Shown in pieces: positions 1-64,000 of a stretch of DNA of 64,000 nt. Under the pieces are notes generated by a model. That model did not search any database and was not told the DNA's origin. It was given only the letters and a program-made list of their open reading frames with translations. Position 1 is the stretch's first letter; each line of letters opens with the position of its first letter. A program made the position numbers and the translations under genes. This stretch comes from an uncultured delta proteobacterium (lineage in GTDB: Bacteria > Desulfobacterota > Desulfobaccia > Desulfobaccales > 0-14-0-80-60-11), in assembly GCA_963812015.1 (NCBI GenBank), contig CAWETI010000003.1, positions 448,001 through 512,000 on the forward strand, given 5' to 3'.

Positions 1-119
1 TAGGCATTCCCATGGGGGTGGTCATATGGTCGATAAGGATCGGCTTGGGCGCTCAGGGAGTTTAAGGCCAGGATAAGGCCCATCATTAGGATAACGCTAA
101 ACCATCTACTTAGGTTCAT
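1..119 (-). CDS. Secreted protein, 5' part only (runs off the window edge)
   Basis: ATG at 119 with GGAGGG RBS; reads MNLSRWFSVILMMGLILALNSLSAQADPYRP, a signal-peptide-like N-terminus. Confidence 0.55.
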   Translation of the reverse strand, partial: MNLSRWFSVILMMGLILALNSLSAQADPYRPYDHPHGNA

Positions 120-950
120 TGGCTTACCCTCCGGAATAATTTTGCAACCTGGATTCACTAATTAGAAAAGAGTCGGTCGGAAAGTGTTAAGAGAGATTAT
201 TTGTTTTATGGTAAGTAATTAATATTCATTACCCAAGATTGCTAAGACCGAAATCTCATGGAATTCGTAATAGTTAAGATTTAAACCTATAGAAAAGTAT
301 CCTGCTCATCACCCTTCCATGGTCATTATAACCATAGGAAAATGGTCATTTCGTGCATCTGACCCATTGATCCGGTCTCGGGAGCAGGCATCCTGTTTGA
401 AACCAACCTCATCAACTATTACGAAACCAATTAACCAGGACCCTTAAGGCGAAAGGTAAGGTTCGCCATTTCCCTGCCTTTTTTGTTGCCAACATGGAAT
501 TAGTTGATATCTCCTATGTGCAAAGGTCAAGATAGCCGAGGTCGGGCGGCGTCCGGGTAGAATTCAAACCAGTCTCCTATTCGTGGTTCCCCGCTCAGGT
601 GGGAGCGTTCTATAACTTGCCAGAACCGAGGCTTCCCAAAAACTTTAAAAAATTAGCGATATAATCCGCCTATCGAAATAGGGGATTGACAGTTCCATCT
701 CCAGGATATCTCTATTGACGCATGAGAGCTCCCAGGTAAAACGATAACCCCAGACATTAACTTCCTCCCGTGCACCACGCCACCAGTGTCTTCCTCGGGG
801 TTTTGGTCGTGCGTCAGCATTAATCTGGCCGGGGGGATAAAAAAATTGATTTTAAGGAATTTTTGTGCTTCATTACTATATGTCTGTTGGGCTCGGAAGG
901 GAAAAGTGGTAACTTTGATTAATAACAAAACTAATTGGGAGAGATTACCA

Positions 951-1211
951 ATGGAATCGATGCACCCACGGAAGAACAACAAGTATCCGTACGTGATTAT
1001 TCTCCTGGTTGGATTGTTTCTCGGTGCGGCCATCCCCCTGGCGTATGGCAATCAACCACACATGGATAATGCTCTGCATCATCTCCAGGCCGCCAGGGTC
1101 GCGTTGGAAAAAGCGACCCCGAATAAAGGGGGCCATAGAGAACGAGCCATTCAGTTGATCGACCAGGCCATCAACCAGGTGCGGGAAGGAATCCGATTTG
1201 CCGGACACTAG
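951..1211 (+). CDS. Small secreted helical protein
   Basis: Hydrophobic N-terminus followed by QPHMxxAL...NKGGHRERAIQLIDQAI; hairpin GGGGCATTCTG...CAGAATGCCCC downstream at ~1266-1294. Confidence 0.65.
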   Translation: MESMHPRKNNKYPYVIILLVGLFLGAAIPLAYGNQPHMDNALHHLQAARVALEKATPNKGGHRERAIQLIDQAINQVREGIRFAGH

Positions 1212-1505
1212 TCCATCTCTCTTTACAGAGGACCCGGACTAACACTTCGACGGCTATAACGGCAAGGGGCATTCTGTTTGAACCAGAATGCCCCTTGAAG
1301 TTGTCCGCCACCTTCAAGAAAATCAGCCTATCCAACTAAATATAATACAAAAGTTACTGTAAGAGCCTTCACTACCCTTCGCTAAATTATAGATGTGCAA
1401 GAATAGCGGCTATCTTGCTAAAACTAAAAAATATCCCCAAGGCACAGAAAATTTTGTATATGATTCGAATATCGAATGTGGGGTAAGCAAAGGAGGCTCT
1501 CCACC

Positions 1506-1736
1506 ATGCCTAAGTTGAGAATAATTCTTTTTATTTATGCAATTGTGGCCTTTGTGGGTTGTGGATTAGCAGATATCCCAGCCCAAAACCGAGCCATTGA
1601 GGAAGAGAATATGCGGGTTTATGACATATATCAATCTTATATGAGGAGCATGAACGAACAACGCGAGGAAACCGGCCTAACTCCCGAGAGGATCAAATCT
1701 TTTGAGGAATGGAAGGGATCTCCGGGCACCCAATAA
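1506..1736 (+). CDS. Small putative lipoprotein
   Basis: AGGAGG RBS; signal peptide ending in lipobox-like FVGC. Confidence 0.6.
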   Translation: MPKLRIILFIYAIVAFVGCGLADIPAQNRAIEEENMRVYDIYQSYMRSMNEQREETGLTPERIKSFEEWKGSPGTQ

Positions 1737-1918
1737 TGATGACTTTCCAAGGATATAACTTCATTCAGATTATTAAAATATAGATATGGCCTGAATATGG
1801 AAGGTTTTTGGCTTCCTGATAAGTGTCGGATCATAGATGCTATGAAAGGTTCCTTAAGTAAGCCTCTTGGTATAAAAGTGGAGTTCCTCAAGAAAAAAAC
1901 AGGAAAAGGAGGCTTACC

Positions 1919-3070
1919 ATGGACCACAAGCAGGGAAACCAGGGTCGAGAACAGAGCGCCCAGGTGCCGGTTTTGTACGTCGCCTTCGAACTGGCTAACA
2001 GCACCTGGAAGATGGCGTGCACCGATGGCAGCAAGTTGCGGCATCTCACCGTGACTGCTGGGGACCTGGCCCAAGTCCAAAGAGCGATTATCGGAGCCAA
2101 GCGGCATTTCGGTATGGGGGACAAGGTGCACACGGTGAGCTGTTATGAGGCCGGACGTGACGGTTTTTGGCTGCACCGGTATTTGCACAGCTGCGGGATA
2201 GACAATGTGGTGGTGGACTCTGCCAGCCTGGAAGTGAACCGGCGGTTGCGGAGGGCGAAAACCGACCGGGTCGATGCGGGGAAACTATTGAGCATGCTGC
2301 TCCGCTATCACGGCGGGGAGAAGCACCTGTGGCGGGTGGTGCGGGTGCCGAGCCGGGAGGATGAGGACGCCAGGCATTTACACCGGGAATTGGAGGCCTT
2401 GAAGAGCGAGCGGACCCGGCACCGCAACCGGATCCATGGGATTTTGATTCAACAAGGGCTGCGTGTCAGCAACCCGAGCACGAAAAAGTTTGTCAAGGAG
2501 TTGGAACTCATGCGCACCTGGGAAGGCCGGGAATTGCCAGCCGAGATGAAGGTGCGGCTGGTACGGGTGCATGAACGGCTACGCATGGTGGAGGAGCAGA
2601 TCAGCGGCCTGGCAAAAGAGAAAACGCAGCTTCTTAAAGTAGAGAACGCCAGGATGGCGCAAGTGGCCCAGCTCCTGAGGCTGCCCGGGATCGGCCCGGT
2701 AAGTTCCTGGACCTTCGTCATGGAGTTTTTCGGCTGGCGCCGTTTTCGGAACCGCCGGGAAGTGGCCGCCCTGGCGGGCCTGACCTCTACCCCTTACGAC
2801 AGCGGCAAGAGGTTGCGAGAACAAGGGATCAGTAAAGCGGGTAACCGGAGGGTGCGCACCCTGGCCATTGAGATCGCCTGGGCCTGGCTGCGGTTTCAAC
2901 CCCGAAGCAAGTTAAGCCGGTGGTTCCTGGAAAGGTTTGCCGCTGGCGGGAGCCGCATGCGACGCATCGGCATCGTGGCCCTGGCCCGGCGGCTGCTCAT
3001 CGATCTGTGGCGTTTTCTGGAGTACGGGGTGGTCCCGGAAGGAGCCCAGGTAAGGCCACTGGCAATTTAA
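1919..3070 (+). CDS. IS110-family transposase/recombinase
   Basis: RuvC-like N-domain (YVAFEL, CYEAG, AKTDRVDA), coiled coil, LPGIGP, TPYDSG with catalytic Ser, ISKAGNRRVR, IVALARRL. Confidence 0.95.
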   Translation: MDHKQGNQGREQSAQVPVLYVAFELANSTWKMACTDGSKLRHLTVTAGDLAQVQRAIIGAKRHFGMGDKVHTVSCYEAGRDGFWLHRYLHSCGIDNVVVDSASLEVNRRLRRAKTDRVDAGKLLSMLLRYHGGEKHLWRVVRVPSREDEDARHLHRELEALKSERTRHRNRIHGILIQQGLRVSNPSTKKFVKELELMRTWEGRELPAEMKVRLVRVHERLRMVEEQISGLAKEKTQLLKVENARMAQVAQLLRLPGIGPVSSWTFVMEFFGWRRFRNRREVAALAGLTSTPYDSGKRLREQGISKAGNRRVRTLAIEIAWAWLRFQPRSKLSRWFLERFAAGGSRMRRIGIVALARRLLIDLWRFLEYGVVPEGAQVRPLAI

Positions 3071-3095
3071 CCCAGAATACGGAGTTGATGTAGAA

Positions 3096-3294
3096 GTTTT
3101 GGTTGGTGAAGTCGCCCGTGTAACTGCTGGGTGCTCTTGAGTCACCGTTTTCATAGAGTGGGCGCTTCAGCAATCGGTTCCCCGCAGCGCAACCCCGCGC
3201 ATGCAGCATGCGGTGCCTGACTAAGAGTCAGCACGGATAGAAGCTTGATGGGGGCTTTGGCCCCATCGATTTACCGGAACCAACCAACCAAAAC
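3096..3294 (+). ncRNA. Putative bridge RNA/seekRNA of the IS110 element
   Basis: 12-bp closing helix 3096-3107/3283-3294; internal loop carrying matches to both flanks of the insertion site (see findings). Confidence 0.75.
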
Positions 3295-3623
3295 GGCTCA
3301 CAGGTCTCTAACAAAAATTGCCTAGGAGGATAGCTCTCTTCGCCTCGGTCTGAGGTTTTTAGCATGCCCCGTCGAGGTGTCAAGGTTTCCCTGCGGCGCC
3401 CTGCGACCTTGACACCTCTTCCTGGGCATGCGGCTGGGGAAGCAGGCCGACGGCGAAGGGATGGCCTTTTGACCTCGGGCTCAGGGATGGAGGTTTAACT
3501 GCCCGGAAGACAAAAAAGGCTTGACAAGAGGAACCCACATAGAAGCAGTTATCGAGAGTTCTAAAGGCGGGTTCTGCCCTTGAGAAAACCTTTTCCTGCT
3601 CATCTCCCTGCCTCCCGTCGATC

Positions 3624-4070
3624 TGGTCTGTTCCCGAAAACTGGACCATTCATAATAAGAAAATTTTGCTAAGATAAACCGATCTGGCAAGTAGGATTTT
3701 CTTGATGAAACGGTCCCGGTTTACCGATCAACAGATTGCCTTTGCCCTGCAGCAGGCTGAGCAGGGGACCCAGGGGCTGAGGTCACCCGCAAGATGGGGA
3801 TTAGCGAGCCAGACCTTTTACCGGTGGAAGAAGAAGTTTGGGGGCCTAATGCCTTCGGAGGTCCGCAAGCTCCGGCAGCTGGAGGAGGAGAACGCCCGGC
3901 TGGGCCGGCTGGTGGCGGATCTGTCCCTGGATAAAGAAATGCTCCAGGAGGTGATCCGAAAAAAGCTCTGAAGCGTGCCCAGGTGCGGGCCACGGTGGAG
4001 CTTTTGCGCACCTATTAACAGGTGAGCATCCGGCGGGCGACCCAGACTCTATCCGGCTCCCGCTCCACCC
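3624..4070 (+). pseudogene. IS3-family remnant: orfA (3705-3971), A6G frameshift motif, truncated orfB
   Basis: MKRSRFTDQQIAFAL...TFYRWKKKFGG...LRQLEEENARL..LVADLSLDK; AAAAAAG at end of orfA; orfB hits a stop after a few codons. Confidence 0.85.
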
Positions 4071-4285
4071 TTCCTGTATATGAATAAATAGTTGCTAAGG
4101 CCTACCCCCTTGATTTCCATATGGTCAAAATGATCATACGCGAATGGTCATTAGGTTTATAGACTTTCCTCCCTTCTTGTCTCATTCTAATAATCTGGCG
4201 CGAAAGCCTCGATTTTGTTTTTTGGGGTTCTCCGTGTCTTTTAAGCCTAAAACGGAGTTAGTCCAAGAAGGCGAAGGAAAACTAA

Positions 4286-5062
4286 ATGGCCCGAAAGATT
4301 ATAACAGTTGCCTTAGTGTTTATCCTCGCAGCTTCCCTATCCGGCTGTGCCACCGAAGGCTATTATTCATCGGGACGATCCGCTGCTGGTGGAGCCATGG
4401 AGCAAAAAGATCCTATTTATGAGGAATTGGCTGAACATGGAAGGATGACGACAGGACAGATAACTATTGTTTATGGCGTGCCATGTGTAGAAGTTATGCT
4501 GAAGAGTGGTGAAAGCATAATGACATTTGTCTATTCCATACCTTCTTTAAAGAAAAAATCTCTTATTGTTCAGGACAGGATTGCTCTCCTTAATAAAACG
4601 CACTATCTATTGATCGTGAATGGTTCCGGTAACATCAGCACCTATAAGGACAAAATATTCGTGCCGCTCGACTATTCGATCGAGCCGAAAATTCTGCCGG
4701 AATTTTTGCCTGGTGCGGCCAATCATGAAAAGTACATTCTGATAGATCGCCGCCAGCAATATCTCGGCCTTTATGAACGGGGAAATTTGAAATACTGTTA
4801 TCCAATTTCTTCCGGAATCAAGAATTCGACGCCTTTAAAAAAATTCGTGGTTAATTATATGGATGAAGTTCATCACTCCAGTAAATATGAACAGGCGCCC
4901 ATGGATCATGCACTGAATATTGGCAAGGATTATTTCATTCATGAAGGAATAGTTCCTGGATATCCCGCATCCCACGGCTGTATCCGGGTGTTTCCCCTTC
5001 ATGCCCGTTTTCTTTTTTATCAGTGGGCCAAGCCGGGAATTCCCGGGAAAATTATAGGTTGA
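4286..5062 (+). CDS. L,D-transpeptidase (YkuD-like) with lipoprotein signal
   Basis: Catalytic motif FIHEG...ASHGCIRV; lipobox LSGC. Confidence 0.85.
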   Translation: MARKIITVALVFILAASLSGCATEGYYSSGRSAAGGAMEQKDPIYEELAEHGRMTTGQITIVYGVPCVEVMLKSGESIMTFVYSIPSLKKKSLIVQDRIALLNKTHYLLIVNGSGNISTYKDKIFVPLDYSIEPKILPEFLPGAANHEKYILIDRRQQYLGLYERGNLKYCYPISSGIKNSTPLKKFVVNYMDEVHHSSKYEQAPMDHALNIGKDYFIHEGIVPGYPASHGCIRVFPLHARFLFYQWAKPGIPGKIIG

Positions 5063-5280
5063 GTCCGTTGCAAAACGGAATCTTCCTGGCGTTGAGGATT
5101 TTCGAGCAGGTCGTTTTATCTTGAGGAGATTGGCGCGTTAGGACGGAAATGTGCCCCATTTCAAGCTTCATATCTACTTCTATATCAAACTCATCCCAGA
5201 GCACAATTTCGATCTTTTTCAAGTTAATTCTCCCATTTGTAATTCGGCCTCGACGATGAGCACTATCTAAGAATAATAAG

Positions 5281-5598
5281 TTATGAATGGCATGAGGCTT
5301 TATATTCGGTGAGCCCTAAGCCCTTGGCGTTCAATGTGATTAACTTCGGAGAATTGAGAACCGTGCGCATCAATTTTTTAGCGCAGTCCCCGGCCCGCAA
5401 GGCATCCTGCAGATTTTTCTTTGCCTGGTCCAGATTGTCCCCTTCTTGCAATACTGTAAGAGCTAACTGCACCTGCCATAGCATCGCCATAAAGTTGTTG
5501 CCAAAGGAATCCAAGGTCCAATTCAGCTGTTGAAACGAGGACTCCGTCTCTTTTTTTCCATTCCTTCGATCTCGGATGTTATAAGTGTCATTCTGCAT
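5281..5598 (-). CDS. Hypothetical protein, resembling a His-kinase dimerisation helix pair
   Basis: GGAGG RBS; amphipathic helices. Confidence 0.4.
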   Translation of the reverse strand: MQNDTYNIRDRRNGKKETESSFQQLNWTLDSFGNNFMAMLWQVQLALTVLQEGDNLDQAKKNLQDALRAGDCAKKLMRTVLNSPKLITLNAKGLGLTEYKASCHS

Positions 5599-5991
5599 GG
5601 CTTAATCCTCCAAATGGCGTAGCAAAGAACCTCATTCAAGATTTGTTGAACAAACTGTAATCTTTTCTTATAAAAATGATATTAGGAATCCCCTGATATG
5701 TGTTGCACGAAATGACCATATTGCTATGGTCAAAATGTTCATGGAAATTTTGATGGCCTGAAGAATTGTCCTGCCCCCAAAAACTGATCAACAAGTTATG
5801 GTAGATTAGCGGATCGAAGGGAGGCAGGTCAAAAGGGCATTTCAGAATAGCGACTATCTTGCCATTATCAGCACAACCCAAAAGGTTGCGATATGATCTG
5901 CATAACGACAGAGGTTTCGCAGGGCTGGGGAACTCTATGGATCAGGGATGGAAAAATCTGAAGGCAGCGGACCAGTTATTTTTGTGCGTTT

Positions 5992-7527
5992 TCAACGTTG
6001 ATCCTTTTTCATCTCCTGCGGAACCCCGCCGTAATTTTTGGTGGTGGTTACCAGACCTTTCGAGCCGGTGATATGGTATCGGACCTCCGGTCCCCGGTTG
6101 CTGGCCCGTTCGGTGAGCCGGGCGGCCAGCTCCTTGTAATAGTAGAAAAGGCCCAGGCCGTCCCCCTGGCCCTGGCCCCCCGCCAGAACCAAAGCGCCGC
6201 AGGCGGAATTCGCCACGTCGTCATGCCCGGCCGGGCCGTGGGTTATCATGTCCTTGCCCATGGGCCGCACCCGCCGCTCCAGGCCAAGCAATTCCGAGAG
6301 CAAAGCCTGGTCGTCCAGCAGCTCCACCTGGCCCCTGGTGAACAGGGGCAGGGCCTCCAGGAAGATCTGCGACCTGTCCCTTACCGAGCTCCGATAGTCA
6401 ATGCCGTGCTCCCGGAATGCCGAGACGACCCACTCGGCCGCGTACTTGTCCCCCGTCACTTGAGAGCATTTGAACTCCTTGAGCACCTGGGCATATTCGG
6501 CCACCACCTCACCCGGATTGAAGGGGGGGACCCGCCGCCGGATCACGTCCAAAACAATTTGGCCATCGGCTTCACGGTGCGCCAGGCCCAGGGTGAAGCT
6601 ATCCTGGCGGCCCCCGGAGGGGGCTGCGAAGCCGAAGTACCGCAAACCTTCCTTTGGCGGCAGCTCTCGCCGACCATGAACGACCAGGGGCTCCAGGGTC
6701 TCGATGTCCAGGAACCCCGAAATGTCGTCCCGGAACAGGGCCAGGTACTCGGTCTTGGCGCTTGCGTGGTCCTCAGCCAGTGCCTGCTGCACCACTTCCG
6801 CGGACAGGGTCGGGTTCATGGTCCGGGTGGCCGCCTGCCAGACCAGGACCCGCCCGTCCTTGCCGTAGTAGCGGGAGAATGCCTCCCACATGACACCCTG
6901 TTTGGCGTAGGGTGAGCTTATGGCGATCAATGGCCCACCAGTGGTGGCAAGGCCGGGGCGCAGACTCCGCAAGATCTCCTTGCCGGGGTCCCTGCCCTCC
7001 ACTCTCCAGAAACTTGCTTCTTCCAGAATCACTGCCAACAGGGTGTATCCACGAACGGCCGCCGTGGAGCATGTCAGAATCTTGATGCTCACCCGGTTCT
7101 TCAGCCTTATCTCCTGGGCCAGGTCCGCCTCCACCATGCCCGCCAGGATGGGGGAAAGGCGGAATATCTCCCGGCAATATGAAATGATTATGCCGGCCTG
7201 CTCCCGGTCGTTGGCGATCACGGCCACCAGGCCGATCTCGCCGGGGGCCAAGACGGCCGTATCGGCAAAGGCCGCACTGAAGCAGGCCGTAGCCGCCGTG
7301 ATCCGGGACTTGCCGCCCCGCCTCCCCACTATGAAGTAGACCTCCCCGGCAGGGCCTTGTGGGGCCGCTTGCCGCCCCGTGCATCTCTGATAGAGGGGGA
7401 GGTCAATGTCTGCCAGGGGGAGGCCGTAGGCGGCCTTTAGAGCCGTCCTCCAGGGCTGCCAGGGTGCGAGGTCTGGGAACCCCGCCCCTATCAAATTTCT
7501 GTCTCCAATGGCTTGAATTATATTCAT
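5992..7527 (-). CDS. Terminase large subunit-like protein
   Basis: Walker A GRRGGKS, Walker B AVILEE, ISSP coupling motif, VTGDKYA, C-terminal HDDVANS. Confidence 0.85.
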   Translation of the reverse strand: MNIIQAIGDRNLIGAGFPDLAPWQPWRTALKAAYGLPLADIDLPLYQRCTGRQAAPQGPAGEVYFIVGRRGGKSRITAATACFSAAFADTAVLAPGEIGLVAVIANDREQAGIIISYCREIFRLSPILAGMVEADLAQEIRLKNRVSIKILTCSTAAVRGYTLLAVILEEASFWRVEGRDPGKEILRSLRPGLATTGGPLIAISSPYAKQGVMWEAFSRYYGKDGRVLVWQAATRTMNPTLSAEVVQQALAEDHASAKTEYLALFRDDISGFLDIETLEPLVVHGRRELPPKEGLRYFGFAAPSGGRQDSFTLGLAHREADGQIVLDVIRRRVPPFNPGEVVAEYAQVLKEFKCSQVTGDKYAAEWVVSAFREHGIDYRSSVRDRSQIFLEALPLFTRGQVELLDDQALLSELLGLERRVRPMGKDMITHGPAGHDDVANSACGALVLAGGQGQGDGLGLFYYYKELAARLTERASNRGPEVRYHITGSKGLVTTTKNYGGVPQEMKKDQR

Positions 7528-7594
7528 TGTCTCCCCAGCAATGCCTTTTTATGGGGTCGGGGCGTATCGCTTGAAATCGGACCCGAAACGGGGT

Positions 7595-8137
7595 TTAAAG
7601 ACAGGGTCCGCCGGCCGATTTCATGGCCTCCATACCCCGTTTCCTGCCCTCTGCGAAAGAGGCCATTTGCTCCGGGCTCAAGGGGCGCCCCCTCCTGGCT
7701 ATCCTGGCCCCGGCCAGTTCGCAGACCTGCTCCAAGACCGCAGCCGGGAAACGGATTTCCTTTCCCAGGCGCTCATCCGTCTCGAGGGCCTGCTTGGCTT
7801 CCCTCACCCCGGCCTGAACCTTCGCGGCCGTCTGGGTCGTGGTCAACAAGGCGAAGGATTTCTCTGCCTCGTCGTAAAGATGGATCACCCCGCCGTTCTC
7901 GCAGATGATCCATTCGTACCAATGGAGCTGACCTTTTTTGAATTGAGGTTGCTCGCAAACGAAGGCAGGGTCGAGTCCCATGTGGTATCGGTAGCGGGTT
8001 AGTTTGGCGATCGTGAACGGCCCGGCCCAGTCCTTCTCCAGGATTCTTTTCCATTGGTAATGCGCCGGTGCCTTCCCTTCCGAGACTATCATCAGCACGA
8101 CGCCGCCCACATTGGCCTTGCCCGGCAAGCTGTCCAT
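7595..8137 (-). CDS. Hypothetical protein of the terminase element
   Basis: AGGAG RBS before ATG 8137; co-oriented with terL. Confidence 0.55.
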   Translation of the reverse strand: MDSLPGKANVGGVVLMIVSEGKAPAHYQWKRILEKDWAGPFTIAKLTRYRYHMGLDPAFVCEQPQFKKGQLHWYEWIICENGGVIHLYDEAEKSFALLTTTQTAAKVQAGVREAKQALETDERLGKEIRFPAAVLEQVCELAGARIARRGRPLSPEQMASFAEGRKRGMEAMKSAGGPCL

Positions 8138-8166
8138 GATGTCTCCTGCATTTTTCCCCACCAATA

Positions 8167-8212
8167 AAAAAAAGCCCCGCAACGGCATTGCTGCCAGAAA
8201 GCGGGGCCTCTT
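8167..8212 (-). terminator. Rho-independent terminator/attenuator
   Basis: Minus strand GCCCCGC...GCGGGGC followed by a T-run. Confidence 0.5.
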
Positions 8213-8239
8213 GGCCACACCTTGCAGATTTATTTTGGG

Positions 8240-8356
8240 TTACTTGATTCCTAGACTCTTTAGTGTCCACCTCACGATATTGATGATTGCGCCGTAAAGG
8301 TCGGGGGCTATGTCCCTGATCTTGAAAAGGGCAGCGGCAAGTTCATTTTCGGTCAT
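8240..8356 (-). CDS. 38-aa small protein
   Basis: MTENELAAALFKIRDIAPDLYGAIINIVRWTLKSLGIK, read manually. Confidence 0.35.
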   Translation of the reverse strand: MTENELAAALFKIRDIAPDLYGAIINIVRWTLKSLGIK

Positions 8357-8369
8357 TTTCGGCCTGCCT

Positions 8370-8404
8370 TATTTTTAGGAAAATATATTATTTTCCTAAA
8401 AATA
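8370..8404. promoter_or_regulatory. Perfect 16-bp inverted repeat (recombinase site or operator)
   Basis: TATTTTTAGGAAAATA-TAT-TATTTTCCTAAAAATA, just upstream of the recombinase. Confidence 0.6.
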
Positions 8405-8474
8405 CTGTCCTTTTCCTTTATCTTTTCCTTAATTTATTATATATTTTCATTAAAATAAATGGGGGGCCAAGACC

Positions 8475-9095
8475 ATGGGACAGTACAAAATCACCCGTGA
8501 CAAGTTCCTTTCCACCGATGAAGTCAAGCGGCTCTTGAAGGTCTGCGAGGAGCAGGCCGACCTCGACTTGCTCAAGGGGCGGCAGACTTGGGTCACCCGG
8601 CATATGCTGGTGGCCCTGGCCCTGCGTAGCGGCCTCAGGGTGGGCGAGATCGCCGCCCTCAAGATCGGGGACATCCACCTGGGAGGACGAGAAACCTATA
8701 TCAGTGTTAGGCGCGGCAAAGGGGACAAGCCCAGGGATGTTTTTTTCAACGGGTCGCTGGTCAAACCCTTGAAGCGGTACATCGACATCAAGGCCAAGAC
8801 CTGGAAGCAGCCTGTCAGCCTGGGTGATTCCCTTTTCTCTCATGGGGAGGGAAAGCCCTTCACCACCATGGCCCTGTACTTCAGCTTCAAGAAGGCCTTG
8901 GAGAAGGCCGGGCTGCCCCTGCATCACACAATCCACCATGCCCGTCATACCTTCGCCACGCATTTGCTGGCTGACACGGGAAACCTCAAATTCGTGCAAA
9001 AACAGCTTGGTCACGAAAACATCGCCCACACCGCTCTCTACGCAGACATCCTCCCGGAGCAGCGGCAGGCCCTGGCCGACAAATTGAGCATTTAG
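8475..9095 (+). CDS. Minimal tyrosine recombinase (catalytic domain only)
   Basis: GLRVGE (R), GKG (K), HHARHTFAT (HxxR), LGH, TALY (Y); 206 aa. Confidence 0.92.
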   Translation: MGQYKITRDKFLSTDEVKRLLKVCEEQADLDLLKGRQTWVTRHMLVALALRSGLRVGEIAALKIGDIHLGGRETYISVRRGKGDKPRDVFFNGSLVKPLKRYIDIKAKTWKQPVSLGDSLFSHGEGKPFTTMALYFSFKKALEKAGLPLHHTIHHARHTFATHLLADTGNLKFVQKQLGHENIAHTALYADILPEQRQALADKLSI

Positions 9096-9106
9096 AGATG
9101 ATTGCA

Positions 9107-9595
9107 TCATTCACCTTTACCCTGGCCCACGGCCTCTACCGACACAATTTGGCCGGATTTTAGGGCGTCCAGGTATTCTTGCAGGCTGGGGGCCTTCTCC
9201 GGGAGCTGCCCATCTTTCGCCAAGGCGCTCATTGCCATAATGTCCGCCCTAATGCTGTTGCAGAGCATCAAATAATCTTTCTCCGTCCCGGCCCCCAGCT
9301 CCACCTTACCCCCCAGCAGCGCCGCCTCGTAGGACGCCGCGCGGATCAGCTTGACGGCGCACCGCTGGGCCAATAGCTGGGCCGGGCCGGGCGCCGGCTC
9401 CTTGTGGCCTTCCAATAACAGTTCCGTGGCCCGCCTCAGGACTTGCGCCAGCCGCGTACGGCCGTCTATGTCGTGGCGCTCCAGGGCCATATACAGGCCG
9501 TGCTTCACCTTTCGCAGGGGTTTGGGAAACAAGGAGTAAGGGCTTTTGGGCCTTTTCCTATCATTTCCCGGTTTATCGTTTGAATCATCTTTCAT
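9107..9595 (-). CDS. Putative terminase small subunit-like protein
   Basis: Basic N-terminus with KHGLY motif, helical core, terL in the same element. Confidence 0.45.
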   Translation of the reverse strand: MKDDSNDKPGNDRKRPKSPYSLFPKPLRKVKHGLYMALERHDIDGRTRLAQVLRRATELLLEGHKEPAPGPAQLLAQRCAVKLIRAASYEAALLGGKVELGAGTEKDYLMLCNSIRADIMAMSALAKDGQLPEKAPSLQEYLDALKSGQIVSVEAVGQGKGE

Positions 9596-9628
9596 ATCAG
9601 TCAGTTATCCTATATTGGGCGATGATTG

Positions 9629-9940
9629 CTAACCCCTTATCAGGGGGCCTGGGCATGGGGTGGCCTCAGCCCGCTCCGTATATCCCTTTCTCAACTGGTT
9701 TGGGGGCATCTCAAAGATGCGCTCCAAAACTTCCCACACATGATAATGGGTCCCCATGGCCACGGTCTCCCAGCCTGTGGCCTTCCCCTCCAAGGCATGG
9801 GCCTAGTGAAAACGAAGGCTTTCCTCCAGGGTTGCTATGTGGCCCTGGCGCTGCGCACTCGAATACTCGCCGACCCAGATATGCCTGGCCTCATATTCCC
9901 CCCAGGTTTCGTCTGGCAGCATTGGAGAGTGTTTAGTCAT
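9629..9940 (-). pseudogene. Hypothetical gene interrupted by an in-frame TAG (9803-9805)
   Basis: RBS GGAGGAAAGG + ATG 9940; frame stays open ~57 codons past the TAG. Confidence 0.4.
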
Positions 9941-10247
9941 TTCCTTTCCTCCAGCCTTATTCACGCCCCGGCCGCCAATATGATTATCTCGGGGGGGTGG
10001 GGGGTGATTGATTGTCTTTTTAAAAACCTCCCCTGGACCCCAAAAAGCTTTTCGAGGCCGTATAGGGGACGAAGTCCCCTCTAGTGCACCGAAGACAGGA
10101 AAACATAAATGGCACTGGACCGAAGGGACAGGGCATTGTTTTCCTGTCGAAGGTGCACTCGTTCATGGGTTATAATGGGGGACCCCATCCTGAGGATCGT
10201 TATATACGCAGTTAGCAATATCCAATGTTTTCATTAGGTTACCCTAT

Positions 10248-10326
10248 CAAAGATTATTTTCGGTAGCCTGCCGGAAATAATCTTTGGTCTAACCGAAAAT
10301 AATATTATTTTCGGTGGCCTGCCGAA
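10248..10326. repeat. Palindromic iteron-like array (ATTATTTTCGG x4)
   Basis: IR 10248-10263/10271-10286 (15/16) and perfect 24-bp palindrome ACCGAAAATAATATTATTTTCGGT at 10292-10315. Confidence 0.7.
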
Positions 10327-11268
10327 TATGATGTGAGGTCCTCTTGTCGCCCCCCACCTTGAATTCCCTCAAGATGGCCTTCCAATGGGGGGTATCCTTG
10401 ACGAAGGTCTGTTTCCTCCTCCTGGCGCCCCCCGCCGTCTGCTTGAACTCGATCCATGTCCCGATGGCGTAAATCTTCTGTCCCCGGCCCCCGTGCCCCT
10501 TCTCCCGCCCATGTCCCAGATGACGCCGACCCTGCACAACCCCTGGAGGGTCTTCTGGAGGATCGACCCATTAATGCGTTTTTTCAGGGCCTTGGCGTAG
10601 TCCATCGTGAACAGCACGAGGTGTCGCCGCATCCTCGGCGGCACCAAGCCCTCCCTCCTCAGGTCAAACCAGCGGTCCTCCTGCCGCGCCCGGAGTTGGG
10701 CGATGTCCGGGTATCCCTCAATGGGCTCGGGGTCGGGCTCGGGGTGATCCTCAGTCAGGTCCTTATGCCTGACGGATTTTCTCGGGCACAGGGCCTCCAG
10801 GCGGATGCTTTCCTCGTAGGGCGTCAGTTCGGTCAAAATGAAATTCATGATCTGACTCAGCTTGGTTCGCTGAAGCCTCCTGTCAATTTTTGGGTCGTCC
10901 AACACCCAGCGCGGCGGCCACTTCTCATCTTTCCCCTTCGGCTGGCTTCTCCGGAGCTTTTCCCGCTCAGCCTCGGCCTGGGCAATGATTGACTGTTGTC
11001 TATTCTCTTCCTGCCTGATAAAGGCATTAAGGCGGTGGGTGATGAATTTGCCCCGGTCTTTGGCTTCTTCCGGCTCGGGGTATCTATCCCAGGCCTCCAC
11101 ACAGGCGTCGTGAAATGGCTGGTAAAGAAAGTCTGCATACTGGAACCCCAGGTGGCAAATCGTGCCCTGCCTACAGCCCTCCTTGACGGGGCAGTGCCCA
11201 CACCAGGGGTTCCTGGGATTAAATTGCAGCCTGAAATATTGGCAAGATTCATTTTTTTTCCGTTCCAT
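10289..11268 (-). CDS. Putative replication/DNA-binding protein with N-terminal Cys cluster, likely frameshifted near 10500
   Basis: CxxC...C cluster; C-terminus reads better in the 10289-10537 frame (GQKIYAIGTWIEF); lies next to the iteron-like array. Confidence 0.45.
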
Positions 11269-11367
11269 TTGGCGCCCCTCCTATGGGCAAAAAATCGCGG
11301 ACGACGGGGGCGATAGGAGCGCCCCCGCTTGACCTTGTTGCAACAAGGCGTCCGGGAAACTTTGTAA

Positions 11368-11574
11368 TCATCGTGCGAACAAATCCCGGGGCTCCAAGTT
11401 GAAAACCTTGCCCAGGGCCTCGGCCTCCCCCGGCTTCGGGACAAGGCCACGTTCCAGCATCGAAATCTTTACTTGGCTGATCGGCGTCCCGGCCAGCTTG
11501 GCCAGCTCCGCAACAGTAGTTTGGTTAAGTCCCCTCACAACTCTTTCATGTTTCAGCCGACTTATCTGCATCAT
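11368..11574 (-). CDS. XRE/Cro-type HTH regulator
   Basis: RLKHERVVRGLNQ...ISQVKISMLERG..P..EAEALGKVF. Confidence 0.85.
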   Translation of the reverse strand: MMQISRLKHERVVRGLNQTTVAELAKLAGTPISQVKISMLERGLVPKPGEAEALGKVFNLEPRDLFAR

Positions 11575-11831
11575 TGTTGCCCTCCATAATCCCGCCGATA
11601 AACAAACTGCCCCGTCGAAGTAGCATTTCTGCTAAACCGGGCGGGGCAGTTTGCCAAGCCGTTCTGATTCAATTTTACGTTACTCCCTTTATAATATATT
11701 TTTAAGCCAAAATAAAGAAAAAAATATATAAAAATGCATCATTATTTAATAACCCCGGGTCTTGTTCATTCTTGTTTTTGCTTCTCGATGGTTCGGCCCT
11801 CTTAATTACATTGCAGGGGGAAGGCCACCTC

Positions 11832-12296
11832 TTAACTAAGATATTCCCGATCTACCGGGCATTCGCCTTCCTCACCCTTGACCCAGATCGTCCAGGAAAA
11901 TTGGTCCCGTGTGCTGTAATCGGTTATTTTGATTGGCATCCTGCCGTCCGGGTCTTTCACTCCGACCACTGGATCCAAGCTGTCGCCCACCCAGTTGTAA
12001 TCCATCAGGGCGACCATCCTGATCGGAAAAAGTTCGATCGCCGCATACCAGTGCCACTCGCTGACCATGAAAACGTCCCCGTGCTCGGAGCCGATAACCA
12101 ATTCGCTCATGGCCTCTAAGGCGTCCCCGAATGCCCGGCAGACGACGAATGGGTCGTCCTCCAGGTCTTGCCTGGTGATGCCCAGTTGGGCGTTTATCCG
12201 AGCAAAAAATTTCCTCATGTCCAGCTCGCGGAGTTCCTCGGGAGTTGGCAGCCGGTCCTTCTTCTCATCAACGATGTACATCTTGCCGTCGCTCAT
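11832..12296 (-). CDS. Hypothetical protein
   Basis: GAGGA RBS before ATG 12296; acidic ORF. Confidence 0.55.
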   Translation of the reverse strand: MSDGKMYIVDEKKDRLPTPEELRELDMRKFFARINAQLGITRQDLEDDPFVVCRAFGDALEAMSELVIGSEHGDVFMVSEWHWYAAIELFPIRMVALMDYNWVGDSLDPVVGVKDPDGRMPIKITDYSTRDQFSWTIWVKGEEGECPVDREYLS

Positions 12297-12426
12297 AAAT
12301 TCCTCAGGTTTTTTCAGCAACAAAAAAATCAAGCCGTGGAGATCTTCGGGGTTTGGTCATCGTTCAAAATTTGTTTCTGGCGGCAGTTTTGGAGAGAGCG
12401 GACTTCGCCTTTGAGCCGGAAGGGGA

Positions 12427-12585
12427 TTATCCTTGAAGGGTAAAGTTCATATAAATTGCCTTGACCAGGACGAGGCCTTCGGTGATGCCGCTGTCGGCGA
12501 GGCACTGTTGCACCTGGGGGGTGATATTGATGAAGGCCCGGCGGCCGGGGACTTGAAACCAGAGTTCTTGACGGTAGCTTTGCAT
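12427..12585 (-). pseudogene. yjbQ: YjbQ/UPF0047 family protein, N-terminal fragment only
   Basis: [41 protein letters not shown], then similarity is lost before the conserved H-x-T-A motif. Confidence 0.8.
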
Positions 12586-12735
12586 GGCCCTTTCCGTGGT
12601 GGTTTTTTCCCTTGAAAGTGCCACAGGGCCACGCAGGTGTCAAGGGCGGGGGGGAGTCAGGGTGATGCGACCCCGGCCTGGGATACTCGGAGCAGCACTG
12701 GATTAGCTTCACCCCCTACCCAGCCCTCCCTTTAA

Positions 12736-12789
12736 GGGGGCAGGGGGCAGGGGGCAGGGGGCAGGGGGCAGGGGGCAGGGGGCAGGGGG
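12736..12789 (+). repeat. (GGGGGCA)x7 + GGGGG tandem repeat
   Basis: Counted directly. Confidence 0.9.
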
Positions 12790-12838
12790 ATGAAGCCTCT
12801 TTAAGGCCCCGATGAATAATGAGCTATCCTAGGCGATA

Positions 12839-13114
12839 TTATTTTTTTGGGGCTCCGGCGGGGCTGGGTTCAGGGGTGACCCCTTCTTCCTGCATTTTTT
12901 TCAGGTACTTTTCGGGATTTTTGTTGAACTCCGCATCGCAACCCTTGCAGCAAAAATAAATGCGTTTGCCCTGGTAGTCGGCATAGACGTTCTTGTCAAT
13001 GGTGCCGCCCAATACCGGGCAGACCGTCTGGGGTTTGGGGTCGGCGGCCCAGAGGCCCCCGGCGGCAAAGGCCGTGAGGGTCAGGGCCAGGAACAATGCC
13101 TTAAATTTCTTCAC
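12839..13114 (-). CDS. Secreted YHS-domain metal-binding protein
   Basis: Signal peptide; CPVLG...YQGKRIYFCCKGC. Confidence 0.85.
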   Translation of the reverse strand: MKKFKALFLALTLTAFAAGGLWAADPKPQTVCPVLGGTIDKNVYADYQGKRIYFCCKGCDAEFNKNPEKYLKKMQEEGVTPEPSPAGAPKK

Positions 13115-13387
13115 AAGAATCTCCTTATGGGGTGTTCAAGGGTTCACATCATGTGGATAAAATTGTGTACATGCAAGGCCGGATTGTCAAGGTTGGGCGG
13201 GGGAGGCCAGGAGAAAAATAGTTTGTCACTGAATGGAGGCGTGAGGAAGCATTATGGGTTTAGGTGGGCTTAATTAACTTTTCCCCGAAAGTTAATCAAT
13301 TACCTACCCACTTGCGGATATATAGCAGCTAGCAAAACTTGATTGCCACTGAATTCCAGGGAGGCCTTTTAGTCTGGAATAGGAGAC

Positions 13388-13802
13388 CTATCCCTCCTCC
13401 GGCCCAGTCAGAATCTTAACTTCAGGAATGGATTTAAGGTACAGGTCGCGTTGGGGAAACGGCAATTCTATGCCATGATCCCGGAACCGCTGCCAGATGC
13501 CCCAGAGGAGATCGCTCTTTAGGGAATCAACGCCATTTTGGGGATCGTTGAGCCACACTCGCAGTTCGGGGTCGACGCTATTATCTCCGAACCCCTCCAA
13601 AAAGTAAGCGGGCCTGGGGTCCGTCAGGACCCGTGGGGAACTCGCCGCGGCTTCCAATATCAAGTCGCGGGCTTTTTCCAAATCGGAGGCATAGGAGACG
13701 CCAACCGGCAGACCAATACAGACGAGATTGTTGGAATAGGACCAATTAATCACTTCGCTGGTTACCAGATTTTCATTGGGAATGAGGTGCTCCGTGCCAT
13801 TA
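13388..13802 (-). pseudogene. MscS/MscK mechanosensitive channel, C-terminal fragment
   Basis: LIPNENL...VINWS, VGVSYASDLE, FGDNSV, GIELPFPQRDL; transmembrane part missing. Confidence 0.8.
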
Positions 13803-13907
13803 ATTTGCGCCGGAGGGGACGGATAGAATCAGCTAATCTAAGCCCGAAAGGCGACATGAAATCGCGCCCTGGCGATTATGATTGTGCGCCGCTACATGGA
13901 GCAATTT

Positions 13908-15017
13908 CTAAAACGAATATGCCAAGCCGGCAGTGGCTCCGTGAAAAAACACGCCGGAGCTGCTAACGCCAAGTGCGTGCACGATATCCGGCTGAGTCGT
14001 ATAAGTTTCCTGGATCTGTCCAGGTGCCAAAGCAACGCCTTCGAGCCAGAGAGCTTCGTAACCGACCTTAAGCCCAAGCCCCTTGCTAACCTGATATTTG
14101 CACTGCAAGCCGATTTCGCCAACGAAGGCGGCGTGGTTAGTCGTGGTGGACGACGGTCTCAAGACCTTATAGATGCTGACTCCGGTTGACTCTTCGGCGT
14201 TGTTGACATAAGCCCCGGCCTTTATCAGTCCGTTAATCGAAAAGCGACCACGCTCCCATATTTTTCCATCGGCACCGATCTGGAGACCATAAAGATTGTT
14301 AGTCGTACTTGTATTCCAGAAAGGCTTAAACCCTTCTAAGGGTACTAATGAACCCTGAAGATTTTCAGACAGTTGGACCCAACGGAATCCGGCCAGCAAG
14401 GTTAGGCGGCTATAAGGATTCCACCGCACGTTGAGCTCTGCATTATAAAGTTTTGTATCGTAGTCCCATGCCATTGCCTGGTATGAATGATCTTGAGTTT
14501 GGAGAAAGCCGCCAGGAGCTCTCATCACCAGCCAGTCCGGCGGATTGTCGGGCACAACGCTTCTGGAGCTGCTCCAGCCGGCGGTCTGAAAATACAACAT
14601 TTCCAAATCGTAGCCGGAATCACCGTGGCGAATCACGTCTATTCGCCCTCCAGCGGAAAAGCCTTGTCGAAAATTGTTGCTGTTGAGAGCTTCCGTGCCG
14701 GGGGTGATGGACAGGTTGGGGAGCGGCACGGTGCCCGGCACTCGTTCAACGAGGGTTCGATTTACGCTGCCGATTCGGTCCAAGATGATGGCGTCGGCTG
14801 AGACAGTCCATCGCGGAGGGGCACCCTGCGACTGGTCAACCGGCACCTGGGAAAACGACGGGGGCGAATCTTTACTATCCGCCGATTTGCCTGTTGAATT
14901 CTCTTGGTCTCCCGCTGAGGCAGTTATCGATAGGAATAGCATAGCGACCATAGCACAGAGGAAATAGATGGCGATCAACAGATGTCTATTACGAAATGAG
15001 CTAAAAAGAGTGCTCAT
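13908..15017 (-). CDS. Outer-membrane beta-barrel protein (BBP7-like)
   Basis: Signal peptide; LLAGFRW, NNLYGLQIG, VGYEALWLEGVALAP motifs; terminal Phe. Confidence 0.7.
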   Translation of the reverse strand: MSTLFSSFRNRHLLIAIYFLCAMVAMLFLSITASAGDQENSTGKSADSKDSPPSFSQVPVDQSQGAPPRWTVSADAIILDRIGSVNRTLVERVPGTVPLPNLSITPGTEALNSNNFRQGFSAGGRIDVIRHGDSGYDLEMLYFQTAGWSSSRSVVPDNPPDWLVMRAPGGFLQTQDHSYQAMAWDYDTKLYNAELNVRWNPYSRLTLLAGFRWVQLSENLQGSLVPLEGFKPFWNTSTTNNLYGLQIGADGKIWERGRFSINGLIKAGAYVNNAEESTGVSIYKVLRPSSTTTNHAAFVGEIGLQCKYQVSKGLGLKVGYEALWLEGVALAPGQIQETYTTQPDIVHALGVSSSGVFFHGATAGLAYSF

Positions 15018-15359
15018 GGTTTTACCCTTCAGCTAATTGATTGAATTATAGTAGTCTTTCCGATCTGTTTACTAACTGGACAATTGACAACAAATTGTCC
15101 AGTTCTACAAAGGCAATCTAAGTTGTGCTGCGCTATGTAGGCCGAAAACTTCCTGTGCCACTCGTGGAGCAGCCCCGCCTCCTTAAAGATTTTGCAATCA
15201 TCCCACACTTCGGCATACATTTCTAAAATTCACATTGCCACAAGGAAAGGGGATTGTCAAGAAAGGGGACCTTTGGCCAAAAGTCCGGTGCTCATTAACT
15301 TTTATAAAAAAAATTAATCGAAATTAAATAATTATTCTTAGGATTTATCCATCGCGAGC

Positions 15360-17108
15360 CTAATATTTAGATGGTTCATCAGAATCCTTAAGGTCCAAAG
15401 CGCCGGATTTTTTGAGGGCGGCGAGGCCGCCCTGGAGGTTGACGGCGTTGGTGAGGCCGGCGGTTTCCAGTTGGCGGAGGGCTTCGTAGGAGCGGACCCC
15501 GGAGTTGCAAACCACCAGGAGGCGTTTGTCCGGGGGAATTTCCTGGAAGCGGTGTTTGAGGGTTTCCTGGGGAATGTTGAGCCAGCGGTGGCCGAAGAGG
15601 TCGATATAGGGGGCGGCGTTGGCGGCGCCCCGGACGTCCAGGCAGATGGTGTCGCCGGCCTGGTCGGTCAAGGAGCATTGTTCGAATTCGGCGACCTCGA
15701 TGGTGCGGTTGTAGCCGTCCAGGATGTTTTCCAGGGTGTTGGCCACGGCGTTGACGATATCCAGGGCGGCGGCAAAGGGCGGGGCGTAGGCCACTTCCAG
15801 GTTGGACAGATCGCTGAGGTCGGCCTTGAAGGGCAGGAGGGCGGCGATGCTGTTGATGCGGCCCACCAGGGCGTCGCCGTTGTGGCTGAGGCCCTGGGCC
15901 CCCAGGAGGCGGCGGGTCTTTTTATCCACCACCAAATGCAGGTACATGAGGTCCTGGGTGGGATAGAAGTGGGCCCGGTCGGCCTGGATCACCAGGGCCG
16001 CCACCGCGTCAAAGCCCTCCCGCAGGGCGGCGGCGAGGTTGAGGCCAGCGCCGGCGATGGCCATCTCGAAGGTTTTCAGGGTGAAGGAGCCGACGATGCC
16101 GTTGAAGGTGGCGGAGCCCCCGGCCAAATTGGTGCCGATGACCCGGCCCTGACGGTTGGCCAGGGAGCCGGAGGGGAAATAGGCGGATTTGCCGGTGATG
16201 AGGTGGTGGTTGTCGATGCAGTCGCCGCCGGCGTATATGTGGGGATCGGAGGTCTGGAGGCGGCGGTTGACTATGATGCCGCCGTCGGGGGAGACCAGGA
16301 GGCCGGCCTGGCGGGCCAACTCGGTATTAGGGATGGCCCCCACCGCGGTAATGACCAGGTCGGCAGGTAGGATTTCTTGTCCGGTGACTACTTCAAGGGC
16401 ATGATCGTCCCCGGCGTGGGGCCGGATTTCCCGGACGGTTGCCGCCAGGTGCAGAGCGATGTCCTTATCCCGGAGATGCCTGGCCACCATGCGGGCCAGG
16501 CCGGGCTCCAGGAAGTCGGGGAGGACCTGGGGGGTGACCTCCACCAGGGTGGTGGTAAGGCCCCAGAGGTCGCTGACGGCCTCGGCCATCTCAACGCCGA
16601 TGGCTCCGGCGCCGATGATGACGACGCGGCCCACTTCGCCTTTGGCGATGCGGTCCCGGACGGCCATGGCGGCGGAGAGATTGGCGACGCTCATGACCCC
16701 GGGGAGATCGGCGCCGGGTACGGGCAGGGGGCGGGGGCGGCTGCCGGTGGCCAGAACCAGTTCGTCATAGGGGAGGTCTTCCTCCCGGCCGGATTCCAGG
16801 TCCCGGAGGCGCACCAGTTTTTGATCCCGATCAATGGCCAGGGCCCGGGTGCGGGTCCTGACCCGGACGTCTTTGGCGCCGTCAAAAAATTCCGGGGTTC
16901 GGAGCATGTGGAAGCTGGTGCTCATCAACTCTTTGATATCGCTGAGATCCCCGGAGATATAGTAGGGAATGCCGCAGCCGCCGTAGGAGATGTATTCGCC
17001 CTGGTCCACCATGGTGACTTCAAAGTCGGGGCGGAGGCGTTTCAGGCGGCAGGCCACCTTGGGGCCCAGGGCCACGGCCCCGATGATGACGACGCGTTTA
17101 GATTGCAT
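15360..17108 (-). CDS. CoA-disulfide/persulfide reductase (CoADR/Npsr-like) with C-terminal rhodanese
   Basis: SYGGCGIPY redox Cys, GAGAIGVE, YAGGD, YAPPF, rhodanese VCNSGVRS. Confidence 0.9.
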   Translation of the reverse strand: MQSKRVVIIGAVALGPKVACRLKRLRPDFEVTMVDQGEYISYGGCGIPYYISGDLSDIKELMSTSFHMLRTPEFFDGAKDVRVRTRTRALAIDRDQKLVRLRDLESGREEDLPYDELVLATGSRPRPLPVPGADLPGVMSVANLSAAMAVRDRIAKGEVGRVVIIGAGAIGVEMAEAVSDLWGLTTTLVEVTPQVLPDFLEPGLARMVARHLRDKDIALHLAATVREIRPHAGDDHALEVVTGQEILPADLVITAVGAIPNTELARQAGLLVSPDGGIIVNRRLQTSDPHIYAGGDCIDNHHLITGKSAYFPSGSLANRQGRVIGTNLAGGSATFNGIVGSFTLKTFEMAIAGAGLNLAAALREGFDAVAALVIQADRAHFYPTQDLMYLHLVVDKKTRRLLGAQGLSHNGDALVGRINSIAALLPFKADLSDLSNLEVAYAPPFAAALDIVNAVANTLENILDGYNRTIEVAEFEQCSLTDQAGDTICLDVRGAANAAPYIDLFGHRWLNIPQETLKHRFQEIPPDKRLLVVCNSGVRSYEALRQLETAGLTNAVNLQGGLAALKKSGALDLKDSDEPSKY

Positions 17109-17244
17109 GCGGTTTCCTCTGAATGGCTAAGCTTGGGCCGCTAGTGGTGTGCAGTGCGCACCCTAGGGAAACTACGAAAACTTGGGCCATTATGAAAATT
17201 TTGTCACGCCAAGGCGCAAAGACGCCAAGGCGCCAAGAATCAGA

Positions 17245-18270
17245 TTATTTTTCCGGCGCATCGGATTGGTCCGGAGTTTTATGGGAGCCGTTGCAAGTCA
17301 GGGTGTCGGCGCGCCAGAGGCGCTGCATACTGAGGCCGGCGCGGCGGTGGTCGCAGGACTCGAGGCCGCAGATGGGGCACTCCGGTTCCATGCAGGGGTC
17401 GGCATGAATGAGGATGTCGGCCTGACCCGCAAAATAATCGTTAAGGATCTTTTCCAGTTTTTTGACTTCATCATGGCTCGCATCCAGGGAGAGGTCCCGG
17501 GGCAGGATGAGATGGAAGTCGATGAAGACATGGGCGCCGGCCCGGCGGGCCCGGAGTTGATGGATGTCGATCCACATGGGTCGGCGGTTATCGGCGATGA
17601 CCCGGCAGATTTCTTCCAGAAGCTCGGGGTCGGATGTGTCCATGAGACCGGCCGCAGACTGGTGGACCAGCCGGGCCCCGGTGACGAGGATATTGAAGGC
17701 CACCAGAAAAGCCACGGCGCCGTCCAGCCAGTTCCAGCCGGTGAAGTAAACGCCCACCAGACCCAGGACCACCCCGGCCGTGGTGTAGACATCGGTGAGG
17801 ACGTGTTTGCCGTCGGCGATGAGGACGATGGATTTGGTGCGGCGGCCCACCATCACCAGAAACAAGCCCAGGATGAGATTCACCAGGGCGGCGCCCAGGA
17901 TGAGGAGGGTGCCCTTTTCCAGCCTGGCGATGGCCTGGGGGTGGAGGAGACGGGGCCAGGCCTCGTAGAAAATCGCCAGGGCGGCCAGGATAATGAGGGC
18001 GCCTTCAAAGCCGGCGGAGAAATATTCGACCTTGCCGTGGCCGTAAGGATGAGAGGGGTCGGGGCTCTTGGCGGCGATGATGATGCTGCCCAGGGCGAAG
18101 CCGGCGGCCACCACGTTGATGATGGATTCCAGGGCATCGGAGAGGATGGCGGCGGAATCGGTGAGATAGAAGGCGATGAACTTCACGGCCATCAAGCCCG
18201 CGCCGATGAGCAGGGAGGCGGAGATGGCCAGGATATGGTTGCGAAAGGTGGTATTTTTCTGGGAGTTCAT
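17245..18270 (-). CDS. Cation diffusion facilitator (FieF-like)
   Basis: SAAILSDALES, HPYGHGKVEY, ADGKHVLTD; Cys-rich tail. Confidence 0.92.
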   Translation of the reverse strand: MNSQKNTTFRNHILAISASLLIGAGLMAVKFIAFYLTDSAAILSDALESIINVVAAGFALGSIIIAAKSPDPSHPYGHGKVEYFSAGFEGALIILAALAIFYEAWPRLLHPQAIARLEKGTLLILGAALVNLILGLFLVMVGRRTKSIVLIADGKHVLTDVYTTAGVVLGLVGVYFTGWNWLDGAVAFLVAFNILVTGARLVHQSAAGLMDTSDPELLEEICRVIADNRRPMWIDIHQLRARRAGAHVFIDFHLILPRDLSLDASHDEVKKLEKILNDYFAGQADILIHADPCMEPECPICGLESCDHRRAGLSMQRLWRADTLTCNGSHKTPDQSDAPEK

Positions 18271-18465
18271 GGAGCGTCAAGTTAGGGTTATAGAGATGCC
18301 TTTTCCAATGAATATACTTTTCCAGCGGAGCAATCAAGGCCAATATTCCCGTCCTGCACCTGGAAAAATGGGGTAGGTTGACTCGCGTTCCTCTGGTATA
18401 TACAGTAAAGAACATATCATTTACTCATTAAATAACGAGATCGGAAGATTGGAGGGAGCAATGAT

Positions 18466-18660
18466 ATGAAGATATCCATCGAGTTATCCCAGGAGCAGGC
18501 CAGAATTTTTCAAAGCACGGCCGAACGGCTCGGTTTAAGCCCGGAAGAATTGGCGCGGGCCGGTCTTGCGGATATGTTGGGAATTTTTCAGGAGGATTTT
18601 CAAAAAGCCGCGGAATACGTGCTGCAGAAAAACCAGGAACTGTATCGGCGGCTTAGTTGA
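18466..18660 (+). CDS. Antitoxin (RHH-like)
   Basis: 64 aa; overlaps the downstream Doc gene; ends KNQELYRRLS. Confidence 0.8.
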   Translation: MKISIELSQEQARIFQSTAERLGLSPEELARAGLADMLGIFQEDFQKAAEYVLQKNQELYRRLS

Positions 18661-19049
18661 TACGGTATTTGACGTTGGGAGAGGTTCTTGAACTGCACCG
18701 CCGAATTATTATACAGACAGGCGGTACCTCTGGAGTGCGTAACCTTGCCGGGTTAGAGTCGGCTCTGGCCCAGCCCCGCGTAACATTTGCAGGACGAGAT
18801 TTGTATCCTTCTCTGGCAGCAAAGGCCGCGGCTCTGTGCTTCTTCGTGGTCCAAAACCATCCATTTATTGATGGCAACAAGCGCTGCGGTCATGCCGCAA
18901 TGGAGACTTTCCTGGCGTTGAATGGCAAAGAGATCGAGTCTTCGGTAGATGAGGTCGAACAGGTTATTTTACAAGTGGCCTCTGGGAAATTATCTTTAGA
19001 GAAGTTAGCCTCCTGGGTATTAGAGCATATGAGCGATGTAAAGTTTTGA
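18657..19049 (+). CDS. doc: Doc/Fic-family toxin
   Basis: GVRNLAGLESALAQP; NHPFIDGNKR. Confidence 0.9.
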   Translation: MIRYLTLGEVLELHRRIIIQTGGTSGVRNLAGLESALAQPRVTFAGRDLYPSLAAKAAALCFFVVQNHPFIDGNKRCGHAAMETFLALNGKEIESSVDEVEQVILQVASGKLSLEKLASWVLEHMSDVKF

Positions 19050-19080
19050 GAAGCACGCGGTGAGCGTCATGACTGAGTAA

Positions 19081-19404
19081 CTACTGGTGAAAATGGATAA
19101 AGATATTCTCCCTTTCAAAAACCCCCTTCAAAAGTATCTCATCACGACCTGGTGAAAAGAAGGTTTGCAGGTCGAACTCCTCTTCCGGAAACCAATCGGT
19201 CTCGAGAGTTAATCCGGACTCCCTTTGGCGGATGATCACGTGGCCTTCGTCCGCCTCCTCCAGGGGCCAGGCGAGATAGAGGCTAAAGCTCAAGGAATCC
19301 GGGGTGCGGCTCATGGTGGATTTCTTGGCTTCCCAGATTTCATACTTGGGATCGCCAAAGCCGGAGAGCCAATACAGGGTAATATAGTCGAGGCCGTCAA
19401 ACAT
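19081..19404 (-). CDS. Hypothetical protein
   Basis: 107-aa ORF downstream of frdB. Confidence 0.55.
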   Translation of the reverse strand: MFDGLDYITLYWLSGFGDPKYEIWEAKKSTMSRTPDSLSFSLYLAWPLEEADEGHVIIRQRESGLTLETDWFPEEEFDLQTFFSPGRDEILLKGVFERENIFIHFHQ

Positions 19405-19444
19405 GGGAGTCTAAAGCCCTAAGATGCCGGGGCGCTGATGGCGC

Positions 19445-20185
19445 TTACTTGCACCTGGCGCACTTGAGGGCCATTTGGGCCATTTTGCGGCGGACGAAGG
19501 CCAGCTGGCCCTGGAGGGGAATCTCCATGGGGCAGAGGTCGTCGCAGGCCATGAGGCCGATGCAACCGAAGACGCCCTCATCGGTGCCCACCACGTCGAA
19601 GTACTGGGCCGTGGGGCGCTCATCCCGGGGGTCGATCATGAAGCGGGCGATGCGGTTCAAGAAGGCGGCGCCCATGAAGTCGGCCCGCATGTTGGCGGTG
19701 GCGCAAGCGCCGATGCAGCAGCCGCATTCGATGCAGCGCTCATTTTCGTAAATCGCCAGGGCGGTGGGGTTGTCCATGCGCTCCTCGATGGACTTGGGGT
19801 CGAAGACCTTGTCGGTGTGAATCCAGGCCTCGGTGCGCACGTTGAGGTAGCGGAACCAGACGCCGGTGTCCACGGAGAGGTCACCCACCAGTTTGAAGAT
19901 CGGCAGGGGCATGAGGGTGATCTTGTCCGGCATAGCCTGGGTCAGGGTCTTGCAGGCCAACCCCGGCCGGCCGTTGATGAGCATGGCGCAGGAGCCGCAG
20001 ATGGCCGCCCGGCAGACAAAGTCGAACATCAGGGAGGGGTCCTGCTCCTCCCGGAGGCGGTTCAGGGCGATGAAGAGACTCATGCCCATGGTTTCCTCCA
20101 GCTGATATTCCTGCATCCGGGGAGGAATTTCGGGGGTGGTGGGATTGTACCGAAAAATAGAGAAGGTAAGGAGTCGTTCGGCCAT
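19445..20185 (-). CDS. frdB: Fumarate reductase/succinate dehydrogenase Fe-S subunit
   Basis: CRAAICGSC, CIECGCCIGAC, CIGLMACDDLCP. Confidence 0.95.
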   Translation of the reverse strand: MAERLLTFSIFRYNPTTPEIPPRMQEYQLEETMGMSLFIALNRLREEQDPSLMFDFVCRAAICGSCAMLINGRPGLACKTLTQAMPDKITLMPLPIFKLVGDLSVDTGVWFRYLNVRTEAWIHTDKVFDPKSIEERMDNPTALAIYENERCIECGCCIGACATANMRADFMGAAFLNRIARFMIDPRDERPTAQYFDVVGTDEGVFGCIGLMACDDLCPMEIPLQGQLAFVRRKMAQMALKCARCK

Positions 20186-20267
20186 GATAAAAATCCTTTG
20201 GTGTTATGGAGATTGGGGGAGGGGGCTAAGGGCTTTTCGTAAGTGCCCTTACCCCCTCCCCCAAAAA

Positions 20268-22085
20268 CTAATCGCCCTTTTCTATAGGCATTTCGCCGTA
20301 GCCTCGGGAGCCCGGGGGCAGTTCGGTGATGTTCACCGGCTCGTACTGGAGGTCGGGCATGGGGGCGCCGGGTTTCCAGTAGGCCAGGGTACGTTTCAGC
20401 CAATTGTCGTCGTCCCGCCGGGGGAAGTCCTCACGGTAGTGGCTGCCCCGGGATTCGGTGCGCTGCAAGGCGCCGTAGGAGATGCACAGGGCCAGGCGGA
20501 GCATGCCGGGGAGGCGGAGGGCGGCCAGGAGTTCAGGGTTGGGCCCCAGGCCGCTGGAGCGCAGCCGGACCTGCAGGGACCGCGCATACAGGCCCTGAAG
20601 GGTGGTCACCGCTTCCTGGAGGGCGTCATGGTTGCGGAAGATGCCCACGTTGCGGGTGAGGGTTTCTTCCATCTGGCGCCGCAGGGAGTAGGCGTCTTCG
20701 GAGCCGTTTTTGCGGCTGCGGAGGTCGGCCAGGCGCTGGGCCTGGGCGGCCATGGCGTCTTCCACCAGGGAGAAGGGGAACATCAGGGACTGTTCCTGAG
20801 CAAATTCAGTTACCCGTTCTCCTACCACCATGCCGGCGACGATGGTTTCGGCCAGGGAGTTGCCGCCCAGGCGGTTGAAGCCGTGCAGGTCCCAACAGGC
20901 GGCTTCGCCGGCGGCAAAGAGACCCTTCAAGCCATAGACCTCGCCGTTCTTGTTGGTGCGCACGCCGCCCATGGAGTAGTGCTGGGTGGGCCGCACCGGG
21001 ATGAGGGCTTCCACGCAGTCGATGCCCAGGAAATTTTGGCAGATGGTATGGACTTCCCGGAGGTTGGTGCAGATGTGCTCCGGGCCCAGGTGGCGGATAT
21101 CCAGCCAGAGGTGGGGGCCGTAGGGGCTGTCCACGCCGAATCCCTGGCGGATATGGTGCAGCATCCAGCGGCTGACCACGTCCCGGGAGGCGATTTCTTT
21201 TTTCACCGGCTCATAATCGGGCATGAAGCGATGGAGATTTTTATCCAGGAGGATGCCGCCGTCTCCCCGGCAGCCCTCGGTGACCAGGATGGCGGCGGGG
21301 ACGATGCCGGTGGGGTGAAACTGCACCGCCTCCATGTTGCCCAGGGGCACCACGCCGGTGTCCAGGGCGATGGACATGCCGGTGCCTTCATTGATGACGG
21401 CGTTGGTGGAGACGCCATACATGCGCCCGTAGCCGCCGGTGGCGATGACCGTGGCCTTGGCCAGGTAGGGGCGGAGTTCGCCGGTGCGCAAGTCCATGGT
21501 GACCGCGCCGCAGCAGGTGTCGCCGTTTTGGATCAGGCTGATGGCTTCGCAACGATCATGCACCGTCACCCCCAGCTTCACCACCACGGAATCCATGGCG
21601 TACTGGAGGACGTGGCCGGTGCCGTCGGCGGCGAAGCAGGTGCGCCACTTGGCGGTGCCGCCAAACTGGCGCTGGGCGATGAGGCCGGCCTTCTCCTGGA
21701 GATCCTCGATCTCGGTGCCGTCGGGGAGAGTTCTCTTGCCAGGGATGACCCGGGACCAGGGCACGCCCCAATAGGAAAGCTGGCGCACGGCCACGGGAGC
21801 CAGTTCGCAGAAAAGCCGGGCCACTTCCTGGTCACAGCCCCAGTCGGAGCCTTTGACCGTATCGGCAAAGTGAATGTCGGCACTGTCACCGTAGCCCTCG
21901 GCCACGTTCCCCAGGGACGCCTGCATGCCCCCCTGGGCGGCGGTGCTGTGGGAGCGGCGGGGCGGCACCAGGCTCAAGATCGTGACACTGTGGCCGTTCA
22001 TGGCGGCTTCGATGGCCACCCGTTCGCCGGCTAAGCCGGCCCCGATGACCAGGACATCTGATATGTGTGCGTCGGACCAGTTCAT
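20268..22085 (-). CDS. frdA: Fumarate reductase flavoprotein subunit
   Basis: GAGLAG, RSHSTAAQGG, QFHPT, TEGCRGDGG, HYSMGG, HGFNRLGGNSL. Confidence 0.95.
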   Translation of the reverse strand: MNWSDAHISDVLVIGAGLAGERVAIEAAMNGHSVTILSLVPPRRSHSTAAQGGMQASLGNVAEGYGDSADIHFADTVKGSDWGCDQEVARLFCELAPVAVRQLSYWGVPWSRVIPGKRTLPDGTEIEDLQEKAGLIAQRQFGGTAKWRTCFAADGTGHVLQYAMDSVVVKLGVTVHDRCEAISLIQNGDTCCGAVTMDLRTGELRPYLAKATVIATGGYGRMYGVSTNAVINEGTGMSIALDTGVVPLGNMEAVQFHPTGIVPAAILVTEGCRGDGGILLDKNLHRFMPDYEPVKKEIASRDVVSRWMLHHIRQGFGVDSPYGPHLWLDIRHLGPEHICTNLREVHTICQNFLGIDCVEALIPVRPTQHYSMGGVRTNKNGEVYGLKGLFAAGEAACWDLHGFNRLGGNSLAETIVAGMVVGERVTEFAQEQSLMFPFSLVEDAMAAQAQRLADLRSRKNGSEDAYSLRRQMEETLTRNVGIFRNHDALQEAVTTLQGLYARSLQVRLRSSGLGPNPELLAALRLPGMLRLALCISYGALQRTESRGSHYREDFPRRDDDNWLKRTLAYWKPGAPMPDLQYEPVNITELPPGSRGYGEMPIEKGD

Positions 22086-22741
22086 GACAGACCTTTGGGA
22101 ATGTTACGGAAATAGAAGACCAACAGGGTCAGGAAGCCCAACCCCACGAGGCCGATGGTGGCGTAGACCAGGTAAGCAGTGAATTTGCGCCGGTGAATCC
22201 AGCTCCACTTCACCAGGATACGGTATAGGCCCACCATGGCATGGATTTCGCCGGCCACGATCAGGAGGACAAAGTTGGAGAAGTAGCCTCCCTGAATCCG
22301 GGCGGCGCTGGTGGCGGCCGAGATGGGCCAGGTGACCAGGACGCTCCAGATGTGGGTGGAGGCCAGGACCAGGATGATCAGGCCGGTAAGGATCTGGACG
22401 CCCCAGGCCCAGGTATCCAGATGGGCCAGGCGGCGGGAATGCTGCACGAAGACGCGCATCTCCTGGAACTTCCAGGGAGCCTTGCGTAGCGCCACCAAGC
22501 CGTGGACCATGATGGCCAAGATGACGAGGGCAATACCCACATAGGAGATATAGTACTCATCCATGCGGGCGGAATCCCGGTTGAAGGCGTCAACCCCGAG
22601 AATGATGCTGGAAACCGCAAAGAGATGGAACTGGATAAACCCGAGCAAGATCAGGCCGGTGGTCAGTTCCAAGAGTTCCATGCGGGCTTCCAGCTTAGGA
22701 CTTTTAGCCAGAAGTTTTTGTAAAATCACGGGAGCACTCAC
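22082..22741 (-). CDS. frdC: Fumarate reductase diheme cytochrome b subunit (type B)
   Basis: Five hydrophobic segments with His ligands; first gene of frdCAB. Confidence 0.85.
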   Translation of the reverse strand: MSAPVILQKLLAKSPKLEARMELLELTTGLILLGFIQFHLFAVSSIILGVDAFNRDSARMDEYYISYVGIALVILAIMVHGLVALRKAPWKFQEMRVFVQHSRRLAHLDTWAWGVQILTGLIILVLASTHIWSVLVTWPISAATSAARIQGGYFSNFVLLIVAGEIHAMVGLYRILVKWSWIHRRKFTAYLVYATIGLVGLGFLTLLVFYFRNIPKGLS

Positions 22742-23258
22742 TTAAGTTAAATGTGAAATTCTTAGCAAGCTCAGATTTTAACTATATTTGAGGGAAAAAT
22801 CATTGTCAAAGATTTTCTCCCCAGGGGGGACAAGGGGCCGGGAGGTGAGAACAATTGCCTCGGCAAGCAGCGTCCAACCCTGGCTGCGGCCACGAGCCCT
22901 TTTGGTCAGGCCCAGAGTGAGAACTTTTGGGCTGATCATTAGAGGACTTTAACAATGGGTTTTCCGAGTTAGTGGCCAAATTTTATCAGGCGGGCCGGGG
23001 CCGGCAAATCAGATAATTGATGATTTCCTTGTCAAAAGTTTTCTTACACAGGGGATATTGGCCGGGGAGTCCTTGGTGGGCACAGCAGGCGGTGGTCCTC
23101 TATGTTATTGGCAAGAAAAGATTCTTCGCTGCGCTCAGAATGACCAACTGGCGCAAAAAGAGGTTTTGAACGGGGTTATAGAGTCTGATGCCAGCGGGTT
23201 TGGGATGGCATCGGGAGCGAGTTGGGCGGGGCGACGCCAGCCAAGTTCCTTCAGCTTT

Positions 23259-24068
23259 TCAGGCGGAGGGAAACCAGAAGGCCAGACCGATGATGAGGGC
23301 GGCCAGAAGGAGGCGGTAGACCGCGAAGGGGATGAAGGTGTGGCGCTGGAGAAAGCGCAGCAGGTACTTGATGGTGAGGTAGCTGGAGATCACCGCGGCC
23401 AGGAACCCGAGGGTGGCGGGAAGGAGGGGGAGGGTCCCGGCGGGCTCATGGAGCCACTTGGGGATGTGGTGGAGGCCGGCGCCGGCGATGATGGGGGTGC
23501 ACATCAAAAAGGAGAAATGGGCGGCGGAACGGCGGTTGAAGCCTAAAAACAGGCCGGTGGTCATGGTGATGCCGCTTCGGGAAACTCCGGGCATGATGGC
23601 GAGGGCCTGGGAGAGCCCGATGAGCACGGCGTCTTTCAAGGTGATCTGGTCCAGGCGGCGGCGATGCCGGGCCAGGATTTCGCCCAGGATCAGCAGCAAC
23701 CCCACGGCGCCCAGGAGAATGGCGATGCGGGTCGGCTCCCGGAAGATGGTTTCGGCTTTCTTTTCCAGCAGCACCCCAGCCAGGGCCCCGGGGATGGTGG
23801 CAATGATGAGAAAAAAGAGCATCTTGCGCTCAGGGCGGTTGTACCGGGACGGGGAGATGAAGGCGTGGGCCATGTCCAGCCAATCCTGGTAGAAGTAGGC
23901 CACCAGAGCCACGAGGGTGCCGAGGTGGAGGAGGATGTCGAAGCCCAGGCCGCCGGCAGTTACGTGGAGATAGTGCTCCAAAAGGGCCAGGTGGCCGGAA
24001 CTGGAAACAGGCAGGAACTCGGTGATACCCTGGACGACGCCGAGCAGGAGGGCGATGAGGGGGTGCAT
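23259..24068 (-). CDS. uppP: Undecaprenyl-diphosphatase
   Basis: GVVQGITEFLPVSSSGH; PGVSRSG. Confidence 0.95.
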   Translation of the reverse strand: MHPLIALLLGVVQGITEFLPVSSSGHLALLEHYLHVTAGGLGFDILLHLGTLVALVAYFYQDWLDMAHAFISPSRYNRPERKMLFFLIIATIPGALAGVLLEKKAETIFREPTRIAILLGAVGLLLILGEILARHRRRLDQITLKDAVLIGLSQALAIMPGVSRSGITMTTGLFLGFNRRSAAHFSFLMCTPIIAGAGLHHIPKWLHEPAGTLPLLPATLGFLAAVISSYLTIKYLLRFLQRHTFIPFAVYRLLLAALIIGLAFWFPSA

Positions 24069-24146
24069 AATTGGGGAATGTATCACGGGAACTAGCCGCA
24101 GGCAATCTGAAAGGTGGCTGCCAAGGAAAAGATTGCAGGTTGTGAG

Positions 24147-24320
24147 GTATAGGGAATGCCAAAAGTTTTTTCTGTTATCGGCAATGCTGCAAAAGCCAAA
24201 ATCCCCCCTAACCCCCCTTTGTCAAATGGGGGGACATTGCGGAATCATTTGAAAAGACCCCCTTTGCAAAAAGGGGATTTAAAAATCAGCGAGCGGAATG
24301 AATTTGTGACAAACGCTATT
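24147..24320. repeat. MITE/REP-like element, homologous to 48235-48420
   Basis: Shared AAAAGTT...AAATCCCCCC..CCCCCTTT..AAAGGGG core and ...AAACGC(T/C)AT end. Confidence 0.65.
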
Positions 24321-24507
24321 AGGTGGAGGAGACGAATGGCGGTGCGGTTTCGGTGGGGCGCGGCCCAGGCTGAGAGCCTGCGCCACCGGGTATTGGGGGA
24401 GCGACCGGATAAAATTTGCCCTCAAGAAAATTTTGGCAAGAGGCTCAAACGATAAGAAAATTTTCCTGGGGCCGCCCGGCAAATCACCCTGCCACGGGCA
24501 GGGACGA

Positions 24508-25425
24508 TTATGGCGACTTGGCCACGGTGACGGTGACGGTGGCGGGGCGGGAGCCCAGGAGGCTGACGCCGCCGGGCAATTCTGCGGAGACGTTGAGGCG
24601 GTGACGGCCAGGGGACAGATTCCGGGTGTCCACCCGGGCCTTGAGGTCGTCGGGCGTGAGTTCTTGGACCAGGGGCCAGGGGCCTTTAATGACAAGGTTG
24701 ACCAGGGCCGGCGTGACTTTGGCCGGTTGGGGGTCGGCGAGTACGGTAACCCCGGAAAAAGTCCGGGTAAGGGTTTTGGGGCCGATCTGGATGTCCGCCA
24801 GGATGGGGACCGGCTCTTTCAAGGCCAGGTGAAAGTTCTTGAAATCCAGGTCCGTGGCGATGATGGTGTGTTCCTTGAGGTGGGACAGGTCGATGGGGAG
24901 GGTGGGAATAAAATTCAACTCGGCCAGTTCCGAGTAAGGCCCTTTCACCATTACCTGGACCGGCCGGATTTGGACGCTGATGACCTCGTAGCCTTCGGGA
25001 GGTTTGTTGTCCAGGATGGGCTTGACGGGCAGGGTTTGGGTCATGGTGGCGGCTAAGGTCAGGTTGATGGGATTGGGTTGGATGCGAATGACCTGGACCC
25101 CCCGGGGAAAGGAAAAGCTGTTGGGGCCGAGAGAGAAGGTGTGACGGCCGCTCTTATAGCCGGTCAAGTCCATGGTCTGGGTGAGGCGGGTCTGGGAGAG
25201 ATTATTGACAATGGAGCGGGGGCCGACCACCCGGACCTGGATGGCCGGGGGCACCTCGTTGATGGCCATGAGATTTTTGTGCAGGTTGGCCAGCTCCAGG
25301 GCCATGGTGATAGTGGTCTCGGTGCGTTCCTCACCGCTGACGGTGAACCAGAGGGCAATGGCCAGTAGGAGGGAAAAGAGTTTCAGGAGCCTATGGCGTT
25401 TTAACGTACCGAACCAGCTTTTCAA
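24508..25425 (-). CDS. cdaR: CdaR/YbbR-like regulator of diadenylate cyclase
   Basis: N-terminal TM (LKLFSLLLAIALWF) plus YbbR-like repeats; overlaps the cdaA stop; start estimated. Confidence 0.85.
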   Translation of the reverse strand: MKSWFGTLKRHRLLKLFSLLLAIALWFTVSGEERTETTITMALELANLHKNLMAINEVPPAIQVRVVGPRSIVNNLSQTRLTQTMDLTGYKSGRHTFSLGPNSFSFPRGVQVIRIQPNPINLTLAATMTQTLPVKPILDNKPPEGYEVISVQIRPVQVMVKGPYSELAELNFIPTLPIDLSHLKEHTIIATDLDFKNFHLALKEPVPILADIQIGPKTLTRTFSGVTVLADPQPAKVTPALVNLVIKGPWPLVQELTPDDLKARVDTRNLSPGRHRLNVSAELPGGVSLLGSRPATVTVTVAKSP

Positions 25426-26194
25426 TCCAGTTTCCTTTATGATTAGCCGGAGTTTCCAGCAGGTCCCTGAGGGCCTGACGCAGTTGCAGCCGGGTAAGAT
25501 CGCGTCGCAGTTTTCCCCCGTAGGCCAGGGAGATCTGCCCGGAGGTTTCGGAAACCACCAGGGCCAGGGCATCGCTCTGCTCGGAGACCCCGACTGCGGC
25601 CCGATGGCGGGTGCCCAGAGTGGGGTCCAGGTCGGGATTGCGGGACAGGGGCATCAGGCAGCCGGCGGCCAAGGCCCGGTCCCCCTGGAGGATAACGGCG
25701 CCGTCATGGGTGGGATTGTGGGGCCAGAACAGAGCGACCAGCAACTCCTTGGTGACCAGGGCGTCCAGCTTGATGGCTCGTTCGAGAAAATCCGACAGGC
25801 CGATATAGCGCTCCATGACGATGAGGGCGCCGATGCGGCGGCTGGCCAGGGTGTCGGCGGCATCGCATACTTCTTCAACGGTGAGGGGGGCCTGGAGGCC
25901 GCCAGGGGTCAGGGCCTTTTTGCCCATGCTACTGAGAAACCGGCGGATATCGGCCTGGAAGAGAATGATGACAATGAGCACAAAGCTCTTGACGATGATG
26001 CCCAGGAGCCATTCCAGGGTAAAAAACTCCAATTGGCGGGCCACCACATAGGCGATGAACAGGAGGAAGAGCCCGGCCAGGACCTGGGTGGCCTGGGTGC
26101 CGCGCAGCACCAGCACTATCTGATAAATGATGATGGCCACCAGGATGATATCCACACCATCCTGCCAGCGCAGGTTGCCTAGAAATTGCCACAT
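25391..26194 (-). CDS. cdaA: Diadenylate cyclase CdaA
   Basis: Three TMs; HDGA and GTRHRAA motifs. Confidence 0.95.
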   Translation of the reverse strand: MWQFLGNLRWQDGVDIILVAIIIYQIVLVLRGTQATQVLAGLFLLFIAYVVARQLEFFTLEWLLGIIVKSFVLIVIILFQADIRRFLSSMGKKALTPGGLQAPLTVEEVCDAADTLASRRIGALIVMERYIGLSDFLERAIKLDALVTKELLVALFWPHNPTHDGAVILQGDRALAAGCLMPLSRNPDLDPTLGTRHRAAVGVSEQSDALALVVSETSGQISLAYGGKLRRDLTRLQLRQALRDLLETPANHKGNWIEKLVRYVKTP

Positions 26195-26373
26195 GGTCGG
26201 AGCGAGGGCGAATCCTTTCCGGAGATGGCAGGTGATCCGGGGGCGAAGGCATACTGGCCCCTCCGGTCATCTCCAACTTAATCCTTTTGAAGGGTTCAAG
26301 CCAGGAAATGTTAAGAGCGTCAGTAAAAAAAATCCGCCGGCGGTACGGGACACCTGGGCCGGGAGCTTTTATG

Positions 26374-26483
26374 CCAAGTTGCCGTCAAACAAGTAATAAT
26401 CAGCATGGTAAGGGCGGTTCGCGAACCGCCCCTACAGGGGTTGCTATCATAAAGTCATAATTAGCTTTTTGACGGCAACTTGG
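26374..26483. repeat. MITE with 16-bp TIR enclosing a GTAG-type REP
   Basis: CCAAGTTGCCGTCAAA ... TTTGACGGCAACTTGG; inner GGGCGGTTCGCGAACCGCCC-CTAC. Confidence 0.75.
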
Positions 26484-26620
26484 TAGTAATATTTCCAGGA
26501 GTTAGTATAAATTTCGCCTCCCCTGTTTTAAAGGGGGGGAATAACTGCGTCGGCTGATGAGACGCTTACTTTGAGATCCTTCGCTTCGCTCAGGATGACA
26601 AAAAACCGTGATTCGGTAGC

Positions 26621-27517
26621 CTAACGAGGAGCCGTGCCGGCCGGGGCTGCGCGAATCGCCTCCAGCACGGCCAGGAACTGGCGGGCATAGGCCACGTTAT
26701 GGGTGCGGACGATGCGGGCGCCGCGCATCACCGCCACGGCCAGGGCCGCCAGGGAGCCGAGGTCCCGTTCTTCGCCGGCGGGGAGGTCCAGGATATGCCC
26801 GATGAAGGCTTTCCGGGAGGCTCCCACCAGGATGGGGGCGCCTAAATCCAGGAAAACATCCAGGTGGTTCAAGATCTCCAGGTTGTGTCGCCAGGTTTTG
26901 CCAAATCCGATCCCGGGGTCCAGGACCAGCAGATCGGCGGGGAGGCCCTGGGAGACGGCGAAGTCCAGACGTTCCCGGAAGAAGTCGTGGACCTCCCCCA
27001 GCAGGTCATCATAATGGGGTTGCCGCTGCATGTCCCGGGGGGTGCCCTGCATGTGCATCAGGACCACCGGCGCTTGCAGCTCCGCAGCCAGGGGGGCCAT
27101 ATCCGGGTCGAAGCGGAGGGCGCTGATGTCATTGATCAGGGTGGCTCCCGCCTTGAGGGCGGCCCGGGCCACCGGGGCCTTGTAGGTGTCGATGGAGATG
27201 GGGACGGGAATTTCGGGGGTCAGGGTCTCGATGACCGGCAGGACGCGGCGGAGTTCCTCATCCAGGGAAACGGGATCGGCAAAAGGCCGGGTGGATTCGC
27301 CGCCGATATCCAGGATGTCGGCCCCGGCCGCCACCAGGGCCCGGGCCTGGGCCAGGGCCGCGGCATGATCAAAGAAGCGGCCGCCGTCGGCAAAGGAGTC
27401 GGGGGTGACATTGAGCACCCCCATAATCAGGGGGCGGGAGGCAGCCAGCAGCGCCGTCCAAACATGACGGCGCTCCGGAATCCCCGCAAGGCCGGAGGGG
27501 TGCGTCAGGCCCGACAT
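26621..27517 (-). CDS. folP: Dihydropteroate synthase
   Basis: MGVLNVTPDSFADGG, DIGGESTRP, DPGIGFGK, SRK. Confidence 0.96.
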   Translation of the reverse strand: MSGLTHPSGLAGIPERRHVWTALLAASRPLIMGVLNVTPDSFADGGRFFDHAAALAQARALVAAGADILDIGGESTRPFADPVSLDEELRRVLPVIETLTPEIPVPISIDTYKAPVARAALKAGATLINDISALRFDPDMAPLAAELQAPVVLMHMQGTPRDMQRQPHYDDLLGEVHDFFRERLDFAVSQGLPADLLVLDPGIGFGKTWRHNLEILNHLDVFLDLGAPILVGASRKAFIGHILDLPAGEERDLGSLAALAVAVMRGARIVRTHNVAYARQFLAVLEAIRAAPAGTAPR

Positions 27518-27519
27518 GC

Positions 27520-29394
27520 TTACGCCTGCTGGAGGCCGAGGGGTAGTTGGGGGGCGATTTCCGGGGTTTCCGGAGGTTCGGCCGGCTGCTTAAAGGAGTC
27601 CAATATCCGGTCGATTTCGGGGCTGTCCAGGGTCTCCTTTTCCAGGAGGGCCTGGGCCAGGGCTTCCAATTGGGCCCGATGGGTGGTCAGCAGATCCCGG
27701 GCTTGATTATAAGAATTGAAGACCAGGTTCTTAATGGCGTGGTCGATGACCCGGGCGGTCTCCTCACTGAAATCCTTGGCCTGGGAAATCTCCCGGCCCA
27801 GGAAGATGTGTTCGTCCCGTTTCCCAAAGGTAACGGGGCCCAACTCGTCGCTCATGCCCCAATTGCACACCATCTTGCGGGCCAAATCGGTGGCCCGTTC
27901 CAGGTCATTGCCGGCCCCGGTGGTGAAATGCTGGAAGACCAGTTGTTCGGCGGCCCGGCCCCCCAACAGAACCGTCAGGACATCGACGAGATACTCTTTG
28001 GGATAGGTGTGCCGTTCATCCAGGGGCAATTGCTGGGTGAGCCCCAGGGCCCGCCCCCGGGGGATGATGGTGACCTTATGGATGGGGTCGGCGCCCGGAG
28101 TGCATTTGGCCACCAGGGTATGGCCGGCCTCGTGATAGGCGGTGTTGAGGCGTTCCCGTTCAGTCAAGATGAGGCTGCGGCGTTCCGTGCCCATGAGGAC
28201 CTTATCTTTGGCCTGTTCGAAGTCGGGCATGGTGAGCGCGTCACTGCCGCGGCGAGCGGCGAACAGGGCGGCTTCGTTGGCCAGGTTCTCGAGGTCGGCG
28301 CCGGAAAATCCGGGGGTCCCCCGGGCCAAGATGGACAGGTCCACCGTGTCGGCCAGGGGAGTGCGGCGGGTATGAACTTTGAGGATGGCTTCCCGCCCCT
28401 TGAGGTCGGGGATGGGGACCACCACCTGGCGGTCGAAGCGGCCGGGCCGCAGCAGGGCGGGGTCCAGGACGTCCGGGCGGTTGGTGGCGGCGATGAGGAT
28501 AACCCCTTCATTGGCCTCAAAGCCGTCCATCTCGACCAGGAGTTGATTCAAGGTTTGTTCCCGCTCATCGTGGCCGCCGCCCAAACCGGCGCCCCGATGA
28601 CGGCCGACGGCATCAATTTCATCGATAAAGATGATGCACGGGGCGCTCTTCTTGCCCTGGATGAACAGGTCCCGCACCCGGGCGGCGCCGACGCCCACAA
28701 ACATCTCGACGAAATCGGAGCCGCTGATGCTGAAGAAGGGCACGCCCGCTTCTCCGGCGATGGCCCGGGCCAGGAGGGTTTTGCCGGTGCCCGGGGCGCC
28801 CACGAGAAGAACCCCTTTGGGAATGCGGCCCCCCAGACGGGTGAACCTCTTGGGATCTTTGAGGAAATCGATGATCTCGGACACCTCTTCCTTGGCTTCC
28901 TCGATGCCGGCCACATCAGCGAAAGTGATCTTGACGGTATTTTCGGTCATGAGGCGGGCCCGACTTTTGCCGAAGGACATAGCTTTACCGCCGCCGGACT
29001 GCATCTGGCGCATGAAGAAGATCCAGATGCCCACCAGGACCAACATGGGCAGCCAGGAGATCAGCAGGGTGGTGTACCAGGGAGAATCATCCTTGGGCTT
29101 GGCGGTGATCTCGACCTTCTTGGCCTGGAGGAGCTTGATCAGATCCGGGTCGGTGGGGGCGTAACTCTTAAAGGCCTTGCCCTCTTCCATTTCGCCGTTG
29201 ATTTCATCGCCCTGGAGAGTGACCTTTTTGACTTTGTCACCCTTCACCAGATCGATAAATTTGCTGTAATTGATGGTGGCCTTGCCCCGGGCGTGCTCCA
29301 CGCTGTTGAAGTAATTGAACAGGAAGATCATTACCAGGGTGATGAGCAACCACAGGGCGATATTCTTGTAAAATGGGCTCAAACGGTTATTCAT
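27520..29394 (-). CDS. ftsH: ATP-dependent zinc metalloprotease FtsH
   Basis: Two TMs, [21 protein letters not shown]; start approximate. Confidence 0.97.
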
Positions 29395-29624
29395 TGGGTC
29401 CTTAAACGCAGGCAAACGCCAGAGAAATTTCAATTATATAGATTTTACCCTACATATTTTACGTTTCATGGGGGAAAAATGCAAGGTGAATTGTGAGGTT
29501 GGCTTAATTGGGGCGGGGGAGAGAGCCAGGGCCCCAGGCTGCACGCCTTCCCCCTGCTGAAGGGAAAGGCCCGGGCCTGGGGCCGGTGGGGGTCATAATC
29601 AACCCGGTGGGCGGTTAAGAGGGC

Positions 29625-29810
29625 CTAAAACTTCTCTCCCGGAAACAGACTGGCCAGGCTTTCCCGGGGGATGCGCCAGGGGCTGCGGCCCCACTTGACT
29701 CCGGCGATCCGGCCGTCACGCATCATCCGGTAGACGGTACGCCGGGAAATAACCAGGATCGCGGCCGCCTCATCCGGCCGAAAAAACCGCTTTTGGTGTA
29801 ATAATTCCAT
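29625..29810 (-). CDS. Excisionase-type (HTH_17/MerR-like) DNA-binding protein
   Basis: RPDEAAAILVISRRTVYRMMRDGRI...WRIPRESL; GGGAGG RBS. Confidence 0.85.
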   Translation of the reverse strand: MELLHQKRFFRPDEAAAILVISRRTVYRMMRDGRIAGVKWGRSPWRIPRESLASLFPGEKF

Positions 29811-29869
29811 CTTTCAGCCTCCCTGCTGTTTTAGATTGCTCTTCCTTAAGGGTTTTGAGGTTCTTGAGA

Positions 29870-29885
29870 TGCAAGGGGCACGCCA
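29870..29885 (-). promoter_or_regulatory. Sigma54-type -24/-12 promoter
   Basis: Minus strand TGGCGTGCCCCTTGCA (GG-N10-GC), 60 nt before the HTH ATG. Confidence 0.6.
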
Positions 29886-30000
29886 GGTTGCGGCGGCTAA
29901 GGATTAAAGGAAGAAACAAGCATCGTTGGTGGGCTTGAGGACACGGCGGCCGGGCCAGGCGCTTCATGGTTTCGGGCGACCCGGCGGGTCGCCCCTGCAA

Positions 30001-30124
30001 GCCATTTCAAAACCTGGATTGATGGAGAATGGTCATTCTGAGCGTAGCAAAGAATCTCGTGGTTTTAATAAGTTGAGATCCTTCACTCCGTTCAGGATGA
30101 CAAAAAAGCAGGTTTTGAAATAGC
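30001..30124. repeat. MITE-like element with TIRs enclosing a GTCATTCTGAGCG-type repeat pair
   Basis: GCCATTTCAAAACCTG ... CAGGTTTTGAAATAGC (15/16); inner repeat also at ~23118-23144 and ~26573-26600. Confidence 0.7.
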
Positions 30125-30623
30125 TTCTAGGGGTCACATCCCCAAGGCAATCCCTTCACGACACGCAAGCATAACTGATTGAATTCGCCCGGGAGGCCCA
30201 TCAGCAGATTACTTTACCCCCCACTATTAGCGGGATTTTCGCCCTTTACCCCTAGAGATTGGGAAAATCCCCCTAGACCGGTTGCACCGGGCGTGGCGCC
30301 TGGTATCCTACCCTTCCCGTCAGGCTGCCGGGGCCGATGATTATTGGGCGCCCCAGTGGTTTTTCCCTGAGCCGACCCCCAAGCCGGAGGTCGGCCGCCT
30401 GAAGCAGTGCACGAAAGAGGCCAAGGACCGCGGCTGGGCCTACCCATGCGGCCTGAAGCCGGGGGAATCGCGCCGCCATGATGATGCCATGGGCACGGTG
30501 TGGTTTGGGTCCTTGGCGGCCGGCAAACCGCAGGATATGGGACAGGAGGAGACAGGTGTCTTACGGGTTGCACGAATCTTGAAAGGGGTTAGAGGCACTG
30601 TGCCAAAAAAGGGAGGCAAGGCA

Positions 30624-30797
30624 ATGACGCAAGACCGTCTGATGAGACCCAGGGAAGTGGCCAACCGGCTGGCGGTGTCCAGATCCACGGTGTACCGCTG
30701 GTTTTGGGAGGGTAAGCTCAAGGGCGTCAAGATCACCGGGGGTACGGTCAGAATCCTGGAGAGCGCCATGAGGGATAAGATGGCCGAGATTTATTAA
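30624..30797 (+). CDS. Excisionase-type (HTH_17) DNA-binding protein
   Basis: GGGAGG RBS; LMRPREVANRLAVSRSTVYRWFWEGKL..VK...GTVRI. Confidence 0.85.
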   Translation: MTQDRLMRPREVANRLAVSRSTVYRWFWEGKLKGVKITGGTVRILESAMRDKMAEIY

Positions 30798-31060
30798 GGC
30801 GAACAGCGAGGTGATCAGACAGAGGCAAGATCGAACCGAGCGGCGGGGAAGCGCGGTCAAAGCCATCAGAAAAAGGGGTGCTGAGGATAGAGATTAAACC
30901 GGGCCGGCCCGGCAAGGCTCGGGGTGATTGCAGATGCGGGGGCAGAACAGGGGCCGCGGCTTTTATTTATTTTTTTTTTAAGAGGAGCAATGAGAGCTGA
31001 AGGACAACTGTTCCAGGCGTGCTGGAGATTAACCGGACTTTGTCGTATATCCAGGCAACC

Positions 31061-31531
31061 ATGACAGCGATCAGAAGCAGACCGAGGCGGGGAAAACGGG
31101 AACTTTATTGGGAGGACGCTCAATCACTTTTTCTGGCGGGCAAGGGACTGGAAGAAATTCGGCAGTTGCTGCCGGTGGCCCTCTCGACCTTAAAGCAGTG
31201 GCACCAAGAAGGACAGTGGGAAGAAAAAAGGCGGCAGGTACCGGTATCCCCCCGTTGGTTGGGTGAGGCTTTAAAGGGGGTCCTGAGGGAAAAGGCCGGC
31301 CGGCTCATCGTTAAAGGCGATCTGAAAACGACGGAGCTGGATGAAATCACCAAGCTGGTGACCCTCCTGGACCGCCTGTGCAGCCAGGGATGGGACATGC
31401 GGGCGGCGGCCTTGGAAGTGATGGACCGGTTCATTGAATTTTTGCGAGGCTGGGTGAAGGATCAGGAGGAATTGAAGCGGATTTCGTTCCGGGTCCAGGA
31501 GTTTTTCCGGCAACTGGAAGAAGAGACCTGA
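31061..31531 (+). CDS. Putative terminase small subunit (Mu gp27/DUF1804-like)
   Basis: N-terminal HTH (AQSLFLAGKGLEEIRQLLPVALSTLKQW...WEEKR), directly before terL. Confidence 0.7.
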   Translation: MTAIRSRPRRGKRELYWEDAQSLFLAGKGLEEIRQLLPVALSTLKQWHQEGQWEEKRRQVPVSPRWLGEALKGVLREKAGRLIVKGDLKTTELDEITKLVTLLDRLCSQGWDMRAAALEVMDRFIEFLRGWVKDQEELKRISFRVQEFFRQLEEET

Positions 31532-31633
31532 TCCGGGGTTCAGCCGAGGGCGGGGCGCAGGGCGCCCCCACAAGGTATCGAATGATTTTGACGGCGGGCA
31601 CGGAGGCCCGCGCCACTGGCACAAGGACGTACC

Positions 31634-33160
31634 ATGACCTTAAACAAGAAGTTGACCAAAAGTGAGTTTCGCCAGCGGGCCGATAAGATCCTGATGCGTC
31701 TGTCTTTGGAAGTAACGCCCTTTTGGGAGGACAGCGAAGACAGGCGCAAGCAGCGATTGGAGCGGGCCGCAGCGGACCCCTTATATTTCTGCCGCACTTA
31801 TCTGCCTCATTATTTTGCCCACGCGCCGGCGCCTTTCCACCATGAATTGGTGCAGATGCTGGAGCAGCGGGACGGCGAAGCGGTGACGCCCACGGCGGTG
31901 GCCGCGCCCCGGGAGTTTGCCAAAACCACGGTCTGCACCTTTGGATACGTTCTCCATCAAATCTGCCACCGAAGACGGCATTTCATTCTGATCGGCAGCG
32001 ATACTGAGGACCTGGCCTCCGATCTCACCGGCTACATCTACCTGGAGCTGCTTTATAACGAAAGACTGCACCAGGATTTCGGGGAGCTGGTCAAAGGCAA
32101 CAAGGCGGTGGATGATTTCGTCACCTTGAACGACATCCGGGTGAAAGCCCGGGGCCGGGGTCAGCGCCTCAGGGGTCTCAAGCACAAACAGTGGCGGCCG
32201 GATCTGGCCATCCTGGATGACCTGGAGAACGACGCCAACGTGCGGAATCCGGAAATCGTCCAGTCCATCCTGGACTGGGTGAAATCCGCGGTCTATTCCT
32301 CCCTGGATGCCCAGGGCAGCCTGATGATCATCGGCACCATTCTGCGGTGGCACAGCGCCCTGCACCAGATGCTGACCAGCCCGGATGAACCCTACTGCCA
32401 TTTTACGCGGCGGATTTACCGGGCATACAAGGAAGACGGGACCTCATTGTGGGAGGCCCGGCACCCGGTGGCGCGGCTCAAGCTGCAAAAGCAGTTGATG
32501 GGCACCGTGGCCTTTAACCGGGAAAAGATGAATGAACCGGCGCCGGATGGCGGCTTTTTCCAGGAGGATTGGATTCATTATTACCATCCGGACAGTTTGA
32601 AGGATCGGGACCTGGTGGTGGTGGGTTTTTTTGACCCTTCCCTGGAGACCGGGGCCACCTCGGACTACAAGGCTTTTGTCAGCGTGGGATGGGACCGCCG
32701 GGAAATGGTGATTTACGTGATGGATGCGGTCATCCAGAAAACCACCCTGGAGCAGGTTATGCGCACCATTTTTAACCGGCACCAGCAATTCAGCTATCAA
32801 CTGGTGGGGGTGGAAGACAATCTGTTTCAGCGGCTGCTGCTCAAGGAGTTCGACCGGATCGGCGTGGAGCGGGGCCAACTGCTTCCCCTGAGAGGGGTGA
32901 CCCACCGCATCGCCAAAGAAACCCGGGTGGCGGGCCTGTCGCCGCTGATGGAGCGGGGCAAGATTCGTTTCATCCGGGGGCATTCGGACCAGGAACTGTT
33001 GGTGGAGCAACTGCTCTTCTTCCCATCTCGGACGCTGCACGATGACGGGCCGGACGCCCTGGAAGGGGCGGTGGGCCTGGTCCGGGACGTGCCGACGGGC
33101 GAGGCGCCGAAATACACCCGGGTGAAGCCGCGGCTCTTCCAGAGCCGGGGGGCGTTTTAG
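31634..33160 (+). CDS. terL: Terminase large subunit
   Basis: APREFAKTT, LAILDDLE, FFDPS...DY, HDDGPDALE; motifs look intact. Confidence 0.92.
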   Translation: MTLNKKLTKSEFRQRADKILMRLSLEVTPFWEDSEDRRKQRLERAAADPLYFCRTYLPHYFAHAPAPFHHELVQMLEQRDGEAVTPTAVAAPREFAKTTVCTFGYVLHQICHRRRHFILIGSDTEDLASDLTGYIYLELLYNERLHQDFGELVKGNKAVDDFVTLNDIRVKARGRGQRLRGLKHKQWRPDLAILDDLENDANVRNPEIVQSILDWVKSAVYSSLDAQGSLMIIGTILRWHSALHQMLTSPDEPYCHFTRRIYRAYKEDGTSLWEARHPVARLKLQKQLMGTVAFNREKMNEPAPDGGFFQEDWIHYYHPDSLKDRDLVVVGFFDPSLETGATSDYKAFVSVGWDRREMVIYVMDAVIQKTTLEQVMRTIFNRHQQFSYQLVGVEDNLFQRLLLKEFDRIGVERGQLLPLRGVTHRIAKETRVAGLSPLMERGKIRFIRGHSDQELLVEQLLFFPSRTLHDDGPDALEGAVGLVRDVPTGEAPKYTRVKPRLFQSRGAF

Positions 33161-33165
33161 CAGGA

Positions 33166-33250
33166 GTGAGCAGTAACCGGTAAGCAGTGAGCAGTAGGGC
33201 GATTTGACCAAGCCTTTCCTCAACTCAGCTCACTGCTCGCAGCTCACTGT
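33166..33250. repeat. Inverted clusters of heptamer repeats (GTGAGCA/TGCTCAC-like)
   Basis: GTGAGCAGTAAC...CAGTGAGCAGT versus CTCACTGCTCGCAGCTCACTG. Confidence 0.55.
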
Positions 33251-33261
33251 TAGGAGAAACC

Positions 33262-34497
33262 ATGGGGCTGAAGGATTTATTCGGAAGGCTGTTTAAAGAG
33301 ACGGTGAAGCCGGAAACCCGGGAGTTGGCGGCGGTCAGCCTGGCAGAACGCTGGAGCAGTTACCCCAGCGCGGGGTTGACCCCGAACCGCCTGGCGGCAA
33401 TCTTCCGGGAGGCCGATCAAGGCAACGCTTATCGCCAGATGGAGCTGTTTGAGGAGATGGAGGAGAAGGACGCCCACCTGACGGCGATTCTCCAGACCCG
33501 GAAAATGGCGGTATTGGGCAAGGATTACGAGGTCATGCCCTATGCCAGGACCCCGGAAGACGAAGGGATTGCCGCGGAGGTGGGGGAGATCGTTTACGGC
33601 ATCCCCAACCTGGAGGAGGCCCTCCTGGACCTCATGGATGCCATCGGCAAAGGGTTTGCCCTGAGCGAAATCATCTGGGAGGTGACGGGCAGCCAGGCCC
33701 GGGTGGCGGAGCTGCGGTGGATTCCCCAGAAAAAGGTGACGTTCGGCGAAGACTGGAAGCCGCGCCTGCTGACGGCGGAAGCCAACTGGCAAGGGGTGGC
33801 GCCCCCGCTCTGGAAGGTCATTTATCACCGCTACAAGGCCAGGAGCGGTTACACCACCCGGTCGGGGGTTTTGCGGGTGGTGGGCTGGATGTACCTGCTC
33901 AAGAATTTTGCCTTGAAGGATTGGGCGGCGTTCAACGAGGTGTTCGGCATGCCGCTCAGACTGGGCAAGTATGATAACACGGCCTCTCCGGCGGACCGGG
34001 ATGCCCTGGTGCAGGCGATCCGGAACCTGGGTTCCGACGCGGCGGGAGTGATCAGCAAGGCCACCGAGATCGAATTTGTGGAAGCTACGTCCCGATCCGG
34101 GGGGGTCAACCCCTACCAGCTCATGGCGGAATTTTGCAACCGGGAAATGTCCAAGGCGGTCCTGGGACAAACCCTGACGACGGATACGACGGGGTCGACG
34201 GGGACGTATGGGGCGGCCAGCGTGCACGCCCAGGTGCGCCGGGACATGGTGGACGCCGACGCCCAGGCCCTTGCAAGCACCTTGAGAGAACAACTGCTGC
34301 GTCCCCTGGTGGGATTCAACTTCGGCTGGGATAAGCCCGTGCCCTGGTTCCGCTTCCGGTTTGAAGAGGAAGAGGACCTCAAGACTTTATCCGAGGTTTA
34401 CCGCAACCTGGCGGGCATGGGCGTGCCCCTGGACATGGAGCACGTGGCGGAGCGGTTCGGTATCCCGTTATCAGGGGCGGCGGGCAAGGGCAGTTAA
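33262..34497 (+). CDS. Mu gp29-like portal protein (DUF935)
   Basis: GLTPxRLAAIFREA, EEKDAHL, FGMPLRLGKY, EMSKAVLGQTLTT. Confidence 0.92.
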   Translation: MGLKDLFGRLFKETVKPETRELAAVSLAERWSSYPSAGLTPNRLAAIFREADQGNAYRQMELFEEMEEKDAHLTAILQTRKMAVLGKDYEVMPYARTPEDEGIAAEVGEIVYGIPNLEEALLDLMDAIGKGFALSEIIWEVTGSQARVAELRWIPQKKVTFGEDWKPRLLTAEANWQGVAPPLWKVIYHRYKARSGYTTRSGVLRVVGWMYLLKNFALKDWAAFNEVFGMPLRLGKYDNTASPADRDALVQAIRNLGSDAAGVISKATEIEFVEATSRSGGVNPYQLMAEFCNREMSKAVLGQTLTTDTTGSTGTYGAASVHAQVRRDMVDADAQALASTLREQLLRPLVGFNFGWDKPVPWFRFRFEEEEDLKTLSEVYRNLAGMGVPLDMEHVAERFGIPLSGAAGKGS

Positions 34498-34750
34498 TCG
34501 TGAGGAGCGGAATGCCTGGAGATTAACCTCACCCCCACCCCAACCCTCCCCCCTCAAGGGGGAGGGGGAAAAGGAAGGAATTCCGTTAGTGACCTGCTTG
34601 ATAGTGTTTGGCTGGTGTTTCGGGAGACGTGGATGGGGAGCGCGGGAAAAACCGGCAGCATAAGGCAACGGCAGGAAATGTCGTAAATGTCGTAAGGGTC
34701 GTCTTTATGCCGATGGCGGGAAAGACCAAGAATCAAATCATCAGGAGGGG

Positions 34751-35098
34751 GTGAAAAGCAGCATGAAAAAACTCATTATCGCCGCAGTCATCATGGGGTT
34801 ACTCACCGGCGCCGGGGCGGGGTGCCAAGCCTTGAAAAGCGCTTGGTGTTCCCCAACCGCGCAGGAGGTGGCGAACGCGGCTGACTACGTGGCCAGCGCT
34901 GACTCCATTCTGGCTTTTTTGAGCAGTCTGGCGCCCAGCGCCGAGGTAATGGCGGCCATGGCGGCTATCAAGATTGCCAAGAGCGTGTTTGACCAGATCA
35001 AGTCCGGCATCTGCGTGACGTCGGAACAGGAGTCGACCGCGCAGACGGCCATCCAGGCCAGTCAAGCGATGGCCATGAAGATGGGGTACAAGCCGTGA
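34751..35098 (+). CDS. Putative lipoprotein
   Basis: Signal peptide with lipobox-like GAGC; AGGAGG RBS. Confidence 0.65.
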   Translation: MKSSMKKLIIAAVIMGLLTGAGAGCQALKSAWCSPTAQEVANAADYVASADSILAFLSSLAPSAEVMAAMAAIKIAKSVFDQIKSGICVTSEQESTAQTAIQASQAMAMKMGYKP

Positions 35099-35892
35099 AA
35101 GGTTTGGGGTGGCGCAAGGAACATGCTGACCCGCGGGATCTGACCCACGGGGATATCCCCGGAGTATCCGACCGGGTTCAGGCAACGGAAGAAACGCCGG
35201 AGGTGAATTTCTTTACCTGGAGTCCTCCGATCAAAGACCAGGGCGATCTTGGTTCTTGCGTCGCCAATAGTATCGCCGGGGCCTATGAATTTGACGGCAT
35301 CAAGAACACCGGCCGGTATACGTCAGTGTCCCGCCTTTACCTTTACAAGGCGGCCCGGAGATTGGGAGGCTTTACCGGGGATTCCGGGGCCTATATTCGG
35401 GACGGGATGCGGGCGCTGGTAAGACTGGGGGCACCTCCGGAAGCCCTGTGGCCCTATAAGGTGGAAACCTTTGATGCCCCGCCTGATTTTGTGGCCACCG
35501 GATATGCCCAAAACTTCGAGGCCTTGCGCTATGTCAAACTGAAAAATCTGACGGAGATCAAGGCTTATATCCGGGCCGGCTTCCCGGTAATCTTCGGGTT
35601 CACGGTGTTCCCCGCCATCGACCAGGTTAAAGAAGATGGCTGGGTACCCATACCGAAATCCGGGGATCGGCCGGTGGGGGGGCATGCAGTATATAGCTGC
35701 GCCTATTCCAACCTCAAGCAGTCCGGCTATTGGCCGGATCCACCCGGCGCCATCGGGTTTATGAACAGCTGGGGTGATTGGGGGGATAAGGGGAAAGGCT
35801 GGCTGCCCTATGAATATTTTAACCAGGGTTTCTGTGATGATTTCTGGGCGCTCATTTCGGCCAAGCACCCGGATGATAACGACTTTAGCTGA
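35095..35892 (+). CDS. Papain-family (C1A) cysteine peptidase
   Basis: DQGDLGSC (Q, C), GGHAV (H), MNSWG (N). Confidence 0.9.
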   Translation: MKGLGWRKEHADPRDLTHGDIPGVSDRVQATEETPEVNFFTWSPPIKDQGDLGSCVANSIAGAYEFDGIKNTGRYTSVSRLYLYKAARRLGGFTGDSGAYIRDGMRALVRLGAPPEALWPYKVETFDAPPDFVATGYAQNFEALRYVKLKNLTEIKAYIRAGFPVIFGFTVFPAIDQVKEDGWVPIPKSGDRPVGGHAVYSCAYSNLKQSGYWPDPPGAIGFMNSWGDWGDKGKGWLPYEYFNQGFCDDFWALISAKHPDDNDFS

Positions 35893-36011
35893 TGAGCGGC
35901 CCGGTGATCTTTGATGCGGACAAGAACTGTCGTTGGGCCAAGTGGATTATGACCAGCCTGTTCGCAGTCCTCCTGGTCTTGATCGGGGTAGTACGATGGT
36001 GCGGGGACTGA
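35892..36011 (+). CDS. 39-aa single-TM protein
   Basis: TGATG coupling to the peptidase; MSGPVIFDADKNCRWAKWIMTSLFAVLLVLIGVVRWCGD. Confidence 0.45.
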   Translation: MSGPVIFDADKNCRWAKWIMTSLFAVLLVLIGVVRWCGD

Positions 36012-36116
36012 TGGGGCTGGAATATGCAGAGCAGCGGGACCTTGAGGCTTTAGGGGAGCCCGACTCAGGCAAAGCGGCTGAACGCCCCTCCTTGAAAAAC
36101 GCGAGGTGAGGAAAAG

Positions 36117-37157
36117 ATGACGATGACAGCAAACGCGGAAAGCCAGGACCAGGTGGTAGTCCTGCCGGAATGGATCAGGGTGCTCCCCCTGGGCCGAGTG
36201 GAATTGGCGGACCACCGGGAGCCGTTCATGGTGGACGAGGCCTCCCTCAAGTCCATGGTAGAGGCGTACCGATCCCGGGGGATAGACCTGGTGATCGATT
36301 ACGAGCATCAATCCCTGCAGGGGGAGCGGGCCCCGGCGGCAGGCTGGATCAAGGACCTGGAGGCCCGGGTCGACGGCCTCTGGGCCCGGGTAGATTGGAC
36401 CCAACAAGCCAGGGACTATCTGGAGAAGAAGGAGTACCGCTACTTCTCCCCCGTACTGCGGCTGGACCCCGAAACCCGCAGGCCTACGGCCCTGATGCAC
36501 GTAGGTCTGACCAACGTGCCGGCCATCAACCATCTGCCACCCCTGGTGGCCCGGTGGGGAGGTGAGGCCGCGGTCCAGGGAGAGCTGGCGCCGGAGGAAC
36601 CGGGACGATGGTCTCCGGCGATGGAGATGGAATCAGGAAAGGAGGAGGCGAAGATGGTGGAGCAGCTCAAACGCCTGATGGGTTTGAAGCCCGAGGAGGA
36701 AGAGCGGGTGGTGTGCGGCAAGGCGCTGGAGACGTTCCGGGACCTGGCCGCGACCTTGAATCTGCCGGGTGAGGTATCCGTGTCCCAACTGAAAGGGGCG
36801 GTGGAAGCCTTGAAGGCCGGGGCGGCGTGTTTGCTAAAGACCGAGGCGGAACTGCAGGCGCTTAAAGCCCGGCTGACGATGGAGACGGCCGACCGGGTGG
36901 TGGAAGAAGCCTTGAAGGCCGGCAAGGTCAGCCCGGCCCAACGGGGCTGGGCGCTGGAATATTGTCGCCGGGATCTGGAAGGCTTCCGGATTTATGTGGA
37001 ACGGGCCCCGAAATTGGTGCCCACCGGCGAGGAACTGCAGCTGCTCAGGGAGGAGCGCCATGACGAACGAGGTTTGCTCCCGGAGGAACTGGCCGTTTGC
37101 CGATCCCTGAACGTTTCTCCGGAAGCCTTTCTGAAGGCCAAGGCCCAAACCGGGTAG
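36117..37157 (+). CDS. Mu gpI-like prohead protease/scaffold
   Basis: LVIDYEHQ, APAAGWI, EYRYFSPV, GLTNVPAI; coiled-coil C-terminus. Confidence 0.93.
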   Translation: MTMTANAESQDQVVVLPEWIRVLPLGRVELADHREPFMVDEASLKSMVEAYRSRGIDLVIDYEHQSLQGERAPAAGWIKDLEARVDGLWARVDWTQQARDYLEKKEYRYFSPVLRLDPETRRPTALMHVGLTNVPAINHLPPLVARWGGEAAVQGELAPEEPGRWSPAMEMESGKEEAKMVEQLKRLMGLKPEEEERVVCGKALETFRDLAATLNLPGEVSVSQLKGAVEALKAGAACLLKTEAELQALKARLTMETADRVVEEALKAGKVSPAQRGWALEYCRRDLEGFRIYVERAPKLVPTGEELQLLREERHDERGLLPEELAVCRSLNVSPEAFLKAKAQTG

Positions 37158-37318
37158 TCGCCGGGGAGAGATTGTCAGGGTGGGGAAAGCCAGGGCAGGC
37201 AGGGAAAACTGACCAGAGCGCCTGCCGCCTCAATCCCTGGCTCAGCCCCAGAAGGCCAGAGCAATAGGAAAATTTGCGGCTGAATGTGATTAACCAATAC
37301 AAGCGGAGGTAGAAGGAT

Positions 37319-37726
37319 ATGTCAGCTTTAACCCGTGACCGGGCAACGCCTTACCGGGAAGGAGTCGAGGTGGAATACCCGGTGGCAGCCAATACGAAAA
37401 TCTATGCCGGTTCCCTGGTATGCGCCAATGCGGCGGGTTACGCAGCGCCGGCGGCGGACACCAGCGGTTATCGGTTCGCCGGGGTGGCGGTGGAACAGGT
37501 GGACAACAGCGGCGGCAGTGACGGTGAAAAGAATGTGAGGTTGCGGCGGGCCGGGGTCTTCGAGTTCGACGCGGTCTCCATCACCCAGGGTATGGTGGGA
37601 GCGGCCATGTATGCCGCCGATGACCATACCTTTGATGATGCCGCCGGCCCCACCAATGACATCAAGGTGGGTCTGCTGGTCAAATACGTCTCGGCCACTA
37701 AAGGCTGGATCGACATCGCCAGGTAA
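37319..37726 (+). CDS. Capsid cement/decoration protein
   Basis: Small beta-rich ORF between protease and major capsid (VAANTKIYAGSLV). Confidence 0.7.
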   Translation: MSALTRDRATPYREGVEVEYPVAANTKIYAGSLVCANAAGYAAPAADTSGYRFAGVAVEQVDNSGGSDGEKNVRLRRAGVFEFDAVSITQGMVGAAMYAADDHTFDDAAGPTNDIKVGLLVKYVSATKGWIDIAR

Positions 37727-37741
37727 ACGGAGGAAGCTCTC

Positions 37742-38638
37742 ATGATTATCAATATGGAAAGTTTAGCACGCCTGTACACGGGATTTACGGCCGTGTTCAA
37801 CGCCGCCTTCCAGGAGACCCTGACCTGGTATGAGCGGGTGGCCATGACGGTGCCGGCCAATACTCGGATTATGGATTACAAGTTCCTCCTGGATTTTCCC
37901 ATGGTCCGGGAGTGGATCGGTGACCGGCAGATCAGCTCCCTGGAGCCCAAGGCCTTCCAGGTGGAAACCAAGGACTGGGAAGCCACCATCGAGGTGGACC
38001 GGAATGATATCGAGGACGATCAGCTGGGATTTTACAATCCCATTGTGGCGGCCTTGGCCCAGGAAGCGCGGAAACATCCGGAAAGATTGATTTCCGACCT
38101 GCTGCTGGGGGGCTTCTCCACGCCGTGCTATGACGGTCAGAACTTTTTTGCCACCACGCATCCGGTGGGCGCCGAGACCGTCTCGAACTTCGGCGGCGGC
38201 GCCGGCACCGGCTGGTATCTCCTGGACACCAGCCGGGCGGTGAAGCCGTTCATCTTTCAGTTGCGGCGGGACGTCCAACTGGTGCGCATGGACCGGCAGG
38301 ATGACGAGCACGCCTTCATGCGGAAGAAACTGCGCTACGGGGTGGATTATCGGGGAGCGGCGGCCTTTGGCCTGTGGCAGCTAGCCTATGCCTGCAAGGA
38401 AACACTGAACTCCACCAACTACGCCGCGGCCCGGGCCGCCATGATGTCGGTGGCCAACGCCGAGGGCCGGCCCCTGGGGATGATGCCCAACCTGCTGTTA
38501 GTGCCTCCGTCCCTGGAGGCGCAGGCCCGGGAGATTTTGCAGGCGCAGTTTATCATCGGCGACCCCGCCATCGGCGGCGCTCGCACCAATGTCTGGCAGG
38601 GCACAGCGGACCTCCTGGTGGTGCCGGAATTGGCCTAA
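37742..38638 (+). CDS. Mu gpT-like major capsid protein
   Basis: REWIGDR, VDRNDIEDD.LG.Y, CYDGQNFFATTHPV, WYLLDTSRAVKP.IFQ.R, FGLWQLA. Confidence 0.95.
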   Translation: MIINMESLARLYTGFTAVFNAAFQETLTWYERVAMTVPANTRIMDYKFLLDFPMVREWIGDRQISSLEPKAFQVETKDWEATIEVDRNDIEDDQLGFYNPIVAALAQEARKHPERLISDLLLGGFSTPCYDGQNFFATTHPVGAETVSNFGGGAGTGWYLLDTSRAVKPFIFQLRRDVQLVRMDRQDDEHAFMRKKLRYGVDYRGAAAFGLWQLAYACKETLNSTNYAAARAAMMSVANAEGRPLGMMPNLLLVPPSLEAQAREILQAQFIIGDPAIGGARTNVWQGTADLLVVPELA

Positions 38639-38653
38639 CGGGAATAATCAACC

Positions 38654-38685
38654 GGGAAGGCGGCGGCACCGCCGCCCTCCCTTTA
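38654..38685 (+). terminator. Hairpin/terminator after the major capsid gene
   Basis: GGGAAGGCGGCGG-CA-CCGCCGCCCTCCC-TTTA. Confidence 0.55.
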
Positions 38686-38707
38686 TGCAGATACGAGGGG
38701 AACGATT

Positions 38708-39046
38708 ATGGCCTGGTTTGGCGGCTTCACTTTAGAAACAGATAATCGGATTCCGGGCGATTACGAAGAAGTTACCGTGGGAGTCAGCACCGTGGGATTT
38801 TCGAGTACGAAAATCATGCCGACCACGGGACCTTATGCGCGCATGGCCGCCCGGGCGGTCCTGGTGTCCTCGGAAACCGGCGACATCCGGTTTCGGATTG
38901 ACGGCGGGCTCCCCAGCACCAGCAGTGGCCACTACTTTACCAACGGTGACACCGTGGTGATCACCGGCACCCAGGCCATCCAGCAATTCCGGGGGATCAG
39001 GAGCGGCGATACGGACGGGGTGTTGAAGGTGACGTATTTTTATTAA
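38708..39046 (+). CDS. Hypothetical virion protein
   Basis: Beta-rich 112 aa after the capsid gene. Confidence 0.6.
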   Translation: MAWFGGFTLETDNRIPGDYEEVTVGVSTVGFSSTKIMPTTGPYARMAARAVLVSSETGDIRFRIDGGLPSTSSGHYFTNGDTVVITGTQAIQQFRGIRSGDTDGVLKVTYFY

Positions 39047-39233
39047 TGGGGCCAGGGTGACTGCCGGAACCTGGTATCTATCCTGAATTATGATGGTTTG
39101 CTCTTCAGGGGGTGAATGCGGCCTTTCCGGAGCGTATGGATTTTTCTGACTCACCATTGGGCGGGTTTGGTGAGGGCTTAACAGATCAAATTAACCTGCT
39201 CAAGTCCACCTTGCAGTGAAGAGGGAGAGATAA

Positions 39234-40715
39234 ATGCCGGGAACATTTTCCTACGCCGCCGCTACGAATACCGTCACCGTTACCGGCGGCGCTTCCGGGT
39301 CGCCAGCGGACTTCGCCTCCTTCGTGGCGGCGGATAGGGCCGGGGCCGGCACTTCACTCCTGGCGGCCTGGTCGCCCAACAGCAATACCAAAGCCCTGAC
39401 CTATCAGGTGCGGCCAGTGGAGAAACTGGCCCTGCTCATCTCGTTTGCCGTGGCCGGAAAAACCGCCGAAACCGACTACATCTTTATCACCGGGACGGAT
39501 TGGTTAGGGGCGGCACAGACCGAATCCATTAACGTGAGCGCCGGGAACGGCAGCTATGTCAGCACGAAATATTGGCGCAGCATCACCAACATCGACTGCT
39601 CCGACAATCCGGCCGGCGGCGGCACAGTCTGGGCCAACGGCACGGTGGCGGTGACTCAGCCTATCTGGGGGGTAATTTGGGATAAGGGCAATAGCCAGTA
39701 CCAACTTGACTGTTTTTTTTATGTGGGCGACGGTTCTACGTCAACGTATTTTGCAGATGTTTCAAAACAAATAGTAATTAGTGAAATCGGGGCCGGGTTC
39801 TGGAACGGGACTATTCAGGTGCGCGGAAACGCTACATTAAGGGTTGGCGCGATTGAAGATGCCGTCAATAAATATTCTTCTTCGGGTTGCAGTGTTAGAT
39901 GGATAGGAGCATCAGCAACCGGGATAGACTGTGGAAATGGCAGTGTTTATATATTAAGCAGTCAATTATCCGGCGCAACAAGAACGTATATTCTGCCAGT
40001 TTCAAGCAACGCATCTAATTATTTGAGGATTTGGAACTCAATCCTTACTTACAATATGGAATTAAATAGCGCCTACTACAGTGATTTGTATAATGTTCGC
40101 ATAGAAATGACTAATAGTGCGGCATTAAATACAGTACCTTACTGTACGATAAACAATGTTTCCTGTATTGGCGGGCCAAACGGTCTGCGCCACAGTCTTG
40201 TGTCGCTGACCGCCAAGAATGTCGAAATAAAGGGTATGAGCGGTGCTGCTATCGTAATGGGTACTGGTTTAGATATAGCAGGCAGAGATTTATATTTAAT
40301 GAACTGCACCCTGGACAATTGGACATTTTCGTGGGATGCAACGTGCATAAATGCTTGTTATAGACAGAACACTATTAATCTCCACGTGACCGACAAGAAT
40401 GGCAACAATATTACCGGAGCTACTGTCACGCTCAAGGATAAGAACGCCAACACCGTATTCAGCGACAGCACCGGGGCTGATGGTAAGATTGCGGAGCAGA
40501 CCGTGAGCCGTGGTTATTACGACCGAGCCCACGGCGACACCTTGCAGGACTACGGCCCCCACACCCTGACCATTACTAAAGCGGGTTATCAGGACTATAC
40601 GGATGTTATTACCATTGACCGGAAAATGGATTTGGAGCTGGCGTTATCTTTCGTGAGAACCTCCCCTACCAACCTTGGGCTGGTGCCTCTGGGAATCAAG
40701 CAGGTGGCGATATGA
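39234..40715 (+). CDS. Putative head spike/fibre with central beta-helix-like and C-terminal Ig/carboxypeptidase-regulatory-like domains
   Basis: N/S/I-rich central block; VTDKNGNNITGATVTL...TLTITKAGY. Confidence 0.6.
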   Translation: MPGTFSYAAATNTVTVTGGASGSPADFASFVAADRAGAGTSLLAAWSPNSNTKALTYQVRPVEKLALLISFAVAGKTAETDYIFITGTDWLGAAQTESINVSAGNGSYVSTKYWRSITNIDCSDNPAGGGTVWANGTVAVTQPIWGVIWDKGNSQYQLDCFFYVGDGSTSTYFADVSKQIVISEIGAGFWNGTIQVRGNATLRVGAIEDAVNKYSSSGCSVRWIGASATGIDCGNGSVYILSSQLSGATRTYILPVSSNASNYLRIWNSILTYNMELNSAYYSDLYNVRIEMTNSAALNTVPYCTINNVSCIGGPNGLRHSLVSLTAKNVEIKGMSGAAIVMGTGLDIAGRDLYLMNCTLDNWTFSWDATCINACYRQNTINLHVTDKNGNNITGATVTLKDKNANTVFSDSTGADGKIAEQTVSRGYYDRAHGDTLQDYGPHTLTITKAGYQDYTDVITIDRKMDLELALSFVRTSPTNLGLVPLGIKQVAI

Positions 40716-41506
40716 TCTATGTGGTCTTTTTCAGCAATGCCGGGGCGCCGGCGACCGGACTGTCTCCGGCCATCGGGGTCTACAAGCAGGTCTCGGATGG
40801 GACGGACGTGACCCCGGTGCCGGCAATCTCGGAGATTGGGGGCGGGTTCTACAAGTTTACCGCGAGCCCGGCTGAGGCCCTGGTGGTCAGGATGAACGGC
40901 GGCGGGACTCTGACGGATGCGGATAAGTACAAGGTGATGCAGATCACGCCGCATGACGCCGACCTGGACGCCCAGGTGAGCACCCGGACCCCGGAATCAG
41001 GGGGAAGCGTGGCGGCGATCAAGACCAAGACCGATAACCTCCCGTCAGCTCCGGCGAGTGAGGGCAACGTCCAGGGCCACGTGGCGGACGCCCTGGCCGC
41101 GTATGACCCGCCCACCAAGGCGGAGTTGGACGCGGCAGTGTCGCCTTTGGCGCTGGAGGCCGGGCTTGAGGCCCACGTGCTGGCGGTCCTCAACTCTTAT
41201 GATCCGCCGACCCGGGCTGAGGCCACTGCAGATAAAGCGGCCATCCTGGCGGCCATCGCCGGACTGAACGACGTTACGGTGGGAGAGATTCTCAGCGGGG
41301 ACCTGTCGGACCGCCTGAGCTTTCCGGGGAACTCTCTGGCGGACCTGGTGCGCAAGCTCTTCTGGGTCGTCTGCAACCGCCTGGTGATCACCGATGCGAG
41401 CGGGGCCTTAACGGCCTACAAGACCGACGGCGTGACCCCGGCGGCGACCGGGACCATCACGGATAACGGCGCCACCACGGAGAGGAGTAGACCCACATGG
41501 CCGTAA
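40712..41506 (+). CDS. Hypothetical virion protein with YDPPT repeats
   Basis: ATGA overlap with the previous gene; YDPPTKAE and YDPPTRAE. Confidence 0.6.
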   Translation: MIYVVFFSNAGAPATGLSPAIGVYKQVSDGTDVTPVPAISEIGGGFYKFTASPAEALVVRMNGGGTLTDADKYKVMQITPHDADLDAQVSTRTPESGGSVAAIKTKTDNLPSAPASEGNVQGHVADALAAYDPPTKAELDAAVSPLALEAGLEAHVLAVLNSYDPPTRAEATADKAAILAAIAGLNDVTVGEILSGDLSDRLSFPGNSLADLVRKLFWVVCNRLVITDASGALTAYKTDGVTPAATGTITDNGATTERSRPTWP

Positions 41507-41664
41507 GCCCGAAGGCGTTGGCGTCCTGGGGCCTGCGGTCGGACGGAGGCGGGCACGTCACCCGGGTCATACAGGAGATGGAAATTGTGGTGGCCACCGC
41601 CGAGCCTCTGGCCGTGGAACTTTCGGCCGCCGAAATCAGCGTGGAGTTGAGCGACAACCAATAG
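41497..41664 (+). CDS. 55-aa hypothetical protein
   Basis: GAGGAG RBS; MAVSPKALASWGL...VELSDNQ. Confidence 0.5.
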   Translation: MAVSPKALASWGLRSDGGGHVTRVIQEMEIVVATAEPLAVELSAAEISVELSDNQ

Positions 41665-41742
41665 ATTGACGGTTTTCGGTTTTTGGCTTTTTCCATATTT
41701 TCCATAAAGGCAGGGAAACCAAGGGAGGCGAAGAGAAGCCGA

Positions 41743-42075
41743 ATGATAAAAATGGTGATCAAGCAGGGTGAAGCCAGGACCGTCACCTTTACCGTCAAGG
41801 ATGCCCTGGGGACCGGGGTGGACCTGACCGGGGCGGCCTTGCTCCTGGGCGTGAAGAAAGACAAGGCGGAGGCGGAGTACACTTTCGCCAAGGCCGACCA
41901 GGAGTTTGACAAGAGCCAGGCGGCCAGCGGCATCGTTTCGGTAAATCTGAGCGCCACGGACACCAACCAGCCGGAGGCGACCTACATCGGGGAGCTGCGG
42001 TGTGCCTGGGCCGGGCCGGTGATCAAGAAGAGCGACGATTTCTTCTTGCAGATCAAGCGAGCGGTGACGGCGTAA
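41743..42075 (+). CDS. BppU N-terminal-like Ig-fold virion protein
   Basis: IKQGE..TVTFTVKD..G..VDLTGA...G.VSVNLSATDT. Confidence 0.6.
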   Translation: MIKMVIKQGEARTVTFTVKDALGTGVDLTGAALLLGVKKDKAEAEYTFAKADQEFDKSQAASGIVSVNLSATDTNQPEATYIGELRCAWAGPVIKKSDDFFLQIKRAVTA

Positions 42076-42166
42076 TCGGGCGCCGGCCGATCGGGGAAGT
42101 GGCGGCAACCTTGAGCATGTGCTTGTGGTTATCTGACCGCAAGCGGATCACCCAAGAGAGGGAATT

Positions 42167-42589
42167 ATGGCTTACTGTTCCGAAGACGACCTCCTTAAGA
42201 TGATTCCCCAGGCCGAACTGGCTGATTTGACGGTGGAGTCGGGGGAGGTCCCCGACAGCCTGATCATCGCCGAGGCCATCAGCAAGGCCGAGGCCGAGAT
42301 CGACTCCTACCTGGGGGTTAAGTATGTGGTGCCCCTGTCCGCCCCGCCGGCCCAGGTCAAGGCCCTGGCAGTGGATCTGGCCATCTATCATCTCTACTCC
42401 CGCCGCAGCATCGTGCCGCCGGTGCGGCAGCAAAAGTATGACACGGCGGTGGCCTTCCTGAAGCAGGTGGTGGCGGGGCAAGCCGTGATCGTCGGGCCGA
42501 ATGGGGAGCTGCCCACGGTGGCGAAAGAGGTGACTGACGCAGCCGCCGCCATCCGGGTCTTTTCCCGGAATACCCTGGCGGATTGGTAA
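42167..42589 (+). CDS. Mu gp36-like head-tail adaptor (DUF1320)
   Basis: MAYCSEDDL, AEIDSYL..KY.VPL, DLAIYHLY.RR. Confidence 0.9.
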   Translation: MAYCSEDDLLKMIPQAELADLTVESGEVPDSLIIAEAISKAEAEIDSYLGVKYVVPLSAPPAQVKALAVDLAIYHLYSRRSIVPPVRQQKYDTAVAFLKQVVAGQAVIVGPNGELPTVAKEVTDAAAAIRVFSRNTLADW

Positions 42590-42599
42590 GGGGGGGGCG

Positions 42600-43031
42600 A
42601 TGGCCAACGATCTTTGGACCACGGTGGAAGATGCAGTGGTGGCAGCCCTGAAAAAGGAACTGGACGCCCAGATTAATACCCTGGCCACCTATCAAGGTGA
42701 CTGGCTGGCCGACCTGCACCGGGAGTACTGGCGATTTCCGGCGGTTTTGGTGCAGTTTCGCCAGAGCCGGGGAGAGCAGGTCACCCTGGGGTCCTATGAC
42801 TTGAGCCTGGAATTTACCGTCCTGGTAATGGTTCGGGGGGGTAGCGCCAAACGGCGCGAGGCCAGCGGAGTCTACCAGATATTGGCAGGGGTCAGGGAGG
42901 CCTTGTGGCACCAGGACCTGGGGCTAGAGTTGCAACCCCTCAATCTCATCAAGGAAGAGCCTTTATTAAGCGACCAGGAATTTTCCGTGTACGCGGCCCA
43001 TTACGGCACCGCCCTGGTCCAGGACATGTGA
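42600..43031 (+). CDS. Mu gp37-like tail terminator (DUF1834)
   Basis: VEDAVVAALK, TYQG, FPAVLV, GVYQIL..VR..L..QDLGL. Confidence 0.8.
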   Translation: MANDLWTTVEDAVVAALKKELDAQINTLATYQGDWLADLHREYWRFPAVLVQFRQSRGEQVTLGSYDLSLEFTVLVMVRGGSAKRREASGVYQILAGVREALWHQDLGLELQPLNLIKEEPLLSDQEFSVYAAHYGTALVQDM

Positions 43032-43052
43032 AGCTGACGAGGAGAGAGAATC

Positions 43053-44348
43053 ATGACCCGGTCCATCCGGAATTTTTTAGCCACCCATAATCTGCTGGCG
43101 GTGTCGGCCGGACAGCAGGAGGTGGCCATGAACACCGAGCAGGCCCTGGACACCACCTTACTGGTGGACCTGGCCACGGTGCTCAACTACCAGGCCGTGA
43201 AAACCCCCAACCGGGAGGAGCTCACCGGCAAAGAAGAGGCCGACCGGCTCCATGATTTCGGCGGCAAGGTGGTGGGCACCCTGTCTTTTTCCCGGGCCCA
43301 GCCGCAGCATTTCGCCTTTTTGCTGGGGTACGGCCTGGGCCAGGTGGAAACGACCCCGGCCGGGGCCGGCGGCTACCGGCATACCATCCTGCCCCGGTCC
43401 GGGGAGGTGGATGCGGCCCGGTCCAACCCGTCTTTCACCGCGGCCATGCGCTTCGGGCGCCAGGTGATGAAGCGGCGCTTCGCCTCCTGTTTCATCGATC
43501 AGATCAGGATGGACTTCACCAAGGACGGTTGGGCCAAGATCACCGGGACGGTGAAAGGCAGCGGCAAAGTGGTGGACAACTCCCAGGTGGAGGAAGTGGC
43601 CGCGGCCTACAATGCTACCAGCCTGAGCCTGGCGGTCAACGGGGTGGCAGGAGAGAACGCGGCCGAGAGATTGGCCAACGTCCAGGCGGTTCAGGTGCTG
43701 AATCCCGCCACCCAGGCCTGGGAGGAAGTGGCCTACCAGGCCGTGTCCGAGGCGGTCCCCGGGATCATTGGGATTACGCCGCCGGGGGGGAGCGGGGGGC
43801 TCACCACCTACCGGGTCTATTATGTGCCCGGAGAGAGCGATTGGATGAACCTGCCGCCCCGGGTGGAGGAACCACCCCTGAAGGTAAGCCAGTTGGAAGT
43901 GACCCTGGGGGGGCGCTGGGACGGCGCCACCTTTACCGGGGGGTATCGGCTGGCCACGGAACTGCGGGGCGTCACCTGGACTTTGAAAAACAACCTGACG
44001 CCGGAATCGACGCCGGGGGCCGGGGGCAATTACGCCAATCGCGCCTACCGGACCGGACGGGAACAGAGCCTGAAATTCGACCGGGATTTCCGTGACTTCC
44101 TCCTGGCCCAAAATCTCAAAGATAATGACACCCTGGGGGTCTGTTTAAAAGCGACGGGGCCGGAATTCGAGCCGGGGGTCAGCTACCAGGTGGAACTGGT
44201 CTTTCCCCGGGTAATGGTCCTGGCCACCACCGTCAAGGTGTACCAGCGCCGCCTGGGAGAAGAGGTGGAATTTGCGATCCTGGAAGATGACACGTATGGG
44301 TCGGTGGTGGCTTACGTGCAGAACCAGGTGAGCGGCTACGCGGCTTAA
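43053..44348 (+). CDS. Putative major tail tube protein with inserted domain
   Basis: Follows the terminator; tube-like motifs (YRHTI.P, PSFT, VELVFPR); no sheath gene present. Confidence 0.6.
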   Translation: MTRSIRNFLATHNLLAVSAGQQEVAMNTEQALDTTLLVDLATVLNYQAVKTPNREELTGKEEADRLHDFGGKVVGTLSFSRAQPQHFAFLLGYGLGQVETTPAGAGGYRHTILPRSGEVDAARSNPSFTAAMRFGRQVMKRRFASCFIDQIRMDFTKDGWAKITGTVKGSGKVVDNSQVEEVAAAYNATSLSLAVNGVAGENAAERLANVQAVQVLNPATQAWEEVAYQAVSEAVPGIIGITPPGGSGGLTTYRVYYVPGESDWMNLPPRVEEPPLKVSQLEVTLGGRWDGATFTGGYRLATELRGVTWTLKNNLTPESTPGAGGNYANRAYRTGREQSLKFDRDFRDFLLAQNLKDNDTLGVCLKATGPEFEPGVSYQVELVFPRVMVLATTVKVYQRRLGEEVEFAILEDDTYGSVVAYVQNQVSGYAA

Positions 44349-44400
44349 ATGCCTTACGCAAGGACGCAAAGGCGCAAAGAACGCGCATCATGGAGACAAG

Positions 44401-44783
44401 ATGGCGAGAATCTTGGGAGATCAAGGTCATACCCTTATGATCCAGGACCCGGTCTCCGGGTCAGTGATCACGCTGCACTATCGGCGGCCGACCTCGGAGG
44501 AGCGGGTGGCCTACCAACTCTCGGCCTTCCGCCTCGAACATGGTGAACGACGGTTTTGCCTGGGGGAGACCCGGCTGAAATTTGGGCTGGAGATCCTAAC
44601 CGGGTTCGGGGCCGGGGATTTTGTCATACCGGAAGAGGGGGGGAGACCCCCCTGGACCCGAGCCGGCATCCGGACTGGAAGGCGCGCCTCGCCGAAGATG
44701 CCCCTGACCTGGTGTCCTACCTGGCCCAGCAGGTTTTCGAAGGCATGCGGGTGGCAAGCCGGGAAGAGCCGGAATGGGACTGA
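44401..44783 (+). CDS. Putative tail assembly chaperone, requiring a -1 shift at G7 (44637-44643)
   Basis: Frame 1 to ...FVIPEEGG, then the -1 frame gives ETPLDPSRHPDWKARLAEDAPDLVSYLAQQVFE. Confidence 0.6.
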
Positions 44784-45112
44784 GTCAGGGCCCCGGGGAA
44801 GACCGCCGGGGCTGGCCCCTGGATCGAGAACTGCAGGTGCTGGCCAGCGGCCGGCTCTGCGGCCCTTCGATGCGGCTCAGGTGCCGGGCCGAGAGCGGGT
44901 CCTTTGCCGACTGGGCCTGTGGGGCGTGCGCCGAGCGGGTGCGCCCGGAAGCCATCTCCCCCTGGACCTGGCACCTGGTCTTCCTGTACCGGTTGAGCCT
45001 GGCCGGCTACCCTTTTAAGGCCAATGATCTCAGTCTGGAGACCTGGCTGCTTATGGGGACGGTGCGCCGGGTTTTAGAAGAAGCCCAAAGAGGACAGCAT
45101 GGCCACGACTAA
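44774..45112 (+). CDS. Cys-rich pre-tape-measure protein (chaperone T-like position)
   Basis: C...C...CGAC; AGYPFKANDLSLE.W. Confidence 0.55.
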   Translation: MGLSQGPGEDRRGWPLDRELQVLASGRLCGPSMRLRCRAESGSFADWACGACAERVRPEAISPWTWHLVFLYRLSLAGYPFKANDLSLETWLLMGTVRRVLEEAQRGQHGHD

Positions 45113-45863
45113 AGTTAAAAGCAATACGAACCAGAAGAAACTGGATGATTATCGGGCCTACCAGGAAGAGCTGCTCAGCCTCAGTCGGCAATACAGCCAG
45201 GCCCGTCTGGCGGTATGGGTGACCGAGACCCAGGCCCTCCACGACACCTGGAGCGGCTTCTCCCAGGAGTGGCAAGCCAACCTGGAGCAGATGACGGCCC
45301 TGGCCAGGAGCAAGTTTGAAGAAATGGCGGCCCGGGGTGAGGCCTCGGCGGGGCTCCTGGCCCAGAGCTGGCAGAAAAACCTGACGGACGTCTCGGCGTC
45401 CGTGACGGAGTGGGGGGCCAACTTCCTCCAGACGTTGTCACAGATGGCGGCGGCCTGGGGAGGAACCCTGGGGAGCGGCAGCAGTTCCCAAGGAAGCTGG
45501 TCATCGCTTTTGGGCGGGGTCCTGGATTTCGGCGGCATCTTTCACCAGGGGGGGGTTGTTTCGGCCCACCAGGGGATGGTGATTTCCCCGGGGACCTTGA
45601 TGGGGGACGAACAACTCATCATGGCCCAGAAAGGTGAGGGTATCCTGCCCCGGGAGAGCATGGGCCGCCTGGGGGAGAAAAATTTTGAGGCCCTGAGGAC
45701 CGGCAGGTTTGACCTGAACTCGGGGAAGGCCGCGCCCCGCTTTGACGTGACCATTCAGGTCCAGACCCTGGATACCGCCGGGGTGGCGGGCCTGGACTGG
45801 GACCGGGTGGTGCAGCGGCACCTGGTGCCGGCCCTCAGGCAAGAAACGGACCGGCGCTGGTAA
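45099..45863 (+). CDS. Miniature tape measure protein
   Basis: Amphipathic W/F-periodic helices, then a TMP-type tail FHQGGVV...DEQLIMAQKGEGILPR. Confidence 0.7.
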   Translation: MATTKVKSNTNQKKLDDYRAYQEELLSLSRQYSQARLAVWVTETQALHDTWSGFSQEWQANLEQMTALARSKFEEMAARGEASAGLLAQSWQKNLTDVSASVTEWGANFLQTLSQMAAAWGGTLGSGSSSQGSWSSLLGGVLDFGGIFHQGGVVSAHQGMVISPGTLMGDEQLIMAQKGEGILPRESMGRLGEKNFEALRTGRFDLNSGKAAPRFDVTIQVQTLDTAGVAGLDWDRVVQRHLVPALRQETDRRW

Positions 45864-45872
45864 GGAGACGAG

Positions 45873-46238
45873 ATGGCAAACGCCCGGTTGGAATGGACCC
45901 CCGGGGGAGGCAGCCGCCAGGGCTACGCCTTGCCGGTCAACTTTACCTGGGACTATCAAGAACTGGCCCAGGATGAGACGGACCGGGAGCGGGCCCTGGA
46001 CGGGACCTTGAGGAGTTATCTCAGGGGGTTAAAGCAGCGATGGGTCTTGCAGTTCCAGTTCATTGCCACGGTGCAGAAGGATGTCCTGGTGGCCATTAAG
46101 CAGGCCCAGGCGGATATTGATTTTTTCCGGGACGGGACCGGGCCCAAGACCTTCACCGGGGTCTGGACCAATGACCTGGATTTCCGGGAGGTGGCTCCCG
46201 GGTTCTGGTCCGGGAGCATGACCCTGGAAGAAGTGTAA
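45873..46238 (+). CDS. Distal tail protein-like
   Basis: Follows the TMP; RALDGTL...K.RW.LQF...W.GSMTLEEV. Confidence 0.6.
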   Translation: MANARLEWTPGGGSRQGYALPVNFTWDYQELAQDETDRERALDGTLRSYLRGLKQRWVLQFQFIATVQKDVLVAIKQAQADIDFFRDGTGPKTFTGVWTNDLDFREVAPGFWSGSMTLEEV

Positions 46239-46279
46239 GGTTGTGTCCAGTGAGTACCTTTATTAAGAGCTTGTCTTAT

Positions 46280-46392
46280 TTCCCTTCCCTTTGATGGGGG
46301 AGGGTAAGGGTGAGGGTGACAAAACCATGAAAAAATACAGAATGTTATCCCCCCCCTCCCCCTAACCCCCTCCCACCAGGGGAGGGGGAATT
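46280..46392. repeat. Pair of REP-like hairpins (CCCTCCC...GGGAGGG family)
   Basis: Same family at ~34527-34570 and ~12711-12745. Confidence 0.65.
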
Positions 46393-46484
46393 TTAAGACC
46401 ATAATTTATTGAAGCAACATCAGAAACGCGATATCCACCCTTTCCGCAAGGGGGGAATCAAACGACCCTGAATAGAGAGCCTTT

Positions 46485-48161
46485 ATGCGGCAAGCTGGGC
46501 CGGAGTATCTGCAGAAAGAAGCGCTTTGCCGGGGCGCCCGACCCCGGGCGAAGGCGGTGCTTTTTCCCTATGAGCTGGACTACGGGCTGGCCCCGGGGTC
46601 CGGGGAGTTTGTCCAGACCGCCTATGGCGGGGAGCCGGGAAAACTGGCCATGGGCGACGGTTACTACACCTTCGGCTCCTGGACCTCCCCCGCCATCCAA
46701 ACGGCTTCGCCTTACCTGGACGAGGCGGTGCCTTCCTGGGAAGAGCCCACGGGGCACATGGACGTGGAGGTTCGGCTGCGCACCGGGGAGACGGCGCCAG
46801 GTTTGGCCCAGGCAGCTTTCACGCTCCTGGCGTCGGGGCAGACCATTTCCCTGGCCCCGTATTTTCAGGTGAAAGTTGACTTCAGCGAAACTATCCGGGC
46901 CTGGGGGCTGGATGACCCCGGAGAGGCGGATGGGTTTGCGGCCTATGCCGTGGACCAGAGCCCGGACGGAGGTTTTGAGAGCTCTGCCTCGGACGGACCG
47001 GGTTGTCTGGCCGATTTAAGCCTGGCGGGCCGGCTCACCCTCCCGGAGCGGGAAATCATTGATCCGGGGGGAGTGCGGGTGGAACTGGCCCGGGATTTCA
47101 GTGAGCTCAGGACCGCCGACCACGCCCTGGTCCTGGACAACCGGCTGGGGCAATGGCTGAACCGGGCCGAAAATTCCGCTCTCCTGGACTCGGACTGGAC
47201 CCAGAGGCAACTGGCGCTGTATCACGGCTGGGAGCTGGCCGACGGCACGGTGGCCTGGCAGTTACTCTACCAGGGAGTGGTGCAGCGCTTTTCCGGGATG
47301 GCCCACGGCTGGCGGGAGCCGCATCGCACCCGCCTGGAAAGCCAGGATTGGGTGGCGGCGGGGCTCAAGCAGATGATCGGCGTCCCGGCCGATACGGGAG
47401 AGCGGCGGCCGTTCATGCGGGGTACCTATCTGGCCCGGGGGGAGCTGACGCGGGTCATCGAGGCCACCGTGGGCGAGATCGCCCTGGTGGGCAGTAGCAG
47501 CGCCCCCCTGAATCTCCTGGGAACCTACCGGGGGGACTATGTCCAAAACTATGTCCTGGAAGTGGACACCGGCGGCGAAGTGGGGAGCGGCAAGTTCCGG
47601 TGGTCGCACGACCAGGGGCAGAGTTGGGAAAAGACGGGTTTGATTGCTGGCGGGGCGGATGCGCCGGTGCAGTTGGAGGAGGGCTTGTCGGTCTATTGGC
47701 AGGCGGGGGTGGGTCCGGACCTGGTGGCGGGGGACCGCTGGACCTTTACGGCGTTCCCGCCGGTTTACCAAAACCAGGTCTTTGGCGCCCCCTTCGCAGC
47801 CTTCACCGCAGTCTATCTCGACGGGGAAACCGACGACGACCGGGTGACGGCCGAGGCGAACACCGGCTTGATTGAGGTAAGTGGCAAGAACGCCCAGGTT
47901 TCGGCCAGGGTGGTCAAAGACTACACCACCCATCCGGTGGACATTGTGACCGATATACTGGCAGAAGTAGGTCTCGGCCAGGGCATCCATCAGGACTCCT
48001 TTGCCCTGGCCAAGAGCCTCACCCCCGAATACGCCATCGGCGTGAGGTTTGAAAACCTCACCGCGGCCCAGGCCATCCGGGAGATCGTCCGGCGCTGCCT
48101 GTACGATCTGTGGATCGATTTCGGAGAGATCAAGATCAAACCGTATCTGGGCGAGGCGTAA
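46485..48161 (+). CDS. Tail-tip/hub protein
   Basis: 558 aa in the tail-tip position; ends HPVDIVTDIL...DSF.LA...GEIKIKP. Confidence 0.6.
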   Translation: MRQAGPEYLQKEALCRGARPRAKAVLFPYELDYGLAPGSGEFVQTAYGGEPGKLAMGDGYYTFGSWTSPAIQTASPYLDEAVPSWEEPTGHMDVEVRLRTGETAPGLAQAAFTLLASGQTISLAPYFQVKVDFSETIRAWGLDDPGEADGFAAYAVDQSPDGGFESSASDGPGCLADLSLAGRLTLPEREIIDPGGVRVELARDFSELRTADHALVLDNRLGQWLNRAENSALLDSDWTQRQLALYHGWELADGTVAWQLLYQGVVQRFSGMAHGWREPHRTRLESQDWVAAGLKQMIGVPADTGERRPFMRGTYLARGELTRVIEATVGEIALVGSSSAPLNLLGTYRGDYVQNYVLEVDTGGEVGSGKFRWSHDQGQSWEKTGLIAGGADAPVQLEEGLSVYWQAGVGPDLVAGDRWTFTAFPPVYQNQVFGAPFAAFTAVYLDGETDDDRVTAEANTGLIEVSGKNAQVSARVVKDYTTHPVDIVTDILAEVGLGQGIHQDSFALAKSLTPEYAIGVRFENLTAAQAIREIVRRCLYDLWIDFGEIKIKPYLGEA

Positions 48162-48234
48162 GGGGCGTAGGGGCGGGTTTTAAACCCACCCCCACATCAA
48201 CTGTGGCCGTAATAATCGTTTAATGCGCCGAGTT

Positions 48235-48420
48235 ATAGAGCGATTGGCAAAAGTTCTTTCTATTATGTCACATGCTCCAAGAACCTAAATCCCCCCCACC
48301 CCCCTTTTTCAAAGGGGGGAACTTAACGGAATTCCTTTGAAAGTCCCCCTTTGACAAAGGGGGATTTAGGGGGATTTAAGAACCATCAATGGGAAGGAAT
48401 TGGCGGAAAACGCCATAAAT
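48235..48420. repeat. MITE/REP-like element, homologue of 24147-24320; GTAG-type REP just upstream (~48167-48195)
   Basis: Direct sequence comparison. Confidence 0.65.
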
Positions 48421-48509
48421 GCTTAACGTTAGCCTTTTTGCAAAAAGGGATCACCATGGGACGCATGCAATGGACCCGGGCCTCATAGTTTAATTGGGTC
48501 TTCGACAAT

Positions 48510-51500
48510 ATGGGCGGGACCCCGCTCCAGGCGGCGGTGGCCGGCAACTGGCAGCAGGCCGTGGCCACGGTGGATAGCGCGGGCCGCGTCGAGATCGGCA
48601 CCCCCAACCCCGGGGGCGGCCAAGTCTGCTGGGTGCGGGGGGTTTGGCGGCTGGACACCCAGTTCCCCTGGGAGGGCTTTTGGGCCGAGCCCATGGGCGG
48701 GGATGTCGCCAACTATTACCCGGGGGGGTCCTTTGCCAATGAGGCGGACCTGACCACCATCACCCTGGGGACGGCGCTGCCGGCCGGAACGCCGGTGCAG
48801 CTCTATTACCTCTATCTCACCGGTGAGCAAGCGATCAAGTATGAACCGCTGAACAATTATCCCTGCATCCGCCGGGCCTACCGGGCCCGGGATGACTACA
48901 CCTACGATTTTGCGGTGGACCGGATGCTGGAGCTGATGGTCTTGCTGCACCTGGCGGGGCGGGAGACGGGCCGGGACTATGGGGCGCTGATCCGGTTCAT
49001 CTGGGATGCCTTTGAGAAGCGGGAGGCGCCCCGGACTTCGCCCCTGATGCATGATGACTTTGAGCGCCAGCAGTGGGACCGGGGGGCGCACCTGCTCTAT
49101 CGCGGCGCCACCTATGGTGCAACCGCCTTTCAGGCCTTTCAAATCGAACTGGCGAGCGGCGGCGGCCGGGCCCTCCATGTGAAGGCGGCGCTGCCCACCA
49201 CCCAGGACGCGGCCTGGTTCGGCTACGGCCTGGACTGGTCCCTGGCCACCGACCCCTTCAAGGCCATGGACCGCCTCACCTTTACCTTGCAAGGGGCGGG
49301 CAGCACCAGCCTGATGCACAACCTCACCAAGATCGGCAGCGGCAGCGCCACCATGTTGCTCCTGGGGGACTACGCCAAGCAGGAAAAACGGCGGTTTTTG
49401 GTCCAGATGGAGAGCACGGGAGAGGTGGGGGCGGCCACTTTTCGCTGGTCCCGGGACGAAGGGCTCACCTGGGAAGCCACGGGCCTGACGAGCGGGAACC
49501 GGCAGCATCCGGTGGTCCTGGAGGACGAACTGGCCGTCGCCTGGGAGGGGGGAGACGGCACCGACCTGGTGGCGGGGGATTACTGGATGTTTTGGGCCGG
49601 CGAGCCCGCCATCCACCCCCGGCGGCTCCTAGTGACGCTGAACGACTCCAGCCCGGATGATTCTGACCCCTGGGGGCTGGAACATACGTATATCCATGCC
49701 ATACCGGACCGCTTCACCGAGGCGACGGCTTTTGACCTCCCCTTCAGTCAATTCTGGCGGCGGGACAATCTGATCGAAGACGGTGACCGGGTCCAGGCCA
49801 TGTGGGGCAGCTGGTATTCCGCCACCCAGCAGGACGCCGGCGACATCACCATCGGCACCCGGGAAGAGACAGAAGTCCTCCTGGGAGAGACCTTTTATAC
49901 CCAGCGGCAGATCACCTGGGACTTGACTGGGGCGGCCACCGCCTTCGGGGCGTGGGCCGGGATCGATACGGGCCGCTGCAGCTCCGCCGGGCGGGTCAAC
50001 GTCAACTTCCTCATCAAACCGGTGGTGAGCGGGGTCAGCTCTCTCACCATCCGGGTCAAAGTCAAAGACGCCCAGGGTAGTTATTTTTACCGGGAGGTGA
50101 CGGTCCCGGTCAATGACTGGCAGCGGGTGAGCGTGGCCCTGGGGGAGATGGCCCTGGAATCGGGCTCGTATCCCCTCACCCATCCCATCCAGGTGGTGGA
50201 CATCGGCTGCCCGTCTTCACCCCCCAGCAACGGGACGTTTTATCTCACCGACCTCAAGTTCGATGAGCATGTGACCTTTGCCGGGGCCGACCGCCTCAGG
50301 ACGCTGGAATTCAAGATGGAGCAGCAGGGCCTGGTGGAACATGAGTGGTGGCTGGACGAGGTGGCTCTGAACCTTACGGCTTCGGACCCCTATCCTTATG
50401 CGCCCCGGCAGGCCATTTCCCTGACCCCTTATGGGCAGAATCCCTGGCGGGGCCCCACCCTGGTGCATTATGCCCACCCCCTGGCGCCTTACCTGGTGGG
50501 GGCCTTGGACCTCAGCCAGACCTATCTTGGCTTGCACCGGGACGCCCAGGAGGAATATACCCGGCGTTACGGCGGAGCGCCGGGGCCCATCATGCCGGTC
50601 CATACCCGCAATGACGTGGAAAATATTCCCCTCTGCGGCGAGGAGGATTTTCTCCGGTTCTCCTGGTGGCGCCGGTACCGGGACTTCGGCAAGGTGGCGG
50701 GGTTCTGGCACTTCAACGGCGCGCTCACCGATGCCTCCGGGCGGGGCCACACCCTTGCCTGGCAGGGGGACGGCACCCCGAGCTATGCTGACGGCGTCTG
50801 TCAGCCGGGGCCCACCGCCCTGGACCTGGACGGCAGCCACTACTTGAGCCTGGACGACGCCGACCTGAACCTGGGGACGGAGGATTTCACCCTGGAGATG
50901 GTCCTCAAACCTGGGACCCTGGTTGACGGGGCCCGCCTCATCAGCAAAATAGCTACGGGGGGAGCGGGCTTTGAGGTGTGCCTGGGTCCGGGGGGGGCGG
51001 TGCAGTTGGTCATGGCGGACAGCAGCGGCGCCTCGGTCCTGACTCCCAACCCCGGGCTCAGCCTGGATACCGCCAATCATCACTACCTGGCGGTGTCTGG
51101 GGACCGGGATGGACAATTCACCTTCTGCGTGGTCGGCTCCCTGGGAACCGGTGCGGCGGCCCGGCCCGGTAGCCTGGATAACGGCGCGGCTTTCACGGTG
51201 GGGCGCCGGGCCGGGACGGCGGCGGGTTTTTTCCAGGGCCGGATCGACCTGATTCGGGTCCATCGGGGCCGGGCCCTGGGCGGGGCCGAACTCCAGGACA
51301 CCTGGGGGATCATCCAGGGCCGGGTGAACGGCTCGGCCTATCCGGAAGTGGGCAGCGGCCTGGGCCAGTACTGGGCCTTCCTGCGACTGGCGGAATTTTT
51401 CTTCCTGAGCAATGATGCCGGCGCGGAAACCATTTTGCTCAACTGGCTTACCTGGATCGATGAGGTTGGCGCGCCCGACGGCAATGGCTGGAAGGTACCG

Positions 51501-52604
51501 GGCCAATTCTCGGAGTTCGGCTTCACCTATGGAGCCTATGATCCCGGGCAGACTGCCGCCATCGCCCTGGGATGTCTCTTCATTTATCTGCGGAACGGCC
51601 ATGACGGGGCGGCTGCCTGGGTCCGGCGCCTCCTGGATGATCTCCGGGAAAACCGCGGGGACCCGGGGTTCGGCGGTTATAAGAGCGATTACCATTACGC
51701 CTGGCTCAACAGCCTGGTGCTCCGGGCCTTTGGGCTGGCGTCCCGGGGCGCGGCCGGGCAATCGTATGTCTTCCCGGCCAGGCCCGAAGACGGGGAACAA
51801 TTCGACCGCCTGATGGCCTGGGTCTGGGCCCATGCCGGGGACGAGAAGCCCAACGTCCTCAACGCCGACCTGATTCCGTTTGCTTACAGCGAGGCGGCGG
51901 ATGTCTGGGAATACGTCCCGAACTACCTGGCCATGAGCCAGATGGGGACCCTGGAGGCGGTGGTGGCCATGCTGGGCGCGGCCCTGGAACACGGCAAGGC
52001 AACGGGGGAGTGGACCTGGTGGCAGACCCTGCTGGACTTTATTCTGCTGGATAACCTGGTGGGGCTGTCCTCATCCCAGATCCGCGCCCTGACGCTGGCC
52101 TATGAGCAGACCGGCTCCAAAAACCTGGTGCGGGTGCTTTACGCCGACTACGACACGGACAATGACAAATATGCCGAGGCCCGGGAGACGGCGGCCATCA
52201 GCGCCTGGGGCGAGCAGGCCCTGGACCTGGATTGTCGCTACGGCTCCACGGTGATCCTGGAAGATCCGGAACTGGCCCAACTCCTGGCTTCCCGCCTGCT
52301 GGCCCGACTGGCGGCCCCCCGGGAACTGGCCGAAGTCCAGACCTGGCTGGAAGGAGTGCGCCTGGAACTGGGAGACACGGTGGCGCTCTCTTCGGACTTT
52401 CATGGGTTGGACCAGGAGGAATTTACCGTGAGCGGGAAAGACCTGGACCTGGGGGGGCGGTTGGTGCGCCTGAGCCTGGACCGGCCTTTGAACACCTCCT
52501 GGTCCTGGGCGGTGGACGCCCCGGGCGGCGCCAACGACGCCTGGGCCATCGACGTGGCCAGTTCCTATGACGGCAACTGGGCCTATCGGGCCGAGGCGGG
52601 ATAA
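48510..52604 (+). CDS. Large multidomain tail-tip protein (CBM-like, LamG, helical hydrolase-like and phage tail C-terminal domains); probable original start at 48456 is cut by a TAG
   Basis: LamG signature VAGFWHFNG..TDASGRG...FTLE...FQGRIDLIRV; C-terminal RLELGDTVAL...VRLSL. Confidence 0.75.
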   Translation: MGGTPLQAAVAGNWQQAVATVDSAGRVEIGTPNPGGGQVCWVRGVWRLDTQFPWEGFWAEPMGGDVANYYPGGSFANEADLTTITLGTALPAGTPVQLYYLYLTGEQAIKYEPLNNYPCIRRAYRARDDYTYDFAVDRMLELMVLLHLAGRETGRDYGALIRFIWDAFEKREAPRTSPLMHDDFERQQWDRGAHLLYRGATYGATAFQAFQIELASGGGRALHVKAALPTTQDAAWFGYGLDWSLATDPFKAMDRLTFTLQGAGSTSLMHNLTKIGSGSATMLLLGDYAKQEKRRFLVQMESTGEVGAATFRWSRDEGLTWEATGLTSGNRQHPVVLEDELAVAWEGGDGTDLVAGDYWMFWAGEPAIHPRRLLVTLNDSSPDDSDPWGLEHTYIHAIPDRFTEATAFDLPFSQFWRRDNLIEDGDRVQAMWGSWYSATQQDAGDITIGTREETEVLLGETFYTQRQITWDLTGAATAFGAWAGIDTGRCSSAGRVNVNFLIKPVVSGVSSLTIRVKVKDAQGSYFYREVTVPVNDWQRVSVALGEMALESGSYPLTHPIQVVDIGCPSSPPSNGTFYLTDLKFDEHVTFAGADRLRTLEFKMEQQGLVEHEWWLDEVALNLTASDPYPYAPRQAISLTPYGQNPWRGPTLVHYAHPLAPYLVGALDLSQTYLGLHRDAQEEYTRRYGGAPGPIMPVHTRNDVENIPLCGEEDFLRFSWWRRYRDFGKVAGFWHFNGALTDASGRGHTLAWQGDGTPSYADGVCQPGPTALDLDGSHYLSLDDADLNLGTEDFTLEMVLKPGTLVDGARLISKIATGGAGFEVCLGPGGAVQLVMADSSGASVLTPNPGLSLDTANHHYLAVSGDRDGQFTFCVVGSLGTGAAARPGSLDNGAAFTVGRRAGTAAGFFQGRIDLIRVHRGRALGGAELQDTWGIIQGRVNGSAYPEVGSGLGQYWAFLRLAEFFFLSNDAGAETILLNWLTWIDEVGAPDGNGWKVPGQFSEFGFTYGAYDPGQTAAIALGCLFIYLRNGHDGAAAWVRRLLDDLRENRGDPGFGGYKSDYHYAWLNSLVLRAFGLASRGAAGQSYVFPARPEDGEQFDRLMAWVWAHAGDEKPNVLNADLIPFAYSEAADVWEYVPNYLAMSQMGTLEAVVAMLGAALEHGKATGEWTWWQTLLDFILLDNLVGLSSSQIRALTLAYEQTGSKNLVRVLYADYDTDNDKYAEARETAAISAWGEQALDLDCRYGSTVILEDPELAQLLASRLLARLAAPRELAEVQTWLEGVRLELGDTVALSSDFHGLDQEEFTVSGKDLDLGGRLVRLSLDRPLNTSWSWAVDAPGGANDAWAIDVASSYDGNWAYRAEAG

Positions 52605-52666
52605 TTCCGGGGAGAGACCGCACCCCTCTCCCCCCATATTTCAATCAGGTTAAGCGAGGTTAATCC

Positions 52667-53722
52667 ATGTCTCTGATTTCCCTTCCCCAGAGCAAATGGG
52701 GCAGCGGCACCGGCCGCCAGGTTATTTTGAAAGGCGATTTCGCCAAGATCGAGCAGGCGCTTTTGGAGGGCTTCGACCTCACTCGGGGCCCCGGGCTGGA
52801 ATACGTGGACAGCGCCACCCTCCGGGTCAATGCCACGGGCGACTGCAAGGCCCGGGTGATGATGGGCGGTTTTCCTTCCCCCCTGGCCCGGGGCCACTGG
52901 GTGGATGGGGGCCTGAGCGATGGCCGCTACCGGGAGAACGCCGCCGCGGTGAGCCTGAACCTGGCCACCGCCGGGCAAATCTGGGGCACCGAGAAGTCCG
53001 CCCAGTGGTATGCCGTCTATGCCCTGGCGGGAGCCACTGACACCATCTTCTCCCTGAAAGCCATGCCGCTCATCAGGGTGGCTTCCCAGGACGGGCAGGT
53101 GATCACCCTGAGAAACAACGCCAATGGGGCCAACATCGGCTATGGGTTCACCGCCAACGAACTGGCGGGGGCCGCGCTCCTGATCCTCAGCGGCGCGTCC
53201 CGGGGCCTGGTCCGGGCCATCACCGCCAACAATGACGACAACGCCACCGGGGGCACCATCACCTATGGGGGCGCGGCCCTGAGCCTGGCCCAGGGGGATT
53301 GGGGCGTGGTCCTGCCGGCCACCAACTTTCGGTACCTCGGCATGATATTGAACGATGCCAGCGGCAACCTGGTCCCCTTTTACCAGGAAGGGGGCCGCAC
53401 CAGTTACCGCAGCCCCCGGCAGTTATGCGCCGGGGCCCTGAACGGCTATACCCTGATGGACCTGGGCCTGGTGGCGCCGCCGACGGCGTATGTGCTTACA
53501 GGGTATGCGGCGGGCGCGGCCGGCTACGACGTGAAGCTGGCCGTGTCCTACGACGGCAGCACCCCGGCCCTGGTGGTTCACGCGGCCCCGCCGTCCGGGA
53601 CCTTCCAGGGCGAGCGGGGGGCCATCCCCTTTGCCTGCCAGGTTCTGCCGGGGGACCGGGTGTATCTGAACAATGAGAACACCGCCAATCAGGCGGTCAA
53701 GATTACGGGTTGGAGGGAATGA
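52667..53722 (+). CDS. Putative tail fibre/receptor-binding protein
   Basis: Last tail gene; WYAVYA, FRYLG.I.NDASGN...FYQ. Confidence 0.6.
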   Translation: MSLISLPQSKWGSGTGRQVILKGDFAKIEQALLEGFDLTRGPGLEYVDSATLRVNATGDCKARVMMGGFPSPLARGHWVDGGLSDGRYRENAAAVSLNLATAGQIWGTEKSAQWYAVYALAGATDTIFSLKAMPLIRVASQDGQVITLRNNANGANIGYGFTANELAGAALLILSGASRGLVRAITANNDDNATGGTITYGGAALSLAQGDWGVVLPATNFRYLGMILNDASGNLVPFYQEGGRTSYRSPRQLCAGALNGYTLMDLGLVAPPTAYVLTGYAAGAAGYDVKLAVSYDGSTPALVVHAAPPSGTFQGERGAIPFACQVLPGDRVYLNNENTANQAVKITGWRE

Positions 53723-53982
53723 TGACGCTGGAAGGCAAGAAAACCTATATCACGGCGACGGTGCTGGCCCTGGCCAGTTTTGCCCTGGCCATGGACTGGC
53801 TGAGCAAAGAACAGTACCAGGTGATCGTCGGCCTGGTGGGCTCCCTGGGACTGGCGGCGCTGCGGTCCGGGGTGGCCAAGGGCGCCGGGGATCAGGCTAA
53901 GGAAGGTGGCCAGGACGAGGCGGTGACTTTTGTCGGAGGGGCCAGGTCTGCGGCCAGGTCCAGCATCGGCGGCAATGGCTAA
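53719..53982 (+). CDS. Holin-like two-TM protein
   Basis: LEGKKTYI.A, two TMs, LGLAALRSGV. Confidence 0.6.
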   Translation: MMTLEGKKTYITATVLALASFALAMDWLSKEQYQVIVGLVGSLGLAALRSGVAKGAGDQAKEGGQDEAVTFVGGARSAARSSIGGNG

Positions 53983-54038
53983 AGGAAAAAACGGGGTGGC
54001 AGGCGGGGTGCCCCCTTGAATAATTCCTGGGAAAAACC

Positions 54039-54305
54039 ATGATGTATTATCAAGACCTGAGTGAACACGTGGGGGCCCTGGTCACACTGCTGGGCCTTTT
54101 CGCCGGGGTGAGCGGCTTTTTGGTGTGGCGTATGCTGGCGCGCATGGAGAAGAAGTTGGACGAGCTGGCGCACCATTTTTGCAGTTGCCGGGAGGAGCTG
54201 GGCGAGCGCTTTGTCCCCCGGTTTGAGCATGAGGTGGAGCACCACGGTGTGTGGGAGGCCCTCAATTACCACAGTCACGATATACGGGGGAGGGTGGTGC
54301 GATGA
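54039..54305 (+). CDS. Single-TM coiled-coil protein (lysis-module type)
   Basis: TM followed by RMEKKLDEL. Confidence 0.6.
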   Translation: MMYYQDLSEHVGALVTLLGLFAGVSGFLVWRMLARMEKKLDELAHHFCSCREELGERFVPRFEHEVEHHGVWEALNYHSHDIRGRVVR

Positions 54306-54517
54306 TTGAAGACCGGGTGGATTGTCTGGTCAACCATTTACATGTCACCTGTCTGACCCTCATCAGGCTCAAGAAAGAGGCGGTCTATGGTCAGGATCCC
54401 GGCTTCCTGGAGCTTTTGGGTGGATATTTACTGCATAGCCGTCAGTTAATGGACCTCATCCGGGACCGGGAGGAAACGGGAAAACCGCGCCGGGGGCGGT
54501 TTGCGTACCCCTGCTGA
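54302..54517 (+). CDS. Hypothetical protein
   Basis: ATGA overlap with the previous gene; GGAGGG RBS. Confidence 0.55.
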   Translation: MIEDRVDCLVNHLHVTCLTLIRLKKEAVYGQDPGFLELLGGYLLHSRQLMDLIRDREETGKPRRGRFAYPC

Positions 54518-55230
54518 AGGGGAGTAGGCCGGCGGGGCCAGGCCGCCCCCGGGTGGATGGGATTGCGGCCGGCCTTGGAAAGGCGCAGCCGGGAAAAGAC
54601 CGGGGGCCCCCGTCCCCTGTCTTCCCCGGGTGGTTCGCATCCTCCGGGATATACACCTTGTGGATTTACCAAGGCCGATTTGGTCCAATTTGAAACAATT
54701 CCCGAGTTTAGTTTTCCTTTTATATTTTAGACAGAATCCAATCCCTTGGACAGCTTGGTTAATTACCAAACTCTAAGAAGAGCAACTACAAACCAATTAT
54801 CAGTTTTGGCAAAGAATGTGCATATATATTTGACGCAGCATTTCAGGAAAATTATCGTCTAAAATCAGGGGAAGCCCCGATAGCCATTTTGAGAATATCA
54901 GATATAAAGGTCATTAAAAAATTGGTAGTGCATCAGTTTGAAAACTTGCCTCAGCGGATTTGCCCTTGGATTCAAGCCGTTCAGAATTATTCTGATGTTA
55001 ACTTTATCAAGGATTTACTATCAAAAAATCAGGACCCCCAAATGGTCATTTTTGAGCGAGTCAATTATTTTGGCGGAGAATTTTTGTGTTGGATTTTTTC
55101 GATTGTCTAGTATAGAGATAGTAATGACTGTCAATTTTTGAAAAATCCACGGGCCATGTGAAAAATAGAACAATATCTATTGACAAGGGCGCAAATATGA
55201 TAATATCGCCAAAGGATGGAGGGGACACCA

Positions 55231-55566
55231 ATGTCTAATGAGGCTCCTAAGCCACGGCAACTTGCTATTTTTTATAAAAAAAATGAATATTATAGATTAT
55301 TGCCAGCTACAGGCGCGTTTGGTGGCCCGAGCCCAACTGGTGATATTATAGTTGATTTTTTTGTGGAGAGACAAACTCATCCGGAAAAAATAATTTTAGA
55401 ACTTGATCCATCTGGACCAAAAGAGATTAAGAGAGAGGGCGAGAGGATTGTAAGAGAAATACAGGTAGGCATTTTGCTTAGGCCAGACCGTGCCCATGCT
55501 ATTGGGAAATGGCTTATTGAAAAGGCAAGTCAGGCTGGATTCTCAGAGATGGAGATAAAGCATTGA
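55231..55566 (+). CDS. Hypothetical protein (AT-rich cassette, gene 1)
   Basis: GGAGG RBS; YRLLPATGAFGGPSPTGDIIVDFFVER. Confidence 0.7.
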   Translation: MSNEAPKPRQLAIFYKKNEYYRLLPATGAFGGPSPTGDIIVDFFVERQTHPEKIILELDPSGPKEIKREGERIVREIQVGILLRPDRAHAIGKWLIEKASQAGFSEMEIKH

Positions 55567-56060
55567 GTACTGATTGGACTGTTGAAAAATCAAATTATTG
55601 TTTAGGAGTTCTGGATGAATCTGCGCCTGCGCGCCCACTTGATTATTTGATCAGGGTATGCGGATCAACAGCGGAAGACCTAGAATTTTATGTTGCTGGA
55701 ACGGAAAAGTTTAAAACCCATTTTGGCAATATTTTTGGTTATTTTAAGATAGTCAGAGATACTTTAAAAGAGGTTATATTATCACAAAAAAGGTCTTTGG
55801 AATATCATGGCGTTTATAATGCATTTTTAATGGGACAGACATCTGAGATTGAATTTGAGAAAATAGCGAAAAAATTTACTTATAAGCCAAAATCTATTAA
55901 TGCAAAGATATTATCTTCTAAGATAAATATACTTTTTAATATCACTAAAATTGATTATTCTCCTTCGGAATTAGCCGATCTTTTCCGTTGTAATATTAAT
56001 GATGTGACAACAGCTATTAAGTTAATGCCACGTAATAATTCATTAGGAGATGTGCAGTGA
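55563..56060 (+). CDS. Hypothetical protein with possible C-terminal HTH (cassette gene 2)
   Basis: 4-nt overlap; YSPSELADLFRCNINDVTTAIK. Confidence 0.6.
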   Translation: MSTDWTVEKSNYCLGVLDESAPARPLDYLIRVCGSTAEDLEFYVAGTEKFKTHFGNIFGYFKIVRDTLKEVILSQKRSLEYHGVYNAFLMGQTSEIEFEKIAKKFTYKPKSINAKILSSKINILFNITKIDYSPSELADLFRCNINDVTTAIKLMPRNNSLGDVQ

Positions 56061-56446
56061 TTTTAACTGAAGTCTGTACATCTATTGAAGGGGAGAAAGT
56101 ATTTCTGCAATGTAGACAATTTAATCCATTCCTGCCACGCATTGATTTGAAAATCGGCTGCTTAATTTATCCATTTAAAATGGGGGTAAGTTCTAAGGCT
56201 ATAGTTGAAGAGGAATTAAACCCAAAAGAACATAAATTCAGAGTTGAATCAATATTACATAAAGATACTTGCATAAAGGGAGAAACGATTGATGGCTTTG
56301 CGATAAAACCGCTAAAGGCAACAAAGATAATACACACAGGTGCACATAGAGGGAGGGTTATTAATACCAACTGCTTTACCTTTGCGCATATAGAAATTGG
56401 CTTTAGAGCACTTCTCCAAAAGAAAGAAAAGGAAAAAAAGAAATAA
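56057..56446 (+). CDS. Hypothetical basic protein (cassette gene 3)
   Basis: GTGA overlap; AGGAG RBS. Confidence 0.6.
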   Translation: MILTEVCTSIEGEKVFLQCRQFNPFLPRIDLKIGCLIYPFKMGVSSKAIVEEELNPKEHKFRVESILHKDTCIKGETIDGFAIKPLKATKIIHTGAHRGRVINTNCFTFAHIEIGFRALLQKKEKEKKK

Positions 56447-56760
56447 ACATAAAACCATTCTGCGATTCCTATTAATCGGCCAACCTGCAATTTCCTCCAA
56501 GCTCCAAACATGATCGGCAATGCCCGCCTTTCACCCTCCCCCCTCCAGAGATAAAAAACCTGCCGCAAGCTGAACATGAGGAACGGCCCCCCTGTCTGTG
56601 CATGGCAAATGGCGTGGGGCGCAGGGCGCAACCTGTAGGGGCATTACTTGGGCCAAGCCTCCGCTTTTGCTGACTGCTGACCGCTCTGGATAAACCTGCT
56701 CCTGGGTTGACGGTCAGCGGTTTTTCTGATAGGCCTGTGGATAATAAGGGATGGTAGGGC

Positions 56761-57372
56761 ATGAACCTGTTAGACCTGGGAATCATTGTTCTTCTGGGCT
56801 TGATTGCCCTGAGAGGCTATTACCGGGGCCTGTTCCAGGAGGTGGCGGTCCTGGTGGGCGTGGTGGGGGGCGTGGTGGTGGCGGCCCATACCTACCTCCG
56901 CCTGGCGGGGTGGTTAAAACCCTGGATCACCGACCCGCAACATGCCCGGTGGATCGCCTTTGCCGTGGTGTTGGTGGCGGTCTACTGGCTCACCCGGTTG
57001 GCGGCCCACTTTATTCAGCGAGTCCTTTACCATCTCTACCTGGATTTTTTTGACCGCCTACTGGGCGGGGTTTTTGCCCTGGCCAAGGGGGCGCTTTTGG
57101 TGGGATTCGGTCTGATGTTCCTGGGGGTGGTGATTCCGAAGGACTCCCACCTGTTTAAAGACTCCGCCATCGCTCCCCACCTCATCTCCCTCTCCCGGCA
57201 AGCTCTCGGGTTACTGCCACCGGACTTCAAGCAACGCCTGAACGATTATCTGAAGGAATGGCGCCAGCCCCGGGAAAAGTACCAGGCCGACGAATCCCGG
57301 CCCCCGGAGGACCAGGAGCCCCAGACCCCCGTCGCCCCCAGGCGCAATCTGGGGAAGAGCCCCCGGGCTTAA
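56761..57372 (+). CDS. cvpA: CvpA (colicin V production) family membrane protein
   Basis: MNLLD...RGYYRGLFQE; DRLLGGVFALAKG. Confidence 0.9.
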   Translation: MNLLDLGIIVLLGLIALRGYYRGLFQEVAVLVGVVGGVVVAAHTYLRLAGWLKPWITDPQHARWIAFAVVLVAVYWLTRLAAHFIQRVLYHLYLDFFDRLLGGVFALAKGALLVGFGLMFLGVVIPKDSHLFKDSAIAPHLISLSRQALGLLPPDFKQRLNDYLKEWRQPREKYQADESRPPEDQEPQTPVAPRRNLGKSPRA

Positions 57373-57430
57373 AGCAGCCGGTCCCGCCGGTATTCGGCCC
57401 GGGCCCATCTTATTCTGGAGCTGATTGGGT

Positions 57431-58237
57431 ATGAACGGTAAAAACGGCGATCCGGGTGCGGCGCTGAATGAATTTGTGGCCATTGTGCGGCGATTGCGGG
57501 GCCCGGGAGGATGCCCCTGGGACGCCCAGCAGACCCCGGAGACCTTAAAGACCTATGTCCTGGAAGAAGCTTACGAATTAATCGAGGCCCTGGACAGCGG
57601 CGATCCTCAGATGATCAAAGAGGAATTGGGGGACCTACTGCTGCACCTGGTATTCTTGAGCGACCTCTACCAGGAGCGGGGTACGTTTTCCCTGGCGGAT
57701 GTGACCGCGGGGATCGCGGCCAAGATGATCCACCGGCATCCCCATGTATTTGGGGACGCCAAGGCCGAGACCCAGGAAGAACTGGGCCGCCTCTGGCAGC
57801 AGGCCAAGGCCCAGGAGGGTAAGGAGCCGGCGGTCCCCTCCCTGGGCAAGGTCTCTCCGGCCCTGCCGGCCCTGGTCCAGGCCCAGCGTCTGGGGGAGGC
57901 TGCGGCCCGCATGGGTTTCGATTGGCCCAACGTCAAGGGCGCCTTGGACAAGGTCGAGGAGGAATGGCAGGAGCTGCGCGAGGCCCTGTCCCAACCCGCT
58001 AATCTGGCCTGGGAGGAAGAACTGGGGGACCTGCTCTTCTCTCTGGTCAACGTGGCCCGCTTCCTCAATATCGATTCCGAAGGGGCTTTGAGGCGCACCA
58101 TTTTTAAATTTATCAAACGGTTCAACGTGGTGGAACGGACCCTGGCCAAGGCGGGCAAGACCCCGGAGACCGCCACCCTGGAGGAGATGGATGCCATTTG
58201 GGAAGCCTGCAAAGCGAAGAAAGCCCAATCCCCGTGA
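57431..58237 (+). CDS. mazG: Nucleoside triphosphate pyrophosphohydrolase MazG
   Basis: LRGPGGCPWD, EEAYE, EELGDLL (twice), RHPHVFG, GFDW. Confidence 0.95.
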   Translation: MNGKNGDPGAALNEFVAIVRRLRGPGGCPWDAQQTPETLKTYVLEEAYELIEALDSGDPQMIKEELGDLLLHLVFLSDLYQERGTFSLADVTAGIAAKMIHRHPHVFGDAKAETQEELGRLWQQAKAQEGKEPAVPSLGKVSPALPALVQAQRLGEAAARMGFDWPNVKGALDKVEEEWQELREALSQPANLAWEEELGDLLFSLVNVARFLNIDSEGALRRTIFKFIKRFNVVERTLAKAGKTPETATLEEMDAIWEACKAKKAQSP

Positions 58238-58346
58238 GGGCCTATCCTCAGCGGGAAGCAGGTTGGGCCCATGAGTTTTTCCCAAGCATCCTTGTCAAGA
58301 CCGGGAAAAGGTGATAGATTCAACCAGTTTAAGGGGTTAATGCTTT

Positions 58347-60176
58347 ATGCCAGCCAGCCGGTCCCGGAGAACTTACCGCCTGAGCCTGACCATCCTGGCC
58401 ATCCTGGTCATGGCTGTCCTGCTGTCCACCCTCTTCTATACCTTCTGGCAGCGACTGAATAAGCAGGTGGTGGTTATCCTCCGGGATCAATTTAATCAGC
58501 AGCAGTTGATGCTGGCCAGGAAAATCGCCGACAACGTCGAGTCCTATTTCGACTTCCTGGAGAACGCCCTCCTGGGATATGCCGGCCTGTTCCAAACCAC
58601 CCCGCCCGACGAGGGGACCCTCGATGCATCCCTGGAAGAAAGGTTTGCCCGGCACAAGCGTTTCGGCCTGTTGGAGATTACCCGTTACAACTCCGAAGGC
58701 GTGAGGGTTCAGTCCTTCAGCGTCTCCGCCAATCCTCCTTCGGCCGGCAGCCGGCCTCTGCCCGCCGACTTCCTGAAGTGGGCCCAGGACCCCGGGCACC
58801 GCGGCCGCCTGTTTCTGAGCAAGACCTTTGATTATCCCGGCCCCCCCTGGCAAGGCCGGAGGGTGATGCGGTTTATTACGCCGCTCTATTGGGGAAAGAC
58901 GCCAAAATTCGCCGGGGTGCTGGAATTTCTCATCGACCCCTTTTTTATCTGTGCAAAAGTTACGGCGGGCGTGCGCTCCGGGCAAACCGGCTATGCCTGG
59001 ATCATTGACCAAAACCTGATCATGCTGGCCCACTACGAGAAGGATTTTGTGGGGTATGAAGCCATGGAAATCCGCCTCGCCCGCAACCCCAAGATCGTCT
59101 TTCGGGGGTTGCGCGAGCTCCACGCACACATCCTGGCGGGCCAGGAAGGGGTCACGGAATACGACTCCGGCTGGCACCGCCAGAAGCTGGGACAGATGCC
59201 GAAGTTAGCGGCCTATACCCCCATCAGGTTTAACAAAGGGTTGATCACGGGTGTAACCGACATGGAAGACCCGGCCCACAACCTTTGGGGGGTCTGCGTG
59301 GTGGCGCCGGTGGCGGAAGTGTATGGCAGCATCAGCCAGGTCCTGCACCAGGAATTATTTCTGGTGGGCCTGTTCTTCATCGTGGTGTTGGGGGCGGCGG
59401 GGGCGTTCATCGGCACCGCCTTCTTCTGGAGCAAGAGCCTGAGCCGCCAGGTGGAGTTGAAGACCGAGGAGTTGATGGAGTCCCAGGAGCGCCTGCTGCG
59501 CTCGGAGCGGTTTGCCGCGGTGGGGGAGGCGGCCGCTTATGTCAGCCATGAAATCAAGAATCCCCTGATGGTCATCGGCGGCCTGGCCAACCAGGTGGAG
59601 CGGCGCCTCCCCGAGGACCCGGCGGCTCAGGAGAAGCTCCATATCATCCAGAACGAAGTGAAGCGCCTGGAGTCTTTCCTGGGGGAATTGCGGGATTTCC
59701 TGCGCCCGGCCCAGCCCAGCAAACAGGAAATCAACCTGAACCAGGTGATCCAGGAGGTGGTGGCCTTGATGGAAGACGCCATCCAGGAAAAGGGGGTCAG
59801 CCTGGTGGCCCGGTTGGACCCGGACTTGCCTCCCATAGAGGCCGACCCCAACCAACTCAAGCAGGTCTTGCTGAATCTGCTCAAGAATGCCTTGGAGGCC
59901 ACGGAAGACCAAGGTAAAATCCTGATAAGCTCCGGGGCCCGAGACTCTCAGGTGTGGTTTGAGGTTCAGGATACGGGCAGGGGGATGGGCGAGGACGTGC
60001 TGGAAAAGATTTTCCATCCCTTTTATACTACCAAGGATAAGGGCACCGGCTTGGGACTGGCGGTGATCAATAAGATTGTCACCGATCACCACGGCACCAT
60101 TTCGGTGGACAGCGTCGCCGGAAGTGGCAGTACCTTCACGGTGAGATTGCCGCAAAAAGGCCCTGATGCTGCGTAA
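58347..60176 (+). CDS. Cache-domain sensor histidine kinase
   Basis: Two TMs; SHEIKNPL; NLLKNALEA; DTGRG; GTGLGL. Confidence 0.92.
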   Translation: MPASRSRRTYRLSLTILAILVMAVLLSTLFYTFWQRLNKQVVVILRDQFNQQQLMLARKIADNVESYFDFLENALLGYAGLFQTTPPDEGTLDASLEERFARHKRFGLLEITRYNSEGVRVQSFSVSANPPSAGSRPLPADFLKWAQDPGHRGRLFLSKTFDYPGPPWQGRRVMRFITPLYWGKTPKFAGVLEFLIDPFFICAKVTAGVRSGQTGYAWIIDQNLIMLAHYEKDFVGYEAMEIRLARNPKIVFRGLRELHAHILAGQEGVTEYDSGWHRQKLGQMPKLAAYTPIRFNKGLITGVTDMEDPAHNLWGVCVVAPVAEVYGSISQVLHQELFLVGLFFIVVLGAAGAFIGTAFFWSKSLSRQVELKTEELMESQERLLRSERFAAVGEAAAYVSHEIKNPLMVIGGLANQVERRLPEDPAAQEKLHIIQNEVKRLESFLGELRDFLRPAQPSKQEINLNQVIQEVVALMEDAIQEKGVSLVARLDPDLPPIEADPNQLKQVLLNLLKNALEATEDQGKILISSGARDSQVWFEVQDTGRGMGEDVLEKIFHPFYTTKDKGTGLGLAVINKIVTDHHGTISVDSVAGSGSTFTVRLPQKGPDAA

Positions 60177-62418
60177 GCGCTCGCCCCACAGCGCAACCCC
60201 GGCCCAGGAACAACGAAAACGCCGCCGGGAACGCGTCCTCATAGCCATCTCCCTAATCCTGGTGGTGGCCATTACTTCCCTGGAAGTCAATCTGGTGCAC
60301 CGGGGCGGCCAGCCGGTGACCGGCAGTCTCCTGGCATTCGGCCTCCTCAATTTAAATACCTTTCTGCTGCTCCTGTTCACTTTTCTCATTTTTCGCCAGC
60401 TTTCCAAGCTCTTTTTAGAGAGGCGCCGCAAAGTCTTCGGCTCCCGCCTGCGAACCCGGCTGGTCCTCACTTTCATTACCTTGACCCTGATGCCCACCCT
60501 CTTTCTCTTCTTCATGGCCTGGCAGCTGATGTCCAGTCGAGTGGATTACTCCTGGGACCGCCAGGTGGAGCAGTCCCTGGATCAGGCCCTGGGTGTGAGC
60601 CGCAACGTGCCTCAGCAGCTAAAAGGCAAGCTGTTAGCCTCCGGCCGGGAGGTGAGCCTGGAACTCATGAACCGGGAGAACTGGAGGCGGGAAGATCGGG
60701 GTTCCCTGGAGGGTTTTCTCAAACAACGCCTGGAGGATTTTCACCTGACGGGCCTTGCGGTCCTCGATGCGCAGGGGACCGTGGTGGCCGAAAGCGCGGC
60801 GCCGCAGGTGCCGCCGTTGCCGGCGCTTGCCTGGCAAGAGGTCCAATCGGCCGCCGAGGCCAAGGAGCAGAGCATCCGCCAGCCCCTCCCCCAAGGAGAA
60901 CTTCTGACCCTGCCGGTCCCGCTGCGGGATGCCGCCGGCTCCCTGGATGGGTATGTGGTGGTGCGGCAACTCATCCCCCGGGCCCAACTCCTCCAGATCG
61001 CCGCCGCGGCCAAGAGCCTTGAGGACCTGCGCCGGCGGCACCTGCTCTTCAGCCCCGTCCGGGTGAGCCATTACCTGACCCTGATCATCGTCACCCTCAT
61101 TGCTCTGGTGGCCGCCATCTGGCTGGCTTTGTACATGGCCCGGGAGATTACCACCCCTATCCGCCAGTTGGCCGAAGGCACCGTGAAGGTGGCGGGTGGA
61201 AATTATGATATCCACATCGAACAGGAAGGCCGGGATGAAATCGGCTTCCTGGTGCAATCCTTCAACAAAATGACCCACGATTTGCAGCAGAGCCAGGCGC
61301 AACTGGCGACGACGTACCGGCAGTTGAGCGACAGCCACGCCCTGATTTCCACCCAGAAGCGGGACATGGAGGTCCTGTTGAAAAATGTGGCCGCGGGGGT
61401 GATCGGCATCGACGCGGCCGGGCGGGTGACCAACATCAACGATTCCGCGGCCCAGATGCTGCGTCTGAAACGGGAAGAGGTCCTGGGCCAGGACTGCCGG
61501 ATGCTTTTGCCCCCCGCCGAATATAACCGCCTGGCCGAAGTGGTGGCCGCGGCCCGGAAGTCTCCCCGGGGCATGGTGGAAAAGCCCCTGCATCTGGTGT
61601 TGCCGGACCAGACCCTCTACCTCCTGGTCAAGACCACGGCCCTCAGGGATGAGGCGGGCCAGGATCTGGGAGTGGTCCTGGTGTTCGAGGACTTGACAGA
61701 GCTGGAGCGGGCCCAGCGGCTGGCGGCCTGGCGCGAGGTGGCCCGGCGCATCGCCCATGAAGTGAAGAATCCCCTGACGCCCATCAAACTGGCGGCCCAG
61801 CGCCTGCAGCGCCGCTTCGCCGGTCGCCTGGGCGAGGATGATCAAATCTTTGACGAATGCACCCGGGTCATCATCAATCAGGTGGATGAACTTAAGAACC
61901 TGGTCAATGAATTTTCCCGGTTCGCCCGGCTGCCGCAGTTGACCCTGGCCTCCCAGGACCTCAATGCCCTAGTCCAGGAAACCCTGCTTCTGTACCAGGA
62001 GGTCCAGCCCCGCATCACCCTGGAATTTCACTCCGACCCGGCGCTGCCGCCCCTGCTCCTGGATCGGGAGCAGGTCAAGAGAATGCTCTTGAATCTGCTG
62101 GACAACGCCCTGGCCTCCATCCCCGGGCGCGGGACCATCACGGTGTCAGTTAAAGGGGACCCGGCTCAGGAGCGGGTGGAACTGGTCGTGGCCGATACCG
62201 GCGTCGGGGTGCCGGACCGGGATAAAATCCGCATTTTCGAGCCGTATTTCTCCACCAAGCGGGGCGGCACCGGCTTGGGGCTGGCCATCGTCAATTCCAT
62301 CGTGGCGGAGCACCAGGGCTTCCTTAGGCTGGAAGACAACGTGCCCCGGGGCACCAGGTTCATCATCGATATTCCCATGCACAGGGCTGAATATGTCGGG
62401 AACGCTGCTCGTAGTTGA
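60166..62418 (+). CDS. ntrY: NtrY-like HAMP/PAS sensor histidine kinase
   Basis: GSRLRTRLV; AWREVARRIAHEVKNPLTPIKLAAQRL. Confidence 0.85.
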   Translation: MLRKRSPHSATPAQEQRKRRRERVLIAISLILVVAITSLEVNLVHRGGQPVTGSLLAFGLLNLNTFLLLLFTFLIFRQLSKLFLERRRKVFGSRLRTRLVLTFITLTLMPTLFLFFMAWQLMSSRVDYSWDRQVEQSLDQALGVSRNVPQQLKGKLLASGREVSLELMNRENWRREDRGSLEGFLKQRLEDFHLTGLAVLDAQGTVVAESAAPQVPPLPALAWQEVQSAAEAKEQSIRQPLPQGELLTLPVPLRDAAGSLDGYVVVRQLIPRAQLLQIAAAAKSLEDLRRRHLLFSPVRVSHYLTLIIVTLIALVAAIWLALYMAREITTPIRQLAEGTVKVAGGNYDIHIEQEGRDEIGFLVQSFNKMTHDLQQSQAQLATTYRQLSDSHALISTQKRDMEVLLKNVAAGVIGIDAAGRVTNINDSAAQMLRLKREEVLGQDCRMLLPPAEYNRLAEVVAAARKSPRGMVEKPLHLVLPDQTLYLLVKTTALRDEAGQDLGVVLVFEDLTELERAQRLAAWREVARRIAHEVKNPLTPIKLAAQRLQRRFAGRLGEDDQIFDECTRVIINQVDELKNLVNEFSRFARLPQLTLASQDLNALVQETLLLYQEVQPRITLEFHSDPALPPLLLDREQVKRMLLNLLDNALASIPGRGTITVSVKGDPAQERVELVVADTGVGVPDRDKIRIFEPYFSTKRGGTGLGLAIVNSIVAEHQGFLRLEDNVPRGTRFIIDIPMHRAEYVGNAARS

Positions 62419-63769
62419 CGACGAACCCCAGATCCTCCAGGTGGTCTCGGGCATCCTTCAGGACGAGGGCTTCGAGGTGCTCACGGCCCCGGACGGCGAG
62501 GCCGCCCTCAAGCTGGTGGGGGAGGAGGCCCCGGACCTGGTGCTCCTGGACATCGCCCTGCCGGGCCTGGACGGTCTGGAAGTCCTCCAGGAACTGAAGC
62601 GTCGCTATCCGTTCCTGCCGGTGGTGATGATTTCCGCCTATGGCTCGGTGGAAAACGCGGTGAAAGCCACCCGCCTGGGGGCCTACGACTTTATTGAAAA
62701 GCCGCCCAACGCCGACAAGATTCTCCTGTCGGTGCGCAACGGTCTGGAGATGGCCCGCCTGTCCGAGGAAAACCGGCGGCTGCGCCAGCAGGCGGCCCCG
62801 GCCCGGGAGATCATCGGCAAGAGCGAGCCTATCCGCAAGCTGCGGGAGACGCTGAACCTGGTGGCCCCTACCAACGCCTCGGTGCTCATCACCGGGGAAA
62901 ACGGCACCGGCAAAGAGTTGGTGGCCCGGGCCCTCCATGCCTACAGCCGCCGGTCCCACCAGCCCTTTGTGGAGGTCAACTGCGCCGCTATTCCCGAGGA
63001 TCTCATCGAAAGCGAACTCTTCGGCCACGAAAAGGGGGCGTTTACCGGGGCCACGGACCGCCATCGGGGCAAATTCGACCTGGCCCACGAAGGCACCCTT
63101 TTCCTGGACGAAATCGGCGATATGAGCCTGAAAACCCAGGCCAAGATTTTGCGCATCCTGGAAGAGCAGCGCTTCGAGCGGGTGGGGGGGCACCGGCCCA
63201 TCCAAGTGGATGTGCGCATCGTAGCCGCCACCAACAAGAACCTGGAAGAGGAGATCGCCAAGGGGGCTTTTCGGGAAGACCTTTACCACCGGATCAACGT
63301 CATTCCCCTCATCGTGCCGCCCCTGAGGGATCGCCGGGAAGATATCGCCCCGTTGGCGGCCCACTTTCTCAAGGAACTGGCCCGGGAAAACGATGCCCCG
63401 GCCAAGACCTTCAGTCCCCAGGCCCTGGAGGTTTTGACCACCCAGCCCTGGCCGGGCAACGTCCGGGAGCTGAAAAACTTCGTCTGGCGACTGGCCATCC
63501 TGACCGCCGGGACCACCATCGAGGCGGCCGACCTGCCGATCAGCGCGACGGGCCTAACCCCGGAAGAGGGCGGCGAGGGGGAATTCATCGATCCCTTCCT
63601 CCAGGTGCCGTCGTTTCGGGAGGCTCGGGCCCTGTTTGAGAAGCAGTTCCTGCGGCGCAAACTGGAGGAATGCCGAGGCAACGTCAGCCTGCTGGCCGAA
63701 AAGATCGGTCTGGAACGTTCCCACCTCTACCGCAAGCTGAAATCCTACGGCCTGGAACCGGGCAAGTAG
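62393..63769 (+). CDS. ntrX: NtrX-like sigma54-dependent response regulator
   Basis: Receiver domain; GENGTGKE; GAFTGA; WPGNVRELKN; Fis-type HTH. Confidence 0.88.
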   Translation: MSGTLLVVDDEPQILQVVSGILQDEGFEVLTAPDGEAALKLVGEEAPDLVLLDIALPGLDGLEVLQELKRRYPFLPVVMISAYGSVENAVKATRLGAYDFIEKPPNADKILLSVRNGLEMARLSEENRRLRQQAAPAREIIGKSEPIRKLRETLNLVAPTNASVLITGENGTGKELVARALHAYSRRSHQPFVEVNCAAIPEDLIESELFGHEKGAFTGATDRHRGKFDLAHEGTLFLDEIGDMSLKTQAKILRILEEQRFERVGGHRPIQVDVRIVAATNKNLEEEIAKGAFREDLYHRINVIPLIVPPLRDRREDIAPLAAHFLKELARENDAPAKTFSPQALEVLTTQPWPGNVRELKNFVWRLAILTAGTTIEAADLPISATGLTPEEGGEGEFIDPFLQVPSFREARALFEKQFLRRKLEECRGNVSLLAEKIGLERSHLYRKLKSYGLEPGK

Positions 63770-64000
63770 GAATCGGGCAAGAAACCGCTAACGGGGGCCA
63801 AGGGCCGGACCCCGCACCCCCTCTCCGACGCATCTGCAATCAAAACCGGATGACCCGTGATGGGTGCGAGTAGAACTTCATCACCGCTCTCTGCAAAAAC
63901 GACTGATCACCTGCAACCAGAGACCTCATTTCTTCAAGACCTAATCATCCCCGGGGTTTCACCCATCCCTATTTCATATCCCATTGCTTAGGACCATGGG

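Follow-up and report, generated by a model that had tools for sequence, protein, structure and literature searches.

A predicted RNA-guided IS110-family element at the end sites of a dispersed tyrosine-recombinase element in an uncultured delta proteobacterium

Described IS110 and IS1111 systems and the present locus

The IS110-family locus described here lies in a window of 64,000 nucleotides (the whole stretch of DNA that was analysed, numbered from its first letter) and shares with IS621/ISCro4, as presented in the accessible parts of PMC11208160 and PMC11208158, a two-loop RNA, predicted here, with 9-nt and 4-nt target guides around an inner hairpin (the lengths given for IS621 in PMC11208158), an 11-bp target with a CT core on the opposite strand, a handshake A past the short guide, the donor bases A6 and T7 and a recombinase made of RuvC and serine domains. 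It differs from them in the position of the RNA, which follows the gene here and precedes it, in the left end, there; in a site that is read opposite to the direction of the gene; in a donor arm forming a multi-branch loop with two extra hairpins; in a first donor guide that misses the core; and in a protein of 383 instead of 326 aa in which E replaces D11. The IS1111 seekRNA elements ISEc11, ISKpn4, ISPa11 and IS4321/IS5075, to the extent covered by the available text of PMC11187229, resemble the locus in other respects, these include a non-coding region downstream of the gene, the complement of the top strand coming first in the RNA (here 3120-3128 before 3153-3156), extensions of 7 bp and 3 bp at the ends, and insertion into repeats or the sites of other elements (attC, REP and, going by the title of a cited paper, Tn21 ends). 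However, the subterminal repeats of those elements are perfect or near-perfect over 11-13 bp whereas ours agree at 10/13 positions with one gap and were absent from the output of an inverted-repeat scan, and their proteins measure 330-350 aa whereas the 383-aa recombinase falls outside the IS1111 protein clade. Therefore, we do not file the element as a strict IS1111. A preceding reading of the DNA (hereafter the sequence-only reading) had placed the bottom-strand guide first and implied that this was new; the order is there, and the novelty is not, since seekRNAs of IS1111 have been published in the same arrangement (PMC11187229, in part). The "reversed" order would simply reflect that gene and site are read in opposite directions, and switching the reading strand would reconcile it with the IS621 structure. 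For ISPpu9, an IS110-group element, recombination also takes place at AG within a dispersed repeat, the target being, unlike ours, a REP sequence (PMC12288879, accessible part).

Among IS110 elements 85.7%, and among IS1111 elements 93.0%, have a predicted bridge RNA according to PMC11208160, whose available text also mentions multi-loop donor arms, and, the mechanism being already published, the present case comes as no surprise. The supplement of the same paper, as far as it was accessible, lists proteins of the clade together with ISGdi7, ISRel9, ISAzs35 and ISMno20, and the rows of these four and of some unnamed entries in the published alignment carry the same protein motifs; judged by eye from these motifs alone, they would belong to the same clade. 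The source table of PMC11187229, in its accessible portion, orders the four outside the IS1111 block, and none of them was named in the papers searched. The RNA of this clade may already have been predicted, either in Supplementary Table 5 of PMC11208160 or in 10.64898/2026.10.21.760802, which covers 32,190 RNAs. What may be new is modest, namely the E-first clade, its target and the sharing of one site by two lineages.

The element, its ends and its recombinase

Comparison of sequences establishes the ends of the element, its 2-nt core, the fold of its RNA and how the target loop pairs with the site of insertion (Table 1). Where the target is empty, its sequence is GGATCATAG-CAG, with 12 exact occurrences in the genome, and contigs from two DNA runs diverge from the window after base 1836 to continue with CAG (two contigs in X1, possibly the sample of origin, and ten in X2). 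Therefore, the element extends from base 1837 through 3543 with AG on both sides, and this short common core (1835-1836 and 3544-3545) goes without duplication, as the second copy also indicates. The element is intact and the genome carries it twice, the copy at C3:892186-890470 being identical to that in the window and differing in its flanks; window 1837-3543 together with one AG core is thus very probably an autonomous IS110-family bridge-recombinase element.

Table 1. Predicted features of the element and of its flanks, in window coordinates
Feature	Position	Strand	Basis
Left flank: right end of the dispersed tyrosine-recombinase element, ending ...GGATCAT-AG	1780..1836	+	9-copy profile
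AG core, left copy (CT on the opposite strand)	1835..1836	+	Empty sites, second copy
Element left end, with imperfect subterminal repeat 1842-1854	1837..1918	+	Identical in copy 2
IS110-family recombinase, 383 aa; E24-E77-D116-D119 and S295	1919..3070	+	PF01548, PF02371, NF033542
Bridge RNA (predicted)	3096..3294	+	Closing helix 3096-3107/3283-3294, fold, profile
Target guide 1 (9 nt), complementary to the core and to 7 nt of the right flank	3120..3128	+	Positions 6-9 covary; pairing stops at 10
Target guide 2, 4 nt (2 flank bases and core)	3153..3156	+	32/32 at -4 to -1, 8/32 at -5 (close loci)
Handshake dinucleotide, target loop	3157..3158	+	First base equals element base 1837, not target
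Donor guide 1 (weak)	3203..3211	+	Only 3205-3209 match the left end
Donor guide 2, last 5 right-end bases and core	3237..3243	+	Invariant in alignment A1
Handshake dinucleotide, donor loop	3244..3245	+	First base tracks first flank base past core
Variable hairpin-rich spacer, RNA to right end	3295..3520	+	RNA-to-end distance ~66-273 nt in relatives; z = -2.38
Right end: TTGACA 3521-3526, subterminal repeat 3529-3540, 3-bp extension	3521..3543	+	Sequence, copy 2
Right copy of the AG core, with the 7 bases that guide 1 reads in the target	3544..3552	+	Sequence, copy 2, covariation

These boundaries depart from those drawn beforehand, in which a TAGA-containing core went with a longer empty site and a shorter circle junction. 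The empty target reconstructed on that basis, GGATCATAGAAGCAG, does not occur in the genome, where GGATCATAGCAG occurs 12 times; the core read from the empty sites, copy 2 and the contig breaks is AG, and the junction had been drawn with misplaced ends. The four-base geometry can draw on the presence of ATAGA at both ends and on a copy of the target repeat at C3:882152 which has the sequence ATAGAAGCAG, exceeds the other copies by three bases and fits a deletion between such repeats. This copy is possibly a scar of that kind, left by deletion between the ATAGA repeats at the element ends, or a product of chance, there being seven such 10-mers in the genome. Set against the 12 exact empty sites, the breaking of contigs after 1836 and the left flanks of relatives, which end in AGAG, AAAG, GTAG or TCAG and share only AG with the right end, a TAGA core is scarcely credible.

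With AG as the core, the end extensions amount to 7 bp on the left (1835-1841) and 3 bp on the right (3541-3543), the left subterminal repeat starting 7 bp in, core included, and the non-coding DNA amounts to 82 bp 5' and 473 bp 3' of the gene. A left-end remnant was found at C2:328303, within the same repeat that the element targets, and a right-end remnant at C3:885260. The hairpin spacer at window 3335-3500 is replaced by other sequences in relatives, and DNA resembling it is present in 15 of 40 related genomes; some of these spacer-like copies are orphan right ends lying just past a recombinase-type site and some have no bridge RNA nearby.

The recombinase matches PF01548 (RuvC-like) and PF02371 (Tnp) and reaches 195 bits against NF033542, whose cut-off is 140. 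Structure comparison matched the C-terminal half of the protein to the IS621/ISCro4 entries PDB 8wt6-9 and 9t56 (E 1e-8 and 4e-8). Its catalytic set reads E-E-D-D plus S, with near-complete conservation among the aligned loci of E24 (112/112), E77 (114/114), D116 (114/115), D119 (115/115), S295 (114/119) and the adjoining G296 (119/119). E thus replaces the first D of the DEDD set in all 112 loci, and E24 is the putative first catalytic residue. Searches of the available literature returned no such E-for-D active site. The protein is 25-31% identical to four IS1111-block proteins and stands outside their clade in a tree of 21 rows that has these four as IS1111 references, few references overall and long branches.

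On the model described for IS621 (circle, junction promoter, serine chemistry and strand exchange, from the accessible parts of PMC11208158 and PMC13626964; a 2026 preprint, in its available part, argues for single-strand copy-out), the element would excise or copy itself out as an AG-joined circle whose joint would put TTGACA beside a weak -10, allowing gene and RNA to be transcribed. The two RNA loops would let a recombinase tetramer hold both the target and the circle, a serine of the enzyme would cut beside the core and the strands would be swapped, the handshake bases then pairing with the incoming strands to favour insertion. At the predicted circle junction, TTGACA stands 17-18 nt from a -10-like hexamer in 37/37 end pairs, the letters of this hexamer being partly fixed by the search pattern; in the window element the -10 is weak (3/6, spacing 18). 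A promoter scan of the linear element gave one weak site only, at chance level. No end-to-end joint was present in the contigs of four runs, a result without weight in either direction because contigs drop rare forms.

Guide RNA, covariation and handshake bases

The region 3096-3294 is, on the comparisons below, the predicted bridge RNA of the element, as anticipated in the sequence-only reading, which had also recognized correctly the perfect 12-bp helix that closes it (3096-3107/3283-3294). The plus strand folds with z = -4.28, none of 200 shuffles being as good, and the minus strand with z = -3.55; since the latter folds well too, the single-sequence fold leaves the strand undecided. A profile of the RNA built from 49 close loci found it behind the gene in 109 of 122 loci, truncated contigs being among the 13 without a match. 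In 36 aligned relatives, picked as near-complete and distinct, 99.2% of the cells at the 44 consensus pairs are paired, compared with 32-45% in slid controls, and 9 of the 44 vary on both sides, many of these double changes reflecting a single clade split. The loop layout proposed before stood in its two stems and second arm, which are kept in these 36 relatives, and less so in its inner hairpin, of which only the first three pairs enter the consensus. An Rfam search over 1500-4000 gave two weak matches far under the gathering score, none of them on the RNA. In the RNA runs X19 and X20, 5-6% of the words were present, with contigs from relatives only.

The two matches on which the guides were originally proposed were confirmed to different extent. 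The exact reverse complementarity of 3121-3128 to 3544-3551 held on comparison; that of 3151-3157 to the left flank is also exact as an identity (to 1831-1837), its final A being however the handshake base and not a match to the target, and the match of 3151-3156 to the left flank holds at the window site only. Dinucleotide shuffling of the 199 nt, repeated 20000 times, produced the 8-mer 20 times, the 6-mer TCATAG 335 times and never both together.

Covariation across homologues, suggested as a check in the same reading, was found in close and distant relatives alike. The 49 close loci yielded 32 unique pairs of guide and right flank, the remaining loci having no right end that fitted the search pattern. 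For guide 1 the match at positions 1-5 is almost invariant among these pairs; it holds in 27/32 at position 6 (12.3 in shuffles), 30/32 at position 7 (20.6), 31/32 at position 8 (28.2) and 22/32 at position 9 (10.1; 29 when wobble is counted), and the pairing stops at position 10 (3/32). For guide 2 in close relatives (33 left pairs, or 32 after leaving out one with a deletion) the pairing is confined to the 4 nt ATAG/AGAG, and the variation at -3 (T in 25, G in 7) comes from one clade split. Of the 74 distant loci, 55 conformed to the pattern set for the loops, a fixed rule deciding between two registers, and here guide 1 agreed with the flank at 175 of 252 positions in 36 unique pairs (shuffles 78.2 +/- 8.6, maximum 109), while guide 2, which in these relatives measures 7 nt, agreed in 21-23 of 24 pairs at each of five flank positions (6-12 in shuffles). 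As relatives are not independent, these shuffle values overstate the significance. The guides fit poorly in L009, L039, L024 and L154, the last with three mismatches in 9. The distant loci come from hosts labelled Chloroflexota, Acidobacteriota, Gemmatimonadota and Cupriavidus; guides are wholly unlike between lineages and match their flanks all the same. The target guides covary with the insertion sites and can pair with both target strands, the 9-nt guide coming first and the 4-nt guide second, so that the RNA, as in IS621, would read an 11-bp site which on the opposite strand runs 7 + CT + 2. Identical loops at unrelated sites had been named beforehand as an observation that would speak against guiding; the identical copy 2 lies at ATAG-CAGTAAC, which has 10 of the 11 bases of the predicted target and a single mismatch to guide 1. 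Both the covariation and this site therefore agree with the earlier proposal of an IS110-family guide RNA with readable target guides.

The matches are short, the target is part of a repeat with a palindromic shape, and ISPpu10 gains specificity from a DNA stem-loop (10.64898/2026.03.19.712850, accessible part), so that structure or a bound protein may contribute to the choice of site. Nevertheless, it is highly improbable that the matches are chance or relics and that protein or DNA structure alone picks the site, considering that guide and flank change together across several phyla and that the joint match arose in 0/20000 shuffles. What emerges, together with RNA guiding, is a naturally reprogrammed family, with one RNA scaffold and dozens of guides across several phyla, and its members, as predicted systems, are candidates for genome-editing screens; the natural covariation at the donor-loop handshake base and the E-for-D active site add to its value.

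The donor loop is less uniform in its agreement. The second arm had been described as weakly matching the circle junction; against the corrected junction, donor guide 2 (ATAGAAG) matches better, at 7/7, and the other guide is still weak, at 5/9 with both core positions missed. Being invariant, donor guide 2 gives no covariation test. In L005-type relatives donor guide 1 matches at 4/9 and the change in their left end is not tracked. The handshake bases behave as published in both loops, covariation being apparent at the first base only. In the target loop the dinucleotide is AT in 55/55 distant loci, whose left ends begin with AT (as the left-end search pattern required); in the donor loop the first base is identical to the flank in 53 of 67 cases, the other 14 being U-G wobbles (shuffle mean 32.7, maximum 44), and the second agrees with the flank in only 5/67. 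This donor-loop covariation lends independent support to AG as the core. A seekRNA mode, with the target loop alone guiding, the protein recognizing the ends through the subterminal repeats and the second arm reduced to scaffold or part of a precursor, would account for the weak donor guide 1 and the untracked left ends of L005-type relatives, and is in line with the 7/3 end geometry of IS1111 and with ISEc11, for which the available text of PMC11187229 describes a short target-loop RNA as sufficient. On the other hand, donor guide 2 matches invariantly at 7/7, and the base past it covaries with the target, which the handshake model explains only if the second loop is in the complex. We thus judge the seekRNA mode unlikely and favour guiding by both loops.

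The targeted recombination site and its neighbourhood

The DNA to the left of the element belongs to a small tyrosine-recombinase element whose ends are present about 30 times in the genome; the profile built on 9 seed copies returned 35 sites, of which 31 had E ≤ 0.05. The left end of this repeat reads CTTGCCA...TTATC and the right end GATAAG...CATAGCAG, each adjoining a variable four-base centre, and its copies, of ~110 bp, ~230 bp or lone ends, cluster among accessory genes and integrases. Both ends flank a broken tyrosine recombinase gene at C2:302465-303523. The gene is present in 12 of 40 related genomes; among 10 of its loci the left end lies at the same offset in 6 and the right end in 3, a further right end lying at another offset in a cut locus, and both ends fit strict patterns only in the genome's own copy. 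Intactness of the gene was judged from open frames of 262 aa. No target-site duplication of the repeat was seen by eye. The palindromic shape of the repeat suggested an integron attC identity, which was dropped since genes run in both directions between sites, the end tetramers of neighbouring sites are by eye non-complementary, and both ends flank the recombinase gene; the tyrosine recombinase itself reached at best 25 bits as an integron integrase, where the cut-off is 265. Weak left-end copies of the tyrosine-recombinase element were also seen at window 608, 1406 and 5850 (E 0.0007-0.014), less than 6 kb away.

Nine of 33 close left flanks match the repeat profile, and a GATAT-N7-ATAT repeat motif occurs at -54 to -56 in 23 of 32 unique close flanks (shuffle mean 1.7, maximum 7). 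The close branch would therefore specialise on this family of tyrosine-recombinase sites, the lineage aiming at one arm of the end site plus its variable 4-bp centre. The ends of tyrosine-recombinase elements thereby join the repeats targeted by such elements; no IS110 with such a target was found in the literature since 2024 as searched by title and the start of abstracts.

A second IS110 (C2:800056-801425; gene L123:8152-9207, 352 aa, 28.6% identical to the window recombinase) abuts the other arm of this tyrosine-recombinase site; its core is AG, and its guides seem by eye to come in the same order. Taken together, we lean slightly towards the following reading. An EEDD clade outside the IS1111 protein group would have an RNA of IS621 shape downstream of its gene and would read its sites in reverse, the order of guides then depending on how the element is laid out rather than on the family of its protein. 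In one branch of the clade, a target guide would have contracted to 4 nt, and this branch would have become a specialist for the end site of the tyrosine-recombinase mini-element, with positions 6-9 retuned to the variable centre; an unrelated IS110 would have converged on the other arm, resulting in two RNA-guided parasites of one recombination site.

Other observations concern the second IS110 and the surroundings of both elements. The downstream RNA of the second IS110 contains a copy of the arm that it adjoins, and its orphan right ends stand against left ends of the tyrosine-recombinase element at window 505-680 and at C3:804364, 837930 and 839845. A decayed copy at C3:887006-888176 has the right end twice (C3:888033-888176), and after the first of these stands the sequence which, in the RNA gene of this element, comes after the guide, as though the element had recombined into its own guide DNA.

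To the right of the window element lie a short HTH_Tnp_1 transposase piece (3702-3971), a YkuD transpeptidase (4286-5062), a 511-aa protein without Pfam or NCBIfam match (5992-7527), which looks terminase-like from its P-loop, and a short tyrosine recombinase (8502-9053). Elsewhere, an Mla-type ABC transporter operon is found twice (L121:1573-5081 and L128:3269-6777) with identical lengths and scores, each time near repeat copies, and a c-di-GMP-I-GGC riboswitch (L122:4025-4103) precedes a GGDEF gene in a repeat cluster.

Follow-up and report, generated by a model that had tools for sequence, protein, structure and literature searches.

We identified, in the genome of an uncultured delta proteobacterium, a block of about 25 kb whose open genes serve particle building only, as judged by Pfam and PHROGs profiles and by fold matching. 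It occupies positions 29625-54517 of the analysed window (a stretch of 64,000 nucleotides) and encodes two HTH_17 regulators, a probable terS, terL, a Mu-type portal, a protease/scaffold, a capsid protein and gp36/gp37 connectors, followed by a double tail-tube protein like those of T5 and P74-26, a 254-aa tape measure protein (TMP), tail-tip genes and small membrane proteins. Its distribution, fixed position, phylogeny, selection, host-like composition and presence in RNA libraries give good support to the view that the block is domesticated, passed on vertically and devoted to morphogenesis only. With a probability of roughly 0.6, we read it as a candidate viriform of the gene transfer agent (GTA) kind, of independent origin and derived from a Mu/D3112-like late region, known at present from its genes alone. 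It is a strong candidate for a new, independently evolved GTA across an order of sulfate-reducing bacteria, and no paper describing this element was found in the literature.

A particle-building block between ftsH and cvpA-mazG

Profile searches identified ftsH-folP-cdaA-ybbR on the left flank and cvpA-mazG on the right, where the preliminary description, made from the sequence alone, had placed the block. ftsH (27520..29433, minus strand; Peptidase_M41, AAA, FtsH_ext) is a host gene and the conserved left anchor, lying outside the element. The conserved left end of the element is the gene of a 61-aa HTH_17 protein, a presumed regulator (29625..29810, minus strand, divergent from the cluster; PF12728, E 1.7e-12), with 53-89% identity in 9 of 9 syntenic loci. 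A dispersed, MITE-like host repeat (30001..30130; 41 blastn hits in the genome, ~90% identity) sits in the regulatory spacer, and after it comes a second HTH_17 protein of ~72 aa, the presumed late-gene activator (30579..30797; PF12728, E 6.5e-10; phrog_66). This protein is the conserved C-terminal part of an ORF at 30282-30797, of which relatives keep residues ~100-171 only; it is 47% identical to the 61-aa protein and is co-oriented with the late genes, all of which are on the plus strand.

The late genes open with a probable terS of 170 aa (31019..31531), directly upstream of terL, which matches phrog_4151 (DNA-binding, E 6e-6), is 41-82% conserved among relatives and shares 26-30% identity with the ORFs preceding terL in prophages of another family (f18), one of which weakly matches PF10668. 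Being of full length, terS could still recognise a pac site, an observation counted against the GTA reading. terL (31634..33160; phrog_38, E 8e-92) is of the Mu/D3112 lineage and is followed by a 411-aa Mu-type portal (33262..34497; PF06074, Portal_Mu, E 5e-108), a Mu gpI-type head protease/scaffold (36117..37157; PF10123, Mu-like_Pro, E 1e-70; phrog_328), a 135-aa virion structural protein, possibly head decoration or cement (37319..37726; phrog_1731, E 2e-33), and the major capsid protein of Mu gpT type (37742..38638; PF10124, Mu-like_gpT, E 1e-107), whose gene has one copy in the genome. The slot of Mu F and G is occupied by a lineage-specific insert found in only part of the genus (34751..35892), consisting of a 115-aa ORF and a 265-aa papain-like peptidase (PF00112, E 9e-5). 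Downstream of the capsid gene, a conserved 112-aa protein (38708..39046; 35-88% identity in many relatives, no family match) precedes a variable cassette (39234..41506) of a 493-aa protein with an Ig-like/CarboxypepD_reg domain (weak PF13620 and Big_1 matches) and a 264-aa protein, presumed to be receptor-binding appendage genes. The spacing from capsid to gp36 ranges from 164 to 5842 bp over 33 loci, and in one relative (G027) the slot holds a 975-aa tailspike-like protein instead. Next are a 130-aa protein (41683..42075; phrog_1084), a head-tail adaptor of the Mu Gp36 family (42167..42589; PF07030, E 3e-28; phrog_195) and a connector of the Mu Gp37 family (42600..43031; PF08873, E 1e-17). 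All five Mu-type head families (portal, gpI, gpT, Gp36 and Gp37) exceed the Pfam cut-offs.

The tail genes begin with a 431-aa tail tube protein of the duplicated T5 pb6/P74-26 type (43053..44348), assigned by a fold match of its AlphaFold model (pLDDT 67.7) to the P74-26 tail tube (E 4e-9) and the T5 and DT57C tubes (probability 1.00); mean column identity among orthologues was 81% (n = 13). A gene of ~128 aa in tail-chaperone position (44401..44783) is followed by a 112-aa Cys-rich protein (44774..45112; 49-85% conserved), the start of which overlaps the stop of the preceding gene. The short TMP of 254 aa (45099..45863; phrog_339, E 4e-6; phrog_24) matches the C-terminal part of these TMP profiles only, and its length is kept across family f1 and genus g10. 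A 121-aa protein is assigned to the tail tip by its position after the TMP (45873..46238; 54-90% identity), and the 558-aa protein beyond it resembles a tail-tip/baseplate hub (46485..48161), the best fold matches of its structure model (pLDDT 81.7) being DT57C and T5 tail-tip chains (probability 0.99-1.00, low TM). The distal genes encode a 1364-aa protein like a central tail fibre or host-specificity protein (48510..52604; Laminin_G_3, E 1e-11; 44-82% conserved), a conserved 351-aa protein that is probably distal tail by its position (52667..53722; 55-84% identity in 8 loci, no family match), a 90-aa protein with two hydrophobic segments that is holin-like by inspection only (53710..53982; N-terminal part conserved, no family match) and two 88-aa proteins, the first with one hydrophobic segment (54039..54517; no family match). 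The two 88-aa genes form the conserved right end, and o88a shows 41-91% identity in 8 of the 8 loci extending that far. Together, the genes for head, packaging, connector, tube, TMP and tail tip look like a complete set.

Two supposed lesions, at 44637 and 48486, were not gene damage. The former is a one-base homopolymer assembly error: the chaperone-position gene appears frameshifted because one G is missing near 44636 in the window, its two halves are in a single frame in 28 of 29 relatives' loci, and contigs from three RNA runs, as well as those from the probable source run, show an extra G after 44636. The latter is a non-coding, dispersed host repeat inserted between two genes (48162..48509; 77 blastn hits in the genome), in place of which relatives have ~25 bp, and the ORFs on both sides are intact. 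The only frameshift in the cluster is an assembly error, and every conserved gene is otherwise open in the window.

Much of the preliminary description of the block was reproduced by these analyses. The co-oriented morphogenesis genes were recovered with Pfam and PHROGs on the plus strand (terL, Portal_Mu, Mu-like_Pro, Mu-like_gpT, Gp36, Gp37 and a TMP-like gene), the tube call held by fold, and the two host repeats bore out the remark that such repeats fill the spacers. terS stands as probable only, from its position and the weak phrog_4151 match, and the names cement and holin-like go back to position and to hydrophobic segments in the translations, with no family matched.

Phage ancestry and absent functions

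The nearest phages by terL are Casadabanvirus and other Mu-like phages (~31% identity), and identity to Casadabanvirus Meltemi is 31-41% for terL, portal, protease and capsid, whose genes follow the same order in both. The first 13 kb of Meltemi (CI, Ner, A, B, Gam, Mor) have no counterpart in the cluster. In a relative, a fragment of a Mu-like phage (L118) combines Gam, SLT and an M15 peptidase with related head genes and both HTH_17 genes, the orthologue of the 61-aa protein standing in tandem with the second HTH_17 gene. In family f18, a related terL was found in 8 of 9 genomes inside prophages with non-conserved flanks, which serve as a natural control.

In the block, Pfam and PHROGs profiles gave no match to transposase, MuB, Gam, Mor, repressor or integrase families, as had been noticed from the sequence. 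Whole-genome tblastn searches with Meltemi CI, Ner, A, B, Gam, Mor, F and G, and with L118 Gam, SLT and M15 (E <= 1e-3 for SLT and M15), gave no match. An rve search detected the Meltemi transposase as a positive control and returned 9 matches in the genome, all within open frames of at most 482 aa; DDE_2 was a weak detector, with 15.8 bits on the control. The DDE transposase A and ATPase B of Mu-like phages were thus found neither in the block nor elsewhere in the genome, where the preliminary description had considered that a rearrangement might have left them. Within recognisable families, to which the sensitivity of these searches is limited, the block is without autonomous replication, integration or transposition, as viriforms are. 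Family profiles recognised no endolysin in the cluster; this and the lack of an SLT or M15 homologue in the genome are counted against the GTA reading.

One chromosomal site, host co-divergence and purifying selection

Within the order Desulfobaccales, 72 of 83 genomes have terL, as do 53 of the 58 genomes of high quality and all 17 of 17 genera, and the capsid gene was detected in 34 of 41 relatives. The apparent absences fall where ftsH loci are cut or missing. The cluster was adjacent to ftsH in 24 of 26 informative loci and in 9 of 10 fetched loci, so that one site is used throughout the order, unlike the varied insertion sites of Mu-like phages. In some lineages host genes (REC-TPR, a DHO_dh-like gene) have come to lie between ftsH and the cluster; the right flanks vary among relatives and contain host genes only. 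A 405-aa ORF adjoining the cluster in other genera turned out to be a REC-TPR response regulator rather than an integrase.

The ftsH tree and the terL+portal+capsid tree have 16 of 22 splits in common (permutation maximum 3) and r = 0.93 between their patristic distances, a value reached in 0 of 5000 permutations of a Mantel test, with the proviso that ftsH, being linked to the cluster, is not a fully independent host marker. A test of genus and family labels, taken from the genome-based taxonomy, on the terL tree is independent of this linkage: among 52 genomes from 15 genera it required 14 genus changes, which is the minimum (at least 32 in 300 label shuffles), and 1 family change. The ftsH site, the 17 genera, the terL tree and dS all indicate vertical transmission within the cellular genome, as in viriforms.

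An active temperate phage family that always integrates beside ftsH, with unrecognised integration and replication functions, would fit the many small ORFs of unassigned function, the related Mu-like phages in the same hosts (L118) and the listing of fragments as viral in IMG/VR. We consider it very improbable, since none of the loci examined yielded a gene for integrase, transposase or replication, no att-type repeat is shared with relatives, host genes have entered between ftsH and the cluster, MITE-like host repeats lie inside it, and genus labels fit the terL tree perfectly. Contig depths in the probable source run are also alike, at 7.4 for the ftsH piece and 7.8-9.3 for the cluster pieces (one 669-base piece, 4.7).

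All cluster genes gave dN/dS of 0.07-0.47 at dS 0.25-1.3, and cluster dS resembles that of ftsH, folP and mazG. Values were 0.07-0.27 for the 61-aa HTH_17 protein, 0.08-0.15 for terL, 0.10-0.14 for the portal, 0.11-0.20 for the 135-aa virion protein, 0.08-0.22 for the capsid, 0.09-0.35 for the 121-aa tail-tip protein and 0.07 for o88a. GC content was 0.611 in the cluster vs 0.581 in the genome, and GC3 and codon use lie within the host range except for the 493-aa cassette gene (GC 0.51). The host-like composition noticed at the outset was therefore confirmed apart from that gene, and the comparisons that the preliminary description proposed, of relatives at the ftsH locus, of gene trees with the host and of dN/dS, each agree with its view of a domesticated element.

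Losses were observed in some lineages. In genomes G057 and G052 of genus g16, the regulators and a fast-evolving terL alone are left between ftsH and cvpA-mazG, and g9 loci are without Gp37-C, tube, chaperone and TMP. The cluster is dispensable in these lineages, which counts against the GTA reading. In genus g10, protease-p135-capsid have 41-51% identity vs 64-73% for terL, portal and tube, which may reflect recombination with phages and counts in the same direction, as do the extra protease and capsid copies that some genomes carry elsewhere. These remnants, together with the lost early region, lysis genes and Mu F/G, are what a functionless, defective prophage kept by chance would leave, the caveat raised in the preliminary description. 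Such decay is hardly credible, at least in this genome: apart from the assembly error no conserved gene is interrupted, dN/dS is low, and 17 of 17 genera keep the cluster over a divergence at which neutral decay would have destroyed the reading frames.

Contigs of at least 90% identity from three wetland metatranscriptome runs of three studies covered 29, 30 and 30 of 30 bins over 27500-47499, bearing in mind that RNA libraries may contain DNA and that contigs cannot show expression level or strand. These contigs and the two conserved HTH_17 regulators are the data that touch on host-controlled induction.

A candidate gene transfer agent and its known counterparts

We propose that the element descends from a transposable siphophage of the Mu/D3112 kind, of which the late region, for particle building, remains. 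The early region (repressor, transposase A/B, Gam, Mor) would have disappeared along with the lysis enzymes and Mu F/G, and the remainder would have become fixed beside ftsH in the common ancestor of Desulfobaccales, to be inherited vertically under purifying selection. The two retained HTH_17 regulators would turn on the operon under host control, and terminase, portal, protease/scaffold and capsid would form a Mu-type head. Since the element can neither replicate nor excise, this head would take up chromosomal DNA by the headful. The T5-like tube and the 254-aa TMP would give a very short, non-contractile tail, tipped by the large fibre protein and swappable receptor-binding cassettes, and released particles would bring host DNA to related cells. 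Of the earlier notion of a domesticated particle packaging host DNA, domestication is upheld by the ftsH site, dN/dS, the trees and the lack of MuA/MuB; particle production, packaging of host DNA, release and delivery are what we infer from the genes, and packaging stays a candidate function.

More tentatively, and with somewhat less than an even chance, the element may represent a sixth independently evolved GTA family. It would be the first to descend from a transposable Mu-type phage and the first of Desulfobacterota whose gene set is identified; it would have been fixed next to ftsH since the order's ancestor and would remain active today in populations of wetlands and sediments. Mu-type terminases load heads straight from the chromosome, and for this reason the particle may export host DNA directionally, in a way resembling lateral transduction. 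If true, the lineages would form a natural tail-reduction series, with a short T5-like tail in most and, in a Desulfobacca-like genus, deletion of tube and tape measure with a Gp37-tip fusion.

A Mu-type T=7 head holds ~37-40 kb and would accommodate the 25-kb cluster; on present evidence the particle could therefore carry its own genes, which a GTA cannot. This capacity, the terL of a headful lineage, the retained full-length terS and the g10 capsid module, which hints at recombinational exchange, also suit a selfish, immobilised self-packager with a pac site in or near the locus, packaging the cluster and its rightward flank in situ, in the manner of Mu or of lateral transduction, and spreading or being repaired in relatives by homologous recombination. 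In Mu the pac site is found at the left end, beside the early region, which is gone here; gene trees match host taxonomy exactly at genus level, leaving little room for frequent intergenus transfer, and dS equals that of flanking host genes. We regard such a self-packager as improbable.

The particle might instead be domesticated for a purpose other than gene transfer, on the model of the defective phage PBSX: it would kill or compete with related strains, or free DNA and nutrients by producer lysis, and package host DNA as a by-product. We hold this to be unlikely. The evidence of vertical inheritance and selection applies to it equally, fast-swapped receptor-binding cassettes suit strain-level targeting, and PBSX, which packages 13.4-kb host fragments, is called only 'GTA-like' in the part of PMC12946183 consulted. 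Killers of the tailocin kind are tail-only and need no terminase, portal or capsid, which here are present and among the most constrained genes (dN/dS 0.08-0.15, with capsid values up to 0.22); moreover, the tail is of a very short, non-contractile type, and neither profiles nor fold matching revealed a puncturing or lytic domain in the block.

The GTA reading can be set against known systems. With Casadabanvirus (D3112, JBD26, Meltemi) and Mu, the cluster shares the order of terL, portal, protease and capsid, Gp36/Gp37 and, in the cluster, a non-contractile tail. It differs from them in being without repressor, Ner, A, B, Gam, Mor, F, G and lysis genes, in its fixed rather than random site and in its TMP of 254 aa vs 1232 aa in Meltemi, which fits the miniature tail described earlier; its tail genes have no BLAST-level similarity to those of Meltemi. 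The predicted fold of the 431-aa tube matches the duplicated tube proteins of T5 (pb6) and P74-26, and the model of the 558-aa protein resembles T5/DT57C tail-tip chains, although sequence identity is 8-10% and TM 0.3-0.5, and the TMP is several times shorter.

PBSX of Bacillus subtilis differs from the cluster in its gene set and in its contractile tail; the cluster has no sheath gene. Both are chromosomally fixed, non-replicating phage-derived loci, and PBSX packages host DNA (PMC12946183, in part). The same portion of that source counts Dd1 of Desulfovibrio desulfuricans among the characterised GTAs (PMC12946183). The host of Dd1 is of a different order, and the comparison is by description only. 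We know of no gene assignment for Dd1, and Desulfovibrio belongs to the wider sulfate-reducer group formerly called Deltaproteobacteria.

GTAs, as outlined in the portion of PMC9662315 consulted, are particles like tailed-phage virions that are transmitted vertically without autonomous replication, integration or transposition, encapsidate at best part of their own genome along with essentially random host DNA, and are induced in a small subpopulation under host control. The RcGTA type (Rhodogtaviriformidae, Alphaproteobacteria) has an unrelated viral ancestor, the cluster having Mu-type head genes, a Mu/D3112 terminase and a T5-like tube. Judged by family profiles rather than RcGTA proteins themselves, no RcGTA family (HK97-type portal, protease, capsid) was matched in the block, and Phage-tail_3 alone gave a sub-threshold match to the 1364-aa protein (21.4 bits, cut-off 23). 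The cluster also keeps a scaffold-bearing protease, so a reduced head is not implied, and packaging and transfer are here candidate functions. Like the RcGTA type as described in the same part of PMC9662315, the cluster is a head-tail morphogenesis-only set without replication or integration genes, and shows order-level vertical inheritance, host co-divergence, purifying selection and host-like composition; in both, the tape measure is short and the distal fibre protein large.

Gene content and the two supposed lesions

In the host genome (3.96 Mb, 6 contigs, 99.9% complete), whose third contig contributes the window (G000:C3:448001-512000), the cluster occupies positions 29625-54517 as a single block, with every gene except the first on the plus strand. 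This first, minus-strand gene encodes a 61-aa HTH_17 protein and is followed by a second HTH_17 gene (ORF 30282-30797, conservation limited to its last ~72 residues), a probable terS, terL (phrog_38, E 8e-92) and genes for a portal (Portal_Mu, E 5e-108), a protease (Mu-like_Pro, E 1e-70), a virion protein (phrog_1731) and a capsid (Mu-like_gpT, E 1e-107). A variable cassette lies between the capsid gene and Gp36; Gp37, a 431-aa protein (o431), a ~128-aa gene in chaperone position, a Cys-rich 112-aa protein, a 254-aa tape-measure-like protein (TMP) and proteins of 121, 558, 1364 and 351 aa follow in that order. Three small proteins, two with hydrophobic segments, end the cluster on the right. 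The left flank is ftsH-folP-cdaA-ybbR, and the right flank, beyond a 2-kb low-GC island, is cvpA-mazG. An AlphaFold model of o431 (pLDDT 67.7) matched tail-tube proteins of the duplicated type from P74-26 (E 4e-9) and T5/DT57C, and the best matches of the 558-aa protein (o558; pLDDT 81.7) were T5/DT57C tail-tip chains with low TM scores; PDB sequence searches with profiles of both proteins gave no match.

Between the portal and protease genes, a papain-like cysteine peptidase gene and a 115-aa ORF are inserted (34751-35892) in part of the genus only. The low-GC island (54600-56700, GC 0.32-0.42), which separates the cluster from cvpA, holds ORFs of 116, 165 and 129 aa that matched nothing in Pfam, PHROG or PADLOC and are absent from the 10 relatives' loci compared; PADLOC was also negative on the insert genes. 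A consensus search for a sigma-54 promoter from the HTH gene to terL returned 1 weak match in 25 loci, and this candidate was dropped.

The preliminary description had suspected lesions at 44637 and 48486. The frame change at 44637 falls inside a G7/C6 run. The gene halves around it share one frame in 28 of the 29 relatives' loci holding both, 9 bases apart against 8 in the window, and behind 44636 an extra G is present both in the probable source run (contig depth 7.83 of 7.83) and in contigs from three RNA runs. Because relatives are in frame and other assemblies' contigs carry the extra G, we regard this frameshift as an assembly error in an intact gene, and the same evidence rejects a programmed -1 frameshift of the tail-chaperone G/GT type. 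The supposed lesion at 48486 leaves every gene whole: a non-coding, dispersed host repeat (77 blastn matches in the genome) is inserted at 48162-48509 between two open genes, which lie ~25 bp apart in relatives. Host repeats had been noted in the spacers generally, and they were indeed found in other cluster spacers as well: at least two MITE-like families are represented in this repeat and at 30001-30130, 34498-34750 and 46239-46484 (41, 12 and 10 genome blastn matches, respectively). Read joints pair the repeats at ~34529 and ~46352 in opposite orientation.

GC, GC3 and codon usage fell within the range of long host ORFs, in keeping with the host-like composition described before, except in the variable gene o493 (GC 0.51). 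In three wetland metatranscriptome runs from three studies, contigs of at least 90% identity covered 29, 30 and 30 of the 30 bins across 27500-47499, and ftsH too; as contigs in which DNA carry-over is possible, they show presence, not transcription, level or strand. The bin at 39506-40172, within the variable o493 gene, had almost no cover in these runs.

Fixed position, co-divergence and selection

The preliminary description had proposed searching related genomes for the same cluster at the ftsH locus, comparing terL and capsid trees with the host phylogeny, and computing dN/dS, and all three were carried out. The capsid gene was detected in 34/41 related genomes, at an identity dropping from 95% to 49% with distance: 15/17 of the same genus, 7/7 from other genera of the family, 11/14 of a second family and 0/2 elsewhere in the phylum. 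Among the capsid-negative genomes of the order, G010 keeps terL at a contig end, G003 is 56% complete, ftsH is cut by a contig end in G032, and the assemblies of G036 and G038 have no orthologous ftsH. terL was present in 72 of 83 Desulfobaccales genomes (53 of the 58 of high quality) and in all 17 genera, and the nearest public contigs were Desulfobaccales and Desulfobacca MAGs.

The cluster was recovered at the expected place. Gene order beside ftsH was the same in 9/10 fetched 32-kb loci, the tenth being a second, partial copy. Of the 43 public loci of Desulfobaccales type, 26 extend 1.5 kb or more past the HTH gene, and ftsH is present there in 24 (exceptions L054 and L064). ftsH stands ~190-350 bp away from the cluster in 14 loci and 1.1-2.3 kb away in 10 loci. 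On the right, cvpA-mazG is common to genera g1, g6 and g16, and the flank differs elsewhere; every right flank examined held host genes only and no integrase.

The trees followed the host. For 25 loci, the ftsH tree and a concatenated terL, portal and capsid tree had 16 of 22 splits in common (mean 0.19 and maximum 3 in 2000 label permutations), and patristic distances correlated at r = 0.93, a value reached by 0/5000 Mantel permutations. Since ftsH is linked to the cluster, genome-based genus codes were used as an independent host marker. terL was taken from the 51 of 72 matching genomes in which the best match was one near-full-length piece, split or partial matches being left out. The resulting tree (61 rows, 52 labelled, 15 genera) required 14 genus changes, the minimum possible, and one family change; 300 label shuffles required a mean of 35.9 and at least 32 genus changes. 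Nei-Gojobori dN/dS against the closest relatives was not neutral, at 0.07-0.38 for all cluster genes except that of the 351-aa protein (0.47). Synonymous divergence of the cluster matched that of flanking host genes: against G004, dS was 0.34 for ftsH, 0.41 for folP and 0.36 for mazG, and 0.30, 0.41 and 0.46 for capsid, portal and terL, with similar values against G001.

Parts of the locus vary strongly. Over 33 loci, the slot from capsid to Gp36 measures between 164 and 5842 bp; it contains foreign-looking genes in the window and a 975-aa tailspike-like protein in G027, contents that suggest exchangeable receptor-binding parts. Genus g9 lacks the stretch that runs from a point inside Gp37 to the 121-aa tip protein; its loci are left with a 263-aa fusion protein and without tube, chaperone, Cys-rich protein and TMP. 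In two g16 genomes, G057 (L114, 7900-11400) and G052 (L117), the order is ftsH, two HTH_17 genes, a terL-like gene, a 224-aa ORF and cvpA-mazG. Their remnant terL is an open frame, fast-evolving and of 60% identity, and with those of G061 and G062 it forms a long branch sister to the intact g16 copy. Reduction or loss of the locus is thus possible. That a lone terminase is kept open in G057 and G052 is odd. In g15 and part of g16, the terL match is split (residues 1-80 and 83-508) inside a single open frame of 540-600 aa, which points to an in-frame insertion close to the N-terminus.

Phage relatives and missing functions

The closest phage terL proteins, ~31% identical, belong to Casadabanvirus and other Mu-like phages. 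Meltemi, a Casadabanvirus used for comparison and as search query, opens with 13 kb of genes for a CI-like repressor, Ner, the transposase, a B protein of AAA+ type, Gam and Mor. Next come its terL, portal, F-like, G, protease and capsid genes, and behind these a tail of siphovirus type whose tape measure has 1232 aa. Its matches to the window are limited to terL, portal, protease and capsid (31-41%). Genome G074 has the orthologous cluster on one contig and Mu-like phage genes on a separate 15-kb contig (L118, G074:C107): Mu Gam, SLT transglycosylase and M15 peptidase genes, the two HTH_17 genes as a tandem, and head genes related to those of the cluster (terL 39%, portal 58%, protease 43%, the 135-aa phrog_1731 virion protein 66%). 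L118 looks like a wild relative, free-living or prophage, of the cluster's ancestor; the contig stops short of where any transposase could appear. Compared with phages of the Meltemi or L118 type, the cluster has lost the early region, lysis enzymes and Mu F/G, and one of its HTH_17 genes is inverted.

After outgroups were added, ftsH-linked capsids and portals formed one clade. In a 301-genome sample of the phylum, f18 was the sole other family with a close terL (56-57% identity, 8/9 genomes). Its terL sits in Mor-terS-terL-HK97-portal prophages whose flanks differ between genomes, which makes it a natural control, and a second domesticated cluster in f18 was rejected because these flanks are unconserved. 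The f18 prophages (L125-L131; G098, G352, G139, G175) also carry an S78 protease and Phage_tube_2. A same-genus contig, L116 (G005:C46, 5700-10300), has a second terL, at 58% identity, and directly after it a 753-aa fusion of a portal with a Mu F domain; this is an element distinct from the ftsH-linked cluster. Extra protease and capsid pairs off the ftsH locus (L024, 9436-12344, in G027; L070, 8423-10897) adjoin polysaccharide-related genes (beta-helix protein, heparinase, glycosyltransferases), and their capsids nest within the Desulfobaccales clade.

Family searches within the block matched no transposase, MuB, Gam, Mor, repressor, integrase or replication protein, as the preliminary description had reported, and recognised no endolysin as release enzyme. 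Genome-wide tblastn with Meltemi CI, Ner, A, B, Gam, Mor, F and G, and with Gam, SLT and M15 peptidase of L118, returned nothing at E <= 1e-3. Genome searches with Pfam DDE_2 and Mu-transpos_C failed to score their own controls and are uninformative. The rve profile, which detects the Meltemi transposase as control, gave only 9 matches in the host genome, all in IS-sized frames of at most 482 aa. At G000:C3:445410-446913, ~30 kb left of the cluster and outside the window, are two rve-family transposase genes of IS type; five identical copies with a 309-aa frame are present elsewhere in the genome.

In other genera, a ~405-aa ORF between ftsH and the HTH gene was suggestive of an integrase by size and position, but it encodes a REC-TPR response regulator. 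This host gene fills the gap in five examined loci (L049, L054, L055, L065 and L074, at position ~1.9-4.0 kb), on the same strand as the adjoining HTH_17 gene; it has no orthologue in the G000 genome, and in G027 the gap holds a DHO_dh-like gene. The regulator may feed host signalling into the cluster in those genera. The longest direct repeat between the cluster borders is 14 bases (29551-29564 and 54508-54521), with exactly two copies in the genome; 2/200 shuffles gave a repeat at least as long. Ten relatives' loci lack it at up to 1 mismatch, and we treat it as chance and not as att sites.

A proposed GTA-like role and its known counterparts

The cluster is strongly supported as a morphogenesis locus of phage origin that was fixed in the order's ancestor and is held by selection; we put the probability of this at about 0.9. 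The terminase, portal and capsid genes rank with the most constrained of the locus, from which a DNA-filled particle is the expected product under selection. Because the element has no means of replication or excision, the packaged DNA would be expected to come from the chromosome. Together, these two points make a gene transfer agent (GTA)-like role the best single explanation, and the whole mechanism, with putative packaging, release and delivery, seems reasonably probable. Self-packaging is compatible with the full-length terS and a possibly full-size head.

Full-text literature searches found no paper describing the ftsH-linked locus. In the passages available to us, PMC8146710 counts Desulfobacca acetoxidans among poly-lysogens with no further detail, and PMC11602168 reports 25 MITEs in "phages of Desulfobaccales"; these MITE-bearing phages may be an example of the locus catalogued as phage. 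IMG/VR lists fragments of the cluster as viral. Where prophage predictors and viral catalogues call the locus a phage, lysogeny counts and virus-host links can be distorted. The intact, tube-less and remnant loci would offer a tractable comparative series, and a GTA-like role would point to a gene-exchange route in anoxic habitats.

GTA lineages with a known genetic basis are just a handful. Three GTA groups are evaluated in the part of PMC9662315 consulted, and an excerpt of PMC12946183 (2026) still speaks of "very few" described elements. If our interpretation holds, GTAs would have arisen independently once more, here out of another kind of phage and among anaerobes that abound in wetlands, sediments and groundwater, and the domestication of phage particles would be shown to recur.
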